Source of the DNA: Candidatus Saccharimonadota bacterium
GTDB lineage: Bacteria; Patescibacteriota; Gracilibacteria; BD1-5; UBA2023
DNA: 32,000 nucleotides
NCBI GenBank assembly: GCA_042852035.1
Contig: BAAFHK010000001.1
Span: 60,001 to 92,000 of the forward strand
Direction of reading: 5' to 3'
The notes under the pieces: generated by a model
What the model was told of the DNA's origin: nothing
The model's input: the letters and a program-made list of their open reading frames with translations, nothing else
The model's database searches: none
Translations under genes and position numbers: made by a program
In this document: piece after piece, positions 1-32,000 of the stretch
How positions within the stretch are numbered: position 1 is the stretch's first letter
Layout of the letters: every line of letters starts with the position of its first letter

Positions 1-120
1 TCTCATGTCGTTGTCTTCCTTGTCTCAGATGTCTGATTTCCCACCATTCTTCAGGTGAGACCTTTTACCACAGGATCAGTGTGGTAAATAGTAAATTAGA
101 GATTTATTTTATTTTGTCAA

Positions 121-151
121 TATAAAAAAGATTCACGATTGGGTGAATCTT
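121..151 (-). terminator. Intrinsic terminator oriented for the minus strand
   Basis: Perfect 9-bp stem AAGATTCAC(128-136)/GTGAATCTT(143-151) with a 6-nt loop. Read on the minus strand, it is followed by a T-run. It lies downstream of minus-strand ORF 580-263. Confidence 0.6.
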
Positions 152-167
152 AGGTTTATACAAGTGA

Positions 168-189
168 AGGCCCGCGCAGTGGCGGGCCT
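168..189 (-). terminator. GC-rich hairpin at the 3' edge of GC-rich island 1
   Basis: 8-bp stem AGGCCCGC/GCGGGCCT around a 6-nt loop. The trailing U-tract is weak. Its composition is unlike the AT-flanked host terminators. Confidence 0.45.
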
Positions 190-262
190 CTTTACCATTC
201 CCTCGTTTCTCCTTTCATTCCTTACTTTCGTAGAAACTTAGGAGAATGGTTGTTGGAGGGGT

Positions 263-580
263 TCAGTGCAGCCGGAGTTTCTTCCGCTTGCTCTTGGCGG
301 CTTCGATGAGGTCATGCGCCGACTGGAAGGGTGACTTTTCGCCGTGGCGACGCTTCACACCGTGTTCTTCCAGCAGGCGCTCTTCCTCTTGCTTGAAGGC
401 AAGAATCGTCGGGGACAACTTCGTCCCCGAGGCGTGATTCTTGTCCAGTTCATAAGCCGTTGCCAAGAGCTTGGTCCAGCGGTCCTTCTTCTGGGCCGAA
501 CGCTTCTGCCGGGCATGCCAGCTTTGGCGCATCCGGTCACCACGGGACCTGTCATTTTCGTGAGTTTGCAGTTGTTGCAT
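263..580 (-). CDS. Hypothetical basic 105-aa protein on GC-rich island 1 (standard-code ORF ending in TGA)
   Basis: Uninterrupted ATG..TGA ORF (MQQLQTHENDRSRGDRMRQSWHARQKR...). A strong Shine-Dalgarno GAGGAGGGG (complement of 583-591) lies just upstream of the ATG. Codon third positions are G/C-biased. The other overlapping ORFs in the island look like GC-rich artefacts. No family recognised. Confidence 0.6.
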   Translation of the reverse strand: MQQLQTHENDRSRGDRMRQSWHARQKRSAQKKDRWTKLLATAYELDKNHASGTKLSPTILAFKQEEERLLEEHGVKRRHGEKSPFQSAHDLIEAAKSKRKKLRLH

Positions 581-656
581 TTCCCCTCCTCAAGGGAATA
601 GGTCAAATAATGAACTGGCGCCCCACGGCACCATCATCCTATTAAATGACACCTGT

Positions 657-707
657 AGTCTATCGCTTCTCTAGTTTCTTGTCAAACAAATTTTCTCATT
701 TTATATA
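657..707. promoter_or_regulatory. Divergent promoter pair sharing a palindromic -35 (TTGTCAA/TTGACAA)
   Basis: Plus strand: TTGTCA(679-684)-N17-TATATA(702-707), pointing toward sodB. Minus strand: TTGACA(685-680)-N17-TAGACT(662-657), pointing toward ORF 580-263. Confidence 0.5.
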
Positions 708-781
708 TGAAAATGATTCTCACTCTTTCATTTTACTCGGTTCTTTTTTTAGATATAATACGTCTATATTAAATTTTTACT

Positions 782-1369
782 ATGTCATTTATTCTTCCTT
801 CTCTCCCATACGCTCTTGATGCACTCGAGCCTCATATCTCAAAAGAAACTCTTGAATATCACTATGGGAAACACCATCAGACCTACGTTGATAATCTGAA
901 TCGTCTCCTTCCAGGAAGCGAATACGAAGGGAAAACTCTTGAGGAAATTATAAAGAATGCCCCTGCTTGAGGAATATTTAATAATGCAGCCCAAATCTGG
1001 AACCATACATTTTATTTTGAATCCCTCACGCCTGCTGGGCACCATATTCCTTCGAAATCACTCTATGATGCGATTAATCTGAGGTGGGAATCTCTTGATA
1101 ATTTCATTGCAGAATTCAACAAGGCAGCTCTCGCAAATTTTGGATCAGGCTGGACCTGGCTTGTTACAAAAAAAGATGGAACACTCGAGATTGTATCCAC
1201 GAAAAATGCAGATACTCCTCTTACTACCTCTGAGATTCCACTCCTTACTTGTGATGTCTGGGAGCATGCATACTATATTGATTACCGAAATGCTCGAGCG
1301 AAGTATGTAGAAAATTTCTGGAAGGTAGTCGATTGGCATCGAGTGAGTGATCGTTATGATAAAAGATAA
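782..1369 (+). CDS. sodB: Fe superoxide dismutase (195 aa)
   Basis: [36 protein letters not shown]..., then TGA(968-970) read as Gly in ..[19 protein letters not shown].., then ..[18 protein letters not shown]... Near-colinear with E. coli SodB as I remember it. TAA at 1367-1369. Confidence 0.95.
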
Positions 1370-1373
1370 AAAT

Positions 1374-1401
1374 AAAAAATCCCGCACCTGCGGGATTTTT
1401 T
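1374..1401. terminator. Bidirectional intrinsic terminator between sodB and the GT4 gene
   Basis: AAAAAATCCCGC-ACCT-GCGGGATTTTTT: a GC stem flanked by an A-run and a T-run. Confidence 0.8.
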
Positions 1402-2524
1402 ATTTTTTCTTCACGATTGAGAGAATCTTTGTCATAAAGAGAGTGATGATTGCGATAAAAATAAAGAGAATTATTTTTCCTTTTGTATCAAGGAAAATAG
1501 CTGCGATTCAAAAGCTTGCTGCGAGAATGTATATGATATTGCGAATATTTGCATGAGTGAATCCAAGTTCAAGGAGACGAAAATGGAGGTGATGAGTCTG
1601 ATCTCATTTCATCGGATTTTTCCCTTGCATAATACGAACCCCGACTACATATATAAGATCAATAAGATAAATCCCAATCACTGACATTGCAGTAGCAATC
1701 TTCCCTCATGCTACGATCGCAAGAGTTGCAATAAAGAATGCGAGGAGTATTGTTCCAGAATCTCCCATAATCCCACTCCGATGAATATCATGATAGGTTA
1801 CAAGAGCTGTTATGGGCAAAAGAATCATCACGAAAATAAGGATGAATTGACTGTTTTCAACTGCAGCTTCTGTAGTATCTGTGAGTGAGAGTTTAAGAGC
1901 GAGAAATCAAAGAATTACGAAGCTAATAAGAGAGAATCATCATGTTAGCCCAGGGATTCCATCAGAAAAATTTATGCTATTAAATACTAGAACGTACCAA
2001 AAAATTGTTATAATAAGAGGAATATAGTAGATGGTAAAAAGCTTTCCAAAAATCTCAAACTCAAAGAAAAATTCATCGAGCCTAAGAATTCCGCCAAAAA
2101 GATTTGAAATATAATTGATTTTTATACTTGTGATCCCGATAATAAGACCAACACCAATTTGCATGAAAAGTCGAAAAATTGGAGGAACAGATATTCGACT
2201 TTTCCCAATGGTATCAAGATCGTCGAGGGCGCTAATAATTCAAATAATCGCAGAAAGTGAAAGTACAATATAGAGTTTTTTCTCAAGTGCAGGTGAAATC
2301 TCGAAGAGATAGGGAATTATGGGGGCTACTATGAGAAGCGTTGAAACAATAGCAATTCATATACCATATGGAACTGGCTTTCTTCAAGCCTCTGTTTTAT
2401 AGAGATGGGGACGATCAAGGATTCCAAATTTCTTCGCGAATCTCAAAACAAGTTTTAGTACAAAAAATCCCACCAAATATGAAAAGAGGGCAAGAATGAT
2501 GAGATTGGTGAAAATAGATAGCAT
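1400..2524 (-). CDS. Glycosyltransferase family 4, WecA/TagO/MraY-like polyprenyl-phosphate HexNAc-1-P transferase (374 aa)
   Basis: Table-25 translation verified codon by codon. Motifs seen: NSINFSDGIPGLT, IMGDSGT, PMKGDQTHHLHFRLLELG. Multiple TM segments and about 10 in-frame TGA codons. Confidence 0.88.
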
Positions 2525-2530
2525 ATCGTT

Positions 2531-3223
2531 CTAGGAAATTTCTCATTTTTGGAGTCGTTTCTTTGTTTCTTTTTCGAGAATTTCTTTCTCCTTTTCTTTC
2601 ATGTAATTCTTTAGAGAATCCCTTCGAAAAAAATAAAGATAGGCTCAAATGCCGATAAAGATTGCCATCATAATCATTCCGAGATTATCGAGAATAGTTT
2701 CATAATTATCGATGAAATATATTCCAAGGAGATTGATAGATATGGCCCATATAATAGATCATACCATATTATAGAGCCAGAATTTGCTCTCTTGCATTCC
2801 ACTTGATCCAGCAATAAATGGTATAAATGCTCGGGTGAAATTATGAAATTTCCCAAGGACAATATACCAAAATCCGTTTTGCTCGAGTTGTTTATGAAGG
2901 ATGGCCGCTTCCGTCTTTCCGAGACCAAACCAGTCACCATACTTCTCGATGAGCTCACTTCCATACCATTTTCCAATCCAATATCCTAAATAGTTTCCAA
3001 TCATAGCCCCAAATGAGGCAAGTGCTATTGTAAAAACGCTATGGTGAACTCCCCAGAATCCTCCGACTAAAATCATAATATTCATCCCAGGAAGGGCTGT
3101 TCCGATGATCGGAAGAGATTCGATACAGGCAGAGCTAAATGCAATCAAATAGTTCCAATTTCAAAGCGTTTTAATAAGCTCCCTAATCCAGGCAACCCCA
3201 TCTTTTATCCATTCAGGTCTCAT
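2531..3223 (-). CDS. DedA/SNARE-associated family membrane protein (230 aa)
   Basis: ..CIESLPIIGTALPGMNIMILVGGFWG..IGNYLGYWIGKWYG..FHNFTRAFIPFIAGSSGM... Continues through TGA 2759-2761 to TAG 2531-2533. The frame stays open upstream and encodes a TM-like stretch, so a GTG start at 3328 is possible. Confidence 0.85.
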
Positions 3224-3361
3224 GAGAGATATGAGGATAAGGGCAAATGTTGCAATCGTGAAAAAAATCGCAAGTGTTTTTGCGAAGATTTTGAGAATAT
3301 ATTTGAGTGCCTGTTTCACGAGAAGCACAATATCAAAAATGGACGTATTTGCAAGAGGGAA

Positions 3362-3772
3362 TTACTCTAATTCTCGTCGCATGCGTAGTACAAGATGGGA
3401 AAGGAGCTCTACTCCTTTTCTTGATTGAAATCATATTGCGTATTCAACCATTTTCTTACGTTCTCAATACCATCATTCTCATTTGAGAAGAAGTCATTTT
3501 TCAAGAAGTCATGTAGTAATTTCTAGAAGGCGAACAAAATCATTTTGCCATCTTTCAGACCGTTCGTTTACTGTCTCCATGAGTTCCTGATAGCTCGAAG
3601 GGATTCTATCGAAAAGTTCATGAACGGTATCCGATACCCTTTGAGGAATTCACAAAAGAAGTGATCGAAGACTTTTTGGATCTGGGGTTTGCTGTGATGG
3701 AGTATTCTCTCTGCTACTCGGAGTGAGAGTATCTCAATGTGATAAAGATGATGACCCTAAATGTATTGACAT
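3362..3772 (-). CDS. Hypothetical protein (136 aa), visible only with TGA=Gly
   Basis: An ATG..TAA frame of 137 codons with no TAA/TAG and 8 in-frame TGA, checked line by line. No family recognised. Replaces the standard-code plus ORF 3222-3428. Confidence 0.45.
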
Positions 3773-3794
3773 ATGTATAAGTATATAAAATAAT
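3766..3794 (+). promoter_or_regulatory. Sigma70-type promoter for the MgtC-family gene
   Basis: TTGACA(3766-3771), then 17 nt, then AATAAT(3789-3794). Confidence 0.5.
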
Positions 3795-3855
3795 CATTTT
3801 TTTCAACATTTTCTTTAAATTGCATTTCTCGTCGTATTCTGCTAGACTGAATTCT

Positions 3856-4539
3856 ATGTGGACAGAAGTTGTATCAGAACATGATGTTATTATTCGAATT
3901 GCGCTTGCTATGGTATTGGCGCTTGCTCTCGGTATCGAACGGGAGTTTAAGCAGCAGCCAGCAGGAATCCGTACTCATATTCTTATATCGGTCGGATCTT
4001 GCTTGCTTATGTTACTCTCTATCATTGTGCCTCATATATATCATTCGACGAATAATGATCCTGCTCGAATTGCGGCACAAATTGTCTCAGGAATAGGATT
4101 TCTTGGGGCAGGTGCCATCATGAGAAATGGCTTAACAACAAAAGGTCTTACAACTGCTGCCAATGTCTGGGTCACTGCTGCGATAGGCATGGCGGTTGGC
4201 GCTTGACTCTATTTTATTGCGATTATTTCAACCGGAGTTATTCTTGCAAATCTTATCTTTTTTGGACGTGCGAAAGGTTGGTTTTTTCCACAGAACCGAT
4301 ACTGCAACATCCAGATAACTACGGAAAAAAAGGGTCCAACACCAGGAGAAATCCATGAGTCGATAAAATGACTTCCTGTTGAGATTGTATCCTATTCTCT
4401 CAAAGAAAATAAAAAAAGTCATGAACTCGATTTAATAGTAAGACTTGAAAGGAGTATTACAATTTTCTCCCTTGAGAAGGATATCAAAAAAATTCCTGAT
4501 ATTGAAACACTCCATATTAGTGAAAATATTCGGGTATAA
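3856..4539 (+). CDS. MgtC/SapB family membrane protein (227 aa)
   Basis: ..IIRIALAMVLALALGIEREFKQQPAGIRTHILISVGSCLLM..AAQIVSGIGFLGAGAIM..AANVWVTAAIGMAVG... Continues through TGA 4204-4206 into a C-terminal soluble domain. TAA at 4537-4539. An in-frame TTG at 3820 is an alternative start. Confidence 0.88.
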
Positions 4540-4547
4540 AAAATTTT

Positions 4548-4702
4548 TTGACATATTTCTCTATTTCTATACATTCAGATATATGAAGGCAGTTTCATCT
4601 TCACTTCTCGTGCTCATTCTTCTTCCATTATTGGGAGGTATTTGAGCATAAGAATATAAACGCTTCGAATCCCTCCCGTAAAACGGAGGGTTTTATTTTT
4701 TT
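4548..4702 (+). promoter_or_regulatory. Leu-rich leader peptide plus transcription attenuator upstream of the leuA-like gene
   Basis: Promoter TTGACA at 4548-4553. A 22-codon ORF at 4583-4651 encodes MKAVSSSLLVLILLPLLGGI-G(TGA)-A* with 7 Leu codons. Segments 1 to 4 are CTTCC(4622-4626), GGGAGG(4633-4638), CCCTCC(C)(4671-4677) and GGAGGG(4685-4690), followed by T-tract 4691-4702. Pairings 1:2, 2:3 and 3:4 are mutually exclusive. Confidence 0.55.
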
Positions 4703-4715
4703 ACTTTTTATACCT

Positions 4716-6089
4716 ATGAATTCTATGACCCCAGGACAGCAGGCAACTTTTCGTGAAGTAACATCATGGATGAGGACTCCACCATCACATATCATGGGTG
4801 ATGTTACGGCACGTGATGGGATACAGGCTATCCCATGGTATCATGTTCCAACCAAGGAAAATCGTGCACAATGGGCGAAATCAATGCTTAAATTTGGGTT
4901 TCCACATATTGAGATTGGTTTTCCTGTTCTTGACTGAGATCCTGAGACATTAGCTGTAAGACATGTTGTTGAACAGACCCGAGATCTTGCTGGATGAATC
5001 TTTGTGCTAGCAAGACTCAATGAAGCCGATATTGAACAATGTGCAAAGGTTCTCGAAGGCGCTAAGCATTGAGGAATTCATACATTTATCGGGACTTCAC
5101 CCGAGCATCGAGAAGCTCTTGGTATGAATCAAGATCAGATAGTTCAAGCAGTATGAGATAGAGTTGAGCAAATACGAAAACTTTGATTTATGGCACAATT
5201 TTCTGCAGAAGATGCTACAAGAACAGAAAATGATTTTCTTTCACGGGTGTATAAGGCGGCAAGTGATTCAGGTGCTCAAATATTAAATGTCCCTGATACG
5301 GTTTGATATGCAGATTGGGATGATTTCAAGGGTAAGCTTGAAGTAGTAAAAGATGTTGCTTGAAATTCGATAATTTCTGTACATTCACATAATGATATGA
5401 GTTTTGGCGAAGCAAATCCTGCGATGGCCATTAAGCATGGTCTTACACAAAAAGTTGAAGGAACAATATTTGGGATCTGAGAAAGAACCGGAAATACGGA
5501 TCTTACATCACTTATTATTACCCTCTCTACACATCCTGAGTATAGAAAATATGTTACGAACCTCATAAAAGATAAACGACATCTCGCAAGAATTATAGAG
5601 CTTGTAGAGGCTGCAACAGGTTATACCTCACGGCCAGTCCAACCATGATATGGGTTTGATGCCTTAGTAAATAGATCTTGAGTTCATCAGGCGAAAGTGG
5701 CAAAAATGAAACAGGCATACCTTTGGGCTGATCCAGAACAATTTTGACTTCGAGATAGGAGTACTATAGATGTTTGACCACTTTCTGGAAAAGCTTGAGT
5801 TGAGTCTCTACTTCAAGAACTTAAAATCCAATATAACCCGGATGACTTAATAAAACTTACTTCCCTTATAAGAGCAATCTTCTCTCCCGATACGAATATT
5901 CATGATATTGAAGTAATGTTTCCTGAAATTCCTGAAGTCAAGATCAATAGGCTTTCAAATGAAGTTCAAGCCATAAGAAGAGAAGCAAGAATGCTTATAC
6001 CTACGATCAGATATCAGAAACAGTGGAAACAAAGAACGCACGCTATTGTAAAAGATGCAGTTCGATATTTTTATGGAGAAAAAGAGTAG
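4716..6089 (+). CDS. leuA: 2-isopropylmalate synthase / homocitrate synthase family (HMGL-like) enzyme (457 aa)
   Basis: [30 protein letters not shown], and GI-G(TGA 5478-5480)-ERTGN. 13 in-frame TGA codons, all checked. TAG at 6087-6089. Assignment to leuA rather than a paralogous function rests only on the Leu leader. Confidence 0.85.
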
Positions 6090-6424
6090 GAAACTCGGAG
6101 AGTATATTATTTTCCAGCAGCTATTTTTACAAGATATATTTCTCAAATAGTGATGACTCCCGTTATTCCTAACATATTTGCAAGAGGGGTATATCATTGG
6201 AGATAAAGTATTGCATCAACAGCTAAGGCAATTCCAGCTACTTTTTCGATTGAAAGTTTTCAAGATAGAAATGGAATTATATCTCTCAGTTTTTTAAGAG
6301 TTTCAACTTTTACAAGTTGGGGAGAGATTTTTATGTCTTCCTGGGTTAAAGAATTCATGGAGGAAAAATTTAGAGAAATTCGTGAACCTGAACATCTCAC
6401 TCATTTTTTCATTCCCAAATTGTA

Positions 6425-6910
6425 CTAGTATTCTTGAGGGGAGAATGAATTTTTTACGTTTATCCTTTTCATGTATGAAGATGCCAAAAATCATCCTATG
6501 AGTCCACCAAGTATTCCAAAAATAAAATTCAGGGTGAATCATCCATTTCTACTCATAGGCAAGTTATCTCGAGCTCAATCCTTATCAATGATAAGCTTAT
6601 CTTGCCCATATTCCTTGAGTACAAGCACAGGTTCACCTTGGTTATTAACCATACGCAGAAGAGCTGTTGCTAGACCATTTTGATCGTTGAGAACGATACC
6701 TGGAACCCCATCTCCATAAAGTCCTATAGAGATTCGAGGAGTTCATTTTGTATCATAGAAAAAGAGGGCTGGAGATCCCTCACCTGATTTTGTGAGTTGG
6801 GCAGTTGTGTGGCCATGTCCATCTGTAAGGATAAAGTTGTCTGACTCGACCGTCTGAGCAAAAATCCCAAATGGAAAAGTAAGGAGAAGGAAAAGAAAGA
6901 ATGTTTTCAT
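6425..6910 (-). CDS. Hypothetical secreted/membrane-anchored protein (161 aa)
   Basis: N-terminal signal peptide MKTFFLFLLLTFPFGIFAQ and a C-terminal TM segment FIFGILGGLIGGFLA. 4 in-frame TGA. Verified line by line. Confidence 0.65.
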
Positions 6911-6969
6911 AAAAAATATTTTATGAATTTTCTTTCCATGATAAAAAAATATGGATTGACATATTAATT

Positions 6970-8607
6970 CTATAATTCCATATCTTTTTCCTCTAGATGA
7001 GCAATAACTTTCGTAAGCTCAGTAACCATAGATTTAAATATTTCTTGCCCTGTCGATTTGAGAGCAATTTGTGGGAGAAATCTCTGATTTAACAGAGAAT
7101 CGCGAACTTCCTCGATTTTTCGTATCAAGTTTTTTCTTTCGTGTTCGAGCATTCCATCTCATCGGACTTTTATGCGATATTCCGCCTCTTTCATCATGAC
7201 TTCATAGCGGATTTTTTTAAGCTCAAGTATAAGTGAGAGTATGTGTCGAACTCCGAGTTTTCCTATAGCCCCTTTTCTTTGGGAGCGATGTTGTTTCATG
7301 CTCTTGGTGAAGCTCTCTATGACTCCCTTTATTCTATGAAATGGTGCACCAATTTCAGGGATTTTTCAGAGTTCTTCATGGTATCTTTCAATGATTCGTA
7401 TAAATTCTTTTAGGCGATGTGTTTGCTCTCCTTTGAGATTTTCAGTTTCGTCTACTTTATTTGGATCAAACCCATCAAGTAGGGCATTAAGTTCAGGAAT
7501 TTCTCGAATTACCTCTTCATAAAAGCGTTCGAAAGCACTGCGTGCTTGTCTTTCAGAATCCCTGATCCACTCTGCCTGCCCTAGGATTCCATTTCTTTTT
7601 CCAATTTTTTCTTCTATAGCTCGAATCATATCATTACAGGCTCAAATGAGTCGAAGCTTATCTTGTTCAGGATGTTGGAATCGTATCTTTTGTATTCTGT
7701 CTTCTCTTGCTCTTCGTTCGTGGTATCAGGTTTTGCCTTTGAGTTCTTTTTCAAGAACAGCAAGATCCTGTCTCTTTTTATCATCGTCATAATCTTTTCT
7801 TTGCCATCGCAAGATGATTGCTGGTATATCGTCATCGCGAATTCTTTTGAGATTTTTGAGCTTTCTCTCAAGACCGACTTTAGCATGACGCTGACTTCTC
7901 AAGAGGCTATAGTGGTCTTTATAAAATTTCGGAATAATTCTTCGCCTCATACTTCGTCGTTTTTTCTCACGATCACTTTCGATTTCATTTATTTCTTGAA
8001 AGACTATATATCCACCAAAATGTGGATTTTTTTCGTCACTCACACGAGCAATGCGACCTGTTGTACTTTTTCATCAAAGCTTGAGCGGAGCAAGTGCTTT
8101 AAGAAGATTTTTAATATTGGGAATGAGTTGGATTTTTTTCGAAATTTTTTGAGAAGTTGGAAGTCAGTCTTTCTCTTCCTCACTCATGAGTCCGAGACTG
8201 ACAAGAAAATCATCAGAGAGGTATTCAGGCTGAATTACAATCGCTTCGATAAAATCTTCATATGAAGTTTGAGTTTCAATTTTTTGCTTCGGGATTCTAT
8301 AGTCTTTTGGAAGAGAGAAGGCTCTGAGAGCAAAGAAGGGGATCGCATGGCGGAGTTCGCGAGCCATATATTCTTCTCTTCGTGCATCATCAATAGGTCG
8401 GATATCTTTGGTAATCCCTGCCTGTTCTCGCAAGTCTCTCTGTGCATCGAGAGATCGAGTAATCTCACGTACGGTAGGTTCAAGTTCAGTAAGTCTTGCC
8501 ACTTCTTTTATTGCCCATGCCTTTAATCGAGCATTTCATTGCTCTATCTTGTCTTGCAATTCTGGAAGGGTCTCGAATCCGACGAGTATGGAAGCATCTC
8601 ATTTCAT
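6970..8607 (-). CDS. Large charged, predicted coiled-coil hypothetical protein (545 aa)
   Basis: Four standard-code fragments (6970-7152, 7366-7629, 7726-8043, 8164-8502) share one frame. All gaps were checked: 9 TGA and no TAA/TAG. Very rich in K/R/E. No family recognised. Confidence 0.75.
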
Positions 8608-8729
8608 AAGAATATACTACTATTTTTTTTATATTGTAAAGGTAATTATTGACGAAATATATATTTGTAGGGTATATATTGAAATGAATTGACAGATTTA
8701 TTTTAAAATTTAAAATCCATGTGTTTTTT

Positions 8730-9194
8730 ATGGAAAATGTACAAAAGAGGAATCTCTCAAACCCATACAATACGTTCAGCACTATTTGTGAAACCTTCTC
8801 TCGTAGAGAAGGTATAGAAAGGAGATATTGATCTCTTCTTTTTCCCAGCCGATATGCGCCAGATATCTCTGGACTCGCACAGATTATAGCAAGAGGTCTG
8901 GATGGAAGATCGGGACCAGTAAGTATCGAGTTAACAACAATCTCAAGCAAAGTACAGAGGCGAATTGATGAGGTAGTGACTCAAATGTTAAGCTCAAAAA
9001 GAAGAATAAATCTCGCAACGAGAGATGGTGTAGATCAATGGAACGCTAAACACTGAATTTTTTATCCGAACTCTCTCTGAGAGCTTGAATATGTTCTTGC
9101 AATGAACGAAGGGGTTATGGTTCACTGAAGTATTCCTGATGTGATTTTTATTTCAGATGCTCTTTCTGAAAAGTATGAATGATTCCCAAAGTAA
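8730..9194 (+). CDS. Hypothetical protein (154 aa)
   Basis: MENVQKRNLSNPYNTF...GRSGPVSIELTT...WNAKH-G-IFYPNSL... 5 in-frame TGA, verified line by line. Tandem TTGACG/TTGACA promoters lie upstream at about 8662-8716. Confidence 0.65.
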
Positions 9195-9210
9195 AAAAGA
9201 GGAAATATTA

Positions 9211-9238
9211 TTGACATAGTTTATATAATATATATTAT
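9211..9238 (+). promoter_or_regulatory. Host-type promoter immediately upstream of GC-rich island 2
   Basis: TTGACA(9211-9216), then 16 nt, then TATTAT(9233-9238), in AT-rich sequence. The only downstream plus-strand ORF is 9278-9886. Confidence 0.5.
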
Positions 9239-9277
9239 ATACTTCACTTATCCAGGACTTGCACACGTCGTGCGAGA

Positions 9278-9886
9278 ATGGAAAGTACAACCACAGGAGC
9301 CAGCATGTCCCCATTTGAATCGTTGTTCGACCAAGGCCAAGGTCCCCAAGAGCTCGAATCCCTCTTCGAGATGCTTCAGGGCATCGAAGGACTCGAATCC
9401 CTCATCCGCAACCAGGGCCGTCCCAAGAAGCTCGACCTGGTCGACGCAACCATCAGCATCGCCATGATGATGATGGTTGATGTGCCCAAGGAAGTAATCC
9501 GGGATTCGCAGCTCAAGTCTGGCATCAGCCAGTTGAAGAGCGAACTGGAGTCTGCAGTGCAGGCCCACCTCGCACCGCTCGAGACGCTCGCCAAGGCCGC
9601 CGCCGATCGGCACAATCGTGCCCTCATCGCGCGGCTTGCGAAGCGGAAGCTCTCGCCCGAGGGTCTCCTCGAGCAGTGCACGCCGCGACTCGCGCTCGCA
9701 GTCGAAGCGTTCCGTCGTGAACTGGCCGAAGCACGCGCCGAACAGGCGATGTGCTACGCAGACTACTGCCACGGCGAACTCAGGACCATCGAGGCCGAGG
9801 CTCGGAAGCGTCACCATCGCTCGACGGCTCGCCGAGCAGGTGCTGCGGCCCGCCGGGTCAAGCAGAAGGTGCCGCCGAAAGGCTGA
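9278..9886 (+). CDS. Hypothetical 202-aa protein on GC-rich island 2 (standard-code ORF ending in TGA)
   Basis: MESTTTGASMSPFESLFDQGQGPQELESLFEML..NQGRPKKLDLVDA..., followed by an Ala/Arg/Glu-rich helical tail. Clear G/C third-position bias in this frame only. The overlapping ORFs (255 aa on the minus strand, among others) look like GC artefacts. No SD and no family recognised. Confidence 0.6.
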   Translation: MESTTTGASMSPFESLFDQGQGPQELESLFEMLQGIEGLESLIRNQGRPKKLDLVDATISIAMMMMVDVPKEVIRDSQLKSGISQLKSELESAVQAHLAPLETLAKAAADRHNRALIARLAKRKLSPEGLLEQCTPRLALAVEAFRRELAEARAEQAMCYADYCHGELRTIEAEARKRHHRSTARRAGAAARRVKQKVPPKG

Positions 9887-9925
9887 TGCATCAACAATGG
9901 GGCTCATGAGGCTCCTCACACAAGG

Positions 9926-9948
9926 CCGCCCTCGGGCGGACTTTTCTT
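9926..9948 (+). terminator. GC-rich hairpin plus T-tract at the 3' end of island 2
   Basis: CCGCC-CTCG-GGCGG, followed by ACTTTTCTTT. Confidence 0.5.
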
Positions 9949-9951
9949 TAT

Positions 9952-9983
9952 AAAAAAACCCTCTTTTAGAGGGATTTATTTTT
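9952..9983. terminator. Bidirectional host terminator (thrS 3' end)
   Basis: AAAAAAACCCTC-TTTTA-GAGGGATTTATTTTT. The thrS stop codon lies in the loop. Confidence 0.7.
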
Positions 9984-11864
9984 GATTTCTTCTCCGATTC
10001 TTCTTTCGAAGTCATCGATATATTCGGTCGTTTGAGTTTTTGTCTTAAAATTTCGTACCGCGAGACTGCTTGATTTCATCTCTTGTTCTCCGACGACAAG
10101 AATATAGTTTACATGATCTGTTTCAGCATTTCTAATCTTTTTCCCGAGAGAGTCTGACGAGTCATCAACGCTAACGCGAATATTCGTATCAAGAAGATTT
10201 TTCTTTACAGCATAACCATATTCTACGAACGCTTCACCCACTGGGATGACACGAACTTGCTCTGGAGCAAGCCAGAGAGGGAAAACTCCAGCGAAGTGTT
10301 CGATCATGATTCCCATAAATCGTTCAAGGCTTCCTGAAATGGCACGATGAATCACGACAGGTTGTTCATCTTCCCCTTGTTCATTTTTAAATGAGAGTCC
10401 AAATCGGTTTGGCTGATTAAAATCACACTGTATAGTCGCAAGTTGCCACTCTCGTCCGATAGCATCCTTGAACATGAAGTCAAGTTTGGGTCCATAGAAA
10501 GCTGCCTCACCTGGCATTGGTCGATAGTTCAGACCATTGGCGATTGCTGCATCTTCGAGGGCTTTTTCTGCGATTTCCCAGACGCTATTGTCTCAGAGGT
10601 ATTTTTCTGGAGTACTCATATCACGGATAGAAAGTGATACCCAGTATCCATCCATAAGTCCAAAAGTCGTATAGAATTCTTTAATAATATTTACAATTGT
10701 GGAAACTTCATCTTTGATCTGACTGACACGACAAAACAGATGTCCATCATCTTGAGTGATAGATCTCACACGAGTGAGTCCTGAAAGTTGTCCAGTTTTT
10801 TCATCACGGTAGACGGTTGCTGGTTCGAAATAGCGGATAGGCATATCACGGTATGAGAACTGATTATCCGCGAAAAGTTGCATATGGTGAGGACAGTTCA
10901 TTGGCTTCAAAAAGAAGTTCTCCTTCGAAGTTCCACCATACACTGAGAACATATCTTCGAGGTATTTTCCGGCATGTCCTGAAGTTTGATAGAGTTCTTC
11001 TTTCGCGAGGTGAGGGGTCCAGACTCGGTGGTATCCTTTATCAGCATGTAGGCTCCAGAGATAATCTTCTATTGCCTTTCTCATGATCATTCCTTTTGGT
11101 TGAATGAGTGGAAGCCCAGAACCAACAAGATCAGAAACCGTGAAAAGTTTCATCTTCTTTCCGAGGATTCGATGATCACGTTTTTTTGCTTCCTCCATCA
11201 TTGTCTTATAGGCATCAAGCTCAGTTCCAGTCTCGAAAGCAAGACCATAAATACGAGTGAGTTGTTTGTTTTTTGCATCTCCTCTCCAGTAAGCTCCTGC
11301 GAGTTTATCGAGGGAAAATGAGTCTTCAGAAATCTCATTTGTATTTATTACATGAGGCCCCTGGCACATATCGATAAAAGTCGAAGTACGGAAATCGAAA
11401 TTGGTTTTTCCTTGATTTTCACCTACAACGGATCGACCATTTGTATCTTCGATAGCATAGGAGTCAGGATTATTTAAAAACTCAAATCCTTCATATGCAG
11501 GGTTATGGAACTTTCCGATATTTGCAAAAAATGAAATCGTAGTTTCACCCTTCTTCTCAAGATCCTCAATCATTTCGAGTTTATAAGTTTCACCAAGAGT
11601 GGAGACAAGAGTTTTTGCATCATTTACTGAGAGTGAAAATTGCTTAAATTCCTGACCCTCACGAACAATGGCTTTCATTTTTTTCTCGATATCTTTGAGT
11701 TTGCTTTCTTCGAGTGTTGATTCTCCGAAATCGATATCATAGTACCAACCATTATCGACATCTGGTCCGATAGCGAGTTTCGCATTGGCGCCCATAACCA
11801 TGCGAGTGGCTTGTGCCATGATGTGAGAGAGGGAGTGACGGCGAGTAGAGAGAGGGAGTGACAT
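9966..11864 (-). CDS. thrS: Threonyl-tRNA synthetase (632 aa), no N-terminal TGS domain
   Basis: Starts MSLPLSTRRHSLSHIMAQATRMV..AIGPDVDNGWYYDIDF, which is the editing-domain HxxxH region. Class II core FLKPMNCPHHMQLF..RYFEPATVYRDE..GLTRVRSITQDDGHLF. One in-frame TGA (10593-10595) joins the two track ORFs. Confidence 0.95.
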
Positions 11865-11885
11865 AGGTGAAATTTGAAATGAAAA

Positions 11886-12500
11886 TTAAAAGTTTATATT
11901 TTTGCTCGATTTGATTACCTGCGTAATTCTATCTACTTCTGCATTTAGACGAATTGCAAATTCATCACTTGATGCATCTATATTTCTTATTATGATTTTA
12001 GAAATATCCGAATCTGACTTATCATCCTTAAATTTATCGTTGTTTTTTCTTTGAAGGTATGTGCTTAAATTCGCATAGAGTTCATTTTGAATTTCTAGAA
12101 TTCAATCAAGATTTACTGATTTTTCCAGGTCACTTATAGTAATACAAGCTATTGCATATGCTGAAGTTAAATTTTTCCAGGATTTTATTACATTTTCCCA
12201 ATGTTTATTTCTTATATTTTCCTCTGTATCAGTTAGTAAAAAACCAATTGGTCGGGCTTGTTCTATTGAGATTTCGTAGTCCTTTAATGCGGTAAGTAGA
12301 TTTATTCAAGATTCTGTATTCTTTTTAATTTTTTCTTGTTTTTTCCATAAAGTAAATCATATATAAATTCAAATAATTGTAGTGATTAGGCTTATTATTC
12401 CTCTTGAAATCTCATTTGTAATATTGATACTTCAACTCCAGTCGATAGAACATGACGTCATGAAGAAGAGAAGCGGGATGAGGAGGAGGGAGAGTTTCAT
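11886..12500 (-). CDS. Putative lipoprotein (204 aa)
   Basis: MKLSLLLIPLLFFMTSC, a signal peptide with a lipobox-like Cys. 5 in-frame TGA, verified line by line. Starts 6 nt after the VKOR stop. Confidence 0.65.
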
Positions 12501-12505
12501 TTTTT

Positions 12506-12979
12506 CTATGCTTTAATTTTTTTCTTATCTGATTTCCACCAAATACAAGTTGAAACGATACATATTGTTATAATAATAACTGTACACATAGCACAGAGAG
12601 GACAAAAAACACCGACAATAATTTCTTGAGAGATGACATATGAGTTAAAAAGTATACCACCAGCCGAAAGTCCAGTAAGGATTTTTGCTGGGCACGTTGT
12701 TTTCGAAAACCATCCCCAAAGTGCTATAAGAAAAAGAATTGGATAGACAATCGCTGCCACCATAGGAAATGCTACCTTAAAATCTCCAATCGAGAAAATA
12801 ATAGCGCGTGGATTCTGGAGGATTCCAGAACAAGAAAGTTTATCAGAAATATCACATGGCATCATCTGGAGGGCGCTACTATTGGCTCCATTCCAATATT
12901 CGTAGGCAGGGATGGAGAGGTATATTGCGTTGAATATACCGATAGCAGCGAGAACAGCAATAACGAGATATTTTTTCAT
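12506..12979 (-). CDS. Vitamin K epoxide reductase (VKOR) family thiol-oxidoreductase membrane protein (157 aa)
   Basis: Four-TM pattern with loop cysteines (CDISDKLSC) and a CPLC redox motif. No in-frame TGA. Confidence 0.8.
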   Translation of the reverse strand: MKKYLVIAVLAAIGIFNAIYLSIPAYEYWNGANSSALQMMPCDISDKLSCSGILQNPRAIIFSIGDFKVAFPMVAAIVYPILFLIALWGWFSKTTCPAKILTGLSAGGILFNSYVISQEIIVGVFCPLCAMCTVIIITICIVSTCIWWKSDKKKIKA

Positions 12980-13007
12980 AGAAAGAAAGGTAAAGAAATA
13001 GGTATTT

Positions 13008-13038
13008 AAAAACTCCCCGCATCTTGAGGGGAGTTTTT
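13008..13038. terminator. Symmetric hairpin with A-run and T-run just upstream of the VKOR gene
   Basis: AAAAACTCCCC-GCATCTTGA-GGGGAGTTTTT. It could terminate on either strand or act as a 5'-UTR element of the VKOR operon. Confidence 0.5.
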
Positions 13039-13160
13039 GATTTATAAAAATGAACCACTACAAGATGATCGAAGAATTCAGGTATGTGCTCGTACCAAGT
13101 CATGCGACCATATTATTGGTTGGTTAGTGATTCCAATATAGAAAAATCGAGTGAAAAGTC

Positions 13161-13184
13161 AAAAAAATCCACCTTTCAGGCGGA
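13161..13184 (-). terminator. Intrinsic terminator of the 13770-13204 gene
   Basis: On the minus strand: TCCGCC-TGAAA-GGTGGA followed by TTTTTTT. Confidence 0.65.
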
Positions 13185-13203
13185 CTTCAGAAACGATTTA
13201 TAA

Positions 13204-13770
13204 CTATTGCCTCTTTTTTTTATCTTCATCTTTGATGAATATTTTGTCCGTCGAGATGCTATTCCACCATTCTACAAAATCGGTAAGCATCGTATTTCTT
13301 GATGGATAAATACCATTTTTAGCAAGCTGTTGTCGAATCGATTCATACGTACTTTCTCCTCCAACAATACTGATTCCGATAAAATTTGAGAAATCATTAG
13401 AAGTCATAAGCATTTTTCCATCTGCTTTTATAGTTCTTCCCGTTTCACTTCTTCCATCTTCTATTGAGCAAGTTTTCCAGAGTCATGCAAGGTCTTTTCT
13501 GCAAGAATCCTTTGTCATTCGCTTAAATGTTTCTGAGATTTGATATACGATATTCACGCCCGGTTTTTGAAAAAGTGGAATATTCAGAGGAGTATCTTTA
13601 TAGGATACTTTATACCATCGATATTTTTTATTTATTCCTCCTGCCTCAGGAACATCTAGTACGCCTGTTTGAGTAACTTTTAGGTCGGGAATTTTCTCGA
13701 TATCAAGAGTATTATCGATGAGCTCTGGAGGAAGTTCCTTTGCTCGAAGGGTTTCCGGTGAATTTGCCAT
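13204..13770 (-). CDS. Hypothetical protein (188 aa)
   Basis: Track ORFs 13483-13770 and 13204-13413 are in one frame, joined through TGA 13483-13485. No family recognised. Confidence 0.7.
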
Positions 13771-13777
13771 ATATTAT

Positions 13778-14215
13778 TTATGCTATAAGTTGCACAGGAA
13801 ACGTAGTTGCATATTTTTGCCCCTCTCGCTTGATCTCAAGTTGCCCATTTGAGTAGAGCGTTACAGTTGCTCCCGCGAGGTTCTTGTTTGCGATATGGTG
13901 TGAGAAGTCATGGATTCCAAGTTCTCGAGAAATATCGCCGATTGAGTGTTCAGCGCTCACGATGAGGCTATTAAGTTCATGGAGTGCATCACGTGTTGCT
14001 GCATAGATTTCTTCTCGAGCTTCCTCGAGAAAGTTTCCTGATTTCTCAAGGTGTTCTGGTTTCTCATCGTGCCAATGGACGAGCTCGGGTGAGGCTGAGC
14101 TGGCTACTACTGATTGCATAGTTTTGGTAAATTTTTGAAATGACTCAATCATCATGTCACAATTCTTCTTACTTTGCAAATTTTTGCTCACTTTTTCTTC
14201 ACAGAAATTTTGCAA
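13778..14215 (-). CDS. Hypothetical protein (about 125-145 aa)
   Basis: Open frame ending at TAA 13778-13780, 7 nt upstream of the next gene's ATG. The track start at 14215 is TTG. The first ATG pair is at 14155/14152 (MMIESFQKF..). Confidence 0.6.
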   Translation of the reverse strand: MQNFCEEKVSKNLQSKKNCDMMIESFQKFTKTMQSVVASSASPELVHWHDEKPEHLEKSGNFLEEAREEIYAATRDALHELNSLIVSAEHSIGDISRELGIHDFSHHIANKNLAGATVTLYSNGQLEIKREGQKYATTFPVQLIA

Positions 14216-14388
14216 AAAAACGAAGTGTGAGTATGATATTTTTGTTCTGATTTTTCAGTGATTCTGGAGTGGCGTCCAGATGAGAAAAATCCGTACAAAT
14301 AAAGTTGTCCCAATTCGGGAAACTTGGGTGGAACCGTTCTAAAATTTTGGAACCCCAAGAAAAATCTATTTTTTCATGGGGATTTTTT

Positions 14389-14652
14389 ATGTCTTCTCTC
14401 GAACATCTCGAAAAAGAAATCGAAACTCTCAAAGCTCGAAATATTCGAGTTGAGAAAGAGAAGGCGTGGGAAACTTCTTGGCAGAGGAAACTTGGAATTA
14501 TCGTCACAACGTATTTCGTGATGATTCTCGTTTTTTGGTCACTTGGGAATGAATCCCCATTTCTCAATGCTATCGTTCCAACACTCGGATATACGCTTTC
14601 TACTTTGTCGATGAACTTTCTCAAAAAAAGATTCTTAAAAAATAACTCTTAA
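14389..14652 (+). CDS. Small membrane protein (87 aa): N-terminal coiled-coil plus 2 TM
   Basis: MSSLEHLEKEIETLKARNIRVEKEKAWETSWQRKLGIIVTTYFVMILVFW... Ends 11 nt before glyQS. The track start at 14305 is TTG. Confidence 0.6.
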   Translation: MSSLEHLEKEIETLKARNIRVEKEKAWETSWQRKLGIIVTTYFVMILVFWSLGNESPFLNAIVPTLGYTLSTLSMNFLKKRFLKNNS

Positions 14653-14663
14653 CTTTTCTTCCT

Positions 14664-16100
14664 ATGTCTCTCGATATGCCATCACTCGTCACCTTTGCGA
14701 AAACCAAAGGTTTCGTCTATCCAGGTTCTGATATCTACGGAGGTCTTGCGAACTCTTGGGACTATGGTCCACTCGGATCTCTTATGAAGGAGAATATCAA
14801 AAATCTCTGGATTAAAAATTTCGTCCAAAAACGAAAAGATATGACTCTCCTCGATGCTGCGATTCTCATGAATCCACAAGTTTGGGTGGCATCTGGACAT
14901 GTTGGGGGATTTTCGGATCCACTCATCGATGATAAAAAAACGAAAGAACGATTTCGTGCCGATAAGCTCCTCGAAGATCTCATCGAGAAAATGGGAGATA
15001 ATGCAGAGTCACTGAAATCTAAATATGGCGTTGCGAATCTTGTTCCTGAATCGTGGCCTCTTGAAAAACAATCCGAAGTGATGCGAGGAGAGCAGGTAAA
15101 AAATCCGAATACGGGAGAAGTGGGCGATTGGACAGATGCGAAGAAGTTTAACCTCATGTTCCGCACCTTCCAGGGAGTTCATGAAGATAGCGCAGCAACG
15201 GTCTACATGCGTCCTGAGACGGCTCAAGGGATATTTGTGAATTTCCCGAATATTGCGCGATCAACTCGTAAGAAGGTCCCATTCTGAGTCGCACAAGTTG
15301 GAAAGGCATTTCGAAATGAAATCACTCCTGGAAACTTCATCTTTCGAACTCGCGAGTTCGAGCAAATGGAAATCGAGTACTTCTGTGAGCCTGAGCATAT
15401 CGCTCCAGGAAAACATCTCGAGCTTCATGCACAGTGGAAGATGGAATGTAAACGTTTTCTCACGGATGTTATCGGGCTCAAGGAAGAAAATCTTCGTCTT
15501 CGTGATCATGAAAAAGAGGAGCTTTCACATTACTCTGCTGCGACGACGGATATCGAATTCAAGTTTCCATTTGGATGGGGAGAGCTCTGGGGAATTGCGG
15601 ATCGTACTGATTTCGACCTCAAGGCACACATGGCAGAATCAAAACAAGACCTCTCATATATGGATCCGTATACGAATACGAAATATATCCCATATGTCAT
15701 CGAACCATCGGTTGGTCTCACTCGACTCTTTCTCGCGACACTCGCGAATGCCTATGATGAGATTAGCAATGAAGAGGGAACTCGTATCGTCATGCGGCTT
15801 GCTCCTGCAGTAGCGCCGATAAAAGTAGCAGTCTATCCACTCGTGAAGAAATTTGCCGATCAGGCAAATGAGCTTTATACGCTTCTCTCAGAACATTTCG
15901 TGTGTGAATATGATGAGGCGGGTACTATTGGAAAGCGATATCAGAGAAGTGAAGAAATGGGGATACCGTATGCTATCGCGGTAGAGCCAGAAAATTATGA
16001 CCAAGGACAAGTTACTGTCAGAGATCGAGATACTGGAGAACAGGAGATTGTAAAAATCGAAAATCTGGTCGAATGGCTCAAAAATAAGGGATGCGAGTAA
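14664..16100 (+). CDS. glyQS: Glycyl-tRNA synthetase, alpha2-dimer type (478 aa)
   Basis: FVYPGSDIYGGLANSWDYGPLG.., RPETAQGIFVNF.., then KKVPF-G(TGA 15285-15287)-VAQVGKAFRNEITPGNFIFRTREFEQMEIEYF. The anticodon-binding tail ends in ..TVRDRDTGEQ. Confidence 0.95.
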
Positions 16101-16143
16101 TCTCGGGGGTTGTATTTTCTCGAGTTTTGCCTAGACTTAGTTT

Positions 16144-16965
16144 ATGTCAAAAACCGAAGTTACATGATTTCTTGTTACTGCTATACAGCTTCCAAAAGAT
16201 ACCCCTCTTTCACAGGTGGAGGATGTTTTTAAAGCGAAGCTCGTAAAATCCATCGATTCCAGCTATTCGTGCCAGATAGTAAAAGGAAAGAATATTTTTT
16301 TCTACAAATTCTCTGTAATTGTTTTTACCGGGTATAGTGATGAGGAAATTGCTTATTATTATGAACAACTTGGCGGAAGTCAAAAGAATCTTGAATCCAA
16401 ATCTGAACAGTATGAAGTGGTAGTTAATCCATATCTTACAAAAGAATATGTACTCGATGATACGAGCATTACCATAAAGGCAGAGTCCTACGAGCGTCTT
16501 GAGATTATTGCCTTCTCGTTAGCTCATTCTGTTGCGATGGACTATTATGAGGGTCGTACCGAAGAGCTGCTTCAGAAGATGAATTTCTATGATGATCTTA
16601 AAAAGTATAACAAAATTAAGCTCACCGATAAGGAAGCCATGAAGCTTATTGCTGAAATCCTTTCGAATAAGCATCGACTCGTTTCTGAGCTCTATCTTTT
16701 TGATAAGCCAGATATAATATGGGATGACATAGAACTCGAACGTCTCTATCATGCACTGTATGCGTATTTTGATATCGATGATCGATTCAAGTCCATCGAG
16801 TACAAGAATAACCTTATGAATGATAATATTACTTTTCTTCATGATGTGATAGACACAAGGAAGGCACATACTCTTGAGCTTATTGTCGTATTTCTTATTG
16901 CATTCGAAGTCCTTTTTACACTTTGAGAGTTCATACATAAATATTTTATTATAGGAAATCTCTAG
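16144..16965 (+). CDS. DUF155 / RMD1 (YagE-like) family protein (273 aa)
   Basis: The family assignment comes from overall similarity as I remember it, plus a C-terminal TM (LELIVVFLIAFEVLFTL). The ATG at 16144 is in frame with track ORF 16216. Passes TGA codons at 16165 and 16924. TAG at 16963-16965. Confidence 0.7.
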
Positions 16966-17121
16966 GTCCATTTTTGTTTTTAATAAAAGCAAAATGAGCT
17001 CAATAGAGTATAATAATACATACTTTTTATCGATAATACAGAGACAAAGTCCAAAAAAGTCTTGATATAGGGTGGGATTTTTTATAATGATTTTTCTTGT
17101 TTCTTAACCAAAAAACCCACT

Positions 17122-18333
17122 ATGACACCATCTGAACCATGAGCGTGATGCACACAAGTAGCACTTTCTGATTTTCTTTCCGAAGCTGAGATTGCTTCTC
17201 TGAAAAAAGCAGAACAAAACTATCCAAAACCAACCCTTTTTCTTTTTAGGCATCGTATCAGAGACAACTATCGAAAGCTGAAAAATCTCTACCCAGATAC
17301 AGAAATATTTTATGCTGTAAAGGCCTGTCCCCATGTGAAGATCCTTGAAACTCTCATTGCAGAATGATCAAACTTTGATGTAGCATCTGTTTATGAGCTT
17401 GATCGAGTCCTTTCTCTCGGATGCGCCCCAGAGAGAATAAGTTATGGAAATACTATTAAGAAAGAAAAGGATATCGCTCATGCATATAAGATGGGAATAC
17501 GAATGTTTGCGACTGATTCAGATGAAGATGTTGAGAAGCTTGCACGAAATGCCCCAGGTTCACGAGTATATTTTCGCATCCTTACACCAACTTTTGCGGC
17601 AGATTGGCCACTTTCGAAGAAATTCGGAGCTGAAAAGCATGTAGCTATTCGTCTTGCTGAGAAGGCAAGAGACATGGGATTGGTACCCTACGGAGTATCT
17701 TTCCATGTTGGTTCCCAGCAAAAGGCTACTGAAGCCTGGGATGCAGCGCTTGATGGAGCCAAGACGATTTTTGATATCCTCTCAGAAAAGGGGATAGAGC
17801 TCGAGATGGTGAATCTTTGAGGGGGGCTACCGACACCATATATTTCTCCGATTCCATCTGATGAAGAATACCGAAGTTCAATACACGAATCAATGCATCG
17901 ATATTTTGGGAACAGAAAGGTGAGATTTCTTCAGGAGCCTGGTCGATCACTTGCGGGAAATATAGGAGTTATTGCTTCAGAAGTAGTTCTTGTTTCGAAA
18001 AAATCTGATCTCCCTCATGAACCACGTTGGGTTTATATCGATCTTGGGAAATTCTCAGGGCTTCCAGAGACTCTCGATGAAGCGATAAAATATCCACTCG
18101 TTACTTCAAAGGATGGTGAGACAGGTCCAGTGATAATGGCGGGTCCAACGTGTGATAGTGCAGATATCCTTTATGAGGATTTCCGCTATGACCTCCCGCT
18201 TTCTCTTTGTTCAGGTGATTCTATCTATATACTTTCTACTGGTGCTTATACGCAGAGTTATAGTGCTATAGAGTTCAATGGTTTCCCTCCACTCAATACG
18301 GTTGTTATTGAAGATGAAATTGACAATAAATAA
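17122..18333 (+). CDS. Group IV PLP-dependent decarboxylase (ornithine/lysine/arginine decarboxylase type, 403 aa)
   Basis: FYAVKACP (PLP lysine), E-G(TGA)-SNFDVAS, SFHVGSQ, and VNL-G(TGA 17818-17820)-GGLP. All segments verified in one frame. Confidence 0.92.
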
Positions 18334-18446
18334 AATTCCCTATAATAAAATTATGCTTACAGCACGAAACATTATCATTATCCCGTCGTAGACGAGAGAT
18401 GCTTTTGTTTTGTATCCTCTCGTCATTTACGAGGGGATTTTTTATA
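18320..18446 (+). promoter_or_regulatory. Ile-codon leader peptide plus attenuator, which also serves as terminator of the decarboxylase gene
   Basis: TTGACA(18320-18325) and TATAAT(18341-18346). Mini-ORF 18353-18391 encodes MLTARNIIIIPS*. Segment 1 is CGTC(18384-18387), which pairs with GACG(18391-18394). Segment 2 is GACGAGAG(18391-18398), a perfect 8-bp match to CTCTCGTC(18417-18424). The terminator is a 10-bp stem (18414-18423 with 18429-18438) followed by a T-tract. Confidence 0.5.
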
Positions 18447-18454
18447 TTTTTTCT

Positions 18455-18964
18455 ATGAACAAACCAGTAATAACATGATCTTCTGAAGGTCTTCAAATTC
18501 CTAAAGAGAATAAACTCTTACATAGGCTGCAAGAATTTGTAGGAAATCATGGATTATGGCAACAATGATTAGTAATCCTTTTGAGAGAAGGGATTTGAGA
18601 TTCTGTCTTTTTAGAGTATCCGGGAGTATTTAATCGTATTATTTGATTAAAAAATCGGGGTCTTTCTGGGAAGAATCCGAAATCATACTATGAAACATTT
18701 CTGTACGAGGTATATTCAATTATTGAATTTGATCATGGAAGGCAAGTTGCCTGAGATCTAAGACAAAGAAAAACTGATTCCCCTGAGGCTGCTACTCTCA
18801 GAAATATGATGCAGGAGATTATCTCTGAAATCCAAAGAGCGAGAAGAATTGCACAAGATCTCCGTACAAAAAAAATTCCTGTAATTACTTCAGGAAAATC
18901 TTTTTGATTTGCTCGCGAGGTTGCTCAAAAGGTGAATCGAGTTTCCAGAAGAGGTCAAAACTAA
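18455..18964 (+). CDS. Hypothetical protein (169 aa)
   Basis: MNKPVIT-G-SSEGLQIPKENKLLHRLQEFVGNHGLWQQ... 6 in-frame TGA, verified line by line. No family recognised. Confidence 0.6.
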
Positions 18965-19353
18965 CGTTTTTTTGTAGAGGTTGATTTTGTAGAGGCTGAT
19001 GATTCAGTAGGAGTTGTGGTTTCTCCAGTTGCAGACTGAACAGCTTTCTGCACATCTCGTAATGTATCTCCGAGTCATGGAGGAAGGAGTTGTTGTACGC
19101 CTCGTAAGATATCCGCCTTCTGTTTCTCAGAGACTTTTTTTATGCTTTCATTTATAGTCTCGGAGAGAAGCTTATATGAATTCTCCATTAACTGCGAGCG
19201 ATACATATAGGCAAGTGCCACGACTGAAATAATGAGAAGAAATTTCATCACTCACATAAAGACCTTTCGTTTTCTTCGATTTTCTTGAGCCTTTAGTACA
19301 TTATATATGTAGGTAAGTTTCTGCTCATTTGAAGGTTCTGGAAGAGTTCCCAT
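18961..19353 (-). CDS. Small single-TM membrane protein with Ser/Thr-rich tail (130 aa)
   Basis: ..MKFLLIISVVALAYMY.. TM segment, with C-terminus ..TGETTTPTESSASTKSTSTKKR. Verified line by line. Its stop overlaps the stop of the convergent gene. Confidence 0.55.
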
Positions 19354-19371
19354 AGAGAAATATTAGGAATA

Positions 19372-19518
19372 TTAAGAATTGCTAGTAGACTCGCCTGAGA
19401 TAGTTCAGTTATTCGAGGTATCGAGGGTATTTTTTGTTTCAAAGAATACTATTACTCCAGTTCCTACAACGGATATAATGAGGGCAATTACAGTGATAAT
19501 GGTAAGAATTTTTCGCAT
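19372..19518 (-). CDS. Very small TM protein (48 aa)
   Basis: MRKILTIITVIALIISVVGTGVIVFFE... Lies between the lipoprotein gene and the 130-aa gene on the same strand. Confidence 0.4.
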
Positions 19519-19536
19519 AAAATATGAAGAAGGGAA

Positions 19537-21183
19537 TTATGGATTTGTGTCTGAACCTGAAAATGGATATGAAGAAGATTCAGTTTCTCAAGTTATTTCA
19601 TCGTCGAGTGATATCTCATCTGACCAAGTTTCTGGGGGGGCAATCGCTTCAAGCGCATTCGAAAGTTCGCTAAACGGAGTACTTTCTTTTGGGACTTCTA
19701 TTGTGCCATCCCATTTTTCTTTCTTGCCTTCGATATGTATTTCACCGTGTGAGCTAATGCTCGGGTTTTCAGGGCTTACTACATCGAGAATAAGGTGGAT
19801 AAGTTCTTTATTTAGATTGAGTCAGACGGTAGCTTGTATAACTGTTTCATCTCCACTTTTCAGTAGGAAAGGTCATCGAAGCATTCATCCTGTTCCTGGT
19901 GTAAGATCAAGGGTGAGGCTTGTGCCAATCATAGCTCATTTTATGCTAAGTCACTTGAGAGAGGAATTTTCTCCTATGCTTCCATTCCAAGTAAGATTTC
20001 CCATTCATGCATCGAGTTTTCCGCTAAAGGTTCAATCTGTTGATACATTATGTTCCAAGGAAACGGAAAGTCCATCATCTTTAGAGCTAAGTTTTGCATC
20101 AAGGTGCGTAAATTTCTTCCCTTGAAAACCGAGATTTGCCTCTATGCGAGCAACCTCCTCATTATTTTCTGATATTGCAGCTAGGATATTATATCAATCT
20201 CATTTTTCTGTAAGAGAAATGCTTAATGATGAATCCGACGTTGTTGATACGAGCTTCCAACCATCAGATAACTCATCAAGTAGGAGAGTCATTACTGATC
20301 CATCCGTTGCTGTTATAGTGATGTTTGTCTTGGCAACTTTTGGATTTTTTGGATCGTATGCAATAGTTCACTGTACCTTCTTTTCATTTAGATTTGCCTC
20401 TAGGCTCTTTCTTGCCTCTTCGGAGAGTCATTTTCCAGTGGATTTTTCACTAAATTCGTTAACGAGCGCTATAATATTCTCATTTGAAAGCTCGACTTCA
20501 TATTTCATAAGTCCATTCTCATTTCAGAGTGATTGTACTTCTTTCCAGAGAGGATACTTTGTAAGGTACATTTCTATATCTTCAAGCTTAATTTTTCCTA
20601 ATGCTTGACTCATCTGGTAGGCAATCATGTCTTCTTCACTTGATCATGAAAGGGTATCAAGGAGATTTTTTTCAGTCAGCGCAAGCCAAATATTGTTATA
20701 CTTTGCAAGCACCTCTTTCATACTATCTTCCATAAGTGCAACTCCCTCTATTCCGTCGTACTTAAGGTACATATCTCCTCAGCGCGAGATGATAGTTGCT
20801 TCTTTTGCAAAAAGTCCTCCAGAAGCATTGAGGGTTTCATATGAGAATTTTGGATTTACGAACGTAACACGAGAATCTTGACTCAGTCCGTATCACTCAA
20901 TTACAGCGTTGTATTCAGTGCTTGCCGATCCACTCATTAAGAGGAGGGGAACATCCACCATCGCACTCAGTGATCATTTCGTTTCATATTTTCCTATATA
21001 GCCAAGCCTCTCAGCAATGGACTGAAATGATTGGACTTGAGATATGGTATGTTCCTTGTAGAGGCTCGCGAAGTCAACCTTTTTATTTAGACCAGAGAAT
21101 GTACAACCTGAAATAAAAGGAACGAGAATGATAAGAATGGCACTAATTTTTTTAGAATTCATGTATGAAAATATTAATGCCAT
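19537..21183 (-). CDS. Large lipoprotein, function unknown (541-548 aa)
   Basis: MNSKKISAILIILVPFISGC lipobox (the likely true start is the second ATG, at 21162). All 27 sixty-nt blocks translated: 17 TGA and no TAA/TAG, down to TAA 19537-19539. The long plus-strand track ORFs here are antisense artefacts. Confidence 0.8.
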
Positions 21184-21279
21184 TCAGTATATACGAGAAA
21201 AGAAAAACTCCAACTTTTGTTTTTGATTTTTTTATGATTTTCCCTATTCTTAACGTGTTTTTATTCTTAAATACATCCT

Positions 21280-21864
21280 ATGGCAAATATCGACCATGCA
21301 CCAAGTAAATATATGCTCAATCTTCTTCATGTTCTTCCAGCTTTTTCTGATGAAGGAGCCCTGAGGATTAACACGATTATTGAACTCAATTCAATGACGA
21401 TTAATAAATATGAAATAATTACTGAATCTGGACAACTTAAGCTTGATCGAGTAGGGTATTCATCACTTTCATACCCGTTTGCTTATGGGGCGATTCCATG
21501 CACTTGGGATGAAGATGGAGATCCTCTTGATGTTGAGATTGTTGGAGTGACTGAGCCACTTATTCCAGGTTCAGTTGCTGAGGTTCGTATTATAGGTATT
21601 ATGAAATTTAACGATGGAGGAGAAGTTGATGATAAAGTTATTGGAGTTCTTGCTGATGATAAGCGTATGGATCACATTACTTCATATGAGCAACTTGGAG
21701 CCCATTGGCTCAAGGAGACGACATATTACTGGGAACACTATAAAGATCTTAAGAAGCCAGGGACTTGTAAGGTGGATGGATTTTTTGATTCAAGTGAAGC
21801 TGTAAAAATTATCAAAGAATGTGAAGATCGATATAAAGCAGAATATCTTCCGAAGTTTCAATAA
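21280..21864 (+). CDS. ppa: Inorganic pyrophosphatase, family I (194 aa)
   Basis: YPFAYGAIPCTWDEDGDPLDVEIVG..KFNDGGEVDDKVIGV... No in-frame TGA. Confidence 0.93.
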   Translation: MANIDHAPSKYMLNLLHVLPAFSDEGALRINTIIELNSMTINKYEIITESGQLKLDRVGYSSLSYPFAYGAIPCTWDEDGDPLDVEIVGVTEPLIPGSVAEVRIIGIMKFNDGGEVDDKVIGVLADDKRMDHITSYEQLGAHWLKETTYYWEHYKDLKKPGTCKVDGFFDSSEAVKIIKECEDRYKAEYLPKFQ

Positions 21865-21865
21865 G

Positions 21866-21894
21866 AAAACTCTACCCAATGGGTAGAGTTTTTT
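21866..21894 (+). terminator. ppa terminator
   Basis: AAAACTCTACCC-AAT-GGGTAGAGTTTTTT. Confidence 0.8.
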
Positions 21895-22134
21895 GATAAA
21901 AGTACGAAATTCGTGTACACTTGTGTAAGTCTCTCGAATACAAGGATTTTTCAATGAAATTGCTCATAAAGCTCTTTTTGGTCTTGGTCTTTGTGCTCTG
22001 GGGACTACCAATACTGGTCCCTATAGCTCTTGTTACCATGAACAGCACTCCTGTTGTCTCATTGGTAATATTCGCTTTTCTGGGACTCCTTCTCTTGATC
22101 ATCTTCAAATGGTGATTTGAGGGTTGGAAAAGAA

Positions 22135-22154
22135 GGGGCAGTCTACTGCCCCTT
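22135..22154. terminator. Bidirectional hairpin downstream of ruvX
   Basis: AGGGGCAG-TCTA-CTGCCCCT. The minus-strand reading is followed by TCTTTTCC. Confidence 0.6.
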
Positions 22155-22168
22155 TATCTATATGAGAA

Positions 22169-22537
22169 TTATTTTAATGAGTCTTCGAGAATCAGTCTTG
22201 CACTTTCTGCATCGATATCATCAGCTCCTGACATCTTCGCTTCCGCCGTAGTAAGTCGTTCATCGTGAAGTACTATCTCTTTTGTTGGGAATGATAATGC
22301 TAGTTCTTTTGCAAAAGTTCGCACTTTCTTAGAGTGACTTGATTCAGTTCCATCGATATTGAGTGGAAGTCCGAGAACGATAGTATTGCATTTTTGGCAT
22401 TTTTCCCATTTTAAAAGATATTCAATGAGTTCCTTGGTTGGAATGGTTGTATGACTAAAGCAAAAAGATTCGACCGAAAAAGCGAGTCCGCATTTGCGAG
22501 TCCCGTAGTCGATGGAGATGCAATCTTTTTTTATCAT
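22169..22537 (-). CDS. ruvX: Holliday-junction resolvase-like YqgF/RuvX (122 aa)
   Basis: ISIDYGTRKCGLAF.., LGLPLNIDGTES.., LHDERLTTAEA. No in-frame TGA. Confidence 0.88.
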   Translation of the reverse strand: MIKKDCISIDYGTRKCGLAFSVESFCFSHTTIPTKELIEYLLKWEKCQKCNTIVLGLPLNIDGTESSHSKKVRTFAKELALSFPTKEIVLHDERLTTAEAKMSGADDIDAESARLILEDSLK

Positions 22538-22545
22538 TGAAGCGA

Positions 22546-23013
22546 TTACTTTTCCTCCACTTTGACATCTACAATAATTTTTGCCATTGTATCTCGAGTG
22601 ATGTGAAGGTAGACGAGATGAGTTCCAGTTTTTTTAATGTGAGTTTTGTTCGGGAGTTTGATATCATTTTTTTCGAAGTGGATACCGAACTTCTCATTGA
22701 CTTTCGTAGCAATCGCATGCTCATCGAGTCCACCAAAAACTTTAGTTCATACTCACTTGAGGGTAAATTCAAAAATTTGGCCGTCAATCATTTTTTGAAT
22801 ATCGAAAGCTTTCTCAAGTCTTTCTCGTGCTTGATCTTTGGATCGTTTTTCTTTTTCTGCAATTTGCTTCAGTCTTTCTGGTGTAACTTCACGGGCCATT
22901 TTTTTGGGGATGAGAAAGTTCCGGGCTTGAGCTGCAGTAACTTCAATAATATCTCACTTTCGGCCCATGTGAGCGATATCAAGGAGGAGTTCTACGGAAA
23001 TTTTTGATTGCAT
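22546..23013 (-). CDS. rplI: Ribosomal protein L9 (155 aa)
   Basis: MQSKISVELLLDIAHMGRK-G(TGA)-DIIEVTAAQARNFLIPKKMA... Absent from the standard-code track. Verified block by block. TAA at 22546-22548. Confidence 0.9.
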
Positions 23014-23051
23014 AAATCTACTATATCCAGAATCAAGATTCCTTCAAGTGT

Positions 23052-23573
23052 TTATCATTGATTCGAGTCATGCGGTACTGGGAGCGGATTTCAAGGAATG
23101 GGAGGAAGAATAAGCCTCCTTCCATTATTATCATGATATATTGGTTCTCAAAGTAGCGACATTCTTCAGGCAAAGCAATTTCCTGATTTTGAATCTATGA
23201 GTCAGTCAGCATTCAGGCGTAAATTCATACACGTATATGTTGCTTTATTGAGTCATTTTAGTTCATATGTCTTTGGTCAGAAATCTTTTTCGTTTCATAT
23301 TTTACAACTGATAAATCCTACTCGGAGTGGATTTTCTGTATAGGTGCATTCTCATGGTCCAGAGATTCCTTCTCAGCGAAGGATTCAATTAATATGTGTG
23401 ATAGTAAGTTCTTGGAATTTCCTACTTTTTATGTCATAGAATCATCGATATGAAACCATAATATTTCATACTCACAAAGCAACCGCTCATGAAACCAAGA
23501 GAGCAAAGGGATGTTTTTTTATCCATTTGGGAGCTTTTTCTCAGGCAAGTCCTCTAAGATTTAGTGCAGACAT
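23052..23573 (-). CDS. Hypothetical membrane-anchored Gly-rich protein (173 aa), completely hidden in standard code
   Basis: 174 codons with no TAA/TAG and 16 in-frame TGA, so 16 of 22 Gly codons are TGA. N-terminal TM FALLVSGAVALGVGNIMV. Promoter TTGACA(23607-23602)-N16-TATATT lies immediately upstream of the ATG. Confidence 0.6.
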
Positions 23574-23676
23574 TATTTCAATATATATAAAATATTTTTT
23601 TTGTCAAAAGTCATATTTTTTATACCAATCTTGTAAGATGCCTACTTCTTCCTGGAAAGAAAATCAAGCGAACTGA

Positions 23677-23923
<247 letters not shown>

Positions 23924-24065
23924 ACTCCGCGTTCGGTACTGGGAAATACGGTTTCTCACTATCGGATTCGAAGAATCCAAAATTCTATTTTCGCTTCGTT
24001 ACAAGGAAAAACAAAGCATTCTCTCTGAGTAGGAATCCCTTGTATGAGCATAACTTATTTTTTAT

Positions 24066-24377
24066 ATGATCGCAGTTGTAGAAATCGGTGGAAAACAATA
24101 TACCATTGAAAAATGACAGGTTATTGATGTAGATAATCAGAATCTTGAAGTAGGAAAGACTCTTGAGGTTACTCCACTTCTTGTTGCCTCAAAAGATGGA
24201 AAAGATGTAAAAGTTGGAGCTCCAAAAGTTGAATGAGCAACTGTAAAGCTCAAGGTAGTTGAGAATTTTAAAGATGAGAAGGTAAGTGTTTTTAAGATAA
24301 TTGCTAAGAAGCGTCATACAAGGAATTTTGGTTTCCGGGCAATGCGTACTCGTCTCGAGGTAACATCTATTGCCTAA
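24066..24377 (+). CDS. rplU: Ribosomal protein L21 (103 aa)
   Basis: MIAVVEIGGKQYTIEK-G(TGA)-QVIDVD...KIIAKKRHTRNFGFRAMRTRLEV. TAA at 24375-24377. Confidence 0.9.
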
Positions 24378-24379
24378 TC

Positions 24380-24406
24380 GGGTACTCGAAAGAGAACCCT
24401 TTTATT
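24380..24406 (+). terminator. rplU terminator
   Basis: GGGTACTC-GAAA-GAGAACCC followed by TTTTATT. Confidence 0.6.
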
Positions 24407-24420
24407 CCTAAAACTTCCGA

Positions 24421-25542
24421 ATGAATCGATACCTCAATACGCATGCTCGCATTAAACGAGCTTTGCGTAATAATCAAAAGGTGTATTCGGCGACTGAATC
24501 GTTTAAGAGATTTCGATGGTTTACTTTGGGGCTCATTGTATTGCTCCCAATTTATCCTTCTCTTGCGATTATTGGATCTGACTATGAGGTTCAGGCTGGC
24601 GATTATGATGAGACAACAATTATTACGGCGTATGAAGGGGATGAGGGAATGGAAGGGAGTTATATAAACAAGTCAGGTCTGATTAGTACCGATTTTGATG
24701 TTGTTACTTCGGTAAAAAAACAGCAACAGCAGGAGGAAAAAAATATGCCACTTAATGAAAATGAAAGGGCAAAAAGTTATAAAATTGTTTCTTGAGATAC
24801 GCTTGCTTCTATAGCAAAAAGAAATGGTATCACTCAAGAGGCGCTTGCTTGGGCTAATGATTTAGATCCAAGTGAATGACTTCAGGTTGGTGCAATTCTA
24901 AGAATTCCACCCGTTTCTTGAGTCGTTCATAAAATTGCAAAGGGGGATACTATTTCGGAAATCGCGAAGAAATATCACGTGGATCAAGATGAAATTTTCA
25001 GAATAAATCACATGACAGGTGATTCAACCCTGCGCATTGGTATGAAGCTCATGATACCTTGAGCTGCTCCAGTAAAATCAGTTACCGCATCAGATCCTGC
25101 TCCAGCGAAAAAAACAAATGATTTAAAGCCAATACCAACAGAAAGCCCAGGACTAAAACCAACAGTTGTTGATACAAAGACAGGACTGAAATCCCGTTAT
25201 GTCGTAAAATATACCTGACTTTCACGTGGTTTTGCATGGGGGAATTGTACTTGGTATGTTGCGCAAAATAAGACCGTAACATGGAGAGGGAATGCAAATG
25301 CTTGGATAAAGAATGCAAAAGCAAAGGGAGTTCCAACGGGTCAAAAGCCAATCCCGGGCGCTATCGTACAGTTCACCGGAAGATGATATAATCGCTATTA
25401 CGGACATGTTGGTATTGTTGCTGACGTAACGGATGATTACATTATTGTGAAGGATATGAACTATCGTAAAATCAATGAAGTTACTATCCGAAAGGTTCCA
25501 CGTGATGACTCAACAATAGATGGGTATATTTACGTTGATTAG
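24421..25542 (+). CDS. Secreted peptidoglycan hydrolase: N-terminal TM, 2 LysM repeats and a C-terminal CHAP domain (373 aa)
   Basis: LysM-like YKIVS-G-DTLASIAKRNGIT and HKIAKGDTISEIAKKYHV. CHAP-like AWGNCTWYVA....YGHVGIV. 6 in-frame TGA, verified. Confidence 0.85.
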
Positions 25543-25673
25543 AAATCGCTCAAACGAAAAAATTTGCATTCTTATAAAAGGAGATATAATAATAGAGTCG
25601 GATTGTATCCTTTTTGTGCTCAAAAAAGTCAAAGAGTGGTGTCACGGCATTTTATTTTCTACTCTTTTTTCTT

Positions 25674-25940
25674 ATGAGTACCGGTACAGTTAAGCGTTTA
25701 TTTGTTGGAAACGTTCCATTTCGTATTGAGGCTGAAGAGCTTCGTGCACTTTTTGAAGAAGTAGCTCCAGTAGCTGATTTCTTTTGGCCTATGGATCGTG
25801 AAACAGGTCGCAAAAAAGGATTCCTTTTCGTTGATGTTGATGAGGCTGATGTAGCTAAGGTAATCGAAGCTATGAATGGTAAGGAAGTTATGGGTCGTCC
25901 TCTCGCCGTGAACGAGGCTCGTCCACGTGAAGAACGTTAA
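25674..25940 (+). CDS. RRM-type RNA-binding protein (88 aa)
   Basis: RLFVGNVPF (RNP-2) and KGFLFVDV (RNP-1). No TGA. The first ATG is at 25674, and the track start at 25614 is a non-ATG codon. Confidence 0.85.
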   Translation: MSTGTVKRLFVGNVPFRIEAEELRALFEEVAPVADFFWPMDRETGRKKGFLFVDVDEADVAKVIEAMNGKEVMGRPLAVNEARPREER

Positions 25941-25950
25941 TTCGTAAATT

Positions 25951-25984
25951 AAAAAATCTCCCTGGTTTCAGGGGGATTTTTTTT
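25951..25984 (+). terminator. Terminator of the RRM gene
   Basis: AAAAAATCTCCCTG-GTTT-CAGGGGGATTTTTTTT. Confidence 0.8.
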
Positions 25985-26077
25985 GAGTCTCTATTATCAA
26001 AATGAAAATTATATCTCATGCAAGGTATAATTCTTGAGCGATATTGATTTTTCTGGATAAATAGAGAATGTATTGAT

Positions 26078-26770
26078 ATGAGCAATTTTTCTATAGAGCA
26101 TATCTCCTTTATTATGGATGGGAATAGAACTTGGGCAAAGGACCGACTTTTGCCGAGTCTTGAGTGACACAGAAGATGATATGAGAATGCAAAGAATATT
26201 ATCCGACTGGTAAAAAAAAGAAATATTCCATACGTGAGTCTTTGGGTTCTTTCAGATGATAATATAATCAATCGTTCAAAAGAAGAAGTATCATATCTTT
26301 TTGATCTTCTAGAAAGGGGAATGAGAGATATTGCTCGAGAAGCAAAACAGGAAGGTAATAAAATCGTCGTTATTGGTAATAGAGATCTTCTTCCAGCTGC
26401 TTGTCGGGAAAGTATCGATTATGCTGAAAATCTAACTCAACATGAGGTAGGTACTACGGCTATTATAGCTTTATGATACGGTGGGCAGGATGAAATTATT
26501 CGAGCAGTTCAGAAAATTTTAGAGAACTGAATCCGCCCCGAGACACTTACAAAAGAAGTTTTTCAATCATTTGTTGAAAGCGCACAATATCCAAATCCTG
26601 ACCTCATTGTCCGGACAGGATGACATCAAAGACATTCTGGATTTCTTTTGTTCCAAAGCCCATATGCAGAATATTATTTTTCTGAAAAAAACTGGCCAGA
26701 ATTTAGTGAAGATGACTTGGATGTTGTCTTGTTGAGTTTTCAAAATCGTGACAGAAAGTTCGGAAAATAG
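26078..26770 (+). CDS. uppS: Undecaprenyl diphosphate synthase (230 aa)
   Basis: HISFIMDGNRTWAK.., LE-G-HRR-G-YEN, VRTG-G(TGA)-HQRHSGFLLFQSPYAEYYFSEKNWPEF. Verified line by line. Confidence 0.92.
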
Positions 26771-26819
26771 ATTCTCTTTTCTTGTGTTAAGTTTTAATGT
26801 ATAAAAAATTCACCTATCT

Positions 26820-27695
26820 ATGCTTCAGGAATGGTATGCTGCATATAAATCAAATGTTGATGAGGCTATAGAAGAGTATTTTATAAAACGTTATGCAGTA
26901 GTATCACGCTCGCCAGAAGAAAAACGTTTTGAGGAAGCTCTTCGATACGCGGTAATGACTCCAGGAAAACGCCTTCGTCCAATTCTCGCGATGATTGCCT
27001 ATGAAGAGTTTGCTGAAATTTCAGGGGATAGGGTTCTTCCATACTTTATAGGACTTGAAATGATACATGCATATTCGCTTGTACATGATGATCTTCCGGT
27101 AATAGATAATGATGAACTTCGCCGTGGTCAGCCGACAGTGTGGAAGAGGTATGATGAGGCAACTGCTATACTTGTTGGTGATGCTCTTCAGATAATGGGT
27201 ATCGAATGTCTTGCACAATCGGATAACATAAAAGTTATTGTTGAAATCTCATGGGCCATCGGAGATATGGGTATGGTTCGAGGACAGATTCGTGATGTTA
27301 TGATTGATGCCACATCTCTCAATCAAGATGAAATGTTACGACTTCACGATGAAAAAACAGGTCGCCTCATCTCTTCTTCTTTGATTATTTGAGCTTTAAC
27401 TGCTTGAGTTTATGAAGGTCAAATGTTTGATCGATTAAGGTTATTTTGAATTTTGCTTGGTCGCGCCTTTCAGATTCGAGATGATATTCTCGATTATGAA
27501 GGTCAAATAGAAAGTCTAGGGAAAGCGGTAGGAAAAGATATTGCTAATAAGAAGGGGGTTGTATCGTATATGGGAATAGATAGAACAAAAAAATTGCTTC
27601 AAGATCTTGAACATGAACTTATTGATATCGCAAAATCCTTTCATACCTCAAAATTTATAGATATCGTCGAATATGTTCTTAGAAGAGAAAAATAG
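26820..27695 (+). CDS. Polyprenyl (farnesyl/geranylgeranyl) diphosphate synthase (291 aa)
   Basis: HAYSLVHDDLPVIDNDELRRG (first DDxxD region) and GRAFQIRDDILD (second). 3 in-frame TGA codons join track ORFs 26820-27392 and 27453-27695. Confidence 0.9.
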
Positions 27696-27831
27696 ATACC
27701 AATCTTTGATGAGGCGGGTTTAGCTTGGGTAAAAAAAGTTCTCTTCAAGTGAAGTGTAGGTATATGTCTCCTACTTTTTTCGGGTCCATATTACTTTGGA
27801 GTCTTATCACGATCCGGATATTACAAGCAGT

Positions 27832-28677
27832 TTAGAAATATTTTTTCTGAGATTGGTACGCTTTCCATGTATTCTCAATAAGTGTTGCAACAGTCATAGG
27901 GCCAACTCCACCAGGTGTTGGGGTAATCGCCATAATCGTATCTTTTAGATCCTCAAAGTCAGTATCGCCTCGAGCTACGCCATCTATAAATGTGCTTCAT
28001 ACATCAATAACAATCGATTTTTCATGTACCATATCTTTCGTTAGGAGTCCAGGATGACCAGCAGCTACGATAACAATATCAGCTGATTTTGTCTTCTCTA
28101 TAAGGTTTTCGGTGGAGCTATTGCAACTTATTACGGTGGCTCAAGCATTAATAAGCATAAGTGCCATGGGCTTCCCAACAATGTTTGATCTCCCAATTAC
28201 GACCACATTTTTTCCGGCAACATCAATTTTATAGTGTTTAAGAAGTGTCATAATTCATTTTGGCGTGCAACTCCAAAGACCATCATGACCGAGGTACATA
28301 TTTCCGATTTGAGTTTTTGTAAATCCATCAACATCTTTTCGAGAATCAATACATTCTGTAACAGAATATCGATCGATATGATTCGGAAGAGGAGCTTGTA
28401 TGATAAGCCCGTGGATACGGTCGTCGCTTGAGAGTTTTTTTACTTCAGTTTCAAGCTCTTCTTGAGATATTGTTGCCTCATATTTATAAAGTCCAAATCC
28501 CATTCCAACTTCTCGTGCGCGTTTCTCCTTCATTCGAATATAGGCGAGGCTTGCTTCATTATTCCCCACTAAGACCACCGCAAGCATTGGCTTATCGGTT
28601 CAGGTAGGAGAGTATGTAATCTGATTTTTTATACTTTCGAGAATTTGGGATGCGACGATGCGTCAATCGAGAATCAT
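27832..28677 (-). CDS. folD: Bifunctional methylene-THF dehydrogenase/cyclohydrolase (281 aa)
   Basis: MILD-G(TGA)-RIVAS.., [48 protein letters not shown](TGA)-, [11 protein letters not shown]. Verified block by block. Confidence 0.93.
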
Positions 28678-28781
28678 ATTGATAGTATAAAAAGAGAGGA
28701 TTTTTTTGCAATTCTTTATGTCTTCGGATTTTTGAAAAAAATTTAAATATAGGATATCATAGATTTGTTACTCTAAAAAAT

Positions 28782-30011
28782 ATGGCACTCTCAAATTTTC
28801 CTGATTATTCATATGACATGCTTTGACCGCCTTTGGATACTAAAAAGGTGGAACCACCAAGCTTACCCTCTTTTATGAAAGAAGGGGTACATGAAAGTGT
28901 AGAAATGAATCTTGCAGAACTTAGAAAAACACTCATTCCTACAGATGAAATGGCACGTCAAATCGATAGACAGTCTGATCCTATTTGAGGCATACATTGA
29001 CTCAAACTAGTTCTCTCGAAAACGAATAACTATAAATGAAAAATTGATGGAAACATTGATGAATGAAAGAATGTATGAGGTTCAAGAATTAATCCACTGG
29101 TAAAATGACTTATTGATTTCCAGGTTTCCTATAATAGCCCATTTCGCCTTGGAGAAGATGGAAGACCGCTGGATAAATCAAGTCCAGGCACTGAATATAA
29201 GCAATGAATCCCTAGGAATGAAATCGGAAAGCTTTGACCTGTGACTTTAACGGTTCTTCTTGATTTTGCGAAAAATAATGGTCTTACTCTTCCACCTTCC
29301 CGTTGAGATAAGAAATTTGAAAACACTTGAGAGTTTATACAGAAATATGGTCCGATGGTTGATTATTTGACTCAAGCACTCGGTCTTCCTAAAAATTTGA
29401 TTCTCTGAATAGCAAAACAAGAATCGAATCTTTGAACCAATCCAAATGACTATTGGTGAGGGAATGGAGTGCTTCAGCTCACTAGTGCTCCTTTGGCAGA
29501 CATGACGGGGGTTACTCAAAATAAGTCTGTTATTGATTGGAGAAAGATTGGAATTTACCAAAATATTTTTAAAAAGATTGATTCAAAGTTCTTAAAAACC
29601 ATTCCATTTTGATCAGTTATGAATAATGTTGGATCGAGTCTGGATGATGATGCATGGAGTGTTGTGGATACTCTTTGTTCTGGAAATACTGACCCAAAGA
29701 GTTTCCGTGAGGCTATGTTAAAGGTTCAATCTTGGGAAAGAGGAAAATTCCGATGACTGACATATCATACACTCAATATACTCGTCGGATCCGCTTACCT
29801 CTCTTATATACAAAATTATCGACTGAAATGAAGTCAGAATGTGGCAAGCATTGCTCAAGCATATAATTGATCATGACATAAAGAACTCTATGCTCAATCA
29901 GTGAGTAGACATGTGAAATCATTTAGTATTGCCTGAAGACCAAATACAAAGCCTCAATCAAATCAAACTCTTCTAGCTCAAGACGATAATCTCGATAACG
30001 ATGTTGCTTAG
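28782..30011 (+). CDS. Lytic transglycosylase (SLT domain) with PG-binding-like repeat (409 aa)
   Basis: ..[14 protein letters not shown]-.. resembles PG_binding_1. SLT catalytic region [24 protein letters not shown] and AQAYN-G-S-G-H. 20 in-frame TGA, every line checked. Confidence 0.8.
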
Positions 30012-31024
30012 ATTTTTGGGTGAGAAATATATTCCTCACCCTTTTTTGTAATCTGCCTCCCACGTGGAGTTCTTTCGATGAGTCCAATCTGAAGGAGATA
30101 TGGCTCTACCACATCCTCAATTGTAGACACCTCTTCGCCGATAACTGAGGCAATTGTAGAAAGTCCAGTCGCTCTTCAGGAGAAAGTATCCCGTAGATGA
30201 TGAAGAAGCTTCCTATCGAGAGAATCGAGCCCAGCGATATCTACCCCAAATCCATGAAATATTTCATCGCAATCTTCTTTTGTGGAGATATTTCTTCCAG
30301 TAGTCATGTAATCGCGTAGAATTTTCACGTATCTATTTGCGATACGTGGAGTTCCACGAGAACGAAGGGCGATAGAAGTAATCGTATCAGATTCAACCTT
30401 CTCTAAAGAAAGAATCTTAAATGATCGTTGTACAATTGTTGCAAGCTCCTCAGTATTATAGAAATCAAGTTTGAGGACATTCCCAAATCGATCTCGGAGA
30501 GGATTCGAGAGGCTGGAAAGTTTTGTTGTTGCTCCAATAAGTGTAAATTTTGGAATATCCATTTTAACACTTGTGCTTCCTGTTCCACTTCCAATCATGA
30601 TATCAATCTGAAAGTCCTCCATCGCTGAATATAGAATTTCTTCGATTTGTGGCCTGAGGCGATGAATTTCGTCAATGAAAAGAATTTCTCACTCAGTAAG
30701 GCTTGTGAGAAGGGAAATAATGTCAGCCTGTTTTTCTATAGCTGGACCACTTGTATGCTTAATTGGTGATCCCATCTCGTGGGCGATTACGGTCGAAATT
30801 GTGGTCTTCCCAAGCCCTGGAGGACCATAAAAAAGAATGTGCTCAAGTGGGGATTTTCGTATTTTTGCACTTTGTATAGCCACTCCGAGATGTCTTTTCA
30901 TCGATTCCTGTCAGACATACTCGCCGAGAGTCCGGGGGCGGAGAGATATTTCGGAGATGATTTCTTCTTCGCTTTGCTCGGGTTTCACAATTCGTGTAAT
31001 GTCAGAAGAGGATTTGATAGCCAT
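30008..31024 (-). CDS. ruvB: Holliday junction DNA helicase RuvB (338 aa)
   Basis: [11 protein letters not shown](TGA 30911-30913)-[13 protein letters not shown] (Walker A), [22 protein letters not shown] at 30008-30010. The ATG at 31024 (MAIKSS) is preferred over the upstream TTG at 31150. Confidence 0.93.
30018..30047 (+). terminator. Terminator of the SLT gene, embedded in the last codons of ruvB
   Basis: GGGTGAG-loop-CTCACCC followed by TTTTTT on the plus strand. On the minus strand, the same bases encode ..[11 protein letters not shown]. Confidence 0.65.
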
Positions 31025-31085
31025 AATAAGGGAGATTATATTAAAAAAATGATGCCAAGCAAAGAGAAAAAATGAATTAATTATT

Positions 31086-31115
31086 AAAAAAGTCAATAAT
31101 AATATTGACTTTTTT
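31086..31115. repeat. Perfect 12-bp inverted repeat with back-to-back TTGACT hexamers
   Basis: AAAAAAGTCAAT-AATAAT-ATTGACTTTTTT, in the ruvB / 31155-ORF intergenic region. Confidence 0.7.
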
Positions 31116-31154
31116 AAATAAAAGGTTATTTTTAACTGAATTTTATTCAATACA

Positions 31155-31862
31155 GTGATTAGTACCGCTAAAACTTCATGATCAGAATCTGCTACTATTG
31201 AGCCGTTTTTTGACCAAAAAGTAGCTCAGGAGATGCCAAACGTATCACTCATAAGGGGTGGTGGTGAAAAACCTGTCCTTTCCGTCTGAAGGGTTCAATT
31301 AGCAATGTCGATGAATCCGAAGGTCTTGGTAGAAAAAATACGGAATCACCCAAAAAATCCCGCCAAGAGACCAATTGATAAGCAAAAACTTAATAAGGCA
31401 ATCAGCCTCGCTATGGGGCTTCCATTTAAGCCAAGAAAATCATGAGAGCCTTATGTGGCACATCTTTTGAGATCAGCACTTTACTATCTCAATTTTTGTC
31501 CAAACCCTACTGTTGATGGCTTGATGGCAGCCATCCATCACGATTCATATGAGGAGCACCCGGAAGGAGTGAATAGAATTCGTTGAGCCATTGGAGTTAC
31601 ATCACTTGAAACCGTTATGGCACTCTCAAAAATGCCACCTAAACTTTTGGAAGAGACTGATCGGAAGTGAATTTCCCCAAGAGTGATGGGGGTTCATAAG
31701 CGAGTACGAAGTGCCCTAGAAAGCCATAGTATGGTTTTAGATGCGCTAAATTTTGAGGCAACTGCCTTCAAACTTGCGAGAAATTCTCTTGAAATGCTCC
31801 CATTTCTGCGGGAACTTGTAACTCCAGAGGTCTTTTTAAGAGAGCTTGCAGCTACGGAATAA
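31155..31862 (+). CDS. Hypothetical protein (209-235 aa)
   Basis: The frame is open from 31122 to TAA 31860-31862 with 6 TGA, checked line by line. Candidate starts are GTG 31155 and ATG 31233. No family recognised. Confidence 0.55.
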
Positions 31863-32000
31863 TCTCTCGTAGGATCGCGTTCACATAACCCAGATGACTT
31901 GATTGCTCTCTGAGAGCTCTATCAGAGGCTTAGAATGTGAAGCGACAATGAAGATCTTTATGAAGAGATGGCTCTTGCAATAGGGCTTTTAGAAACAGAA
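31863..32000 (+). CDS. Possible 5' part of a further CDS running off the window
   Basis: The same frame stays open (46 codons, 2 TGA) from just after the TAA to the window end and reads protein-like (..DDLIAL-G-ELYQRLRM-G-SDNEDLYEEMALAIGLLETE). No ATG start was identified. Confidence 0.25.

Follow-up and report, generated by a model that had tools for sequence, protein, structure and literature searches.

The 32,000-nt stretch of DNA analyzed here (the window) raises the question of how UGA is read: as a stop or a sense codon, as which amino acid, and with the same meaning in every gene. The first-pass annotation had assigned UGA to glycine (translation table 25) throughout the window, with only TAA and TAG ending genes. 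When TGA was treated as a stop, open reading frames (ORFs) of at least 100 amino acids (aa) covered 23.5 kb, and the longest had 431 aa. With only TAA and TAG as stops, the longest ORF reached 640 aa, and no comparable gain was obtained when TAA or TAG was dropped instead of TGA. The 31 gene models delimited in this way (8,559 codons) contain 149 in-frame TGA codons versus 465 GGN codons, and the UGA share of the glycine codons in these ordinary genes is about a quarter (24%). TGA is rare in the two aminoacyl-tRNA synthetase genes, which have one each, and abounds in orphan genes with little conservation. The 31 models end with TAA (19) or TAG (12), placed where the profile match ends; the exceptions to UAA and UAG as the remaining stops are two GC-rich ORFs.

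The gene models (Table 1) were translated with TGA as X and then matched to Pfam profiles. End-to-end matches spanning TGA codons were obtained for Sod_Fe_N/C, HMGL-like, tRNA-synt_2b plus HGTP_anticodon, Orn_Arg_deC_N, Prenyltransf, polyprenyl_synt, THF_DHG_CYH, RuvB_N/C, Ribosomal_L21p, Ribosomal_L9_N/C, RuvX, MgtC, VTT, and GT4. The six TGA codons that had been located by position in the first-pass annotation were all in frame, and the proteins described there as full length and colinear (ThrS, GlyQS, and FolD) gave full-length Pfam matches. Three genes said to have no ORF in the standard-code track (rplI, rplU, and 23052-23573) were likewise recovered. The last has no homologue, and no Pfam match was found with TGA as X, G, or W; its open frame and GC pattern suggest that it is a gene. 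The alternative that the standard code applies, the TGA codons being real stops in pseudogenes or errors of sequencing or assembly, has nothing in its favor except the table 11 ORF track. It is contradicted by the 149 TGA codons in 31 colinear genes, which show no frameshifts and full-length profile matches, and by independent assemblies, in which the same TGA codons are conserved or swapped for GGN. One independent Logan assembly (contig L086) is identical to window positions 1 to 1943, i.e., across 1.9 kb. We consider the chance that the standard code applies to be negligible.

Table 1. Features of the window, with in-frame TGA codons and supporting evidence
Feature	Position	Strand	In-frame TGA	Evidence or remark
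GC-rich island 1	120..690 (GC-rich about 151-700)	-		Exception to UGA = Gly
Island 1 ORF, 104 aa	ATG 580-578 to TGA 265-263	-		Shine-Dalgarno GAGGAGGGG
Island 1 promoter; terminator	685-657; 151-128	-		Predicted by promoter and terminator scan
sodB, Fe superoxide dismutase, 195 aa	782..1369	+	1 (968-970)	Sod_Fe_N/C, full length
Glycosyltransferase family 4 (MraY/WecA-like), 374 aa	1400..2524	-	9	PF00953
VTT/DedA-family membrane protein	2531..3361	-	4	PF09335; start codon uncertain
MgtC-family protein	3856..4539	+	2	PF02308
LeuA/homocitrate-synthase-like (HMGL), 457 aa	4716..6089	+	13 (incl. 5478-5480)	HMGL-like
Hypothetical, 545 aa	6970..8607	-	9	TAA/TAG-delimited ORF, GC1>GC2>GC3 coding pattern; no Pfam match
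GC-rich island 2	9205..9950 (GC-rich about 9251-9950)	+		Exception to UGA = Gly
Island 2 ORF, 193 or 202 aa	ATG 9305 (or 9278) to TGA 9884-9886	+		Shine-Dalgarno AGGAGCC
Island 2 promoter; terminator	9211-9238; 9926-9939	+		Predicted
Island 2 closing helix	about 9294-9316 with about 9895-9917	+		Predicted pairing
thrS, 632 aa	9966..11864	-	1	tRNA_SAD, tRNA-synt_2b, HGTP_anticodon
VKOR-family protein	12506..12979	-	0	PF07884
glyQS (class II GlyRS), 478 aa	14664..16100	+	1 (15285-15287)	Pfam
DUF155 protein	16144..16965	+	2	PF02582
Orn/Lys/DAP decarboxylase, 403 aa	17122..18333	+	4 (incl. 17818-17820)	Orn_Arg_deC_N
Hypothetical, lipoprotein-like, 548 aa	19537..21183	-	17	TAA/TAG-delimited ORF, coding GC pattern; no Pfam match
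Inorganic pyrophosphatase	21280..21864	+	0	PF00719
ruvX (YqgF)	22169..22537	-	0	PF03652
rplI (L9)	22546..23010	-	3	Ribosomal_L9_N/C
Orphan ORF, 173 aa	23052..23573	-	16 (vs 6 GGN)	Open frame and GC pattern
tRNA-Gln(UUG)	23729..23803	+		ARAGORN; Rfam RF00005; only tRNA of the window
rplU (L21)	24066..24377	+	2	PF00829
LysM-CHAP cell-wall hydrolase	24421..25542	+	6	LysM, CHAP
RRM RNA-binding protein	25674..25940	+	0	RRM_1
uppS	26078..26770	+	5	Prenyltransf 1-219/219
Polyprenyl diphosphate synthase (IspA-like)	26820..27695	+	3	PF00348
folD, 281 aa	27832..28677	-	5 (incl. 28663-28665)	THF_DHG_CYH, THF_DHG_CYH_C
Hypothetical, 409 aa, possibly SLT-like	28782..30011	+	20	
ruvB, 338 aa	30008..31024	-	3 (incl. 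30911-30913)	RuvB_N/C

The residue encoded by UGA was determined from alignments of the window proteins with solved structures from standard-code organisms in the PDB, from GlyRS homologues, and from the codons of recoded relatives. The PDB alignments of FolD revealed glycine at the TGA columns in 4/4, 5/5, and 5/5 structures (motifs ILD-G, TP.G, and VxDVG), with a further column at 2/5 and one variable. Five TGA codons of the LeuA-like protein coincide with invariant glycines (PDTVG, GIGERxGN, ESGIHQ, and two more), one with a conserved Ile, and one with a conserved Ala, and the others lie in variable columns. In UppS, two correspond to invariant glycines (the GH motif and RTGGE), one falls on the Asn conserved in xNYGG, and the other two occupy variable or ambiguous positions. 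All three TGA codons of ruvB are glycine in PDB RuvB, the TGA of sodB aligns with the leading glycine of (E/S)GG in three of three PDB FeSODs, and both alignable TGA codons of the decarboxylase are glycine in three of three PDB chains. The single TGA of glyQS corresponds to glycine in 75 of 75 nonrecoded (standard-code) homologues, and recoded relatives have GGA, GGA, GGG, GGT, or TGA in this column. For the single TGA of thrS, GGA was found in the relative L082 and glycine in one nonrecoded match. The relative L002 has GGA opposite both TGA codons of rplU and GGG or GGA five times opposite those of the LysM-CHAP hydrolase gene. Overall, the codon alignments with recoded relatives gave GGN 78 times, TGA 38 times, and neither TGG nor TAA/TAG opposite TGA. 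The earlier statement that TGA falls on invariant or near-invariant glycines holds in FolD, RuvB, SodB, the decarboxylase, UppS, the LeuA-like protein, and GlyRS. These three independent tests support UGA = Gly.

In mycoplasmas and certain insect endosymbionts, UGA encodes tryptophan (table 4). This code resembles that of the window in having UGA as a sense codon and predicts identical ORF lengths, and gene calls by JGI and Logan have W at the TGA positions of relatives (P0002 and P0003). However, tryptophan was absent from every TGA column of the PDB and nonrecoded alignments, in which glycine recurred, and TGG was never found opposite TGA in the relatives. The protein encoded at 28782..30011 gave a weak SLT match (E = 0.025) solely with TGA as G and none with W or X. 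A tryptophan reading can be dismissed with near certainty. Glycine is also the residue at the TGA positions of NCBI protein HHAS10_00590 ("Candidatus Altimarinota bacterium"), to which a window ORF is 100% identical, and proteomic data have validated UGA = Gly for a different member of the BD1-5 group (PMC6851277).

The closest known system is table 25, the code of Candidate Division SR1 and Gracilibacteria (Campbell 2013, Rinke 2013, and Hanke 2014, as cited in PMC6851277 and PMC10746230). The window shares with it UGA at glycine positions of conserved genes, UAA and UAG stops, an AT-rich genome, and a Gracilibacteria lineage of the CPR; in the ordinary genes no difference was found. The window is almost certainly a chromosomal segment of the activated-sludge metagenome-assembled genome (MAG) HHAS10, with UGA read as glycine and UAA and UAG as sole terminators in its ordinary genes. 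A Logan contig from run SRR14932559 encodes exactly the product of the inorganic pyrophosphatase gene. HHAS10 belongs to the Patescibacteria/CPR, class JAEDAM01; it carries the NCBI label Candidatus Altimarinota and was once placed in Gracilibacteria/BD1-5. The closest relatives of its GlyRS are Gracilibacteria MAGs (84 to 59% identity). The GlyRS matches, the HHAS10 protein, and the JAEDAM01 placement agree with the first-pass assignment to the Gracilibacteria/Absconditabacteria (SR1) branch of the CPR. HHAS10 is a tiny symbiotic bacterium from sludge, described as an episymbiont of Zoogloea by Fujii et al. 2024 (PMC11393006). These authors assign HHAS10 to JAEDAM01, a class that used to belong to Gracilibacteria, and report a Codetta assignment of UGA to glycine in JAEDAM01 MAGs including HHAS10; UGA = Gly in the window was therefore already known.

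From what is known of the lineage, UGA would be decoded by a tRNA-Gly whose anticodon is UCA, and release factor 2 (RF2) would be absent. No tRNA-Gly(UCA) was found in the 32-kb window or in 14 related loci. None of the BD1-5 genomes available in 2019 was reported to contain the RF2 gene prfB (PMC6851277), and two HHAS10 supplementary files mention neither prfA, prfB, nor "release factor."

Two small genes in GC-rich islands look as if they were built for the standard code. These had been overlooked in the first-pass annotation; its claims that UGA is glycine and that only TAA and TAG end genes stand for the 31 ordinary models, but uniform glycine decoding across the whole window is not demonstrated for the two island ORFs because their conserved coding ends at a conserved TGA. 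Each island contains a conserved small ORF with a strong Shine-Dalgarno sequence, no internal TGA, and a downstream terminator; a Shine-Dalgarno sequence was absent from all 26 ordinary genes inspected. The GC3 of island 1 is 0.70 to 0.72, versus 0.23 to 0.41 in ordinary genes, and both transcripts are exceptionally structured (folding z = -8.5 for island 1 and -6.2 for island 2). Orthologues of island 1 in L083 and L085 have the same terminal TGA followed by frame-breaking indels, and in each of the island 2 homologues (L087, L082, and L088), a hairpin and a terminator come after the terminal TGA. The NCBI model of island 2 reads through the TGA to 10048, giving 289 aa. GC-rich small ORFs ending at TGA are unmentioned in the passages of Fujii et al. 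2024 on the genetic code and codons (PMC11393006), and the word "horizontal" was not found in that paper.

These observations raise the possibility, which we consider rather unlikely, that UGA has two meanings: glycine in ordinary AT-rich genes and an effective end of translation in GC-rich, highly structured minigenes with a Shine-Dalgarno sequence. Termination could be context dependent, or ribosomes could drop off at a helix just 3' of UGA; alternatively, the island RNAs could be translated by standard-code machinery elsewhere. The conserved ORF ends exactly at TGA in three of three homologues of island 1, four of four of island 2, and two of three of a third island (the remaining one has a TAA stop at equal ORF length), although these counts are not independent because there are only a few orthologues, some of them closely related. 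Past the TGA, protein similarity ceases and frame-breaking indels occur. The 11 island ORF sequences contain 62 GGN codons and no internal TGA, against the 24% share in ordinary genes; even with scaling to the use of GGA, P is about 0.007. The terminator precedes the next in-frame TAA or TAG in seven of the eight TGA-ended copies checked (island 3 of L083 left out), the exception being island 1 of L083, with a TAG 12 codons past the TGA. The Shine-Dalgarno/AUG region is predicted to pair with the sequence just after UGA, with covarying flanks. On the other hand, UGA termination in the absence of RF2 has no known mechanism, the read-through tail may simply be tolerated, GC-rich codon bias by itself lowers the expected TGA use, and in L082 and L087 island 2 has no marked GC richness.

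Code-11-compatible phages have been predicted to infect code-25 Gracilibacteria and Absconditabacteria (Liu et al. 2023, PMC10746230), and the islands resemble them as genetic units without in-frame TGA that are tied to a UGA = Gly host. Those phages mostly avoid the TGA stop or set other stops nearby (PMC10746230), whereas TGA ends 9 of the 11 island ORFs, and the next in-frame TAA or TAG lies 12 to 54 codons away in the copies read. The islands also differ in being single small genes with conserved chromosomal synteny in relatives (sodB-island-recG for one, convergent with thrS for the other) and in showing no sign of mobility or of the hallmark genes of phages and plasmids. No phage genes lie nearby, searches for phage and plasmid matches found none, and the best PHROG hit (E = 0.13) did not pass the default threshold.

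The mRNAs of the type I toxins hok and AapA1 fold back from 5' to 3' into compact, stable RNAs and encode short hydrophobic peptides. The islands resemble these mRNAs in the predicted long-range helix between the Shine-Dalgarno/start region and the 3' part and in a compact, stable RNA. They differ in their products, which are hydrophilic, basic, and helical proteins of 104 to 200 aa.

The G+C content of the window is 38.9%. Read with the standard bacterial code, the window has ORFs of 100 aa or more over only 23.5 kb, with a maximum length of 431 aa. When TAA and TAG were taken as the sole stops, the longest ORF reached 640 aa; no comparable gain was obtained when TAA or TAG was dropped instead. 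ORFs delimited by TAA and TAG were translated with X at every TGA and searched against Pfam. End-to-end matches running over the TGA codons were obtained for Sod_Fe_N/C, GT4, VTT, MgtC, HMGL-like, ThrRS (632 aa), VKOR, GlyRS (478 aa), DUF155, Orn/DAP decarboxylase, pyrophosphatase, LysM-CHAP, UppS, polyprenyl synthase, FolD (281 aa), RuvB, L21, L9, RuvX, and an RRM protein. The 31 gene models comprise 8,559 codons, including 149 in-frame TGA and 465 GGN codons, and terminate with TAA (19 models) or TAG (12 models). The first-pass annotation had proposed that UGA is read as glycine (translation table 25), giving full-length proteins of normal size. The gene re-call with TAA and TAG as the sole stops and the profile search, close to a check it had suggested, yielded full-length Pfam matches across the TGAs and the same gene sizes. 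All six TGA positions that it had cited proved to be in-frame codons of their genes, and rplI and rplU, described as hidden from the standard-code ORFs, were correctly recognized.

The residue at each TGA column was read off alignments to solved structures from standard-code organisms. In FolD, Gly was found at three TGA columns in 4/4, 5/5, and 5/5 PDB sequences and at a fourth in 2/5; the fifth column is variable. All three TGAs of RuvB and both alignable TGAs of the decarboxylase correspond to Gly, and the TGA of SodB corresponds to the first G of the (E/S)GG motif (EGG in E. coli). Five TGAs of the LeuA-like protein are located at invariant Gly residues (PDTVG, GIGERxGN, ESGIHQ, and two more), the others at variable columns except for one conserved Ile and one conserved Ala. 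In UppS, TGA represents Gly in the GH motif and in RTGGE, and one TGA is positioned at the conserved Asn of xNYGG. Trp was present at no TGA column among the PDB-aligned families. A GlyRS scan with one genome per GTDB species provided 80 loci, and the column of the GlyRS TGA was occupied by Gly in 75 of 75 non-recoded homologues. Codon alignments with recoded relatives (sodB, glyQS, thrS, recG, a helicase, LysM-CHAP, rplU, and the LeuA-like gene) revealed GGN opposite TGA in 78 cases and TGA in 38, with TGG, TAA, and TAG absent. These results support UGA as a glycine codon, and the proposed tabulation of TGA columns gave Gly at the conserved ones, apart from the Ile, Ala, and Asn columns noted above, and Trp at none. 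Because the columns carry Gly and TGA faces GGN but never TGG, TAA, or TAG, decoding by table 4 (UGA as Trp) was rejected, as was the possibility that the interrupted frames are pseudogenes or sequencing errors.

The TGAs at non-Gly columns lie in ..IAL-x-YGG.. of UppS and in ..VQP-x-YG.. and ..GKA-x-VES.. of the LeuA-like protein. At these sites, either the divergent protein has truly replaced the residue with Gly or the alignment is locally wrong; none of them is Trp. TGA use is highly uneven among the genes and seems to be concentrated in poorly conserved ones.

Features of the window and of related loci, with codon counts and transcription signals
Feature	Position	Strand	TGA vs GGN	Sigma-70-like promoter	Intrinsic terminator
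Island 1	120-690	-		685-657	151-128
LeuA-like gene	4716-6089				
Deposited model HHAS10_00590	9179-10048	+			
Island 2	9205-9950	+		9211-9238 (11/12 positions match)	9926-9939
ThrRS	9966-11864	-	1 vs 45		
GlyRS (glyQS)	14664-16100	+	1 vs 31		
Orphan	19537-21183	-	17 vs 31		
Orphan	23052-23573	-	16 vs 6		
uppS	26078-26770				
Orphan	28782-30011	+	20 vs 19		
Third unit, same kind	1824-2360 (also given as 1938-2201) of L086, just left of window				
Island-3 homologue	2899-3162 of L088	-			
Lys/Ala-rich small ORF	12418-12693 of L088	+			
Island-2 core	263-427 of L090				

The closest relatives of the GlyRS were Gracilibacteria MAGs (an oral MAG at 84%), followed by non-recoded Peregrinibacteria/Peribacteria. 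One window ORF is 100% identical to HHAS10_00590 ("Candidatus Altimarinota bacterium," 750-kb contig), which carries G at its TGA positions, and window positions 1-1943 are matched at full identity by the Logan contig L086 of run DRR350542. The GlyRS relatives and the HHAS10_00590 match agree with the lineage proposed earlier. Fujii et al. (2024; PMC11393006) describe HHAS10 as an episymbiont of Zoogloea from the class JAEDAM01, once placed inside Gracilibacteria/BD1-5, and report from Codetta a reassignment of UGA to glycine in MAGs of JAEDAM01, HHAS10 among them. That report and the evidence presented here show that UGA as Gly is correct and already known for HHAS10; it is textbook knowledge for the lineage, and nothing new is added. 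The practical consequence is that table 25 is needed to annotate the window, since most genes are otherwise split. Sieber et al. (2019; PMC6851277) found prfB missing from all BD1-5 genomes available at the time and cited proteomic validation of UGA as Gly. The sole tRNA in the window is Gln-UUG; no tRNA-Gly(UCA) was detected in the window or in 14 related loci, and the supplementary files of the HHAS10 paper make no mention of release factors or tRNA-Gly.

Of the loci of relatives, L001 (GlyRS 84% identical) has only glyQS in common with the window, and L002 only tRNA-Gln, rplU, and LysM-CHAP, so the codon comparisons relied on loci found via the island proteins described below. Around glyQS, the human-oral Gracilibacteria MAG locus L001 shares no neighbor gene over 20 kb, and L082, L083, and L088, found through other genes, keep local synteny. 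This reflects either weak conservation of gene order or a separate history of glyQS.

Analysis of base composition revealed two outliers, at 151-700 (G+C up to 59%) and 9251-10000 (up to 69%). Each forms a transcription unit of its own, with one promoter and one terminator; both promoters sit in AT-rich flanks, and the GC-rich stretch coincides with the transcribed stretch. Each island contains one ORF with strong codon periodicity and a GC3 of 0.72 to 0.73, compared to 0.23 to 0.41 in ordinary genes. These ORFs are preceded by canonical Shine-Dalgarno (SD) sequences, GAGGAGGGG-N3-ATG in island 1 and AGGAGCC-N3-ATG in island 2, whereas the leaders of ordinary genes are pyrimidine-rich and lack an SD (26/26 inspected; e.g., ttcacctATG). 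Compared with the 26 ordinary starts, GGAGG-type sites were confined to the island ORFs. The 25 nt upstream of those starts are AT- and pyrimidine-rich and often end in ...(t/c)cct ATG or tcacct ATG. In the third unit, too, a strong SD precedes a small conserved ORF, which has a GC3 of about 0.7, lacks internal TGAs, and ends on a conserved TGA. The earlier statement that the whole window reads UGA as Gly and that only TAA and TAG end genes therefore holds for the 31 gene models but is not safe for the two GC-rich islands, whose conserved ORFs end on TGA.

The island 1 ORF ends with ...KLRLH-TGA in 3/3 genomes. Beyond this TGA, protein similarity ceases and indels of lengths other than multiples of three occur. 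The island 2 ORF ends with ...K(G/V/F)-TGA in 4/4 genomes at 39 to 50% amino acid identity and with saturated synonymous sites; 3' of the TGA lie a hairpin and the terminator, with no in-frame TAA or TAG ahead of the latter. The island 3 ORF ends with TGA in two genomes and with TAA in a third at the same ORF length (85 to 87 aa). Together, 11 island ORF sequences contain 62 GGN codons and lack internal TGAs, compared to a TGA share of 24% among the Gly codons of ordinary genes. About 5 TGAs are expected after scaling to the low GGA use of the islands (P about 0.007, with orthologues that are not independent). The island ORFs thus behave as if they were in the standard code, without internal UGA and with a conserved terminal UGA. 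In L088, a locus of a more distant recoded relative, the island-3 homologue carries an island-1-type leader (cattccctgaggaggggtaATG) and ends with TAA, and another GC-rich, Lys/Ala-rich small ORF ends with TAG. The leaders thus appear to be modular, and each of the three standard stop codons occurs in the island class.

We consider it fairly probable that the resident ribosome reads the island UGAs as Gly. Read-through under table 25 is predicted to give peptides ...PKGGCINNGAHEAPHTR... or ...RLHGTPPTTILL..., and the unconserved tail would be tolerated or would make the product short-lived; the standard-code appearance would then reflect foreign ancestry and/or selection for RNA structure. Taken jointly, effective termination at the island UGAs and decoding of the RNAs by a standard-code system appear unlikely. 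Termination would give UGA a second, context-dependent role in a bacterium presumed to have no RF2, that is, a bacterial codon with two meanings; the standard-code system could be that of Zoogloea, the high-GC host, and the symbiont would then retain genes for another cell to decode. On such a standard-code reading, the islands would form a small conserved class, with two members in the window, one just outside, and more in relatives. The remainder of the probability goes to a reading in which the islands work mainly as RNAs. None of these readings changes the assignment of UGA to Gly. To a specialist, the one possible surprise in the window is this set of structured, GC-rich mini-genes that carry an SD and end on TGA.

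Folding z-scores against shuffled controls were -8.5 for the island 1 transcript, -6.2 for the island 2 transcript, and +0.1 for the sodB mRNA control. In both islands, the SD/AUG region is predicted to pair with the bases that directly follow the UGA. The island 1 helix pairs GGAGGGG with CCCCUCC; across the island 2 family, the helix persists and its flanks covary (GGAGCC:GGCUCC in the window, GGAGACC:GGUCUCC in L088, and UAGGAGC:GCUCCUA in L082). The island UTRs are conserved and contain GNRA-type hairpins, as read by eye. Changes at fourfold-degenerate sites amount to 0.23 to 0.28 in island 1 versus 0.61 to 0.63 in the neighboring sodB and recG, although its protein is less conserved (74 to 80% versus 91 to 92%), a pattern indicative of nucleotide- or RNA-level constraint. 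Judged by its position-2 and position-3 identities (0.73 and 0.45), island 2 evolves as an ordinary protein gene does.

Rfam searches at gathering and E-value thresholds gave nothing credible for the islands, and ARAGORN predicted no tmRNA. No significant island match was obtained with Pfam and PHROGs or, by tblastn, in phages and plasmids. Code-11-compatible phages predicted for code-25 hosts (PMC10746230) offer a partial precedent; however, those phages mostly avoid TGA stops, whereas the islands end on TGA and are not phage-like. AlphaFold predicted a long helical hairpin for the island 2 protein (pLDDT 74), for which no PDB fold match was found; the island 1 model was too weak for a fold search. 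Exact-product look-ups for the table-11 island ORFs and the NCBI protein HHAS10_00590 were unsuccessful, and a metagenome scan with the island 1 leader motif returned just two chance matches, in a DnaJ-like gene. Among 1.84 billion cluster representatives, the island 2 family numbers 5 proteins and the island 1 family 3. Every island context recovered came from a recoded relative in which the synteny is shared, as sodB-island-recG or as an island convergent with thrS.

An island-2 core of 46 aa with 65% identity was also detected in L090, an ENA scaffold (ERZ28573561; 539 bp, 62% G+C), in frame behind a fragment whose sole match is a Gemmatimonadaceae protein. This scaffold may represent a high-GC bacterium with the motif or an assembly chimera. 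It was the only high-GC carrier of the island 2 core found, and its fragment points to Gemmatimonadaceae, not to the host Zoogloea, as a source. The deposited table-25 model HHAS10_00590, 289 aa long, starts inside the island 2 promoter region (TTGACA at 9211). It continues past the TGA at 9884, the hairpin, and two terminators until it overlaps the 3' end of the convergent thrS; at either end, it probably reaches beyond the real gene.

Follow-up and report, generated by a model that had tools for sequence, protein, structure and literature searches.

A GC-rich orphan gene cassette in a code-25 gracilibacterial episymbiont may produce a self-locked mRNA

Results

A GC-rich cassette with its own expression signals

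Three unrelated cassettes, called X1, X2 and Y here, lie in the window, the whole stretch of 32,000 nt that was analysed (Table 1). The window is part of the MAG HHAS10, which belongs to the JAEDAM01 "Gracilibacteria" and uses code 25 (UGA = glycine). The HHAS10 assembly comprises 3 contigs and was built from PacBio CCS reads (PMC9530719). HHAS10 cells sit on Zoogloea as an episymbiont, the ribosome FISH signal of Zoogloea falls near them, and ComEC is encoded by HHAS10 (PMC11393006).

X1 occupies a GC-rich island at 160-660 with a GC content of 54.9%, compared to 38.2% outside both this island and a second one that holds Y. In 500-bp windows the background was 0.382 ± 0.030 and did not exceed 0.468, and islands 1 and 2 reached z values of 5.5 and 8.6, respectively, which confirms the abrupt GC-rich island that the original prediction had described. 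Codon statistics of X1 depart strongly from those of native genes. The GC3 of X1 is 0.72 versus ~0.33 in native genes (most about 0.19-0.41), lysine is encoded by AAG in 88% of cases (33% in native genes) and arginine by CGC or CGG in 60% (14% in native genes). Leucine codons of the cassettes are mainly CTC, resembling the native CTY preference, and CTG is not dominant. As had been predicted, native genes are practically free of Shine-Dalgarno (SD) sequences, since an SD-like motif, even a weak one, precedes only ~1/33 native code-25 ORFs. In the whole window, only X1, the island-2 gene and one island-2 antisense ORF combine an SD and an ATG with an ORF of ≥100 aa. Composition, codon usage and SD are thus non-native, in line with the proposed foreign-looking cassette with its own promoter and terminator, and the presumed standard-code behaviour is seen in the TGA at the end of the ORF and the absence of internal TGA codons.

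Table 1. Positions of the X1 elements and of the sister cassettes X2 and Y in the window
Feature	Position	Strand	Details
X1 promoter	657..685	-	-35 TTGACA 685-680, 17-nt spacer, -10 TAGACT 662-657; consensus scan
X1 5'-terminal stem-loop	602..650	-	core GGTGCC-GTGG-GGCGCC at 633-616
X1 SD	591-583	-	GAGGAGGGG; upstream local anti-SD TTCCCTT at 598-592
X1 CDS	263..580	-	105 aa, basic, three predicted helices; TGA at 265-263
Anti-SD-like CCCCTCC tract	255..261	-	1 nt past TGA; MFE fold, RNAalifold helix 4
X1 structured 3' UTR	190..254	-	GGGAATG at 202-196; helices 3, 19, 20
GC-rich hairpin	168..189	-	GGCCCGCC-ACTG-CGCGGGCC; from fold and relatives
AT-type intrinsic terminator	122..151	-	stem 151-128, T-run 127-122
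X2 start	1..120	-	-35 TTGACA 120-115, three 5' UTR hairpins, ATG 6-4; runs off left edge
Y (island 2)	9211..9975	+	promoter 9211-9238, 5' hairpin 9258-9276, SD AGGAGCC 9295-9301
Y CDS and 3' parts		+	CDS 9305-9883, TGA 9884-9886, anti-SD GGCTCCT 9910-9916, terminators 9926-9939, 9959-9973

The original prediction had placed a TTGACA-N17-TAGACT promoter, a structured GC-rich leader, a strong SD, a very basic minus-strand ORF and a GC-rich 3' hairpin in this island, and all of them were found. The promoter was recovered by a consensus scan, the leader forms a hairpin, the SD precedes the X1 ORF, this ORF was listed, with a product of pI 10.4, and the 3' hairpin was located downstream. The promoter, with the consensus TTGACA-17-TA(G/A/C)ACT, is kept in the related contigs L001, L002 and L005, and the putative transcription start lies near 650. 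The ORF stops at TGA, a glycine codon in HHAS10, and the next in-frame TAA (106-104) lies past the AT-type terminator. The segment between the CCCCTCC tract and the GC-rich hairpin is non-coding, because its nucleotides are kept in three different frames relative to the ORF. In L002 and L005 the counterpart of this hairpin is directly followed by a T-run and serves as an intrinsic terminator. The AT-type terminator, which had been thought to have no gene to terminate, terminates X1 and is directly followed by the X2 promoter. The suggestion that X1 shares its -35 palindrome with sodB is unsupported, because the scan places the sodB promoter, TTTACT-16-TATAAT, at 732-759. The original prediction covered neither the sister cassettes nor the architecture at the RNA level.

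X1 is conserved at the same locus in related lineages

Occurrence in related genomes had been raised as a check on X1, and the cassette was found in syntenic position in three further lineages (orthologues P0002, P0003 and P0007; 53-80% amino-acid identity). In L001 and L002/L003 it lies in the sodB-recG interval and in L005 just upstream of recG. The island sequence is identical in L004, a Logan short-read assembly (run DRR350542) that is independent of the source assembly. Promoter, UTRs, CDS and terminator are co-conserved across lineages in which the flanking genes are synonymously saturated. All X1 matches fall in related contigs and share one syntenic context, and no homologue beyond the clade was found among 5.8 billion proteins and 1.84 billion cluster representatives, nor in phage, plasmid, viral, GTDB and JGI collections. 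Protein-pattern scans of GTDB genomes, JGI metagenomes and IMG/VR revealed zero relatives, as did exact-motif scans of GTDB and JGI with the conserved UTR segment and tblastn searches against phage and plasmid collections. The flanks lent no support to retron, CRISPR or mobile-element explanations, which were therefore rejected.

In 4 lineages the ORF is open and keeps its frame across indels. We observed a dN/dS of 0.20-0.44, with dN smaller than dS (Fisher p 5e-4 to 0.012), and the variable sites per codon position are 24:14:32. Conservation stops precisely at the TGA, and the downstream sequence is not conserved as protein. The SD is invariant and stands at the correct distance to the ATG, the UTRs are better conserved than the CDS, and ORFs on the antisense strand of the cassette are open as well. 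With 0.28-0.41, the dS of X1 is far under that of the flanks, which is at least 1.9. This low value could result from recent lateral exchange instead of constraint at the RNA level, and allele exchange is a live alternative because X2 is a mosaic (see below). GC3 is 0.72-0.78 in 4/4 lineages without clear AT-ward decay, and directional changes are balanced (18 S>W versus 20 W>S), which differs from the native bias (p 4e-4).

The X1 SD is predicted to pair with the region behind the stop codon

The X1 sense transcript has an MFE of -216 kcal/mol compared to -159 kcal/mol in shuffles (z -9.4), and the antisense strand has a z of -5.8. With dinucleotide shuffles, z ranged from -2.2 to -7.9 in 10/10 cassette transcripts and from +0.6 to -2.7 in four native controls. 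The extreme value is confined to X1 of HHAS10, with only -2.2 in L001. RNAalifold pairs the 5' UTR/SD/AUG region with the post-UGA region in 4/4 lineages, in which 94-100% of the cells are paired. In the predicted full-length fold, the CCCCTCC tract pairs with the SD, and CCTCC stands directly 3' of the TGA in 4/4 X1 lineages. GGGAATG of the 3' UTR is predicted to pair with CATTCCC in the 5' UTR or, alternatively, with a local CCATTCTCC. The TTCCCTT anti-SD can in turn sequester the SD in a predicted short hairpin, and the ATTCCCTYGAGGAGGGGAAATG segment is kept in 4/4 lineages with one C/T position as its sole variation. The 5'-terminal stem-loop (RNAalifold helices 1-2) is 98-100% paired in 4 lineages and has 2 pairs with compensatory change. 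Over the whole consensus structure, 8 compensatory pairs were counted versus 4.1 ± 1.4 in shuffles (6/500 shuffles reach 8), a count that stems from 4 sequences only and from the same alignment that gave the structure. The closing helices give little covariation evidence because they are nearly invariant. When the window was searched against Rfam 15 at gathering and permissive thresholds, a tRNA-Gln was the sole match, with zero matches in the cassettes and 7 related loci; sub-threshold matches were noise.

X2 and Y share unusual features with X1

A complete copy of X2 was found in L004 (1938-2201; 87 aa, TGA end). The X2 CDS occurs as two types with about 33% amino-acid identity, and their distribution is discordant with the flanks. 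The CDS is swapped between lineages, which suggests a locus of the conflict type. X2 has no closure between SD and 3' UTR comparable to that of X1. In Y, on the other hand, a helix like that of X1 joins SD and 3' UTR and has 3 compensatory pairs. The AlphaFold2 model of the Y protein is of poor quality (pLDDT 57). Neither X2 nor Y had matches in Pfam or PADLOC, and Y had no significant match in PHROGs, NCBIfam or PDB sequences.

The ORF ends with TGA in 11/11 cassette orthologues, and TGA accounts for 0/61 of their glycine codons compared to 24% in native genes. GC-rich codons are kept in most orthologues. Upstream of the terminator, 6/11 cassette mRNAs lack in-frame TAA and TAG codons, and in 5/11 a downstream in-frame stop is present. 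The Y orthologue in L006 is AT-poorer than its genome, and cassette composition is uncoupled from genome composition in both directions. The cassettes are dispersed among housekeeping genes.

The X1 protein is small, basic and without recognised relatives

The X1 protein is strongly hydrophilic (K+R 25 versus D+E 14, GRAVY -1.41). Its AlphaFold2 model (pLDDT 78) has three amphipathic or basic helices and neither a hydrophobic segment nor a membrane helix. Family searches (Pfam, NCBIfam, PHROGs, PADLOC, PDB sequences) returned nothing significant, the best Pfam E-value being 0.016, below the cut-off, and no fold match was found with Foldseek in PDB and BFVD (best E-value >1). Because neither sequence nor fold matches a family, any role of the protein is a guess. 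Nucleic-acid binding in conflict or host interaction is the most likely role, which we infer from the charge of the protein and from the swapping of X2 CDS alleles. In other bacteria that are poor in SDs, rpsU retains one. For this reason, and because bS21 and bL33 are frequently absent from this clade (PMC9297842), we considered X1 as a divergent version of one of these two ribosomal proteins. The idea was rejected, as there was neither a Pfam match nor sequence resemblance.

Discussion

A self-locked mRNA as the proposed reading of X1

We propose, with a probability of roughly one half, that X1 is a genuine cassette specific to episymbionts of the JAEDAM01 class, whose mRNA is translationally self-locked and encodes a small basic protein that is conflict- or effector-like. 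This reading builds on the anatomy, conservation, coding signal and predicted folds of the cassette, and it adds transcript ends, a lock and a protein role that we infer. The strong sigma-70-type promoter would give a monocistronic RNA of about 490-530 nt, which would carry, in this order, the 5'-terminal stem-loop, the SD, the ORF for the all-helical basic protein, the UGA, the structured 3' UTR and the terminator hairpins. Such an RNA would be built for stability and untranslated in its default state. During transcription, a local hairpin (UUCCCUY/GAGGGGAA) may mask the SD. In the finished RNA, CAUUCCC-SD-AUG would pair with the region at and after the UGA (UGCA..CCCCUCC...GGGAAUG), so that the ORF is closed as a loop. 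With this helix closed, translation of X1 would require that it is opened. Trimming of the 3' end, a helicase or a change in temperature might do so, as might a first ribosome that passes the UGA (Gly) into the anti-SD tract. The high GC content would then be part of the design (G-C-rich helices, GC-ending codons) and kept over long divergence rather than being the trace of a recent import. The self-locked reading explains UGA retention, SD and GC richness only in part. The lock alone accounts neither for the TGA end of all 11 orthologues nor for the use of an SD amid SD-less native genes.

Alternative explanations

The original prediction had considered an assembly chimera, in which a GC-rich fragment of another organism was joined to an AT-rich contig. 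Only the abrupt change in composition speaks for this, and for practical purposes it is refuted by the long-read CCS source (PMC9530719), the identical independent assembly L004, the orthologues at the same locus in contigs from other samples and runs, and the conservation of AT-rich promoter and GC-rich leader as one unit. A fresh acquisition from a high-GC donor behind a host promoter also lacks support, since there is no donor homologue in the collections searched, the cassette is conserved whole and its GC3 has not decayed. An ancient foreign origin of X1 is possible. X1, and separately X2 and Y, might have entered an ancestor from a high-GC, standard-code organism, phage or plasmid and been domesticated with the SD, TGA and codons of the donor. 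High-GC bacteria usually terminate their genes with TGA, and the GC3 contrast to native genes, the confinement of SDs to the cassettes and the TGA at the ORF end but in none of the glycine codons fit this idea. So does the biology of the symbiont, whose host Zoogloea is a high-GC betaproteobacterium and which has ComEC (PMC11393006). We nevertheless consider domestication unlikely: the protein and DNA collections searched hold zero homologues beyond the clade, and at the dS of the flanks neutral donor traits should be gone, whereas GC3 is kept and substitutions are balanced. Moreover, leucine codons follow the native CTY pattern and not CTG, and the L006 orthologue of Y is AT-poorer than its own genome. 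If X1 were instead the toxin of a type I toxin-antitoxin (TA)-like module, its mRNA would be locked by 5'-3' fold-back and an antisense RNA would neutralise the processed form. The predicted long-distance pairing that conceals the SD and the additional local hairpin, which could work during transcription, are hallmarks of aapA1/IsoA1 and hok/Sok (PMC5416894, PMC6733600, PMC9841398). [quoted passage not shown]

We likewise see little chance that X1 is a structured non-coding RNA with an incidental ORF. GC-rich sequence easily yields long ORFs, the antisense-strand ORFs are open as well, the fold z is extreme, conservation is higher in the UTRs than in the ORF and dS is below that of the flanks. 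However, dN is significantly smaller than dS, the ORF stays open in 4 lineages with in-frame indels, conservation stops at the TGA, the invariant SD has the right spacing to the ATG and Rfam gave zero matches. Highly improbable, in our view, is that the symbiont carries the cassettes for the ribosomes of Zoogloea, which would translate them once RNA or DNA has been transferred, so that they act as nucleic-acid effectors between bacteria. We know of no precedent for the delivery of mRNA or genes between bacteria as an effector mechanism. This single idea would nonetheless cover the SD, GC3, TGA end and RNA stability, as UGA would be a true stop only in Zoogloea and a folded RNA would be nuclease-resistant. 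Under code 25, 6/11 cassette mRNAs would be non-stop in the symbiont, protein-level conservation is lacking beyond the TGA, and composition is uncoupled from that of the genome in both directions. HHAS10 sits on Zoogloea, and the Zoogloea ribosome FISH signal is lower nearby (PMC11393006). This evidence is wholly circumstantial, and neither an export route nor a transfer signal was identified. The cassettes are dispersed among housekeeping genes, 5/11 orthologues have a downstream in-frame stop, leucine codon choice is native-like, and a sequestered SD would impede host ribosomes too. A weaker variant of the idea takes UGA as a context-dependent terminator on cassette mRNAs in the code-25 cell.

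Significance of the cassettes

Episymbiotic CPR bacteria are known mostly through their genomes. X1, X2 and Y are orphan genes that violate the local rules of composition, initiation signal and stop codon and yet are conserved, and their predicted folds suggest careful regulation at the RNA level. Gene calling with code 25 or code 4 mis-annotates them: in the NCBI entry P0004 and the Logan entry P0001 the proteins are extended past the TGA into the terminators, and the class is therefore hidden from current annotations. With the cassettes it can be tested concretely whether UGA invariably means glycine in code-25 bacteria and whether some symbiont genes serve the translation system of the host. 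If the self-locked reading is true, 5'-3' fold-back locking reaches beyond tiny toxin peptides to larger soluble proteins and to a new phylum. If instead the cassettes are directed at the host, SD, GC-ending codons and UGA stop would work as written on Zoogloea ribosomes.

Comparison with known systems

No known system explains the combination of UGA end, genome-atypical SD and hidden-SD fold. Closest in RNA design are hok/Sok of plasmid R1 and aapA1/IsoA1 and aapA3/IsoA3 of Helicobacter pylori, whose full-length mRNAs are inert because 5'-3' pairing hides the SD, as is predicted for X1 (PMC5416894, PMC6733600, PMC9841398). Further points that X1 shares with hok and aapA1 are the small monocistronic unit, delimited by a promoter and a terminator of its own, and the predicted SD hairpin, which might act co-transcriptionally. 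Of the features that define type I TA systems, the SD-hiding lock with metastable local hairpins is thus present in X1 by prediction. The toxins of these systems are small (usually <60 aa), hydrophobic and membrane-active, whereas X1 encodes a 105-aa hydrophilic basic protein rather than a membrane peptide of at most 60 aa, and no antisense or divergent gene for a small RNA antitoxin was found. Compared to hok and aapA, X1 has a much longer ORF and a CDS that is GC-rich and structured throughout, and its terminal UGA means glycine in the organism.

With islets of horizontal gene transfer X1 shares a sharp discontinuity in GC and codon usage at a single gene and expression signals unlike those of its neighbours. 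It differs from recent islets in that no donor homologue was found and mobility genes and flanking repeats are absent. Nor is it patchily distributed, since diverged relatives have it at the same locus. Its composition has not drifted toward that of the genome. Agrobacterium T-DNA genes are carried by one organism and have the expression signals of the recipient. The likeness of X1 to them is conceptual only, in that SD, codons and stop suit the associated host more than the carrier. Neither borders nor transfer machinery nor other evidence of transfer was found, and the promoter is generic bacterial. We regard this parallel as a lead and not as a finding.

X1 had no matches in PHROG and phage databases. 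Standard-code phages that avoid TGA, and are therefore functional in both codes, have been predicted to infect code-25 Gracilibacteria and Absconditabacteria (Liu et al. 2023, PMC10746230). Like these phages, the cassettes obey standard-code rules alongside translation of UGA as glycine; unlike them, they are chromosomal single genes that retain the terminal TGA in 11/11 orthologues.

Results

The abrupt GC jump that the original prediction placed at 160-660 was confirmed: this island 1 has 54.9% GC (z = 5.5 against 500-bp background windows) in a window that is AT-rich (38.2% GC) outside its two islands. Island 2 (9260-9945) reaches 62% GC (z = 8.6), and no further segment above 52% GC was found when the whole window was scanned in 150-bp windows. 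As described, island 1 holds a single minus-strand ORF, here called X1, which encodes a basic protein of 105 aa (pI 10.4, net charge about +11). Its promoter, leader hairpin, Shine-Dalgarno (SD) site GAGGAGGGG, GC-rich 3′ hairpin and AT-type terminator were all found as well. Codon statistics also differ from those of native genes, as had been supposed, with a GC3 of 0.72 vs about 0.2-0.4, Lys AAG at 88% vs 33% and Arg CGC plus CGG at 60% vs 14%. The claim that native genes lack an SD held too, as a weak SD-like motif occurs in at most one of about 33 native ORFs read in code 25 (UGA as Gly). The combination of SD, ATG and an ORF of at least 100 aa occurs in the window only in X1, in the gene of island 2 (Y) and in one ORF antisense to Y. 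This standard-code ORF of 219 aa ends in TAA; its SD-like GAGGAGCC and ATG arise from the palindromic 3′ UTR of Y, and it is probably an incidental product of GC-rich DNA.

The window contains parts of three unrelated cassettes that share one build, namely X1, Y and X2, the last of which leaves the window across its left edge. The X2 protein carries a conserved ICPxCADWLR motif, and its transcript has three 5′ UTR hairpins and, after the TGA, about 150 nt of conserved and structured 3′ UTR with covariation. All three proteins are basic or mildly basic helical orphans, and probably bind nucleic acids. The genes in the neighbourhood are ordinary chromosomal ones (family-4 glycosyltransferase, MgtC, HMGL-like enzyme, GlyRS, ThrRS, ornithine decarboxylase, LysM-CHAP hydrolase, RuvB). 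The hairpin CCCTCTTTTAGAGGG behind Y is flanked on each side by a T-run, was scored as a terminator for either strand and is probably shared by Y and thrS, which converge here.

Features of the cassettes and their surroundings (window positions unless a contig is named)
Feature	Position	Strand	Remark
X1 promoter	685-657	minus	
X1 leader hairpin	633-616	minus	
X1 SD	591-583	minus	
X1 ORF	580-263	minus	
X1 GC hairpin	189-168	minus	
X1 terminator	151-128	minus	T-run 127-122
Next in-frame TAA of X1	106-104	minus	past the T-run
P0001, public call	104-652		158-aa hypothetical, code 25/4, reads through X1 TGA
X2 start	-35 TTGACA 120-115, ATG 6-4	minus	directly after X1 terminator
X2 full copy	L004 1825-2365		CDS 1938-2201, 87 aa, ends in TGA
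sodB	782-1369		one in-frame TGA, 968-970
GGDEF-domain gene	L002 811-2160		between sodB and X1
Y cassette	9211-9975	plus	island 2, 193 aa
Y promoter	9211-9238	plus	TTGACA type
Y 5′ hairpin	9258-9276	plus	
Y SD	9295-9301	plus	AGGAGCC
Y CDS	9305-9883	plus	TGA 9884-9886
Y anti-SD	9910-9916	plus	GGCTCCT, 3′ UTR; two terminators follow
Y hairpin	9959-9973		CCCTCTTTTAGAGGG
ORF antisense to Y	9907-9248	minus	
P0004, HHAS10_00590	9179-10048		289-aa hypothetical, "Candidatus Altimarinota" MAG
thrS	9966-11864	minus	
LysM-LysM-CHAP peptidoglycan hydrolase	24421-25542		

The source genome, HHAS10, belongs to class JAEDAM01 (earlier assigned to Gracilibacteria) and has 1.3 Mb; its assembly from PacBio CCS reads comprises 3 contigs (PMC9530719). 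In this genome UGA is assigned to Gly by Codetta. In-frame TGA codons are numerous in the native genes of the window, and the one in sodB, at a position where SodB proteins carry Gly, supports code 25 directly from within the window. By FISH, HHAS10 cells are tiny cocci within Zoogloea clusters, and the ribosome signal of Zoogloea is lower close to them (PMC11393006); the LysM-LysM-CHAP hydrolase may be of relevance here in an attack on the Zoogloea cell wall.

Island 1 is not a chimeric assembly join, an option that had been considered: its sequence recurs unchanged in a short-read contig from Logan (L004, run DRR350542). When searching for the cassette in relatives, as had been proposed, we found X1 orthologues in P0002 (80% identity; contig L001 from DRR438528), P0003 (74%; L002/L003 from two SRA runs) and P0007 (53%; L005 from an ENA assembly). 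The gene sits between sodB and recG in L001 and L002/L003; in L005 recG lies downstream of the cassette and the contig ends short of sodB. Searches of 5.8 billion proteins and 1.84 billion cluster representatives gave no further homologues, and GTDB genomes, JGI metagenomes, IMG/VR, phage and plasmid collections yielded no relatives. Flanking genes share 87-90% protein identity between lineages and the synonymous sites of sodB and recG are saturated (dS at least 1.9), so the X1-bearing lineages are well separated. In L002 a GGDEF-domain gene is inserted between sodB and X1, and in L001 X2 is absent and recG directly follows X1; the sodB-recG interval is thus a variable spot.

Sequence comparison shows that X1 is a protein-coding gene. 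Between the three closer lineages its dN/dS ratio was 0.34-0.44, and in comparison with L005 about 0.2; dN was significantly below dS (Fisher p 5e-4 to 0.012). Both indels are in frame, and variable sites are distributed 24:14:32 over the codon positions. An AlphaFold2 model has three helices (pLDDT 78), and sequence-family and fold searches gave no match.

All 11 cassette orthologues (four of X1, four of X2, three of Y) have TGA at the ORF end; in native genes the stop codon is TAA (14) or TAG (11). TGA makes up 24% of 565 native Gly codons and none of the 61 in the cassettes (P ~5e-8 at the native rate); a preference for GC-rich codons would likewise disfavour TGA. The nucleotides 3′ of the X1 TGA are conserved, yet they fall into three frames with respect to the ORF, and a read-through tail would therefore be without protein constraint. 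In six of the 11 cassettes no in-frame TAA or TAG precedes the terminator T-run, as in window X1, which under strict code 25 would give non-stop messages. The public calls P0001 and P0004 extend past TGA into the terminators, and P0004, which is identical to the Y ORF extended through its TGA, also begins upstream in the Y promoter region. The cassette class is thus mis-annotated, because code 25/4 gene calls run through TGA.

The X1 transcript (650 to 160, minus strand, both ends inferred) has an MFE of -216 kcal/mol, whereas its dinucleotide shuffles have -159 ± 6, which gives z -9.4; for the antisense strand z was -5.8. All 10 cassette transcripts tested had z between -2.2 and -7.9, and four native controls +0.6 to -2.7. 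Folded together, the four X1 sequences give a consensus (92.4% of cells paired) that comprises a 5′-terminal stem-loop with some compensatory change, a predicted long-range closure, a structured 3′ UTR and the terminator hairpin. The closure would join CAUUCCC, the SD and the surroundings of the AUG to segments that lie around and 3′ of the UGA, namely GGGAAUG, CCCCUCC and UGCA. Double-change pairs number 8 vs 4.1 ± 1.4 in shuffles (at least 8 in 6/500). An alternative local hairpin, UUCCCUY/GAGGGGAA, would be able to hide the SD. The 5′ UTR segment ATTCCCTYGAGGAGGGGAAATG is kept in all four lineages except for one C/T position, even where synonymous sites of the CDS are saturated. The same closure is predicted in Y, between AGGAGCC with downstream bases and the 3′ UTR GGCUCCU (three compensatory pairs); the predicted X2 fold has no convincing closure of SD and 3′ UTR. 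Rfam has no family match for the cassettes, and no opposite-strand promoter was predicted when scanning the window, L002 and L005.

X1 keeps a GC3 of 0.72-0.78 in four lineages, where native genes have 0.33-0.50. Its lineage-specific changes are 18 strong-to-weak vs 20 weak-to-strong (p 4e-4 vs the native mutational bias) and, at third positions, 11 vs 5 (p 0.054), which gives no clear decay towards AT. In the Y orthologue of L006 (3001-3300) the N-terminal half has 29-33% GC in a genome of about 50%; here composition is again decoupled from the genome, with a contrast opposite to that in HHAS10. Y orthologues adjoin thrS in L006 and L007. Synonymous divergence of X1 (pS 0.23-0.32 among the window, L001 and L002) is far below that of the flanks (0.69-0.78; p 1e-7 to 5e-13); this may result from nucleotide-level constraint imposed by RNA structure or from recent lateral cassette exchange. 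For X2, the alignments show lateral exchange. Its CDS occurs as two types (about 33% aa identity) whose distribution does not follow the flanks. We compared L008 1-528 with L002 2840-3345 and L004 1926-2440: the L008 CDS shares 77% identity with the HHAS10 type and 49% with L002, whereas in its 3′ UTR and at the start of recG the identity is 87-89% with L002 and 70-78% with HHAS10. This HHAS10-type CDS in L002-type surroundings shows that X2 CDS alleles were swapped within a conserved UTR frame.

Discussion

The best-supported reading takes X1 to be a cassette that is conserved within, and specific to, its clade. The mRNA is predicted to fold back 5′ to 3′, and would be stable and translationally silent by default. 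The foreign acquisition put forward in the original prediction stands only in part. A fresh import does not fit, as protein searches matched solely relatives in the same genomic context, in well-separated lineages; the standard-code signature, with TGA in 11/11 cassettes, did hold. Acquisition from a standard-code donor in the distant past would be in keeping with this signature, but it requires selection to have kept the donor traits and we consider it unlikely.

The fold-back account leaves three features unaccounted for, namely universal UGA retention, an SD in an SD-less genome and GC-ending codons. Decoding of the cassette genes by the standard-code, high-GC host would be the most economical single idea for all three; its basis is circumstantial, however, it has neither known mechanism nor precedent, and we regard it as highly improbable. 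Together, X2 allele swapping and the basic proteins suggest, by inference, a role of the cassettes in conflict or host interaction. X1 does not qualify as a type I toxin-antitoxin system, because it encodes a large, hydrophilic protein and the scan of the window, L002 and L005 gave no sign of an antisense RNA gene. The predicted fold-back nevertheless has its closest analogues in the toxin mRNAs of hok and aapA1 (PMC5416894, PMC6733600, PMC9841398).

Follow-up and report, generated by a model that had tools for sequence, protein, structure and literature searches.

In S. aureus, the icaR mRNA carries a pyrimidine-rich anti-Shine-Dalgarno (anti-SD) element in its own 3′ UTR that pairs with the SD sequence (PMC3868564). 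The hok/Sok and aapA1/IsoA1 modules likewise produce stable transcripts in which an interaction between the 5′ and the 3′ end hides the SD until the 3′ end is processed (PMC9841398, PMC6733600). In the hbs mRNA of B. subtilis, which encodes a small basic protein and possesses a strong SD, a 14-bp interaction between 5′ and 3′ UTR governs the access of RNases and the stability of the message (PMC5737220). With regard to the genetic code, standard-code phages predicted to infect CPR bacteria that read UGA as glycine have been described to carry code-agnostic genes, in which TGA is avoided as a stop codon as well (PMC10746230).

The window, i.e., the whole 32-kb stretch of DNA that was analyzed here, belongs to HHAS10, a metagenome-assembled genome (MAG) of Ca. 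Altimarinota/JAEDAM01 with three contigs, for which PacBio HiFi and Illumina reads had been combined. The organism reads UGA as glycine and is an episymbiont of Zoogloea, its physical host, which is a proteobacterium. Only two stretches of at least 52% GC are present in the window (221-640 and 9261-9960). The second one corresponds to the block studied here (9245-9950), which has a GC-content of about 63% (0.63) as compared with about 38% (0.385) for the genome. The original prediction of a sharply bounded GC-rich block was confirmed by 300-nt windows (0.58-0.67 within the block, about 0.38 elsewhere) and by a 50-nt profile, in which the GC-content steps up near 9250 and drops again near 9950. 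The extent of the block is exactly that of one transcription unit, from promoter to terminator. Its parts (island 2), the neighboring thrS and the parts of a sister cassette (island 1) are the following:

9211-9238, plus strand: sigma-70-type promoter (TTGACA at 9211-9216, 16-nt spacer, TATTAT at 9233-9238; 11 of 12 consensus positions)
~9245, plus strand: inferred transcription start, coinciding with the start of the GC-rich block
9245-9952, plus strand: primary transcript as inferred, coextensive with the GC-rich block; in its minimum free energy (MFE) structure, 68% of the bases are paired
9246-9286, plus strand: 5′-terminal stem-loop in the MFE structure, with base strands CUUAUCC and GGAAAG
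9295-9299, plus strand: SD sequence AGGAG, 5 nt ahead of the ATG at 9305
9305-9886, plus strand: ORF of 193 codons plus the TGA at 9884-9886
9353-9364 and 9392-9403, plus strand: two copies of CTCGAATCCCTC, each encoding LESL, in the N-terminal region
9897-9916, plus strand: anti-start/anti-SD segment of the 3′ UTR, predicted to pair with SD and AUG
9922-9950, plus strand: intrinsic terminator, stem CCGCCC/GGGCGG at 9926-9939 followed by the T-run ACTTTTCTTT
9959-9973, no strand assigned: hairpin of the neighboring convergent thrS, a bidirectional terminator that lies outside the cassette
9966-11864, minus strand: thrS, 632 aa, with one in-frame TGA
128-685, minus strand: island 1, the sister cassette of matching architecture, encoding an unrelated 105-aa protein
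685-657, minus strand: promoter of island 1
633-616, minus strand: 5′ hairpin of island 1
591-583, minus strand: SD of island 1, GAGGAGGGG
580-263, minus strand: ORF of island 1, with its stop TGA at 265-263
261-255, minus strand: anti-SD CCCCTCC of island 1
195-170 and 151-128, minus strand: 3′ hairpins of island 1

Both the TTGACA...TATTAT promoter and the cassette's own GC hairpin terminator had been claimed before and were borne out. Promoters resembling TTGACT/TATAAT are found at the equivalent place in the related loci L001, L003, L004, L006 and L011, and L004 and L005 carry a near-identical terminator (GCCGCCCTCGGGCGGC). The motifs cttatc, GCAC-loop-GTGC and ggaaag of the 5′ stem-loop align in seven lineages; this stem-loop probably is a 5′-end stability element. 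The coincidence of the GC-rich block with a transcript, the extreme folding of that transcript and the helix that covers its ribosome-binding site had been missed by the earlier note.

The transcript of island 2 has an MFE of -313.2 kcal/mol, which corresponds to z-scores of -6.4 against dinucleotide shuffles and -6.6 against 60-nt block shuffles (-8.6 for island 1 in the latter). Against synonymous-codon shuffles the z-scores were -3.5 for island 2 and -5.6 for island 1. Six homologous transcripts ranged from -2.1 to -4.4, as compared with -1.4 to +0.6 for six host coding segments. A 17-bp helix is predicted, with a probability of about 1, in which SD and AUG are paired with the 30 nt after the TGA. 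Within it, positions 9897-9902 pair with 9309-9314, 9905-9908 with 9304-9307 (including the AUG) and 9910-9916 with 9295-9301 (the SD), the pair probabilities of the segment 9897-9916 being 0.87-1.0. The duplex energy of this 5′-3′ pairing is -26.1 kcal/mol, and cassette transcripts overall ranged from -11.8 to -26.1, whereas 25 host genes averaged -8.0. Equivalent pairing between SD and 3′ UTR is contained in the MFE structures of L001, L002, L003, L004 and L011, while the MFE structure of L006 did not show it. Altogether, the pairing was predicted independently in seven of eight transcripts, including that of the unrelated island 1. The helix partners covary (AGGAGCC/GGCUCCU here, AGGAGACC/GGUCUCCU in L004 and GGAGAAUUA/UGAUUCUCC in L003), with seven lineages as basis for the island-2 family and three for island 1. 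All RNA structures are thermodynamic predictions, and the windows used for fold, helix, duplex and SD were offset by 2-3 nt from the true starts, which left the outcome unchanged. A search against Rfam, at the gathering score and at a permissive E-value, found no family in the block (best E 0.63); the sole match in the 32-kb window was a tRNA-Gln.

Similar to icaR, the complete transcript would mask its own ribosome-binding site, here by predicted pairing. Unlike in icaR, the AUG lies within the helix as well, the helix begins 0-32 nt past the stop codon and the hyper-structure comprises the entire coding sequence. The protein has no relationship to IcaR, and the organism is an SD-less patescibacterium that reads UGA as glycine. 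With hbs the locus shares a small basic product, a strong SD, a structured 5′ UTR and a (predicted) pairing of 5′ and 3′ UTR. However, the hbs helix guards a site for RNase Y while its SD stays accessible, whereas here SD and AUG are covered, and there is no homology between the two.

The ORF 9278-9886 on the plus strand (202 aa) is present, together with overlapping ORFs in other frames. Its GC-content by codon position (0.68/0.45/0.73) exhibits the periodicity that had been set as the test for a protein-coding frame. Frame and stop stand as originally predicted, but the ATG at 9278 lacks an SD, and from the sequence the second ATG at 9305, which is SD-led, is more likely the start codon. The NCBI annotation gives a 289-aa product (9179-10048), which starts upstream of the promoter and continues past the TGA through both terminators into antisense thrS. 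The duplicated 12-mer encoding LESL is indeed present in two copies, the first of them at 9353 and not at 9352; no match to the repeat was obtained in any of 100 shuffles. An AlphaFold model built from eight sequences (pLDDT 82.6) is mostly helical (residues 69-114, 128-169 and 173-189), with a basic C-terminal helix and an acidic, poorly ordered N-terminus (10-residue pLDDT means of 45-52 up to residue 40). The GRPKK motif, formerly proposed as a minor-groove or HTH arm, sits in this low-confidence part. The proposed HTH or AT-hook fold likewise found no counterpart, as searches with the protein against Pfam, NCBIfam, PHROGs and PADLOC gave no match and a PDB sequence search as well as Foldseek against PDB and BFVD returned nothing at E 0.001 or better. 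The tail is basic and the model contains a long helical hairpin, so that a nucleic-acid- or ribosome-binding factor might be guessed.

A further high-GC, single-gene cassette about 9 kb away had also been claimed and is real (minus-strand ORF 580-263); in style it matches island 2. Its protein is basic and hydrophilic. In the consensus fold of island 1, the 5′ UTR, SD and start are paired with the stop and the 3′ UTR, with a compensatory change in only 5 of 146 pairs. Synteny of island 1 extends to L012, L014 and L015, with sod on one side and recG on the other. Folding alone is insufficient to account for the GC-richness of the class, since a third GC-rich cassette, located immediately left of the window (L015:1938-2201), shows no hyper-structured fold (z -0.7). 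The class comprises island 2, island 1, this third cassette and several cassettes in L004.

Unit boundaries, conservation, synteny, protein-level selection, folding in excess of what composition and codon usage would give and the 5′-3′ helix in both families were computed. On balance, we consider it probable that the block encodes a stable, translationally self-masked mRNA, that is, a vertically inherited, lineage-restricted, monocistronic JAEDAM01/Altimarinota gene for a fast-evolving, orphan helical protein. On this view, the GC-richness is a property of the transcript and not a trace of foreign origin, and according to the predicted structures it serves, at least in part, an exceptionally base-paired mRNA. 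With SD and AUG zipped to the first 30 nt past the ORF, the whole frame would lie inside a panhandle, and the finished transcript would be long-lived and translationally silent. Translation would then take place only during transcription or once the helix has been opened; candidates for the opening are a helicase, trimming or cleavage of the 3′ end, and a ribosome crossing the UGA-Gly codon into the anti-SD. If this is true, a set of fast-evolving orphan genes is controlled by whole-mRNA architecture in CPR symbionts that are reduced and possess few transcription factors, and the GC-rich islets of their AT-rich genomes are signs of such transcripts and not of foreign DNA. It would also change the annotation of islets and of gene calls mis-extended through TGA. 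A self-masked mRNA leaves two things unexplained, namely the conserved TGA-ended frame in an organism that reads UGA as glycine and the presence of an SD in the cassette genes alone.

The resemblance to hok and aapA1 raises the question of a toxin module, in which a stable mRNA inhibited by fold-back keeps a harmful protein silent until 3′ processing, possibly together with an antisense RNA. As in these precedents (PMC6733600, PMC9841398), a single small gene with its own strong promoter yields a very stable predicted mRNA, in which a predicted long-distance 5′-3′ helix sequesters the SD, and the product is a fast-evolving orphan. The ORF is, however, three to six times longer than those of hok and aapA1 and has no sequence relationship with them. 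Its product of 193 aa is hydrophilic and helical and not a small hydrophobic toxin of less than 60 aa with a transmembrane helix. No match was found in defence or toxin libraries, and no antisense RNA gene was detected; a scan for consensus promoters on the minus strand inside 9245-9950 was negative, although weak promoters escape such a scan. A toxin module thus appears unlikely.

The two features left unexplained by a self-masked mRNA lead to another possibility, namely that the cassettes are kept readable for standard-code, SD-dependent translation, either in a GC-rich host after nucleic-acid transfer or in a symbiont in which UGA is temporarily a stop codon. The standard-code look noted originally is real, as the ORF has no in-frame TGA and ends at TGA. 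None of its 10 glycine codons is TGA, as compared with 24.5% in host genes, which by itself is statistically weak (P 0.03-0.06). The terminal TGA of the frame is conserved and interchangeable with TAA, which replaces it in one lineage, and the reading frame is lost directly after it. An SD core is present in 10 of 10 cassette genes tested and in 0 of 25 host genes, and the cassettes use GC-rich codons. Furthermore, prfB was reported to be absent from BD1-5 genomes; on prfB, tmRNA and smpB of HHAS10 itself nothing was found in the published supplement. A single assumption, standard-code readability, would cover the absence of TGA, the conserved terminal TGA, the frame loss and the SD together with the GC-rich codons. 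The ORFs resemble code-agnostic phage genes in lacking in-frame TGA among code-25 bacteria. Unlike those, these chromosomal cassettes end at TGA, and no phage relatives were found. Against this idea stands that, to our knowledge, no mechanism is known by which an episymbiont would pass RNA or DNA on to its host. Moreover, members of the family in mid-GC genomes (L001) are not GC-rich, masking of the SD would hinder translation in the host too, and the whole line of reasoning is drawn from sequence. We hold it for improbable that JAEDAM01 genomes maintain a class of cassettes under standard-code, SD-dependent rules. In its radical form this would mean expression of the very stable mRNAs with their sealed ends, or of their genes, in the GC-rich host (Zoogloea in the case of HHAS10), a prokaryotic analog of T-DNA logic; in a milder form, the cassettes may be properly expressed only in a symbiont state in which UGA terminates. 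The anomaly of code and SD matters more than the self-masking of the mRNA, as TGA-ended, SD-led genes offer a testable handle on the completeness of stop-codon reassignment, on the fate of ribosomes at such codons and on whether an episymbiont retains genes that can be read by the translation system of its host.

It was originally assumed that the ORF had been inserted as a high-GC, single-gene cassette. Like a horizontally acquired islet, the block combines a sharp compositional anomaly with a single orphan gene and own expression signals. Its composition and codon usage are atypical, with a GC3 of 0.75 in the ORF as compared with 0.25-0.48 in host genes. It also carries an SD within an SD-less genome and ends in TGA, all of which would fit acquisition from a bacterium with high GC-content, standard code and SD usage, for which the proteobacterial physical host Zoogloea would be an example. 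Yet, an exhaustive search among 1.84 billion (1.84e9) representatives yielded only eight relatives of the protein, and all contigs recovered for them look TGA-recoded. Scans of genome, metagenome and viral contigs for related loci found none, nor did tblastn against phages and plasmids. The comparison of the thrS-flanking locus, suggested as a check of the insertion, also speaks against it. The gene lies tail-to-tail with thrS in L001 and L002, and in L004 it is separated from thrS by 3 kb, VKOR lying farther on, which is also found in the window. These relatives are diverged, with 40-52% identity of the island-2 protein and 81-86% of thrS between the genomes. Neither bounding direct or inverted repeats nor an integrase, transposase, other mobility genes or an attC-like site were found around the block, the neighbors being housekeeping genes. 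The GC excess is furthermore present in L004 (0.60 vs 0.40) and L011 (0.556 vs 0.38); it has survived the saturation of synonymous sites between the lineages, so that the amelioration that acquired DNA should show is missing. Unlike an acquired islet, the gene is syntenic in relatives and no donor was found for it, and the compositional anomaly does not extend beyond the transcript. Horizontal acquisition is hence quite improbable. An integron cassette or a MITE was ruled out by the lack of bounding repeats. As a separate observation, GC3 does not result from a preference for NNC codons alone, since the GC shift raises both C- and G-ending codons.

Still less credible is a gene for a structured non-coding RNA, in which GC-richness would have produced the long ORF as a by-product. 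The extreme folding z-scores would fit, as would a GC island that equals a transcript, like RNA genes in AT-rich genomes, and the finding that the UTR framework of the island-1 lineage is kept in L004, where the protein has no detectable similarity. However, the ORF is open over 150-200 codons in seven lineages, and differences from L001 concentrate at third codon positions (58/44/97). In comparison with L002, on which the estimate rests with the L001 rows left out, dN is 0.40 and dS 1.43 (dN/dS about 0.28). In the island-1 family the single indel within the ORF comprises 3 nt, while indels of 1 or 2 nt begin right after the TGA. A confident AlphaFold model from just eight sequences, an SD at the correct spacing and the lack of an Rfam match also argue for a protein-coding gene.

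An assembly chimera, in which a GC-rich fragment of another organism was mis-joined into the MAG, could produce sharp composition boundaries in a metagenome-assembled genome but is hardly credible, as the boundaries coincide with the unit's own AT-rich promoter and terminator, relatives show the same arrangement beside thrS, the assembly is HiFi-based with three contigs and an independent assembly (L015) reproduces island 1 plus both flanks. Exact-product look-ups of the 289-, 202- and 193-aa versions returned no record, so that no independent contig is at hand for island 2 itself.

Two further ideas concern the terminal TGA. Relic TGA stops as a general feature of the genome were rejected, as in-frame TGAs are evenly distributed along 25 host genes, with a depletion in their last tenth. 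Non-stop or tmRNA-gated (ArfA-like) expression would not fit the island-1 relatives in L012 and L014, which have an in-frame TAG or TAA before the terminator. In the island-2 family, no TAA or TAG occurs ahead of the terminator in six lineages, which from a rough estimate of stop frequency would happen by chance in about 2.5% of cases. Across the cassette class, frames end at TGA, TAA or TAG. The predicted C-terminus of the island-2 protein is ...VKQKVPPKG if the TGA ends the frame and ...PPKGGCINNGAHEAPH if UGA is read as glycine, with PPKG-G-CINNGAHEAPH as the predicted residues spanning the TGA on read-through.

The computed folds and comparisons suggest that the GC-rich block at 9245-9950 on the plus strand (island 2) is an mRNA cassette which is inherited, hyper-structured and self-masked; it bears standard-code hallmarks in a symbiont that is recoded and SD-less, and belongs to a class of such cassettes. 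The 202-aa ORF of the block matches, at 100% identity, a portion of HHAS10_00590, an NCBI protein encoded on a 750-kb contig, and the window derives from the MAG HHAS10 (Candidatus Altimarinota, class JAEDAM01; 1.3 Mb, three contigs, HiFi + Illumina assembly), a symbiont from activated sludge which lives on Zoogloea cells by attachment and decodes UGA as glycine. The gene prfB is reportedly missing from BD1-5 genomes. Recoding is visible within the window, as thrS (9966-11864, minus strand) forms a single 632-aa frame only with TGA as sense; across 25 host ORFs, TGA accounts for 1.74% of all codons and 24.5% of the glycine codons. A tRNA-Gln(UUG) at 23729-23803 was the sole Rfam or ARAGORN match in the 32 kb.

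As originally predicted, the block is GC-rich (58-67% against a background of 38%), the only other stretch of at least 52% GC in the window being 221-640. Its promoter (9211-9238, 11/12 consensus matches), its terminator (stem 9926-9939 plus T-run) and the duplicated 12-mer (9353 and 9392) were also found, and by the computed boundaries the GC block coincides with the transcript. A GC excess is likewise present in AT-rich relatives (0.60 vs 0.40 in contig L004, 0.556 vs 0.38 in L011). The thrS terminator hairpin follows 10-20 nt past island 2's own terminator, and with two hairpins between them the convergent units are insulated:

9959-9973, bidirectional: thrS terminator hairpin CCCTCTTTTAGAGGG, T-runs on both strands

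The further reading of the block as a foreign insert encoding an HTH arm is for the most part incorrect. When 1.84 billion representatives were searched exhaustively with HMMER, eight proteins matched. Seven of these yielded contigs (the window's own, plus L001-L011 covering P0002-P0004 and P0006-P0008), and each recovered contig appears TGA-recoded. The gene lies tail-to-tail with thrS in L001 and L002, as in the window, and in L004 3 kb separate it from thrS, with VKOR lying farther out, matching the window. No repeats flank the block. These homologues at or near thrS, the recoding of their contigs and the lack of bounding repeats speak against insertion, and no relative was found in genome, metagenome, viral, phage or plasmid collections. 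While thrS identity between the window, L001 and L004 is 81-86%, the island 2 protein shares only 40-52% identity with its nearest relatives, which argues for an inherited, fast-evolving gene. Synteny is confined to the thrS side, as the upstream neighbour differs in L001 (G6PD + 6-phosphogluconolactonase). In the window, the ORFs upstream of island 2, 8649-9194 (plus; 181 aa, six TGAs) and 6970-8607 (minus; 545 aa, nine TGAs), have no Pfam match.

The predicted ORF itself is real, with GC of 0.68/0.45/0.73 by codon position; differences from the L001 homologue number 58/44/97 at positions 1/2/3, and comparison with L002 gave dN 0.40 and dS 1.43. Its start, however, had been placed at ATG 9278, where no SD is present; the canonical SD AGGAG (9295-9299) lies 5 nt upstream of ATG 9305, the likelier start codon. 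The NCBI model HHAS10_00590 (289 aa, 9179-10048) begins ahead of the promoter and continues past the TGA through two terminators into antisense thrS. With code 25 or code 4, public models of this gene family come out too long (window 9179-10048; L001:3024-3740, P0002; L003:1333-2004, P0007), their N-termini crossing the promoter and their C-termini the TGA and terminator, in HHAS10 reaching antisense thrS. As neither a family nor a fold was found in Pfam, PHROGs, NCBIfam, PADLOC, PDB or BFVD, the proposed HTH/AT-hook arm is without support. The AlphaFold model (pLDDT 82.6, from only eight sequences) comprises a 45-residue helical hairpin (69-114, 128-169), a basic C-terminal helix and an acidic, poorly ordered N-terminus.

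RNA 9245-9952 has a predicted fold of -313 kcal/mol and no Rfam match.

Fold z-scores of island 2 RNA and comparison sets
Island 2, dinucleotide shuffles: -6.4
Island 2, 60-nt block shuffles (local composition kept): -6.6
Island 2, synonymous-codon shuffles (protein, codon usage, UTRs kept): -3.5
Six homologous transcripts: -2.1 to -4.4
Six host coding segments: -1.4 to +0.6

Predicted 5'-3' pairings of island 2 (plus strand)
9295-9301 (AGGAGCC) with 9910-9916: SD
9304-9307 (CAUG) with 9905-9908: start
9309-9314 with 9897-9902

Pair probabilities of this helix are 0.87-1.0. In independent MFE folds the SD lies opposite 0-32 nt past the stop codon in L001, L002, L003, L004, L011 and the sister cassette island 1; in the L006 MFE fold it is not opposite the 3' UTR. 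Duplex energies between 5' and 3' ends range from -11.8 to -26.1 kcal/mol, compared to a mean of -8.0 in 25 host genes, and the SD/anti-SD partners covary (AGGAGCC/GGCUCCU in the window, AGGAGACC/GGUCUCCU in L004, GGAGAAUUA/UGAUUCUCC in L003). In the thrS-adjacent subgroup (L001:3669-3740, L002:645-710, window 9884-9950) the 3' UTR also holds a local hairpin in which the anti-SD faces an SD copy (GGAGC-loop-GCUCC), and which could compete with the long-range helix as an ON/OFF switch. An ATG overlapping the TGA (UGAUG) opens a mini-ORF of 5-7 codons in the window and L001.

Computation yielded the limits of the unit, its inheritance and coding, its excess structure and the helix joining SD and AUG to the 3' UTR. 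The finished mRNA would be stable, because of its 5' stem-loop, sealed ends and terminator, and translationally masked. Translation would then require co-transcriptional loading or an opening event, for which 3' trimming, a helicase or a ribosome crossing the UGA into the anti-SD are candidates. The same mode of working is known from icaR (PMC3868564) and fold-back-inhibited toxin mRNAs (PMC6733600, PMC9841398), and hbs (PMC5737220) offers a precedent for a 5'/3' helix tuning stability. By toxin size and hydrophobicity the unit does not belong to the type I toxin class; a scan for antisense promoters showed no consensus one on the minus strand of 9245-9950.

The conserved frame ends with TGA in six lineages of the island 2 family and with TAA in a seventh, and in three of three lineages of the island-1 family with TGA. 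The only indel within the island-1 family ORF is 3 nt long and 1-/2-nt indels start directly after the TGA, so the functional frame stops there. None of the ten internal glycine codons of island 2 is TGA, which is weak alone (P 0.03-0.06); ordinary host genes show no TGA pile-up toward their 3' ends. An SD core precedes 10/10 cassette genes, compared to 0/25 host genes in the window and at most 1/15 ordinary genes in relatives (L001, L011, L012, L015). Leaders of ordinary genes are AT-rich, some starts (thrS, the ORF at 26820) being preceded by the motif ttcacct. Codons ending with C and with G are both enriched, with C/(C+T) of 0.77 and G/(G+A) of 0.67 vs 0.24 and 0.33 in host genes. That the cassettes are kept readable for a standard-code, SD-dependent system such as that of the Zoogloea host would cover terminal TGA, SD and codon usage together; yet we know of no route for transfer into the host's translation system, and this explanation appears improbable.

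Island 1 follows the same cassette plan with an unrelated 105-aa basic protein:

128-685, minus: island 1
685-657, minus: promoter
591-583, minus: SD GAGGAGGGG
580-263, minus: ORF, TGA-ended
261-255, minus: anti-SD CCCCUCC, right after the TGA
1-125 leftward (L015:1850-2330), minus: third GC-rich cassette (0.62), in tandem with island 1

In island 1, GAGGAGGGG is predicted to pair with CCCCUCC and the 5'-UTR CAUUCCC with the 3'-UTR GGGAAUG; its fold z is -8.6 (-5.6 vs synonymous shuffles), and three relatives (L012, L014, L015) carry it at the syntenic place between sod and recG. Window 1-125 holds the promoter and 5' UTR of the third cassette, whose ATG lies at about 6-4; its 87-aa ORF (L015:1938-2201) carries a C..CADWLR motif and ends with TGA, followed by CTCTCCTCC. 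As this cassette is not hyper-structured (fold z -0.7), structure alone cannot account for the GC-richness of the class.

Further GC-rich cassettes occur in L004. At the island-1 position adjoining recG, L004:899-1162 (minus) encodes an 87-aa protein ending with TAA whose similarity to the island 1 protein is undetectable (E 0.18); promoter, 5'-UTR end (CATTCCCTGAGGAGGGG) and 3' UTR (GGGAATG...AAAAGGCCCGCC) are common to both, and the RNA framework is better conserved than the ORF. L004:10330-10740, between the island 2 homologue and thrS, has a TTGACT/TATAAT promoter, an AAGGAG SD before its second ATG, a TAG end and a terminator of the shared type GCCGCCTTCGGGCGGC. Its product of ~82 aa is Ala/Lys-rich with a histone-H1-like tail (KKKAKPAKKAAKK), and the peptide upstream in its frame, MESTREGEVM, is similar to MESTTTGASM (window 9278-9307) but uses different codons. 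On the same recoded contig (40% GC), a fatty-acid-desaturase-domain ORF (L004:5599-6528; GC 0.51, islands to 0.62) is TGA-ended without in-frame TGA, and its C-terminal half looks frameshifted or of low complexity.

Follow-up and report, generated by a model that had tools for sequence, protein, structure and literature searches.

Small genes with a conserved terminal TGA in a bacterium that reads UGA as glycine: candidate end-paired, translationally gated mRNAs

Introduction

The closest described systems to the genes analyzed here are the hok mRNA of hok/Sok (plasmid R1) and the aapA mRNA of aapA/IsoA (Helicobacter pylori). [quoted passage not shown] They carry an extra CU-rich tract beside the SD, have an antisense RNA encoded in cis or in trans, are activated by ribonucleolytic trimming of the 3' (or 5') end, and encode hydrophobic, membrane-active toxins of 30-60 amino acids. 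A different layout is found in brfA of Bacillus subtilis and arfA of E. coli, which encode small basic proteins on non-stop mRNAs under the control of trans-translation; brfA has a terminator inside its reading frame (PMC6881298). Finally, the code-11-compatible phages predicted to infect Gracilibacteria and Absconditabacteria (Liu et al. 2023) lack in-frame TGA codons while associated with bacteria that read UGA as glycine; they avoid TGA also as a stop codon and work under both codes (PMC10746230).

The general assumption is that bacteria in which UGA encodes glycine do not need this codon to mark the end of a protein. Codons that are read as stop or sense depending on their position occur in some ciliates and trypanosomatids, among them Condylostoma and Blastocrithidia, and to our knowledge there is no bacterial precedent for such a context-dependent UGA stop. 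Here we analyze two GC-rich islands in a window of 32,000 nucleotides (the whole stretch of DNA that was analyzed). A preliminary description had pointed out that the genes in these islands, ORF1 and ORF2, end in TGA in a host that reads UGA as glycine, and we find this conflict to be real. The explanation that we favour, at a little under an even chance, is that the islands together with a third gene, ORF3, are vertically inherited, lineage-specific, resident small-protein genes whose mRNAs are end-paired and translationally gated in the manner of hok and aapA, with the UGA at the hinge being read through. If so, they would be the first candidates for such mRNAs in CPR bacteria.

Results and discussion

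The host and its genetic code

The host genome is that of HHAS10, from the JAEDAM01 group with UGA as glycine, and ORF1 is 100% identical to HHAS10_00590 (Candidatus Altimarinota bacterium). The reading of UGA as glycine in HHAS10 was determined by Codetta (PMC11393006). The host genes in the window carry from 1 to 20 in-frame TGA codons each, and TGA is found at well-known conserved glycine positions in FolD, SOD, and UppS. Overall TGA makes up 24% of the host glycine codons, with 1 of 46 in ThrRS and 1 of 32 in GlyRS. The release factor RF1 does not read UGA. Loss of RF2 has been described as characteristic of bacteria with a reassigned UGA (gTranslate preprint; PMC8629427), and prfB, tmRNA, and smpB are not among the entries in the supplementary files to the HHAS10 paper (PMC11393006). 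An SD sequence was absent from all 11 host genes checked.

The islands have a GC content of 0.58-0.62 and a GC3 of 0.72-0.74, compared with a GC3 of 0.25-0.41 for host genes. CGG constitutes 32% of the arginine codons in the islands and 2% in the host, the corresponding values for AAG among lysine codons being 92% and 32%, and island leucine codons are 56% CTC versus 24% CTG. The ORF1 orthologue in L001 is not GC-rich (GC3 0.35, locus GC 49%). The GC-rich island sequence contains several open frames on both strands.

Organization of the loci

The ORF1 locus has the following features.

9211-9238, plus strand: ORF1 promoter, TTGACA-16-TATTAT, with 11 of 12 matches
9258-9276, plus strand: 5' UTR hairpin of ORF1, CTTGCAC-ACGTC-GTGCGAG, predicted in the minimum free energy (MFE) fold
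9295-9315, plus strand: ORF1 ribosome-binding region (RBS) with SD AGGAGCC (9295-9301), ATG (9305-9307), and codons 2-4
9305-9883, plus strand: conserved ORF1 coding sequence, 193 aa; alternative upstream ATG at 9278
9884-9886, plus strand: terminal TGA of ORF1, at the homologous position in six of the seven lineages of the family; the seventh has TAA
9887-10048, plus strand: non-conserved 53-codon tail of ORF1 under table 25, ending with TAA 10046-10048
9895-9917, plus strand: anti-RBS tract CAATGGGGCTCATGAGGCTCCTC, complementary to SD, AUG, and codons 2-4
9926-9949, plus strand: intrinsic terminator of ORF1 with the GC-rich hairpin CCGCC-CTCG-GGCGG and a T-run
9952-9983, not strand-specific: bidirectional, A/T-flanked terminator common to ORF1 and the convergent ThrRS gene

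The start codon of ORF1 is likely ATG 9305 rather than 9278, since AGGAGCC precedes the former, which also coincides with the L001 orthologue's start codon in the alignment. In L001 there is a hairpin similar to the one at 9258-9276. The ORF1 protein is basic (pI 9.2, GRAVY -0.42), with a predicted disordered N-terminus and a predicted C-terminal helical hairpin. The HHAS10_00590 annotation (289 aa) is wrong at both ends, with 42 upstream and 54 downstream residues that are not conserved; current annotations of the island genes err at both ends.

The ORF2 and ORF3 loci are situated at the start of the window.

657-685, minus strand: ORF2 promoter, TTGACA-17-TAGACT
602-650, minus strand: 5'-terminal stem-loop of the ORF2 mRNA, kept in four orthologues with compensatory changes
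578-601, minus strand: ORF2 ribosome-binding region with CU-rich tract CTATTCCCTTG (601-591), SD GGAGGGG (589-583), and ATG (580-578)
266-580, minus strand: conserved ORF2 coding sequence for a protein of 105 aa with a pI of 10.4 and three helices in the predicted structure
263-265, minus strand: terminal TGA of ORF2, kept in four of four lineages, one of them at only about 50% amino acid identity
255-261, minus strand: anti-SD CCCCTCC, +4 to +10 past the TGA, predicted to pair with the SD in the MFE and consensus folds
195-249, minus strand: conserved hairpin in the ORF2 3' UTR
168-189, minus strand: GC-rich hairpin without a T-run
120-151, minus strand: intrinsic terminator of ORF2, AAGATTCAC...GTGAATCTT plus T-run
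104-262, minus strand: non-conserved 52-codon tail of ORF2 under table 25, ending with TAA 106-104
1-124, minus strand: upstream part of ORF3 with its promoter, its 5' UTR, and the two initial codons (ATG 6-4), the rest lying beyond the window

The ORF2 protein has a GRAVY of -1.41. ORF3 is a third GC-rich small gene ending in TGA and is truncated by the start of the window.

The reading frames are as described earlier. ORF1 ends at TGA 9884-9886 with the next in-frame stop, TAA 10046-10048, 53 codons later, and ORF2 (580-263, minus strand) ends at TGA 265-263 with TAA 106-104 as the next in-frame stop. Three of the four terminator hairpins proposed at the same time can be maintained, i.e. 9926-9949 (hairpin 9926-9939, T-run to 9949), 9952-9983 (hairpin core 9959-9973 with A/T flanks, ThrRS stop codon 9966-9968), and 151-128; the hairpin at 189-168 has no T-run, and 151-128 with its T-run is the only canonical terminator of ORF2. 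Both frames in the window are indeed open past the terminators, and in ORF2 no TAA or TAG occurs in frame ahead of the T-run of 151-128.

Orthologues, synteny, and selection

Orthologues of ORF1 adjoin the ThrRS gene in L001, L007, and L008, while those of ORF2 and ORF3 lie between SOD and RecG in L002, L004, and L006. The neighbouring genes at the orthologue loci all use TGA as a sense codon. Within the coding sequences dN/dS is 0.13-0.42, dS is saturated in the ORF1 family, and the sole indel inside the ORF2 coding sequence is in frame. Downstream of the TGA the tails show no conservation, and the frame is disrupted by indels. The syntenic orthologues in other TGA-sense relatives lead us to reject both recent import and contamination.

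That the islands result from contamination or a chimeric assembly, or that they are GC-rich non-coding RNAs with a chance open frame, is barely credible. Their GC-rich sequence with open frames on both strands and the strongly structured RNA would fit such an origin, but the same genes recur in independent assemblies from at least 10 samples in the same neighbourhoods, dN/dS is below 1, the only indel in ORF2 preserves the frame, and the promoter and terminators join the host sequence seamlessly. The contamination or assembly artefact considered in the preliminary description is contradicted by these observations. A very recent transfer is not supported either, given orthologues at syntenic positions in several TGA-sense genomes, saturated dS, and dN/dS below 1.

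A transfer in the distant past from a GC-rich donor using the standard code to an ancestor of this clade, with the TGA, the SD, and the terminator as frozen relics followed by neutral tails, has more in its favour. In GC content, GC3, SD, GC-rich terminators, and the ending in TGA the islands are like typical genes of high-GC bacteria, and the families are confined to a narrow clade, all protein matches being on the same kind of contig. Nevertheless we consider it unlikely. Searches of 5.8 billion and 1.8 billion proteins and of phages and plasmids turned up no donor-like and no standard-code homologue, and synteny is kept between relatives that share only 56% identity in the C-terminal region of ThrRS. 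With synonymous sites saturated, a neutral TGA and a foreign composition should have decayed; since they have not, both must be under selection.

An alternative raised in the preliminary description, a mobile element or virus whose code differs from that of its host, finds no support. Scans of the GTDB representative genomes, JGI metagenome contigs, and IMG/VR gave no relatives, tblastn against phages and plasmids gave no match, and the islands have no flanking direct or inverted repeats or target-site duplications. In this respect the islands differ from the code-11-compatible phages, being chromosomal, syntenic single genes located between housekeeping genes and without phage relatives, and they end in the very codon that those phages avoid as a stop (PMC10746230). 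Pfam, PHROGs, NCBIfam, and PADLOC assigned no family to ORF1, ORF2, ORF3, or a fourth gene in L008. AlphaFold models consist of helices only, with no Foldseek match in the PDB, and none of the proteins has a recognizable function. Rfam gave only chance-level matches in the islands, none at the gathering threshold and none with E<0.5, and a single tRNA in the whole window. Paralogy between ORF1 and ORF2 was rejected by comparison of the two.

The terminal codon

The codon following the conserved protein is TGA in 13 lineages (six for ORF1, four for ORF2, and three for ORF3), TAA in one ORF1 lineage, and never GGN. The lineage with TAA is L011, whose close relative L010 has TGA at the homologous position. 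Three unrelated gene families thus keep a UGA at the conserved protein end through saturating divergence, and across the orthologues this conservation is clearly beyond chance. If UGA were merely a glycine codon, GGN and other sense codons would be expected at saturated divergence, and a need for a stop would predict mostly TAA or TAG. The evolution of the TGA is in conflict with its reading by the host. It should be mentioned that the retention of UGA, with TAA as the only replacement, is a gap in the end-paired model and its main open point.

The preliminary description had concluded from the missing internal TGA that the genes look as if written in the standard code. The observation itself stands: TGA is used for 0 of the 14 glycine codons in the islands and is absent internally from every orthologue. 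Taken alone it is weak evidence, because the conserved ThrRS and GlyRS genes are nearly free of TGA too, and the standard code cannot be deduced from it; the stop-like evolution of the terminal codon does leave some room for the idea.

One way of reconciling these observations is that UGA is read according to context, as glycine inside genes and as an end signal in front of a structured 3' end of the mRNA, either by a retained or altered release factor or by stalling followed by a rescue that releases the protein. The interchange of TGA and TAA between L010 and L011, the strict retention of TGA at saturated divergence, and a predicted helix that begins at the UGA or at most 11 nt past it in 10 of 11 ORF1 and ORF2 loci are in line with this, as are the position-dependent codons of some ciliates and trypanosomatids, where a sense codon likewise marks the conserved coding end near the mRNA 3' end. 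Those organisms, however, rely on eRF1 and poly(A)-proximal factors that have no bacterial counterpart, and UGA termination is only hypothesised here. Rescue by tmRNA or ArfB-type factors does not act where intact mRNA lies downstream, which also counts against this reading. Given in addition that RF2 loss is typical of UGA-reassigned bacteria (PMC8629427; gTranslate preprint), we regard it as improbable. Should UGA retain a hidden stop-like or gating role in a recoded bacterium, this would have a bearing on how codes change and on whether a reassignment is ever complete.

A further reading is close to the deliberately unstable product considered in the preliminary description: the genes would deliberately produce non-stop mRNAs in the manner of arfA and brfA, the products being SsrA-tagged and destroyed unless trans-translation is overloaded, and would serve as stress or backup factors. 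Both frames in the window as well as all six TGA-ended ORF1 lineages are open through the terminator, both proteins have very basic C-termini with 13 K, R, or H among the last 30 residues, and brfA is regulated in exactly this way by a terminator inside its frame (PMC6881298). Against it, a TAA or TAG precedes the terminator in three of four ORF2 and one of two ORF3 lineages, so that the non-stop layout is not conserved there, and for ORF1 the count of zero in-frame stops is not significant compared with three and two in the other frames. The frame count thus speaks against the non-stop layout as a conserved feature. The island proteins show no similarity to ArfA or BrfA in Pfam and NCBIfam and are much larger (105-193 aa versus approximately 55-72 aa), the L011 orthologue has a normal TAA, and both ArfA and BrfA need RF2 as partner, which is expected to be missing in UGA-reassigned bacteria. 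Altogether we give this reading little chance.

Neither a prfB-like shifty stop nor a SECIS-like element could be recognized at the UGA when the alignments were inspected by eye for a conserved slippery context or a long hairpin. Base pairing of the UGA itself (UGAU:AUCA), found only in L008, L014, and L010, was rejected as the cause of its conservation.

Predicted end pairing of the mRNAs

The island transcripts are predicted to be strongly folded, with z-scores of -9.4 for ORF2 and -5.0 for ORF1, and a range from -1.9 to -8.5 across the island transcripts compared with -1.7 to +0.9 for host genes. In 10 of 11 ORF1 and ORF2 loci the predicted MFE fold pairs the RBS with a complementary tract that starts at the terminal codon or at most 11 nt past it; the exception is L007, and in the ORF3 family this pairing is likewise absent from the MFE fold. 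The mean pairing probability in these 10 loci is 0.22-0.86, as opposed to 0.00-0.02 in six host-gene controls, none of which showed RBS-to-tail pairing. For ORF1 in the window the 5' strand of the predicted long-range helix is 9295-9315, and its duplex with the 9895-9917 tract has a computed energy of -28.4 kcal/mol, compared with -13.6 +/- 3.1 for shuffled sequences. The cognate duplex is far above shuffled in four ORF1 loci and significant in a fifth, with no signal in host genes. In the full-length fold of ORF2, the tract 601-591 of the 5' UTR is predicted to pair with the 3' strand of the 3' UTR hairpin, CGAGGGAATGG (205-195).

Compensatory changes are seen beside the GGAG core (CC:GG, ACC:GGU, AA:UU, and AAU:AUU), and the covariation score, from few sequences in a hand-anchored alignment of predicted structures, is 0.28, a value reached by 9 of 500 shuffles, versus 0.15.

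The mechanism that we propose on this basis is as follows. Each gene has its own consensus promoter, strong SD, and terminator, and its transcript would be capped by the 5' hairpin and the 3' hairpins. The SD and start region would be locked in a long-range helix with the complementary tract near the terminal codon, placing the terminal UGA at the hinge. A host ribosome would decode this UGA as glycine and continue into the anti-SD tract and the 3' UTR, unzipping the closing helix and appending the non-conserved tail, and in this genome it would encounter no stop codon before the 3' end of the transcript. Stable product would then be scarce or absent unless conditions change. According to this mechanism the GC-richness and odd codon usage would most likely stem from selection for a stable end-paired mRNA and not from foreign origin. 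Whereas the conservation, synteny, coding selection, terminal TGA, predicted structure with some covariation, and contrast to SD-less host genes are computed results, we infer the read-through at the UGA, the gating of translation, and what becomes of the product. As the host genes appear to lack SDs, the resident ribosome may not use those of the islands at all.

The likeness to hok and aapA lies in the stable structured mRNA of approximately 0.5 kb, the SD masked through pairing with an anti-SD towards the 3' end (here as a prediction), the CU-rich tract beside the SD, which ORF2 shares, and the predicted inertness of the full-length transcript (PMC6733600). There are also clear differences. 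The island products are 105-193 aa, hydrophilic, and basic instead of short and hydrophobic. An antisense RNA is not evident, as no opposite-strand promoter that would give an RNA over the 5' UTR or coding sequence was found, although a trans-encoded RNA is possible. The anti-SD of the islands lies directly past a codon that is sense in the host, so ribosomes would enter it, and the several stable hairpins 3' of the anti-SD make activation by 3' trimming unlikely.

Possible decoding by another translation system

A terminal codon that behaves like a stop also raises the question of whether the UGA-ended product is made only where UGA means stop. This could be in a standard-code host bacterium (Zoogloea in the case of HHAS10) after transfer of stable mRNA or DNA, or in the symbiont itself once RF2 is brought in by an invader, the genes then acting as sensor or effector of a code switch; otherwise the mRNA would be kept closed in the symbiont, and any leaky product would be extended or tagged. 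The appeal of this reading is that it would jointly explain the TGA, the SDs, the codon usage, the sequestered RBS, and the missing internal TGA. It is consistent with the 13 TGA, one TAA, and no GGN at the terminal position, with the absence of internal TGA from all orthologues, with strong SDs where the other genes of the host show none, with codons hardly used by the host (CGG, AAG), and with GC-rich intrinsic terminators and mRNAs predicted to be nuclease-resistant and RBS-sequestered. Furthermore, HHAS10 lives on the cells of Zoogloea, to which it is attached and whose ribosome signal it lowers (PMC11393006).

On the other hand, no mechanism for delivery of the RNA or DNA is known, nor is any RF2-encoding phage of these bacteria, and the L001 orthologue is not GC-rich. 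The leucine codons of the islands, with CTC ahead of CTG, resemble a C-ending variant of the host usage and not the usage typical of high-GC proteobacteria. A Zoogloea-like codon match is not supported for this reason, the comparison being to typical high-GC proteobacterial usage. The T-DNA of Agrobacterium, with genes kept in one genome and carrying the expression signals of the organism on which the bearer lives, offers a likeness for this reading only, and the transfer apparatus, border repeats, and host-side expression belong to the T-DNA side of the comparison. We consider decoding by another translation system distinctly unlikely; if true, it would bear on how ultra-small episymbionts manipulate their hosts.

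Conservation of the ORF2 untranslated regions

Another possible answer to the retention of UGA is that selection at the mRNA level is able to freeze a codon. In line with the end-paired mRNAs, which we prefer as the explanation, the ORF2 UTRs are conserved more strongly than the ORF2 coding sequence, and the pS of ORF2 is 0.29, compared with 0.69 for SOD next to it in that pair of genomes. Alternatively, ORF2 may owe its few synonymous differences to a recent exchange between related bacteria.

Terminal TGA codons in a host that reads UGA as Gly

ORF1 shares 100% identity with HHAS10_00590 of "Candidatus Altimarinota bacterium". The JAEDAM01 genome HHAS10 comes from activated sludge and belongs to a Zoogloea episymbiont in which UGA has been inferred to encode Gly (PMC11393006). 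The housekeeping genes of the window require TGA as a sense codon. The TGAs in FolD, SOD, and UppS coincide with well-known conserved glycines. TGA accounts for 24% of the Gly codons overall, and since the share is only 1/46 in ThrRS and 1/32 in GlyRS, the finding that none of the 14 Gly codons in the GC-rich genes (the islands) is TGA would be weak evidence for a foreign code if taken alone.

ORF1 and ORF2 both close with TGA, as the preliminary description had it, and neither contains an internal TGA. The relevant features are:

9278-9886 (+), ORF1, closing with TGA 9884-9886
9926-9939, stem of a GC-rich terminator with its T-run to 9949
9959-9973, bidirectional terminator
10046-10048, TAA reached after 53 further open codons when TGA is sense, beyond both terminators
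580-263 (-), ORF2, closing with TGA 265-263
189-168, GC hairpin without a T-run
151-128, terminator with a T-run
106-104, TAA, the next in-frame TAA or TAG of ORF2, none being present ahead of the T-run

Of the two hairpins previously noted past ORF2, the distal one stands as a terminator, while the proximal one lacks the T-run.

Comparison with an orthologue indicates that ORF1 probably starts at ATG 9305, behind AGGAGCC, rather than at 9278. Proteins released at the UGA would have the C-termini ...VPPKG or ...LRLH, whereas read-through of the ORF1 UGA in table 25 (UGA = Gly) would give peptides such as GGCINNGAHEAPHTR. The public annotation (HHAS10_00590, 289 aa, window 9179-10048 (+)) runs from an ATG upstream of the promoter through the TGA to the TAA at 10048, and its additional 42 N-terminal and 54 C-terminal residues are kept in no orthologue. 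The N-terminal part of ORF1 (low-confidence) carries a direct repeat, 9348-9367 and 9387-9406, with a 39-nt period and encoding ELESLF and GLESLI.

Conservation of the terminal TGA

The conserved protein ends at TGA in six ORF1 lineages (the window and loci L001, L007, L008, L010, and L014 of TGA-sense relatives), and a terminal TGA is found in four ORF2 lineages and in three lineages of ORF3, a third GC-rich gene. L011 of the ORF1 family carries TAA at the homologous position, and its close relative is the TGA-ended L010. The sequence flanking the terminal TGA varies freely in ORF1. With synonymous divergence saturated, GGN or further alternatives would be expected at the site of a neutral Gly codon, so the occurrence of only TGA and TAA at this position is a pattern like that of a stop codon. 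The tails read beyond the TGA show no protein similarity, and those of ORF2 differ by frame-breaking indels. The terminal TGA evolves as a stop codon is expected to, though the ribosomes of the lineage read UGA as Gly and RF2 is expected to be absent from it (PMC8629427; gTranslate preprint). The code conflict raised in the preliminary description is real and, being conserved across orthologues, stronger than could be known from the window alone. Context-dependent termination at the UGA of the island genes appears improbable to us.

Origin of the island genes

The ORF1 family is small, with members solely on TGA-sense contigs, and ORF1 has ThrRS as its neighbour in L001, L007, and L008 as well as in the window. 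Orthologues of ORF2 (80, 74, and 50% amino-acid identity) are placed between SOD and RecG. ORF3 lies directly downstream of ORF2, has orthologues in L002 and L005, and is listed here with a fourth GC-rich small basic ORF:

Window 1-124 (-), ORF3, start codon 6-4 (-), running off the window; complete at L006 1938-2201, where it ends with TGA and encodes 87 aa that include a CxxC motif; its own promoter and a 5' hairpin present
L005 801-1055 and L002 2852-3109, TGA-ended ORF3 orthologues
L008 8418-8693, fourth ORF, ending with TAG and encoding 91 aa with KKKAKPAKKAAKK as the tail; AT-rich promoter and GC-rich terminator of its own

The dN/dS values of 0.13-0.42, with dS saturated across the ORF1 family, and the fact that the sole indel seen within the ORF2 coding sequence keeps the frame show that the islands are genuine protein-coding genes of long standing in the lineage. 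Phages, plasmids, IMG/VR, GTDB representatives, and JGI contigs yielded no relatives, searches of Pfam, PHROG, NCBIfam, PADLOC, and Rfam gave no family matches, and flanking repeats were not found around the islands. Of the origins previously left open, we reject three (recent transfer, a mobile element or virus, contamination) as unsupported, given the synteny, the dN/dS values, the empty phage, plasmid, and IMG/VR searches, and the missing repeats. Code-11-compatible phages of these bacteria were rejected as a model, since they avoid TGA stops (PMC10746230).

The islands do stand apart in composition, with a GC content of 0.58-0.62 and GC3 of 0.72-0.74 (host 0.25-0.41), and with CGG as 32% of Arg codons (host 2%), AAG as 92% of Lys codons (host 32%), and GGC as 50% of Gly codons (host 5%). 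An old transfer that has left frozen signals is in our judgement unlikely. Standard-code decoding of the genes, either elsewhere or upon supply of RF2, is rather unlikely too. For related Absconditabacteria, a reassignment of CGG/CGA has been suggested with Codetta (PMC8629427), and the decoding of CGG (window 9305-9883, 266-580) in the JAEDAM01 lineage may merit attention.

Predicted end-paired structure of the island mRNAs

Shine-Dalgarno (SD) sequences are strong in the island genes, whereas the 15 nt before the start contain no SD-like motif in any of 11 host genes, including five with well-defined N-termini (starts e.g. 782, 14664, 26078, 28677). Folding z values against shuffled sequence are -9.4 for ORF2 and -5.0 for ORF1, and range from -1.9 to -8.5 for all island transcripts versus -1.7 to +0.9 for host genes. 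When full-length transcripts are folded without constraints, the SD/start region is predicted to pair with a tract that starts at the terminal codon or at most 11 nt past it in 10 of the 11 ORF1 and ORF2 loci, with mean pairing probabilities of 0.22-0.86 in these ten versus 0.00-0.02 in six host genes; host RBS/post-stop duplexes occur at chance level only. The predicted helix of window ORF1 joins AGGAGCC..CAUG..CCCCAUU (9295-9315) to AAUGGGG..CAUG..GGCUCCU (9896-9916), with a duplex energy of -28.4 kcal/mol versus -13.6 +/- 3.1 for shuffles. For ORF2, GGAGGGG is predicted to pair with CCCCUCC at +4 to +10 past the UGA, and 601-591 forms a second helix with 205-195.

Within the ORF1 family, covariation links the bases beside the GGAG core to those they pair with (CC:GG, ACC:GGU, AA:UU, AAU:AUU), giving, in a hand-anchored alignment, a score of 0.28 vs 0.15 that was matched by 9 of 500 shuffles. 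The UTRs of ORF2 are better conserved than its coding sequence. Between the window and L002, pS is 0.29 for ORF2 (266-580 (-)) versus 0.69 for the adjacent SOD (782-1366 (+)), with the higher amino-acid divergence in ORF2, which points to selection at the RNA level or else to recent allele exchange.

Proposed explanation and comparison with known systems

Our tentative preference, held at somewhat less than even probability, is for resident genes whose end-paired mRNAs are gated and very stable, with a hinge UGA that is read through as Gly and a GC-richness that stems from selection on the mRNA structure. The ribosome would decode the hinge UGA as Gly, enter the anti-SD tract and the 3' UTR, thereby appending an arbitrary tail, and in HHAS10 arrive at the transcript 3' end without a stop. 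This explanation gives no reason for the retention of UGA specifically. The code conflict is linked to a predicted end-paired mRNA design not described before, here in a recoded CPR bacterium.

The non-stop layout pointed out in the preliminary description holds for ORF1 and ORF2 in HHAS10, but varies among the orthologues of ORF2 and ORF3. An in-frame stop lies 13-23 codons past the TGA and ahead of the terminator in three of four ORF2 lineages, and HHAS10 ORF3 also has one before its terminator. None of the six TGA-ended ORF1 lineages has an in-frame TAA or TAG before the terminator end, versus 3 and 2 such triplets in the other two frames, a difference that is not significant. The ORF2/ORF3 stops and this frame count led us to reject the non-stop layout as a conserved design across families. 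Control of the brfA/arfA type via trans-translation (PMC6881298) has, to our mind, little probability.

The predicted architecture corresponds to that of the hok/aapA toxin mRNAs, where a 3' anti-SD, through a 5'-3' long-distance interaction, holds the full-length transcript inert (PMC6733600). It differs in that the islands encode larger, hydrophilic, basic proteins, are without a visible antisense promoter, and have the anti-SD directly after a codon decoded as sense in the host. AlphaFold models of the island proteins contain helices only, and Foldseek gave no matches with them. In the 3' UTRs of some ORF1 orthologues (L011 4317-4395; L001 3672-3700) an RBS copy and its complement form a local hairpin, which suggests a possible three-way switch between RBS mimic, anti-RBS, and the real RBS.
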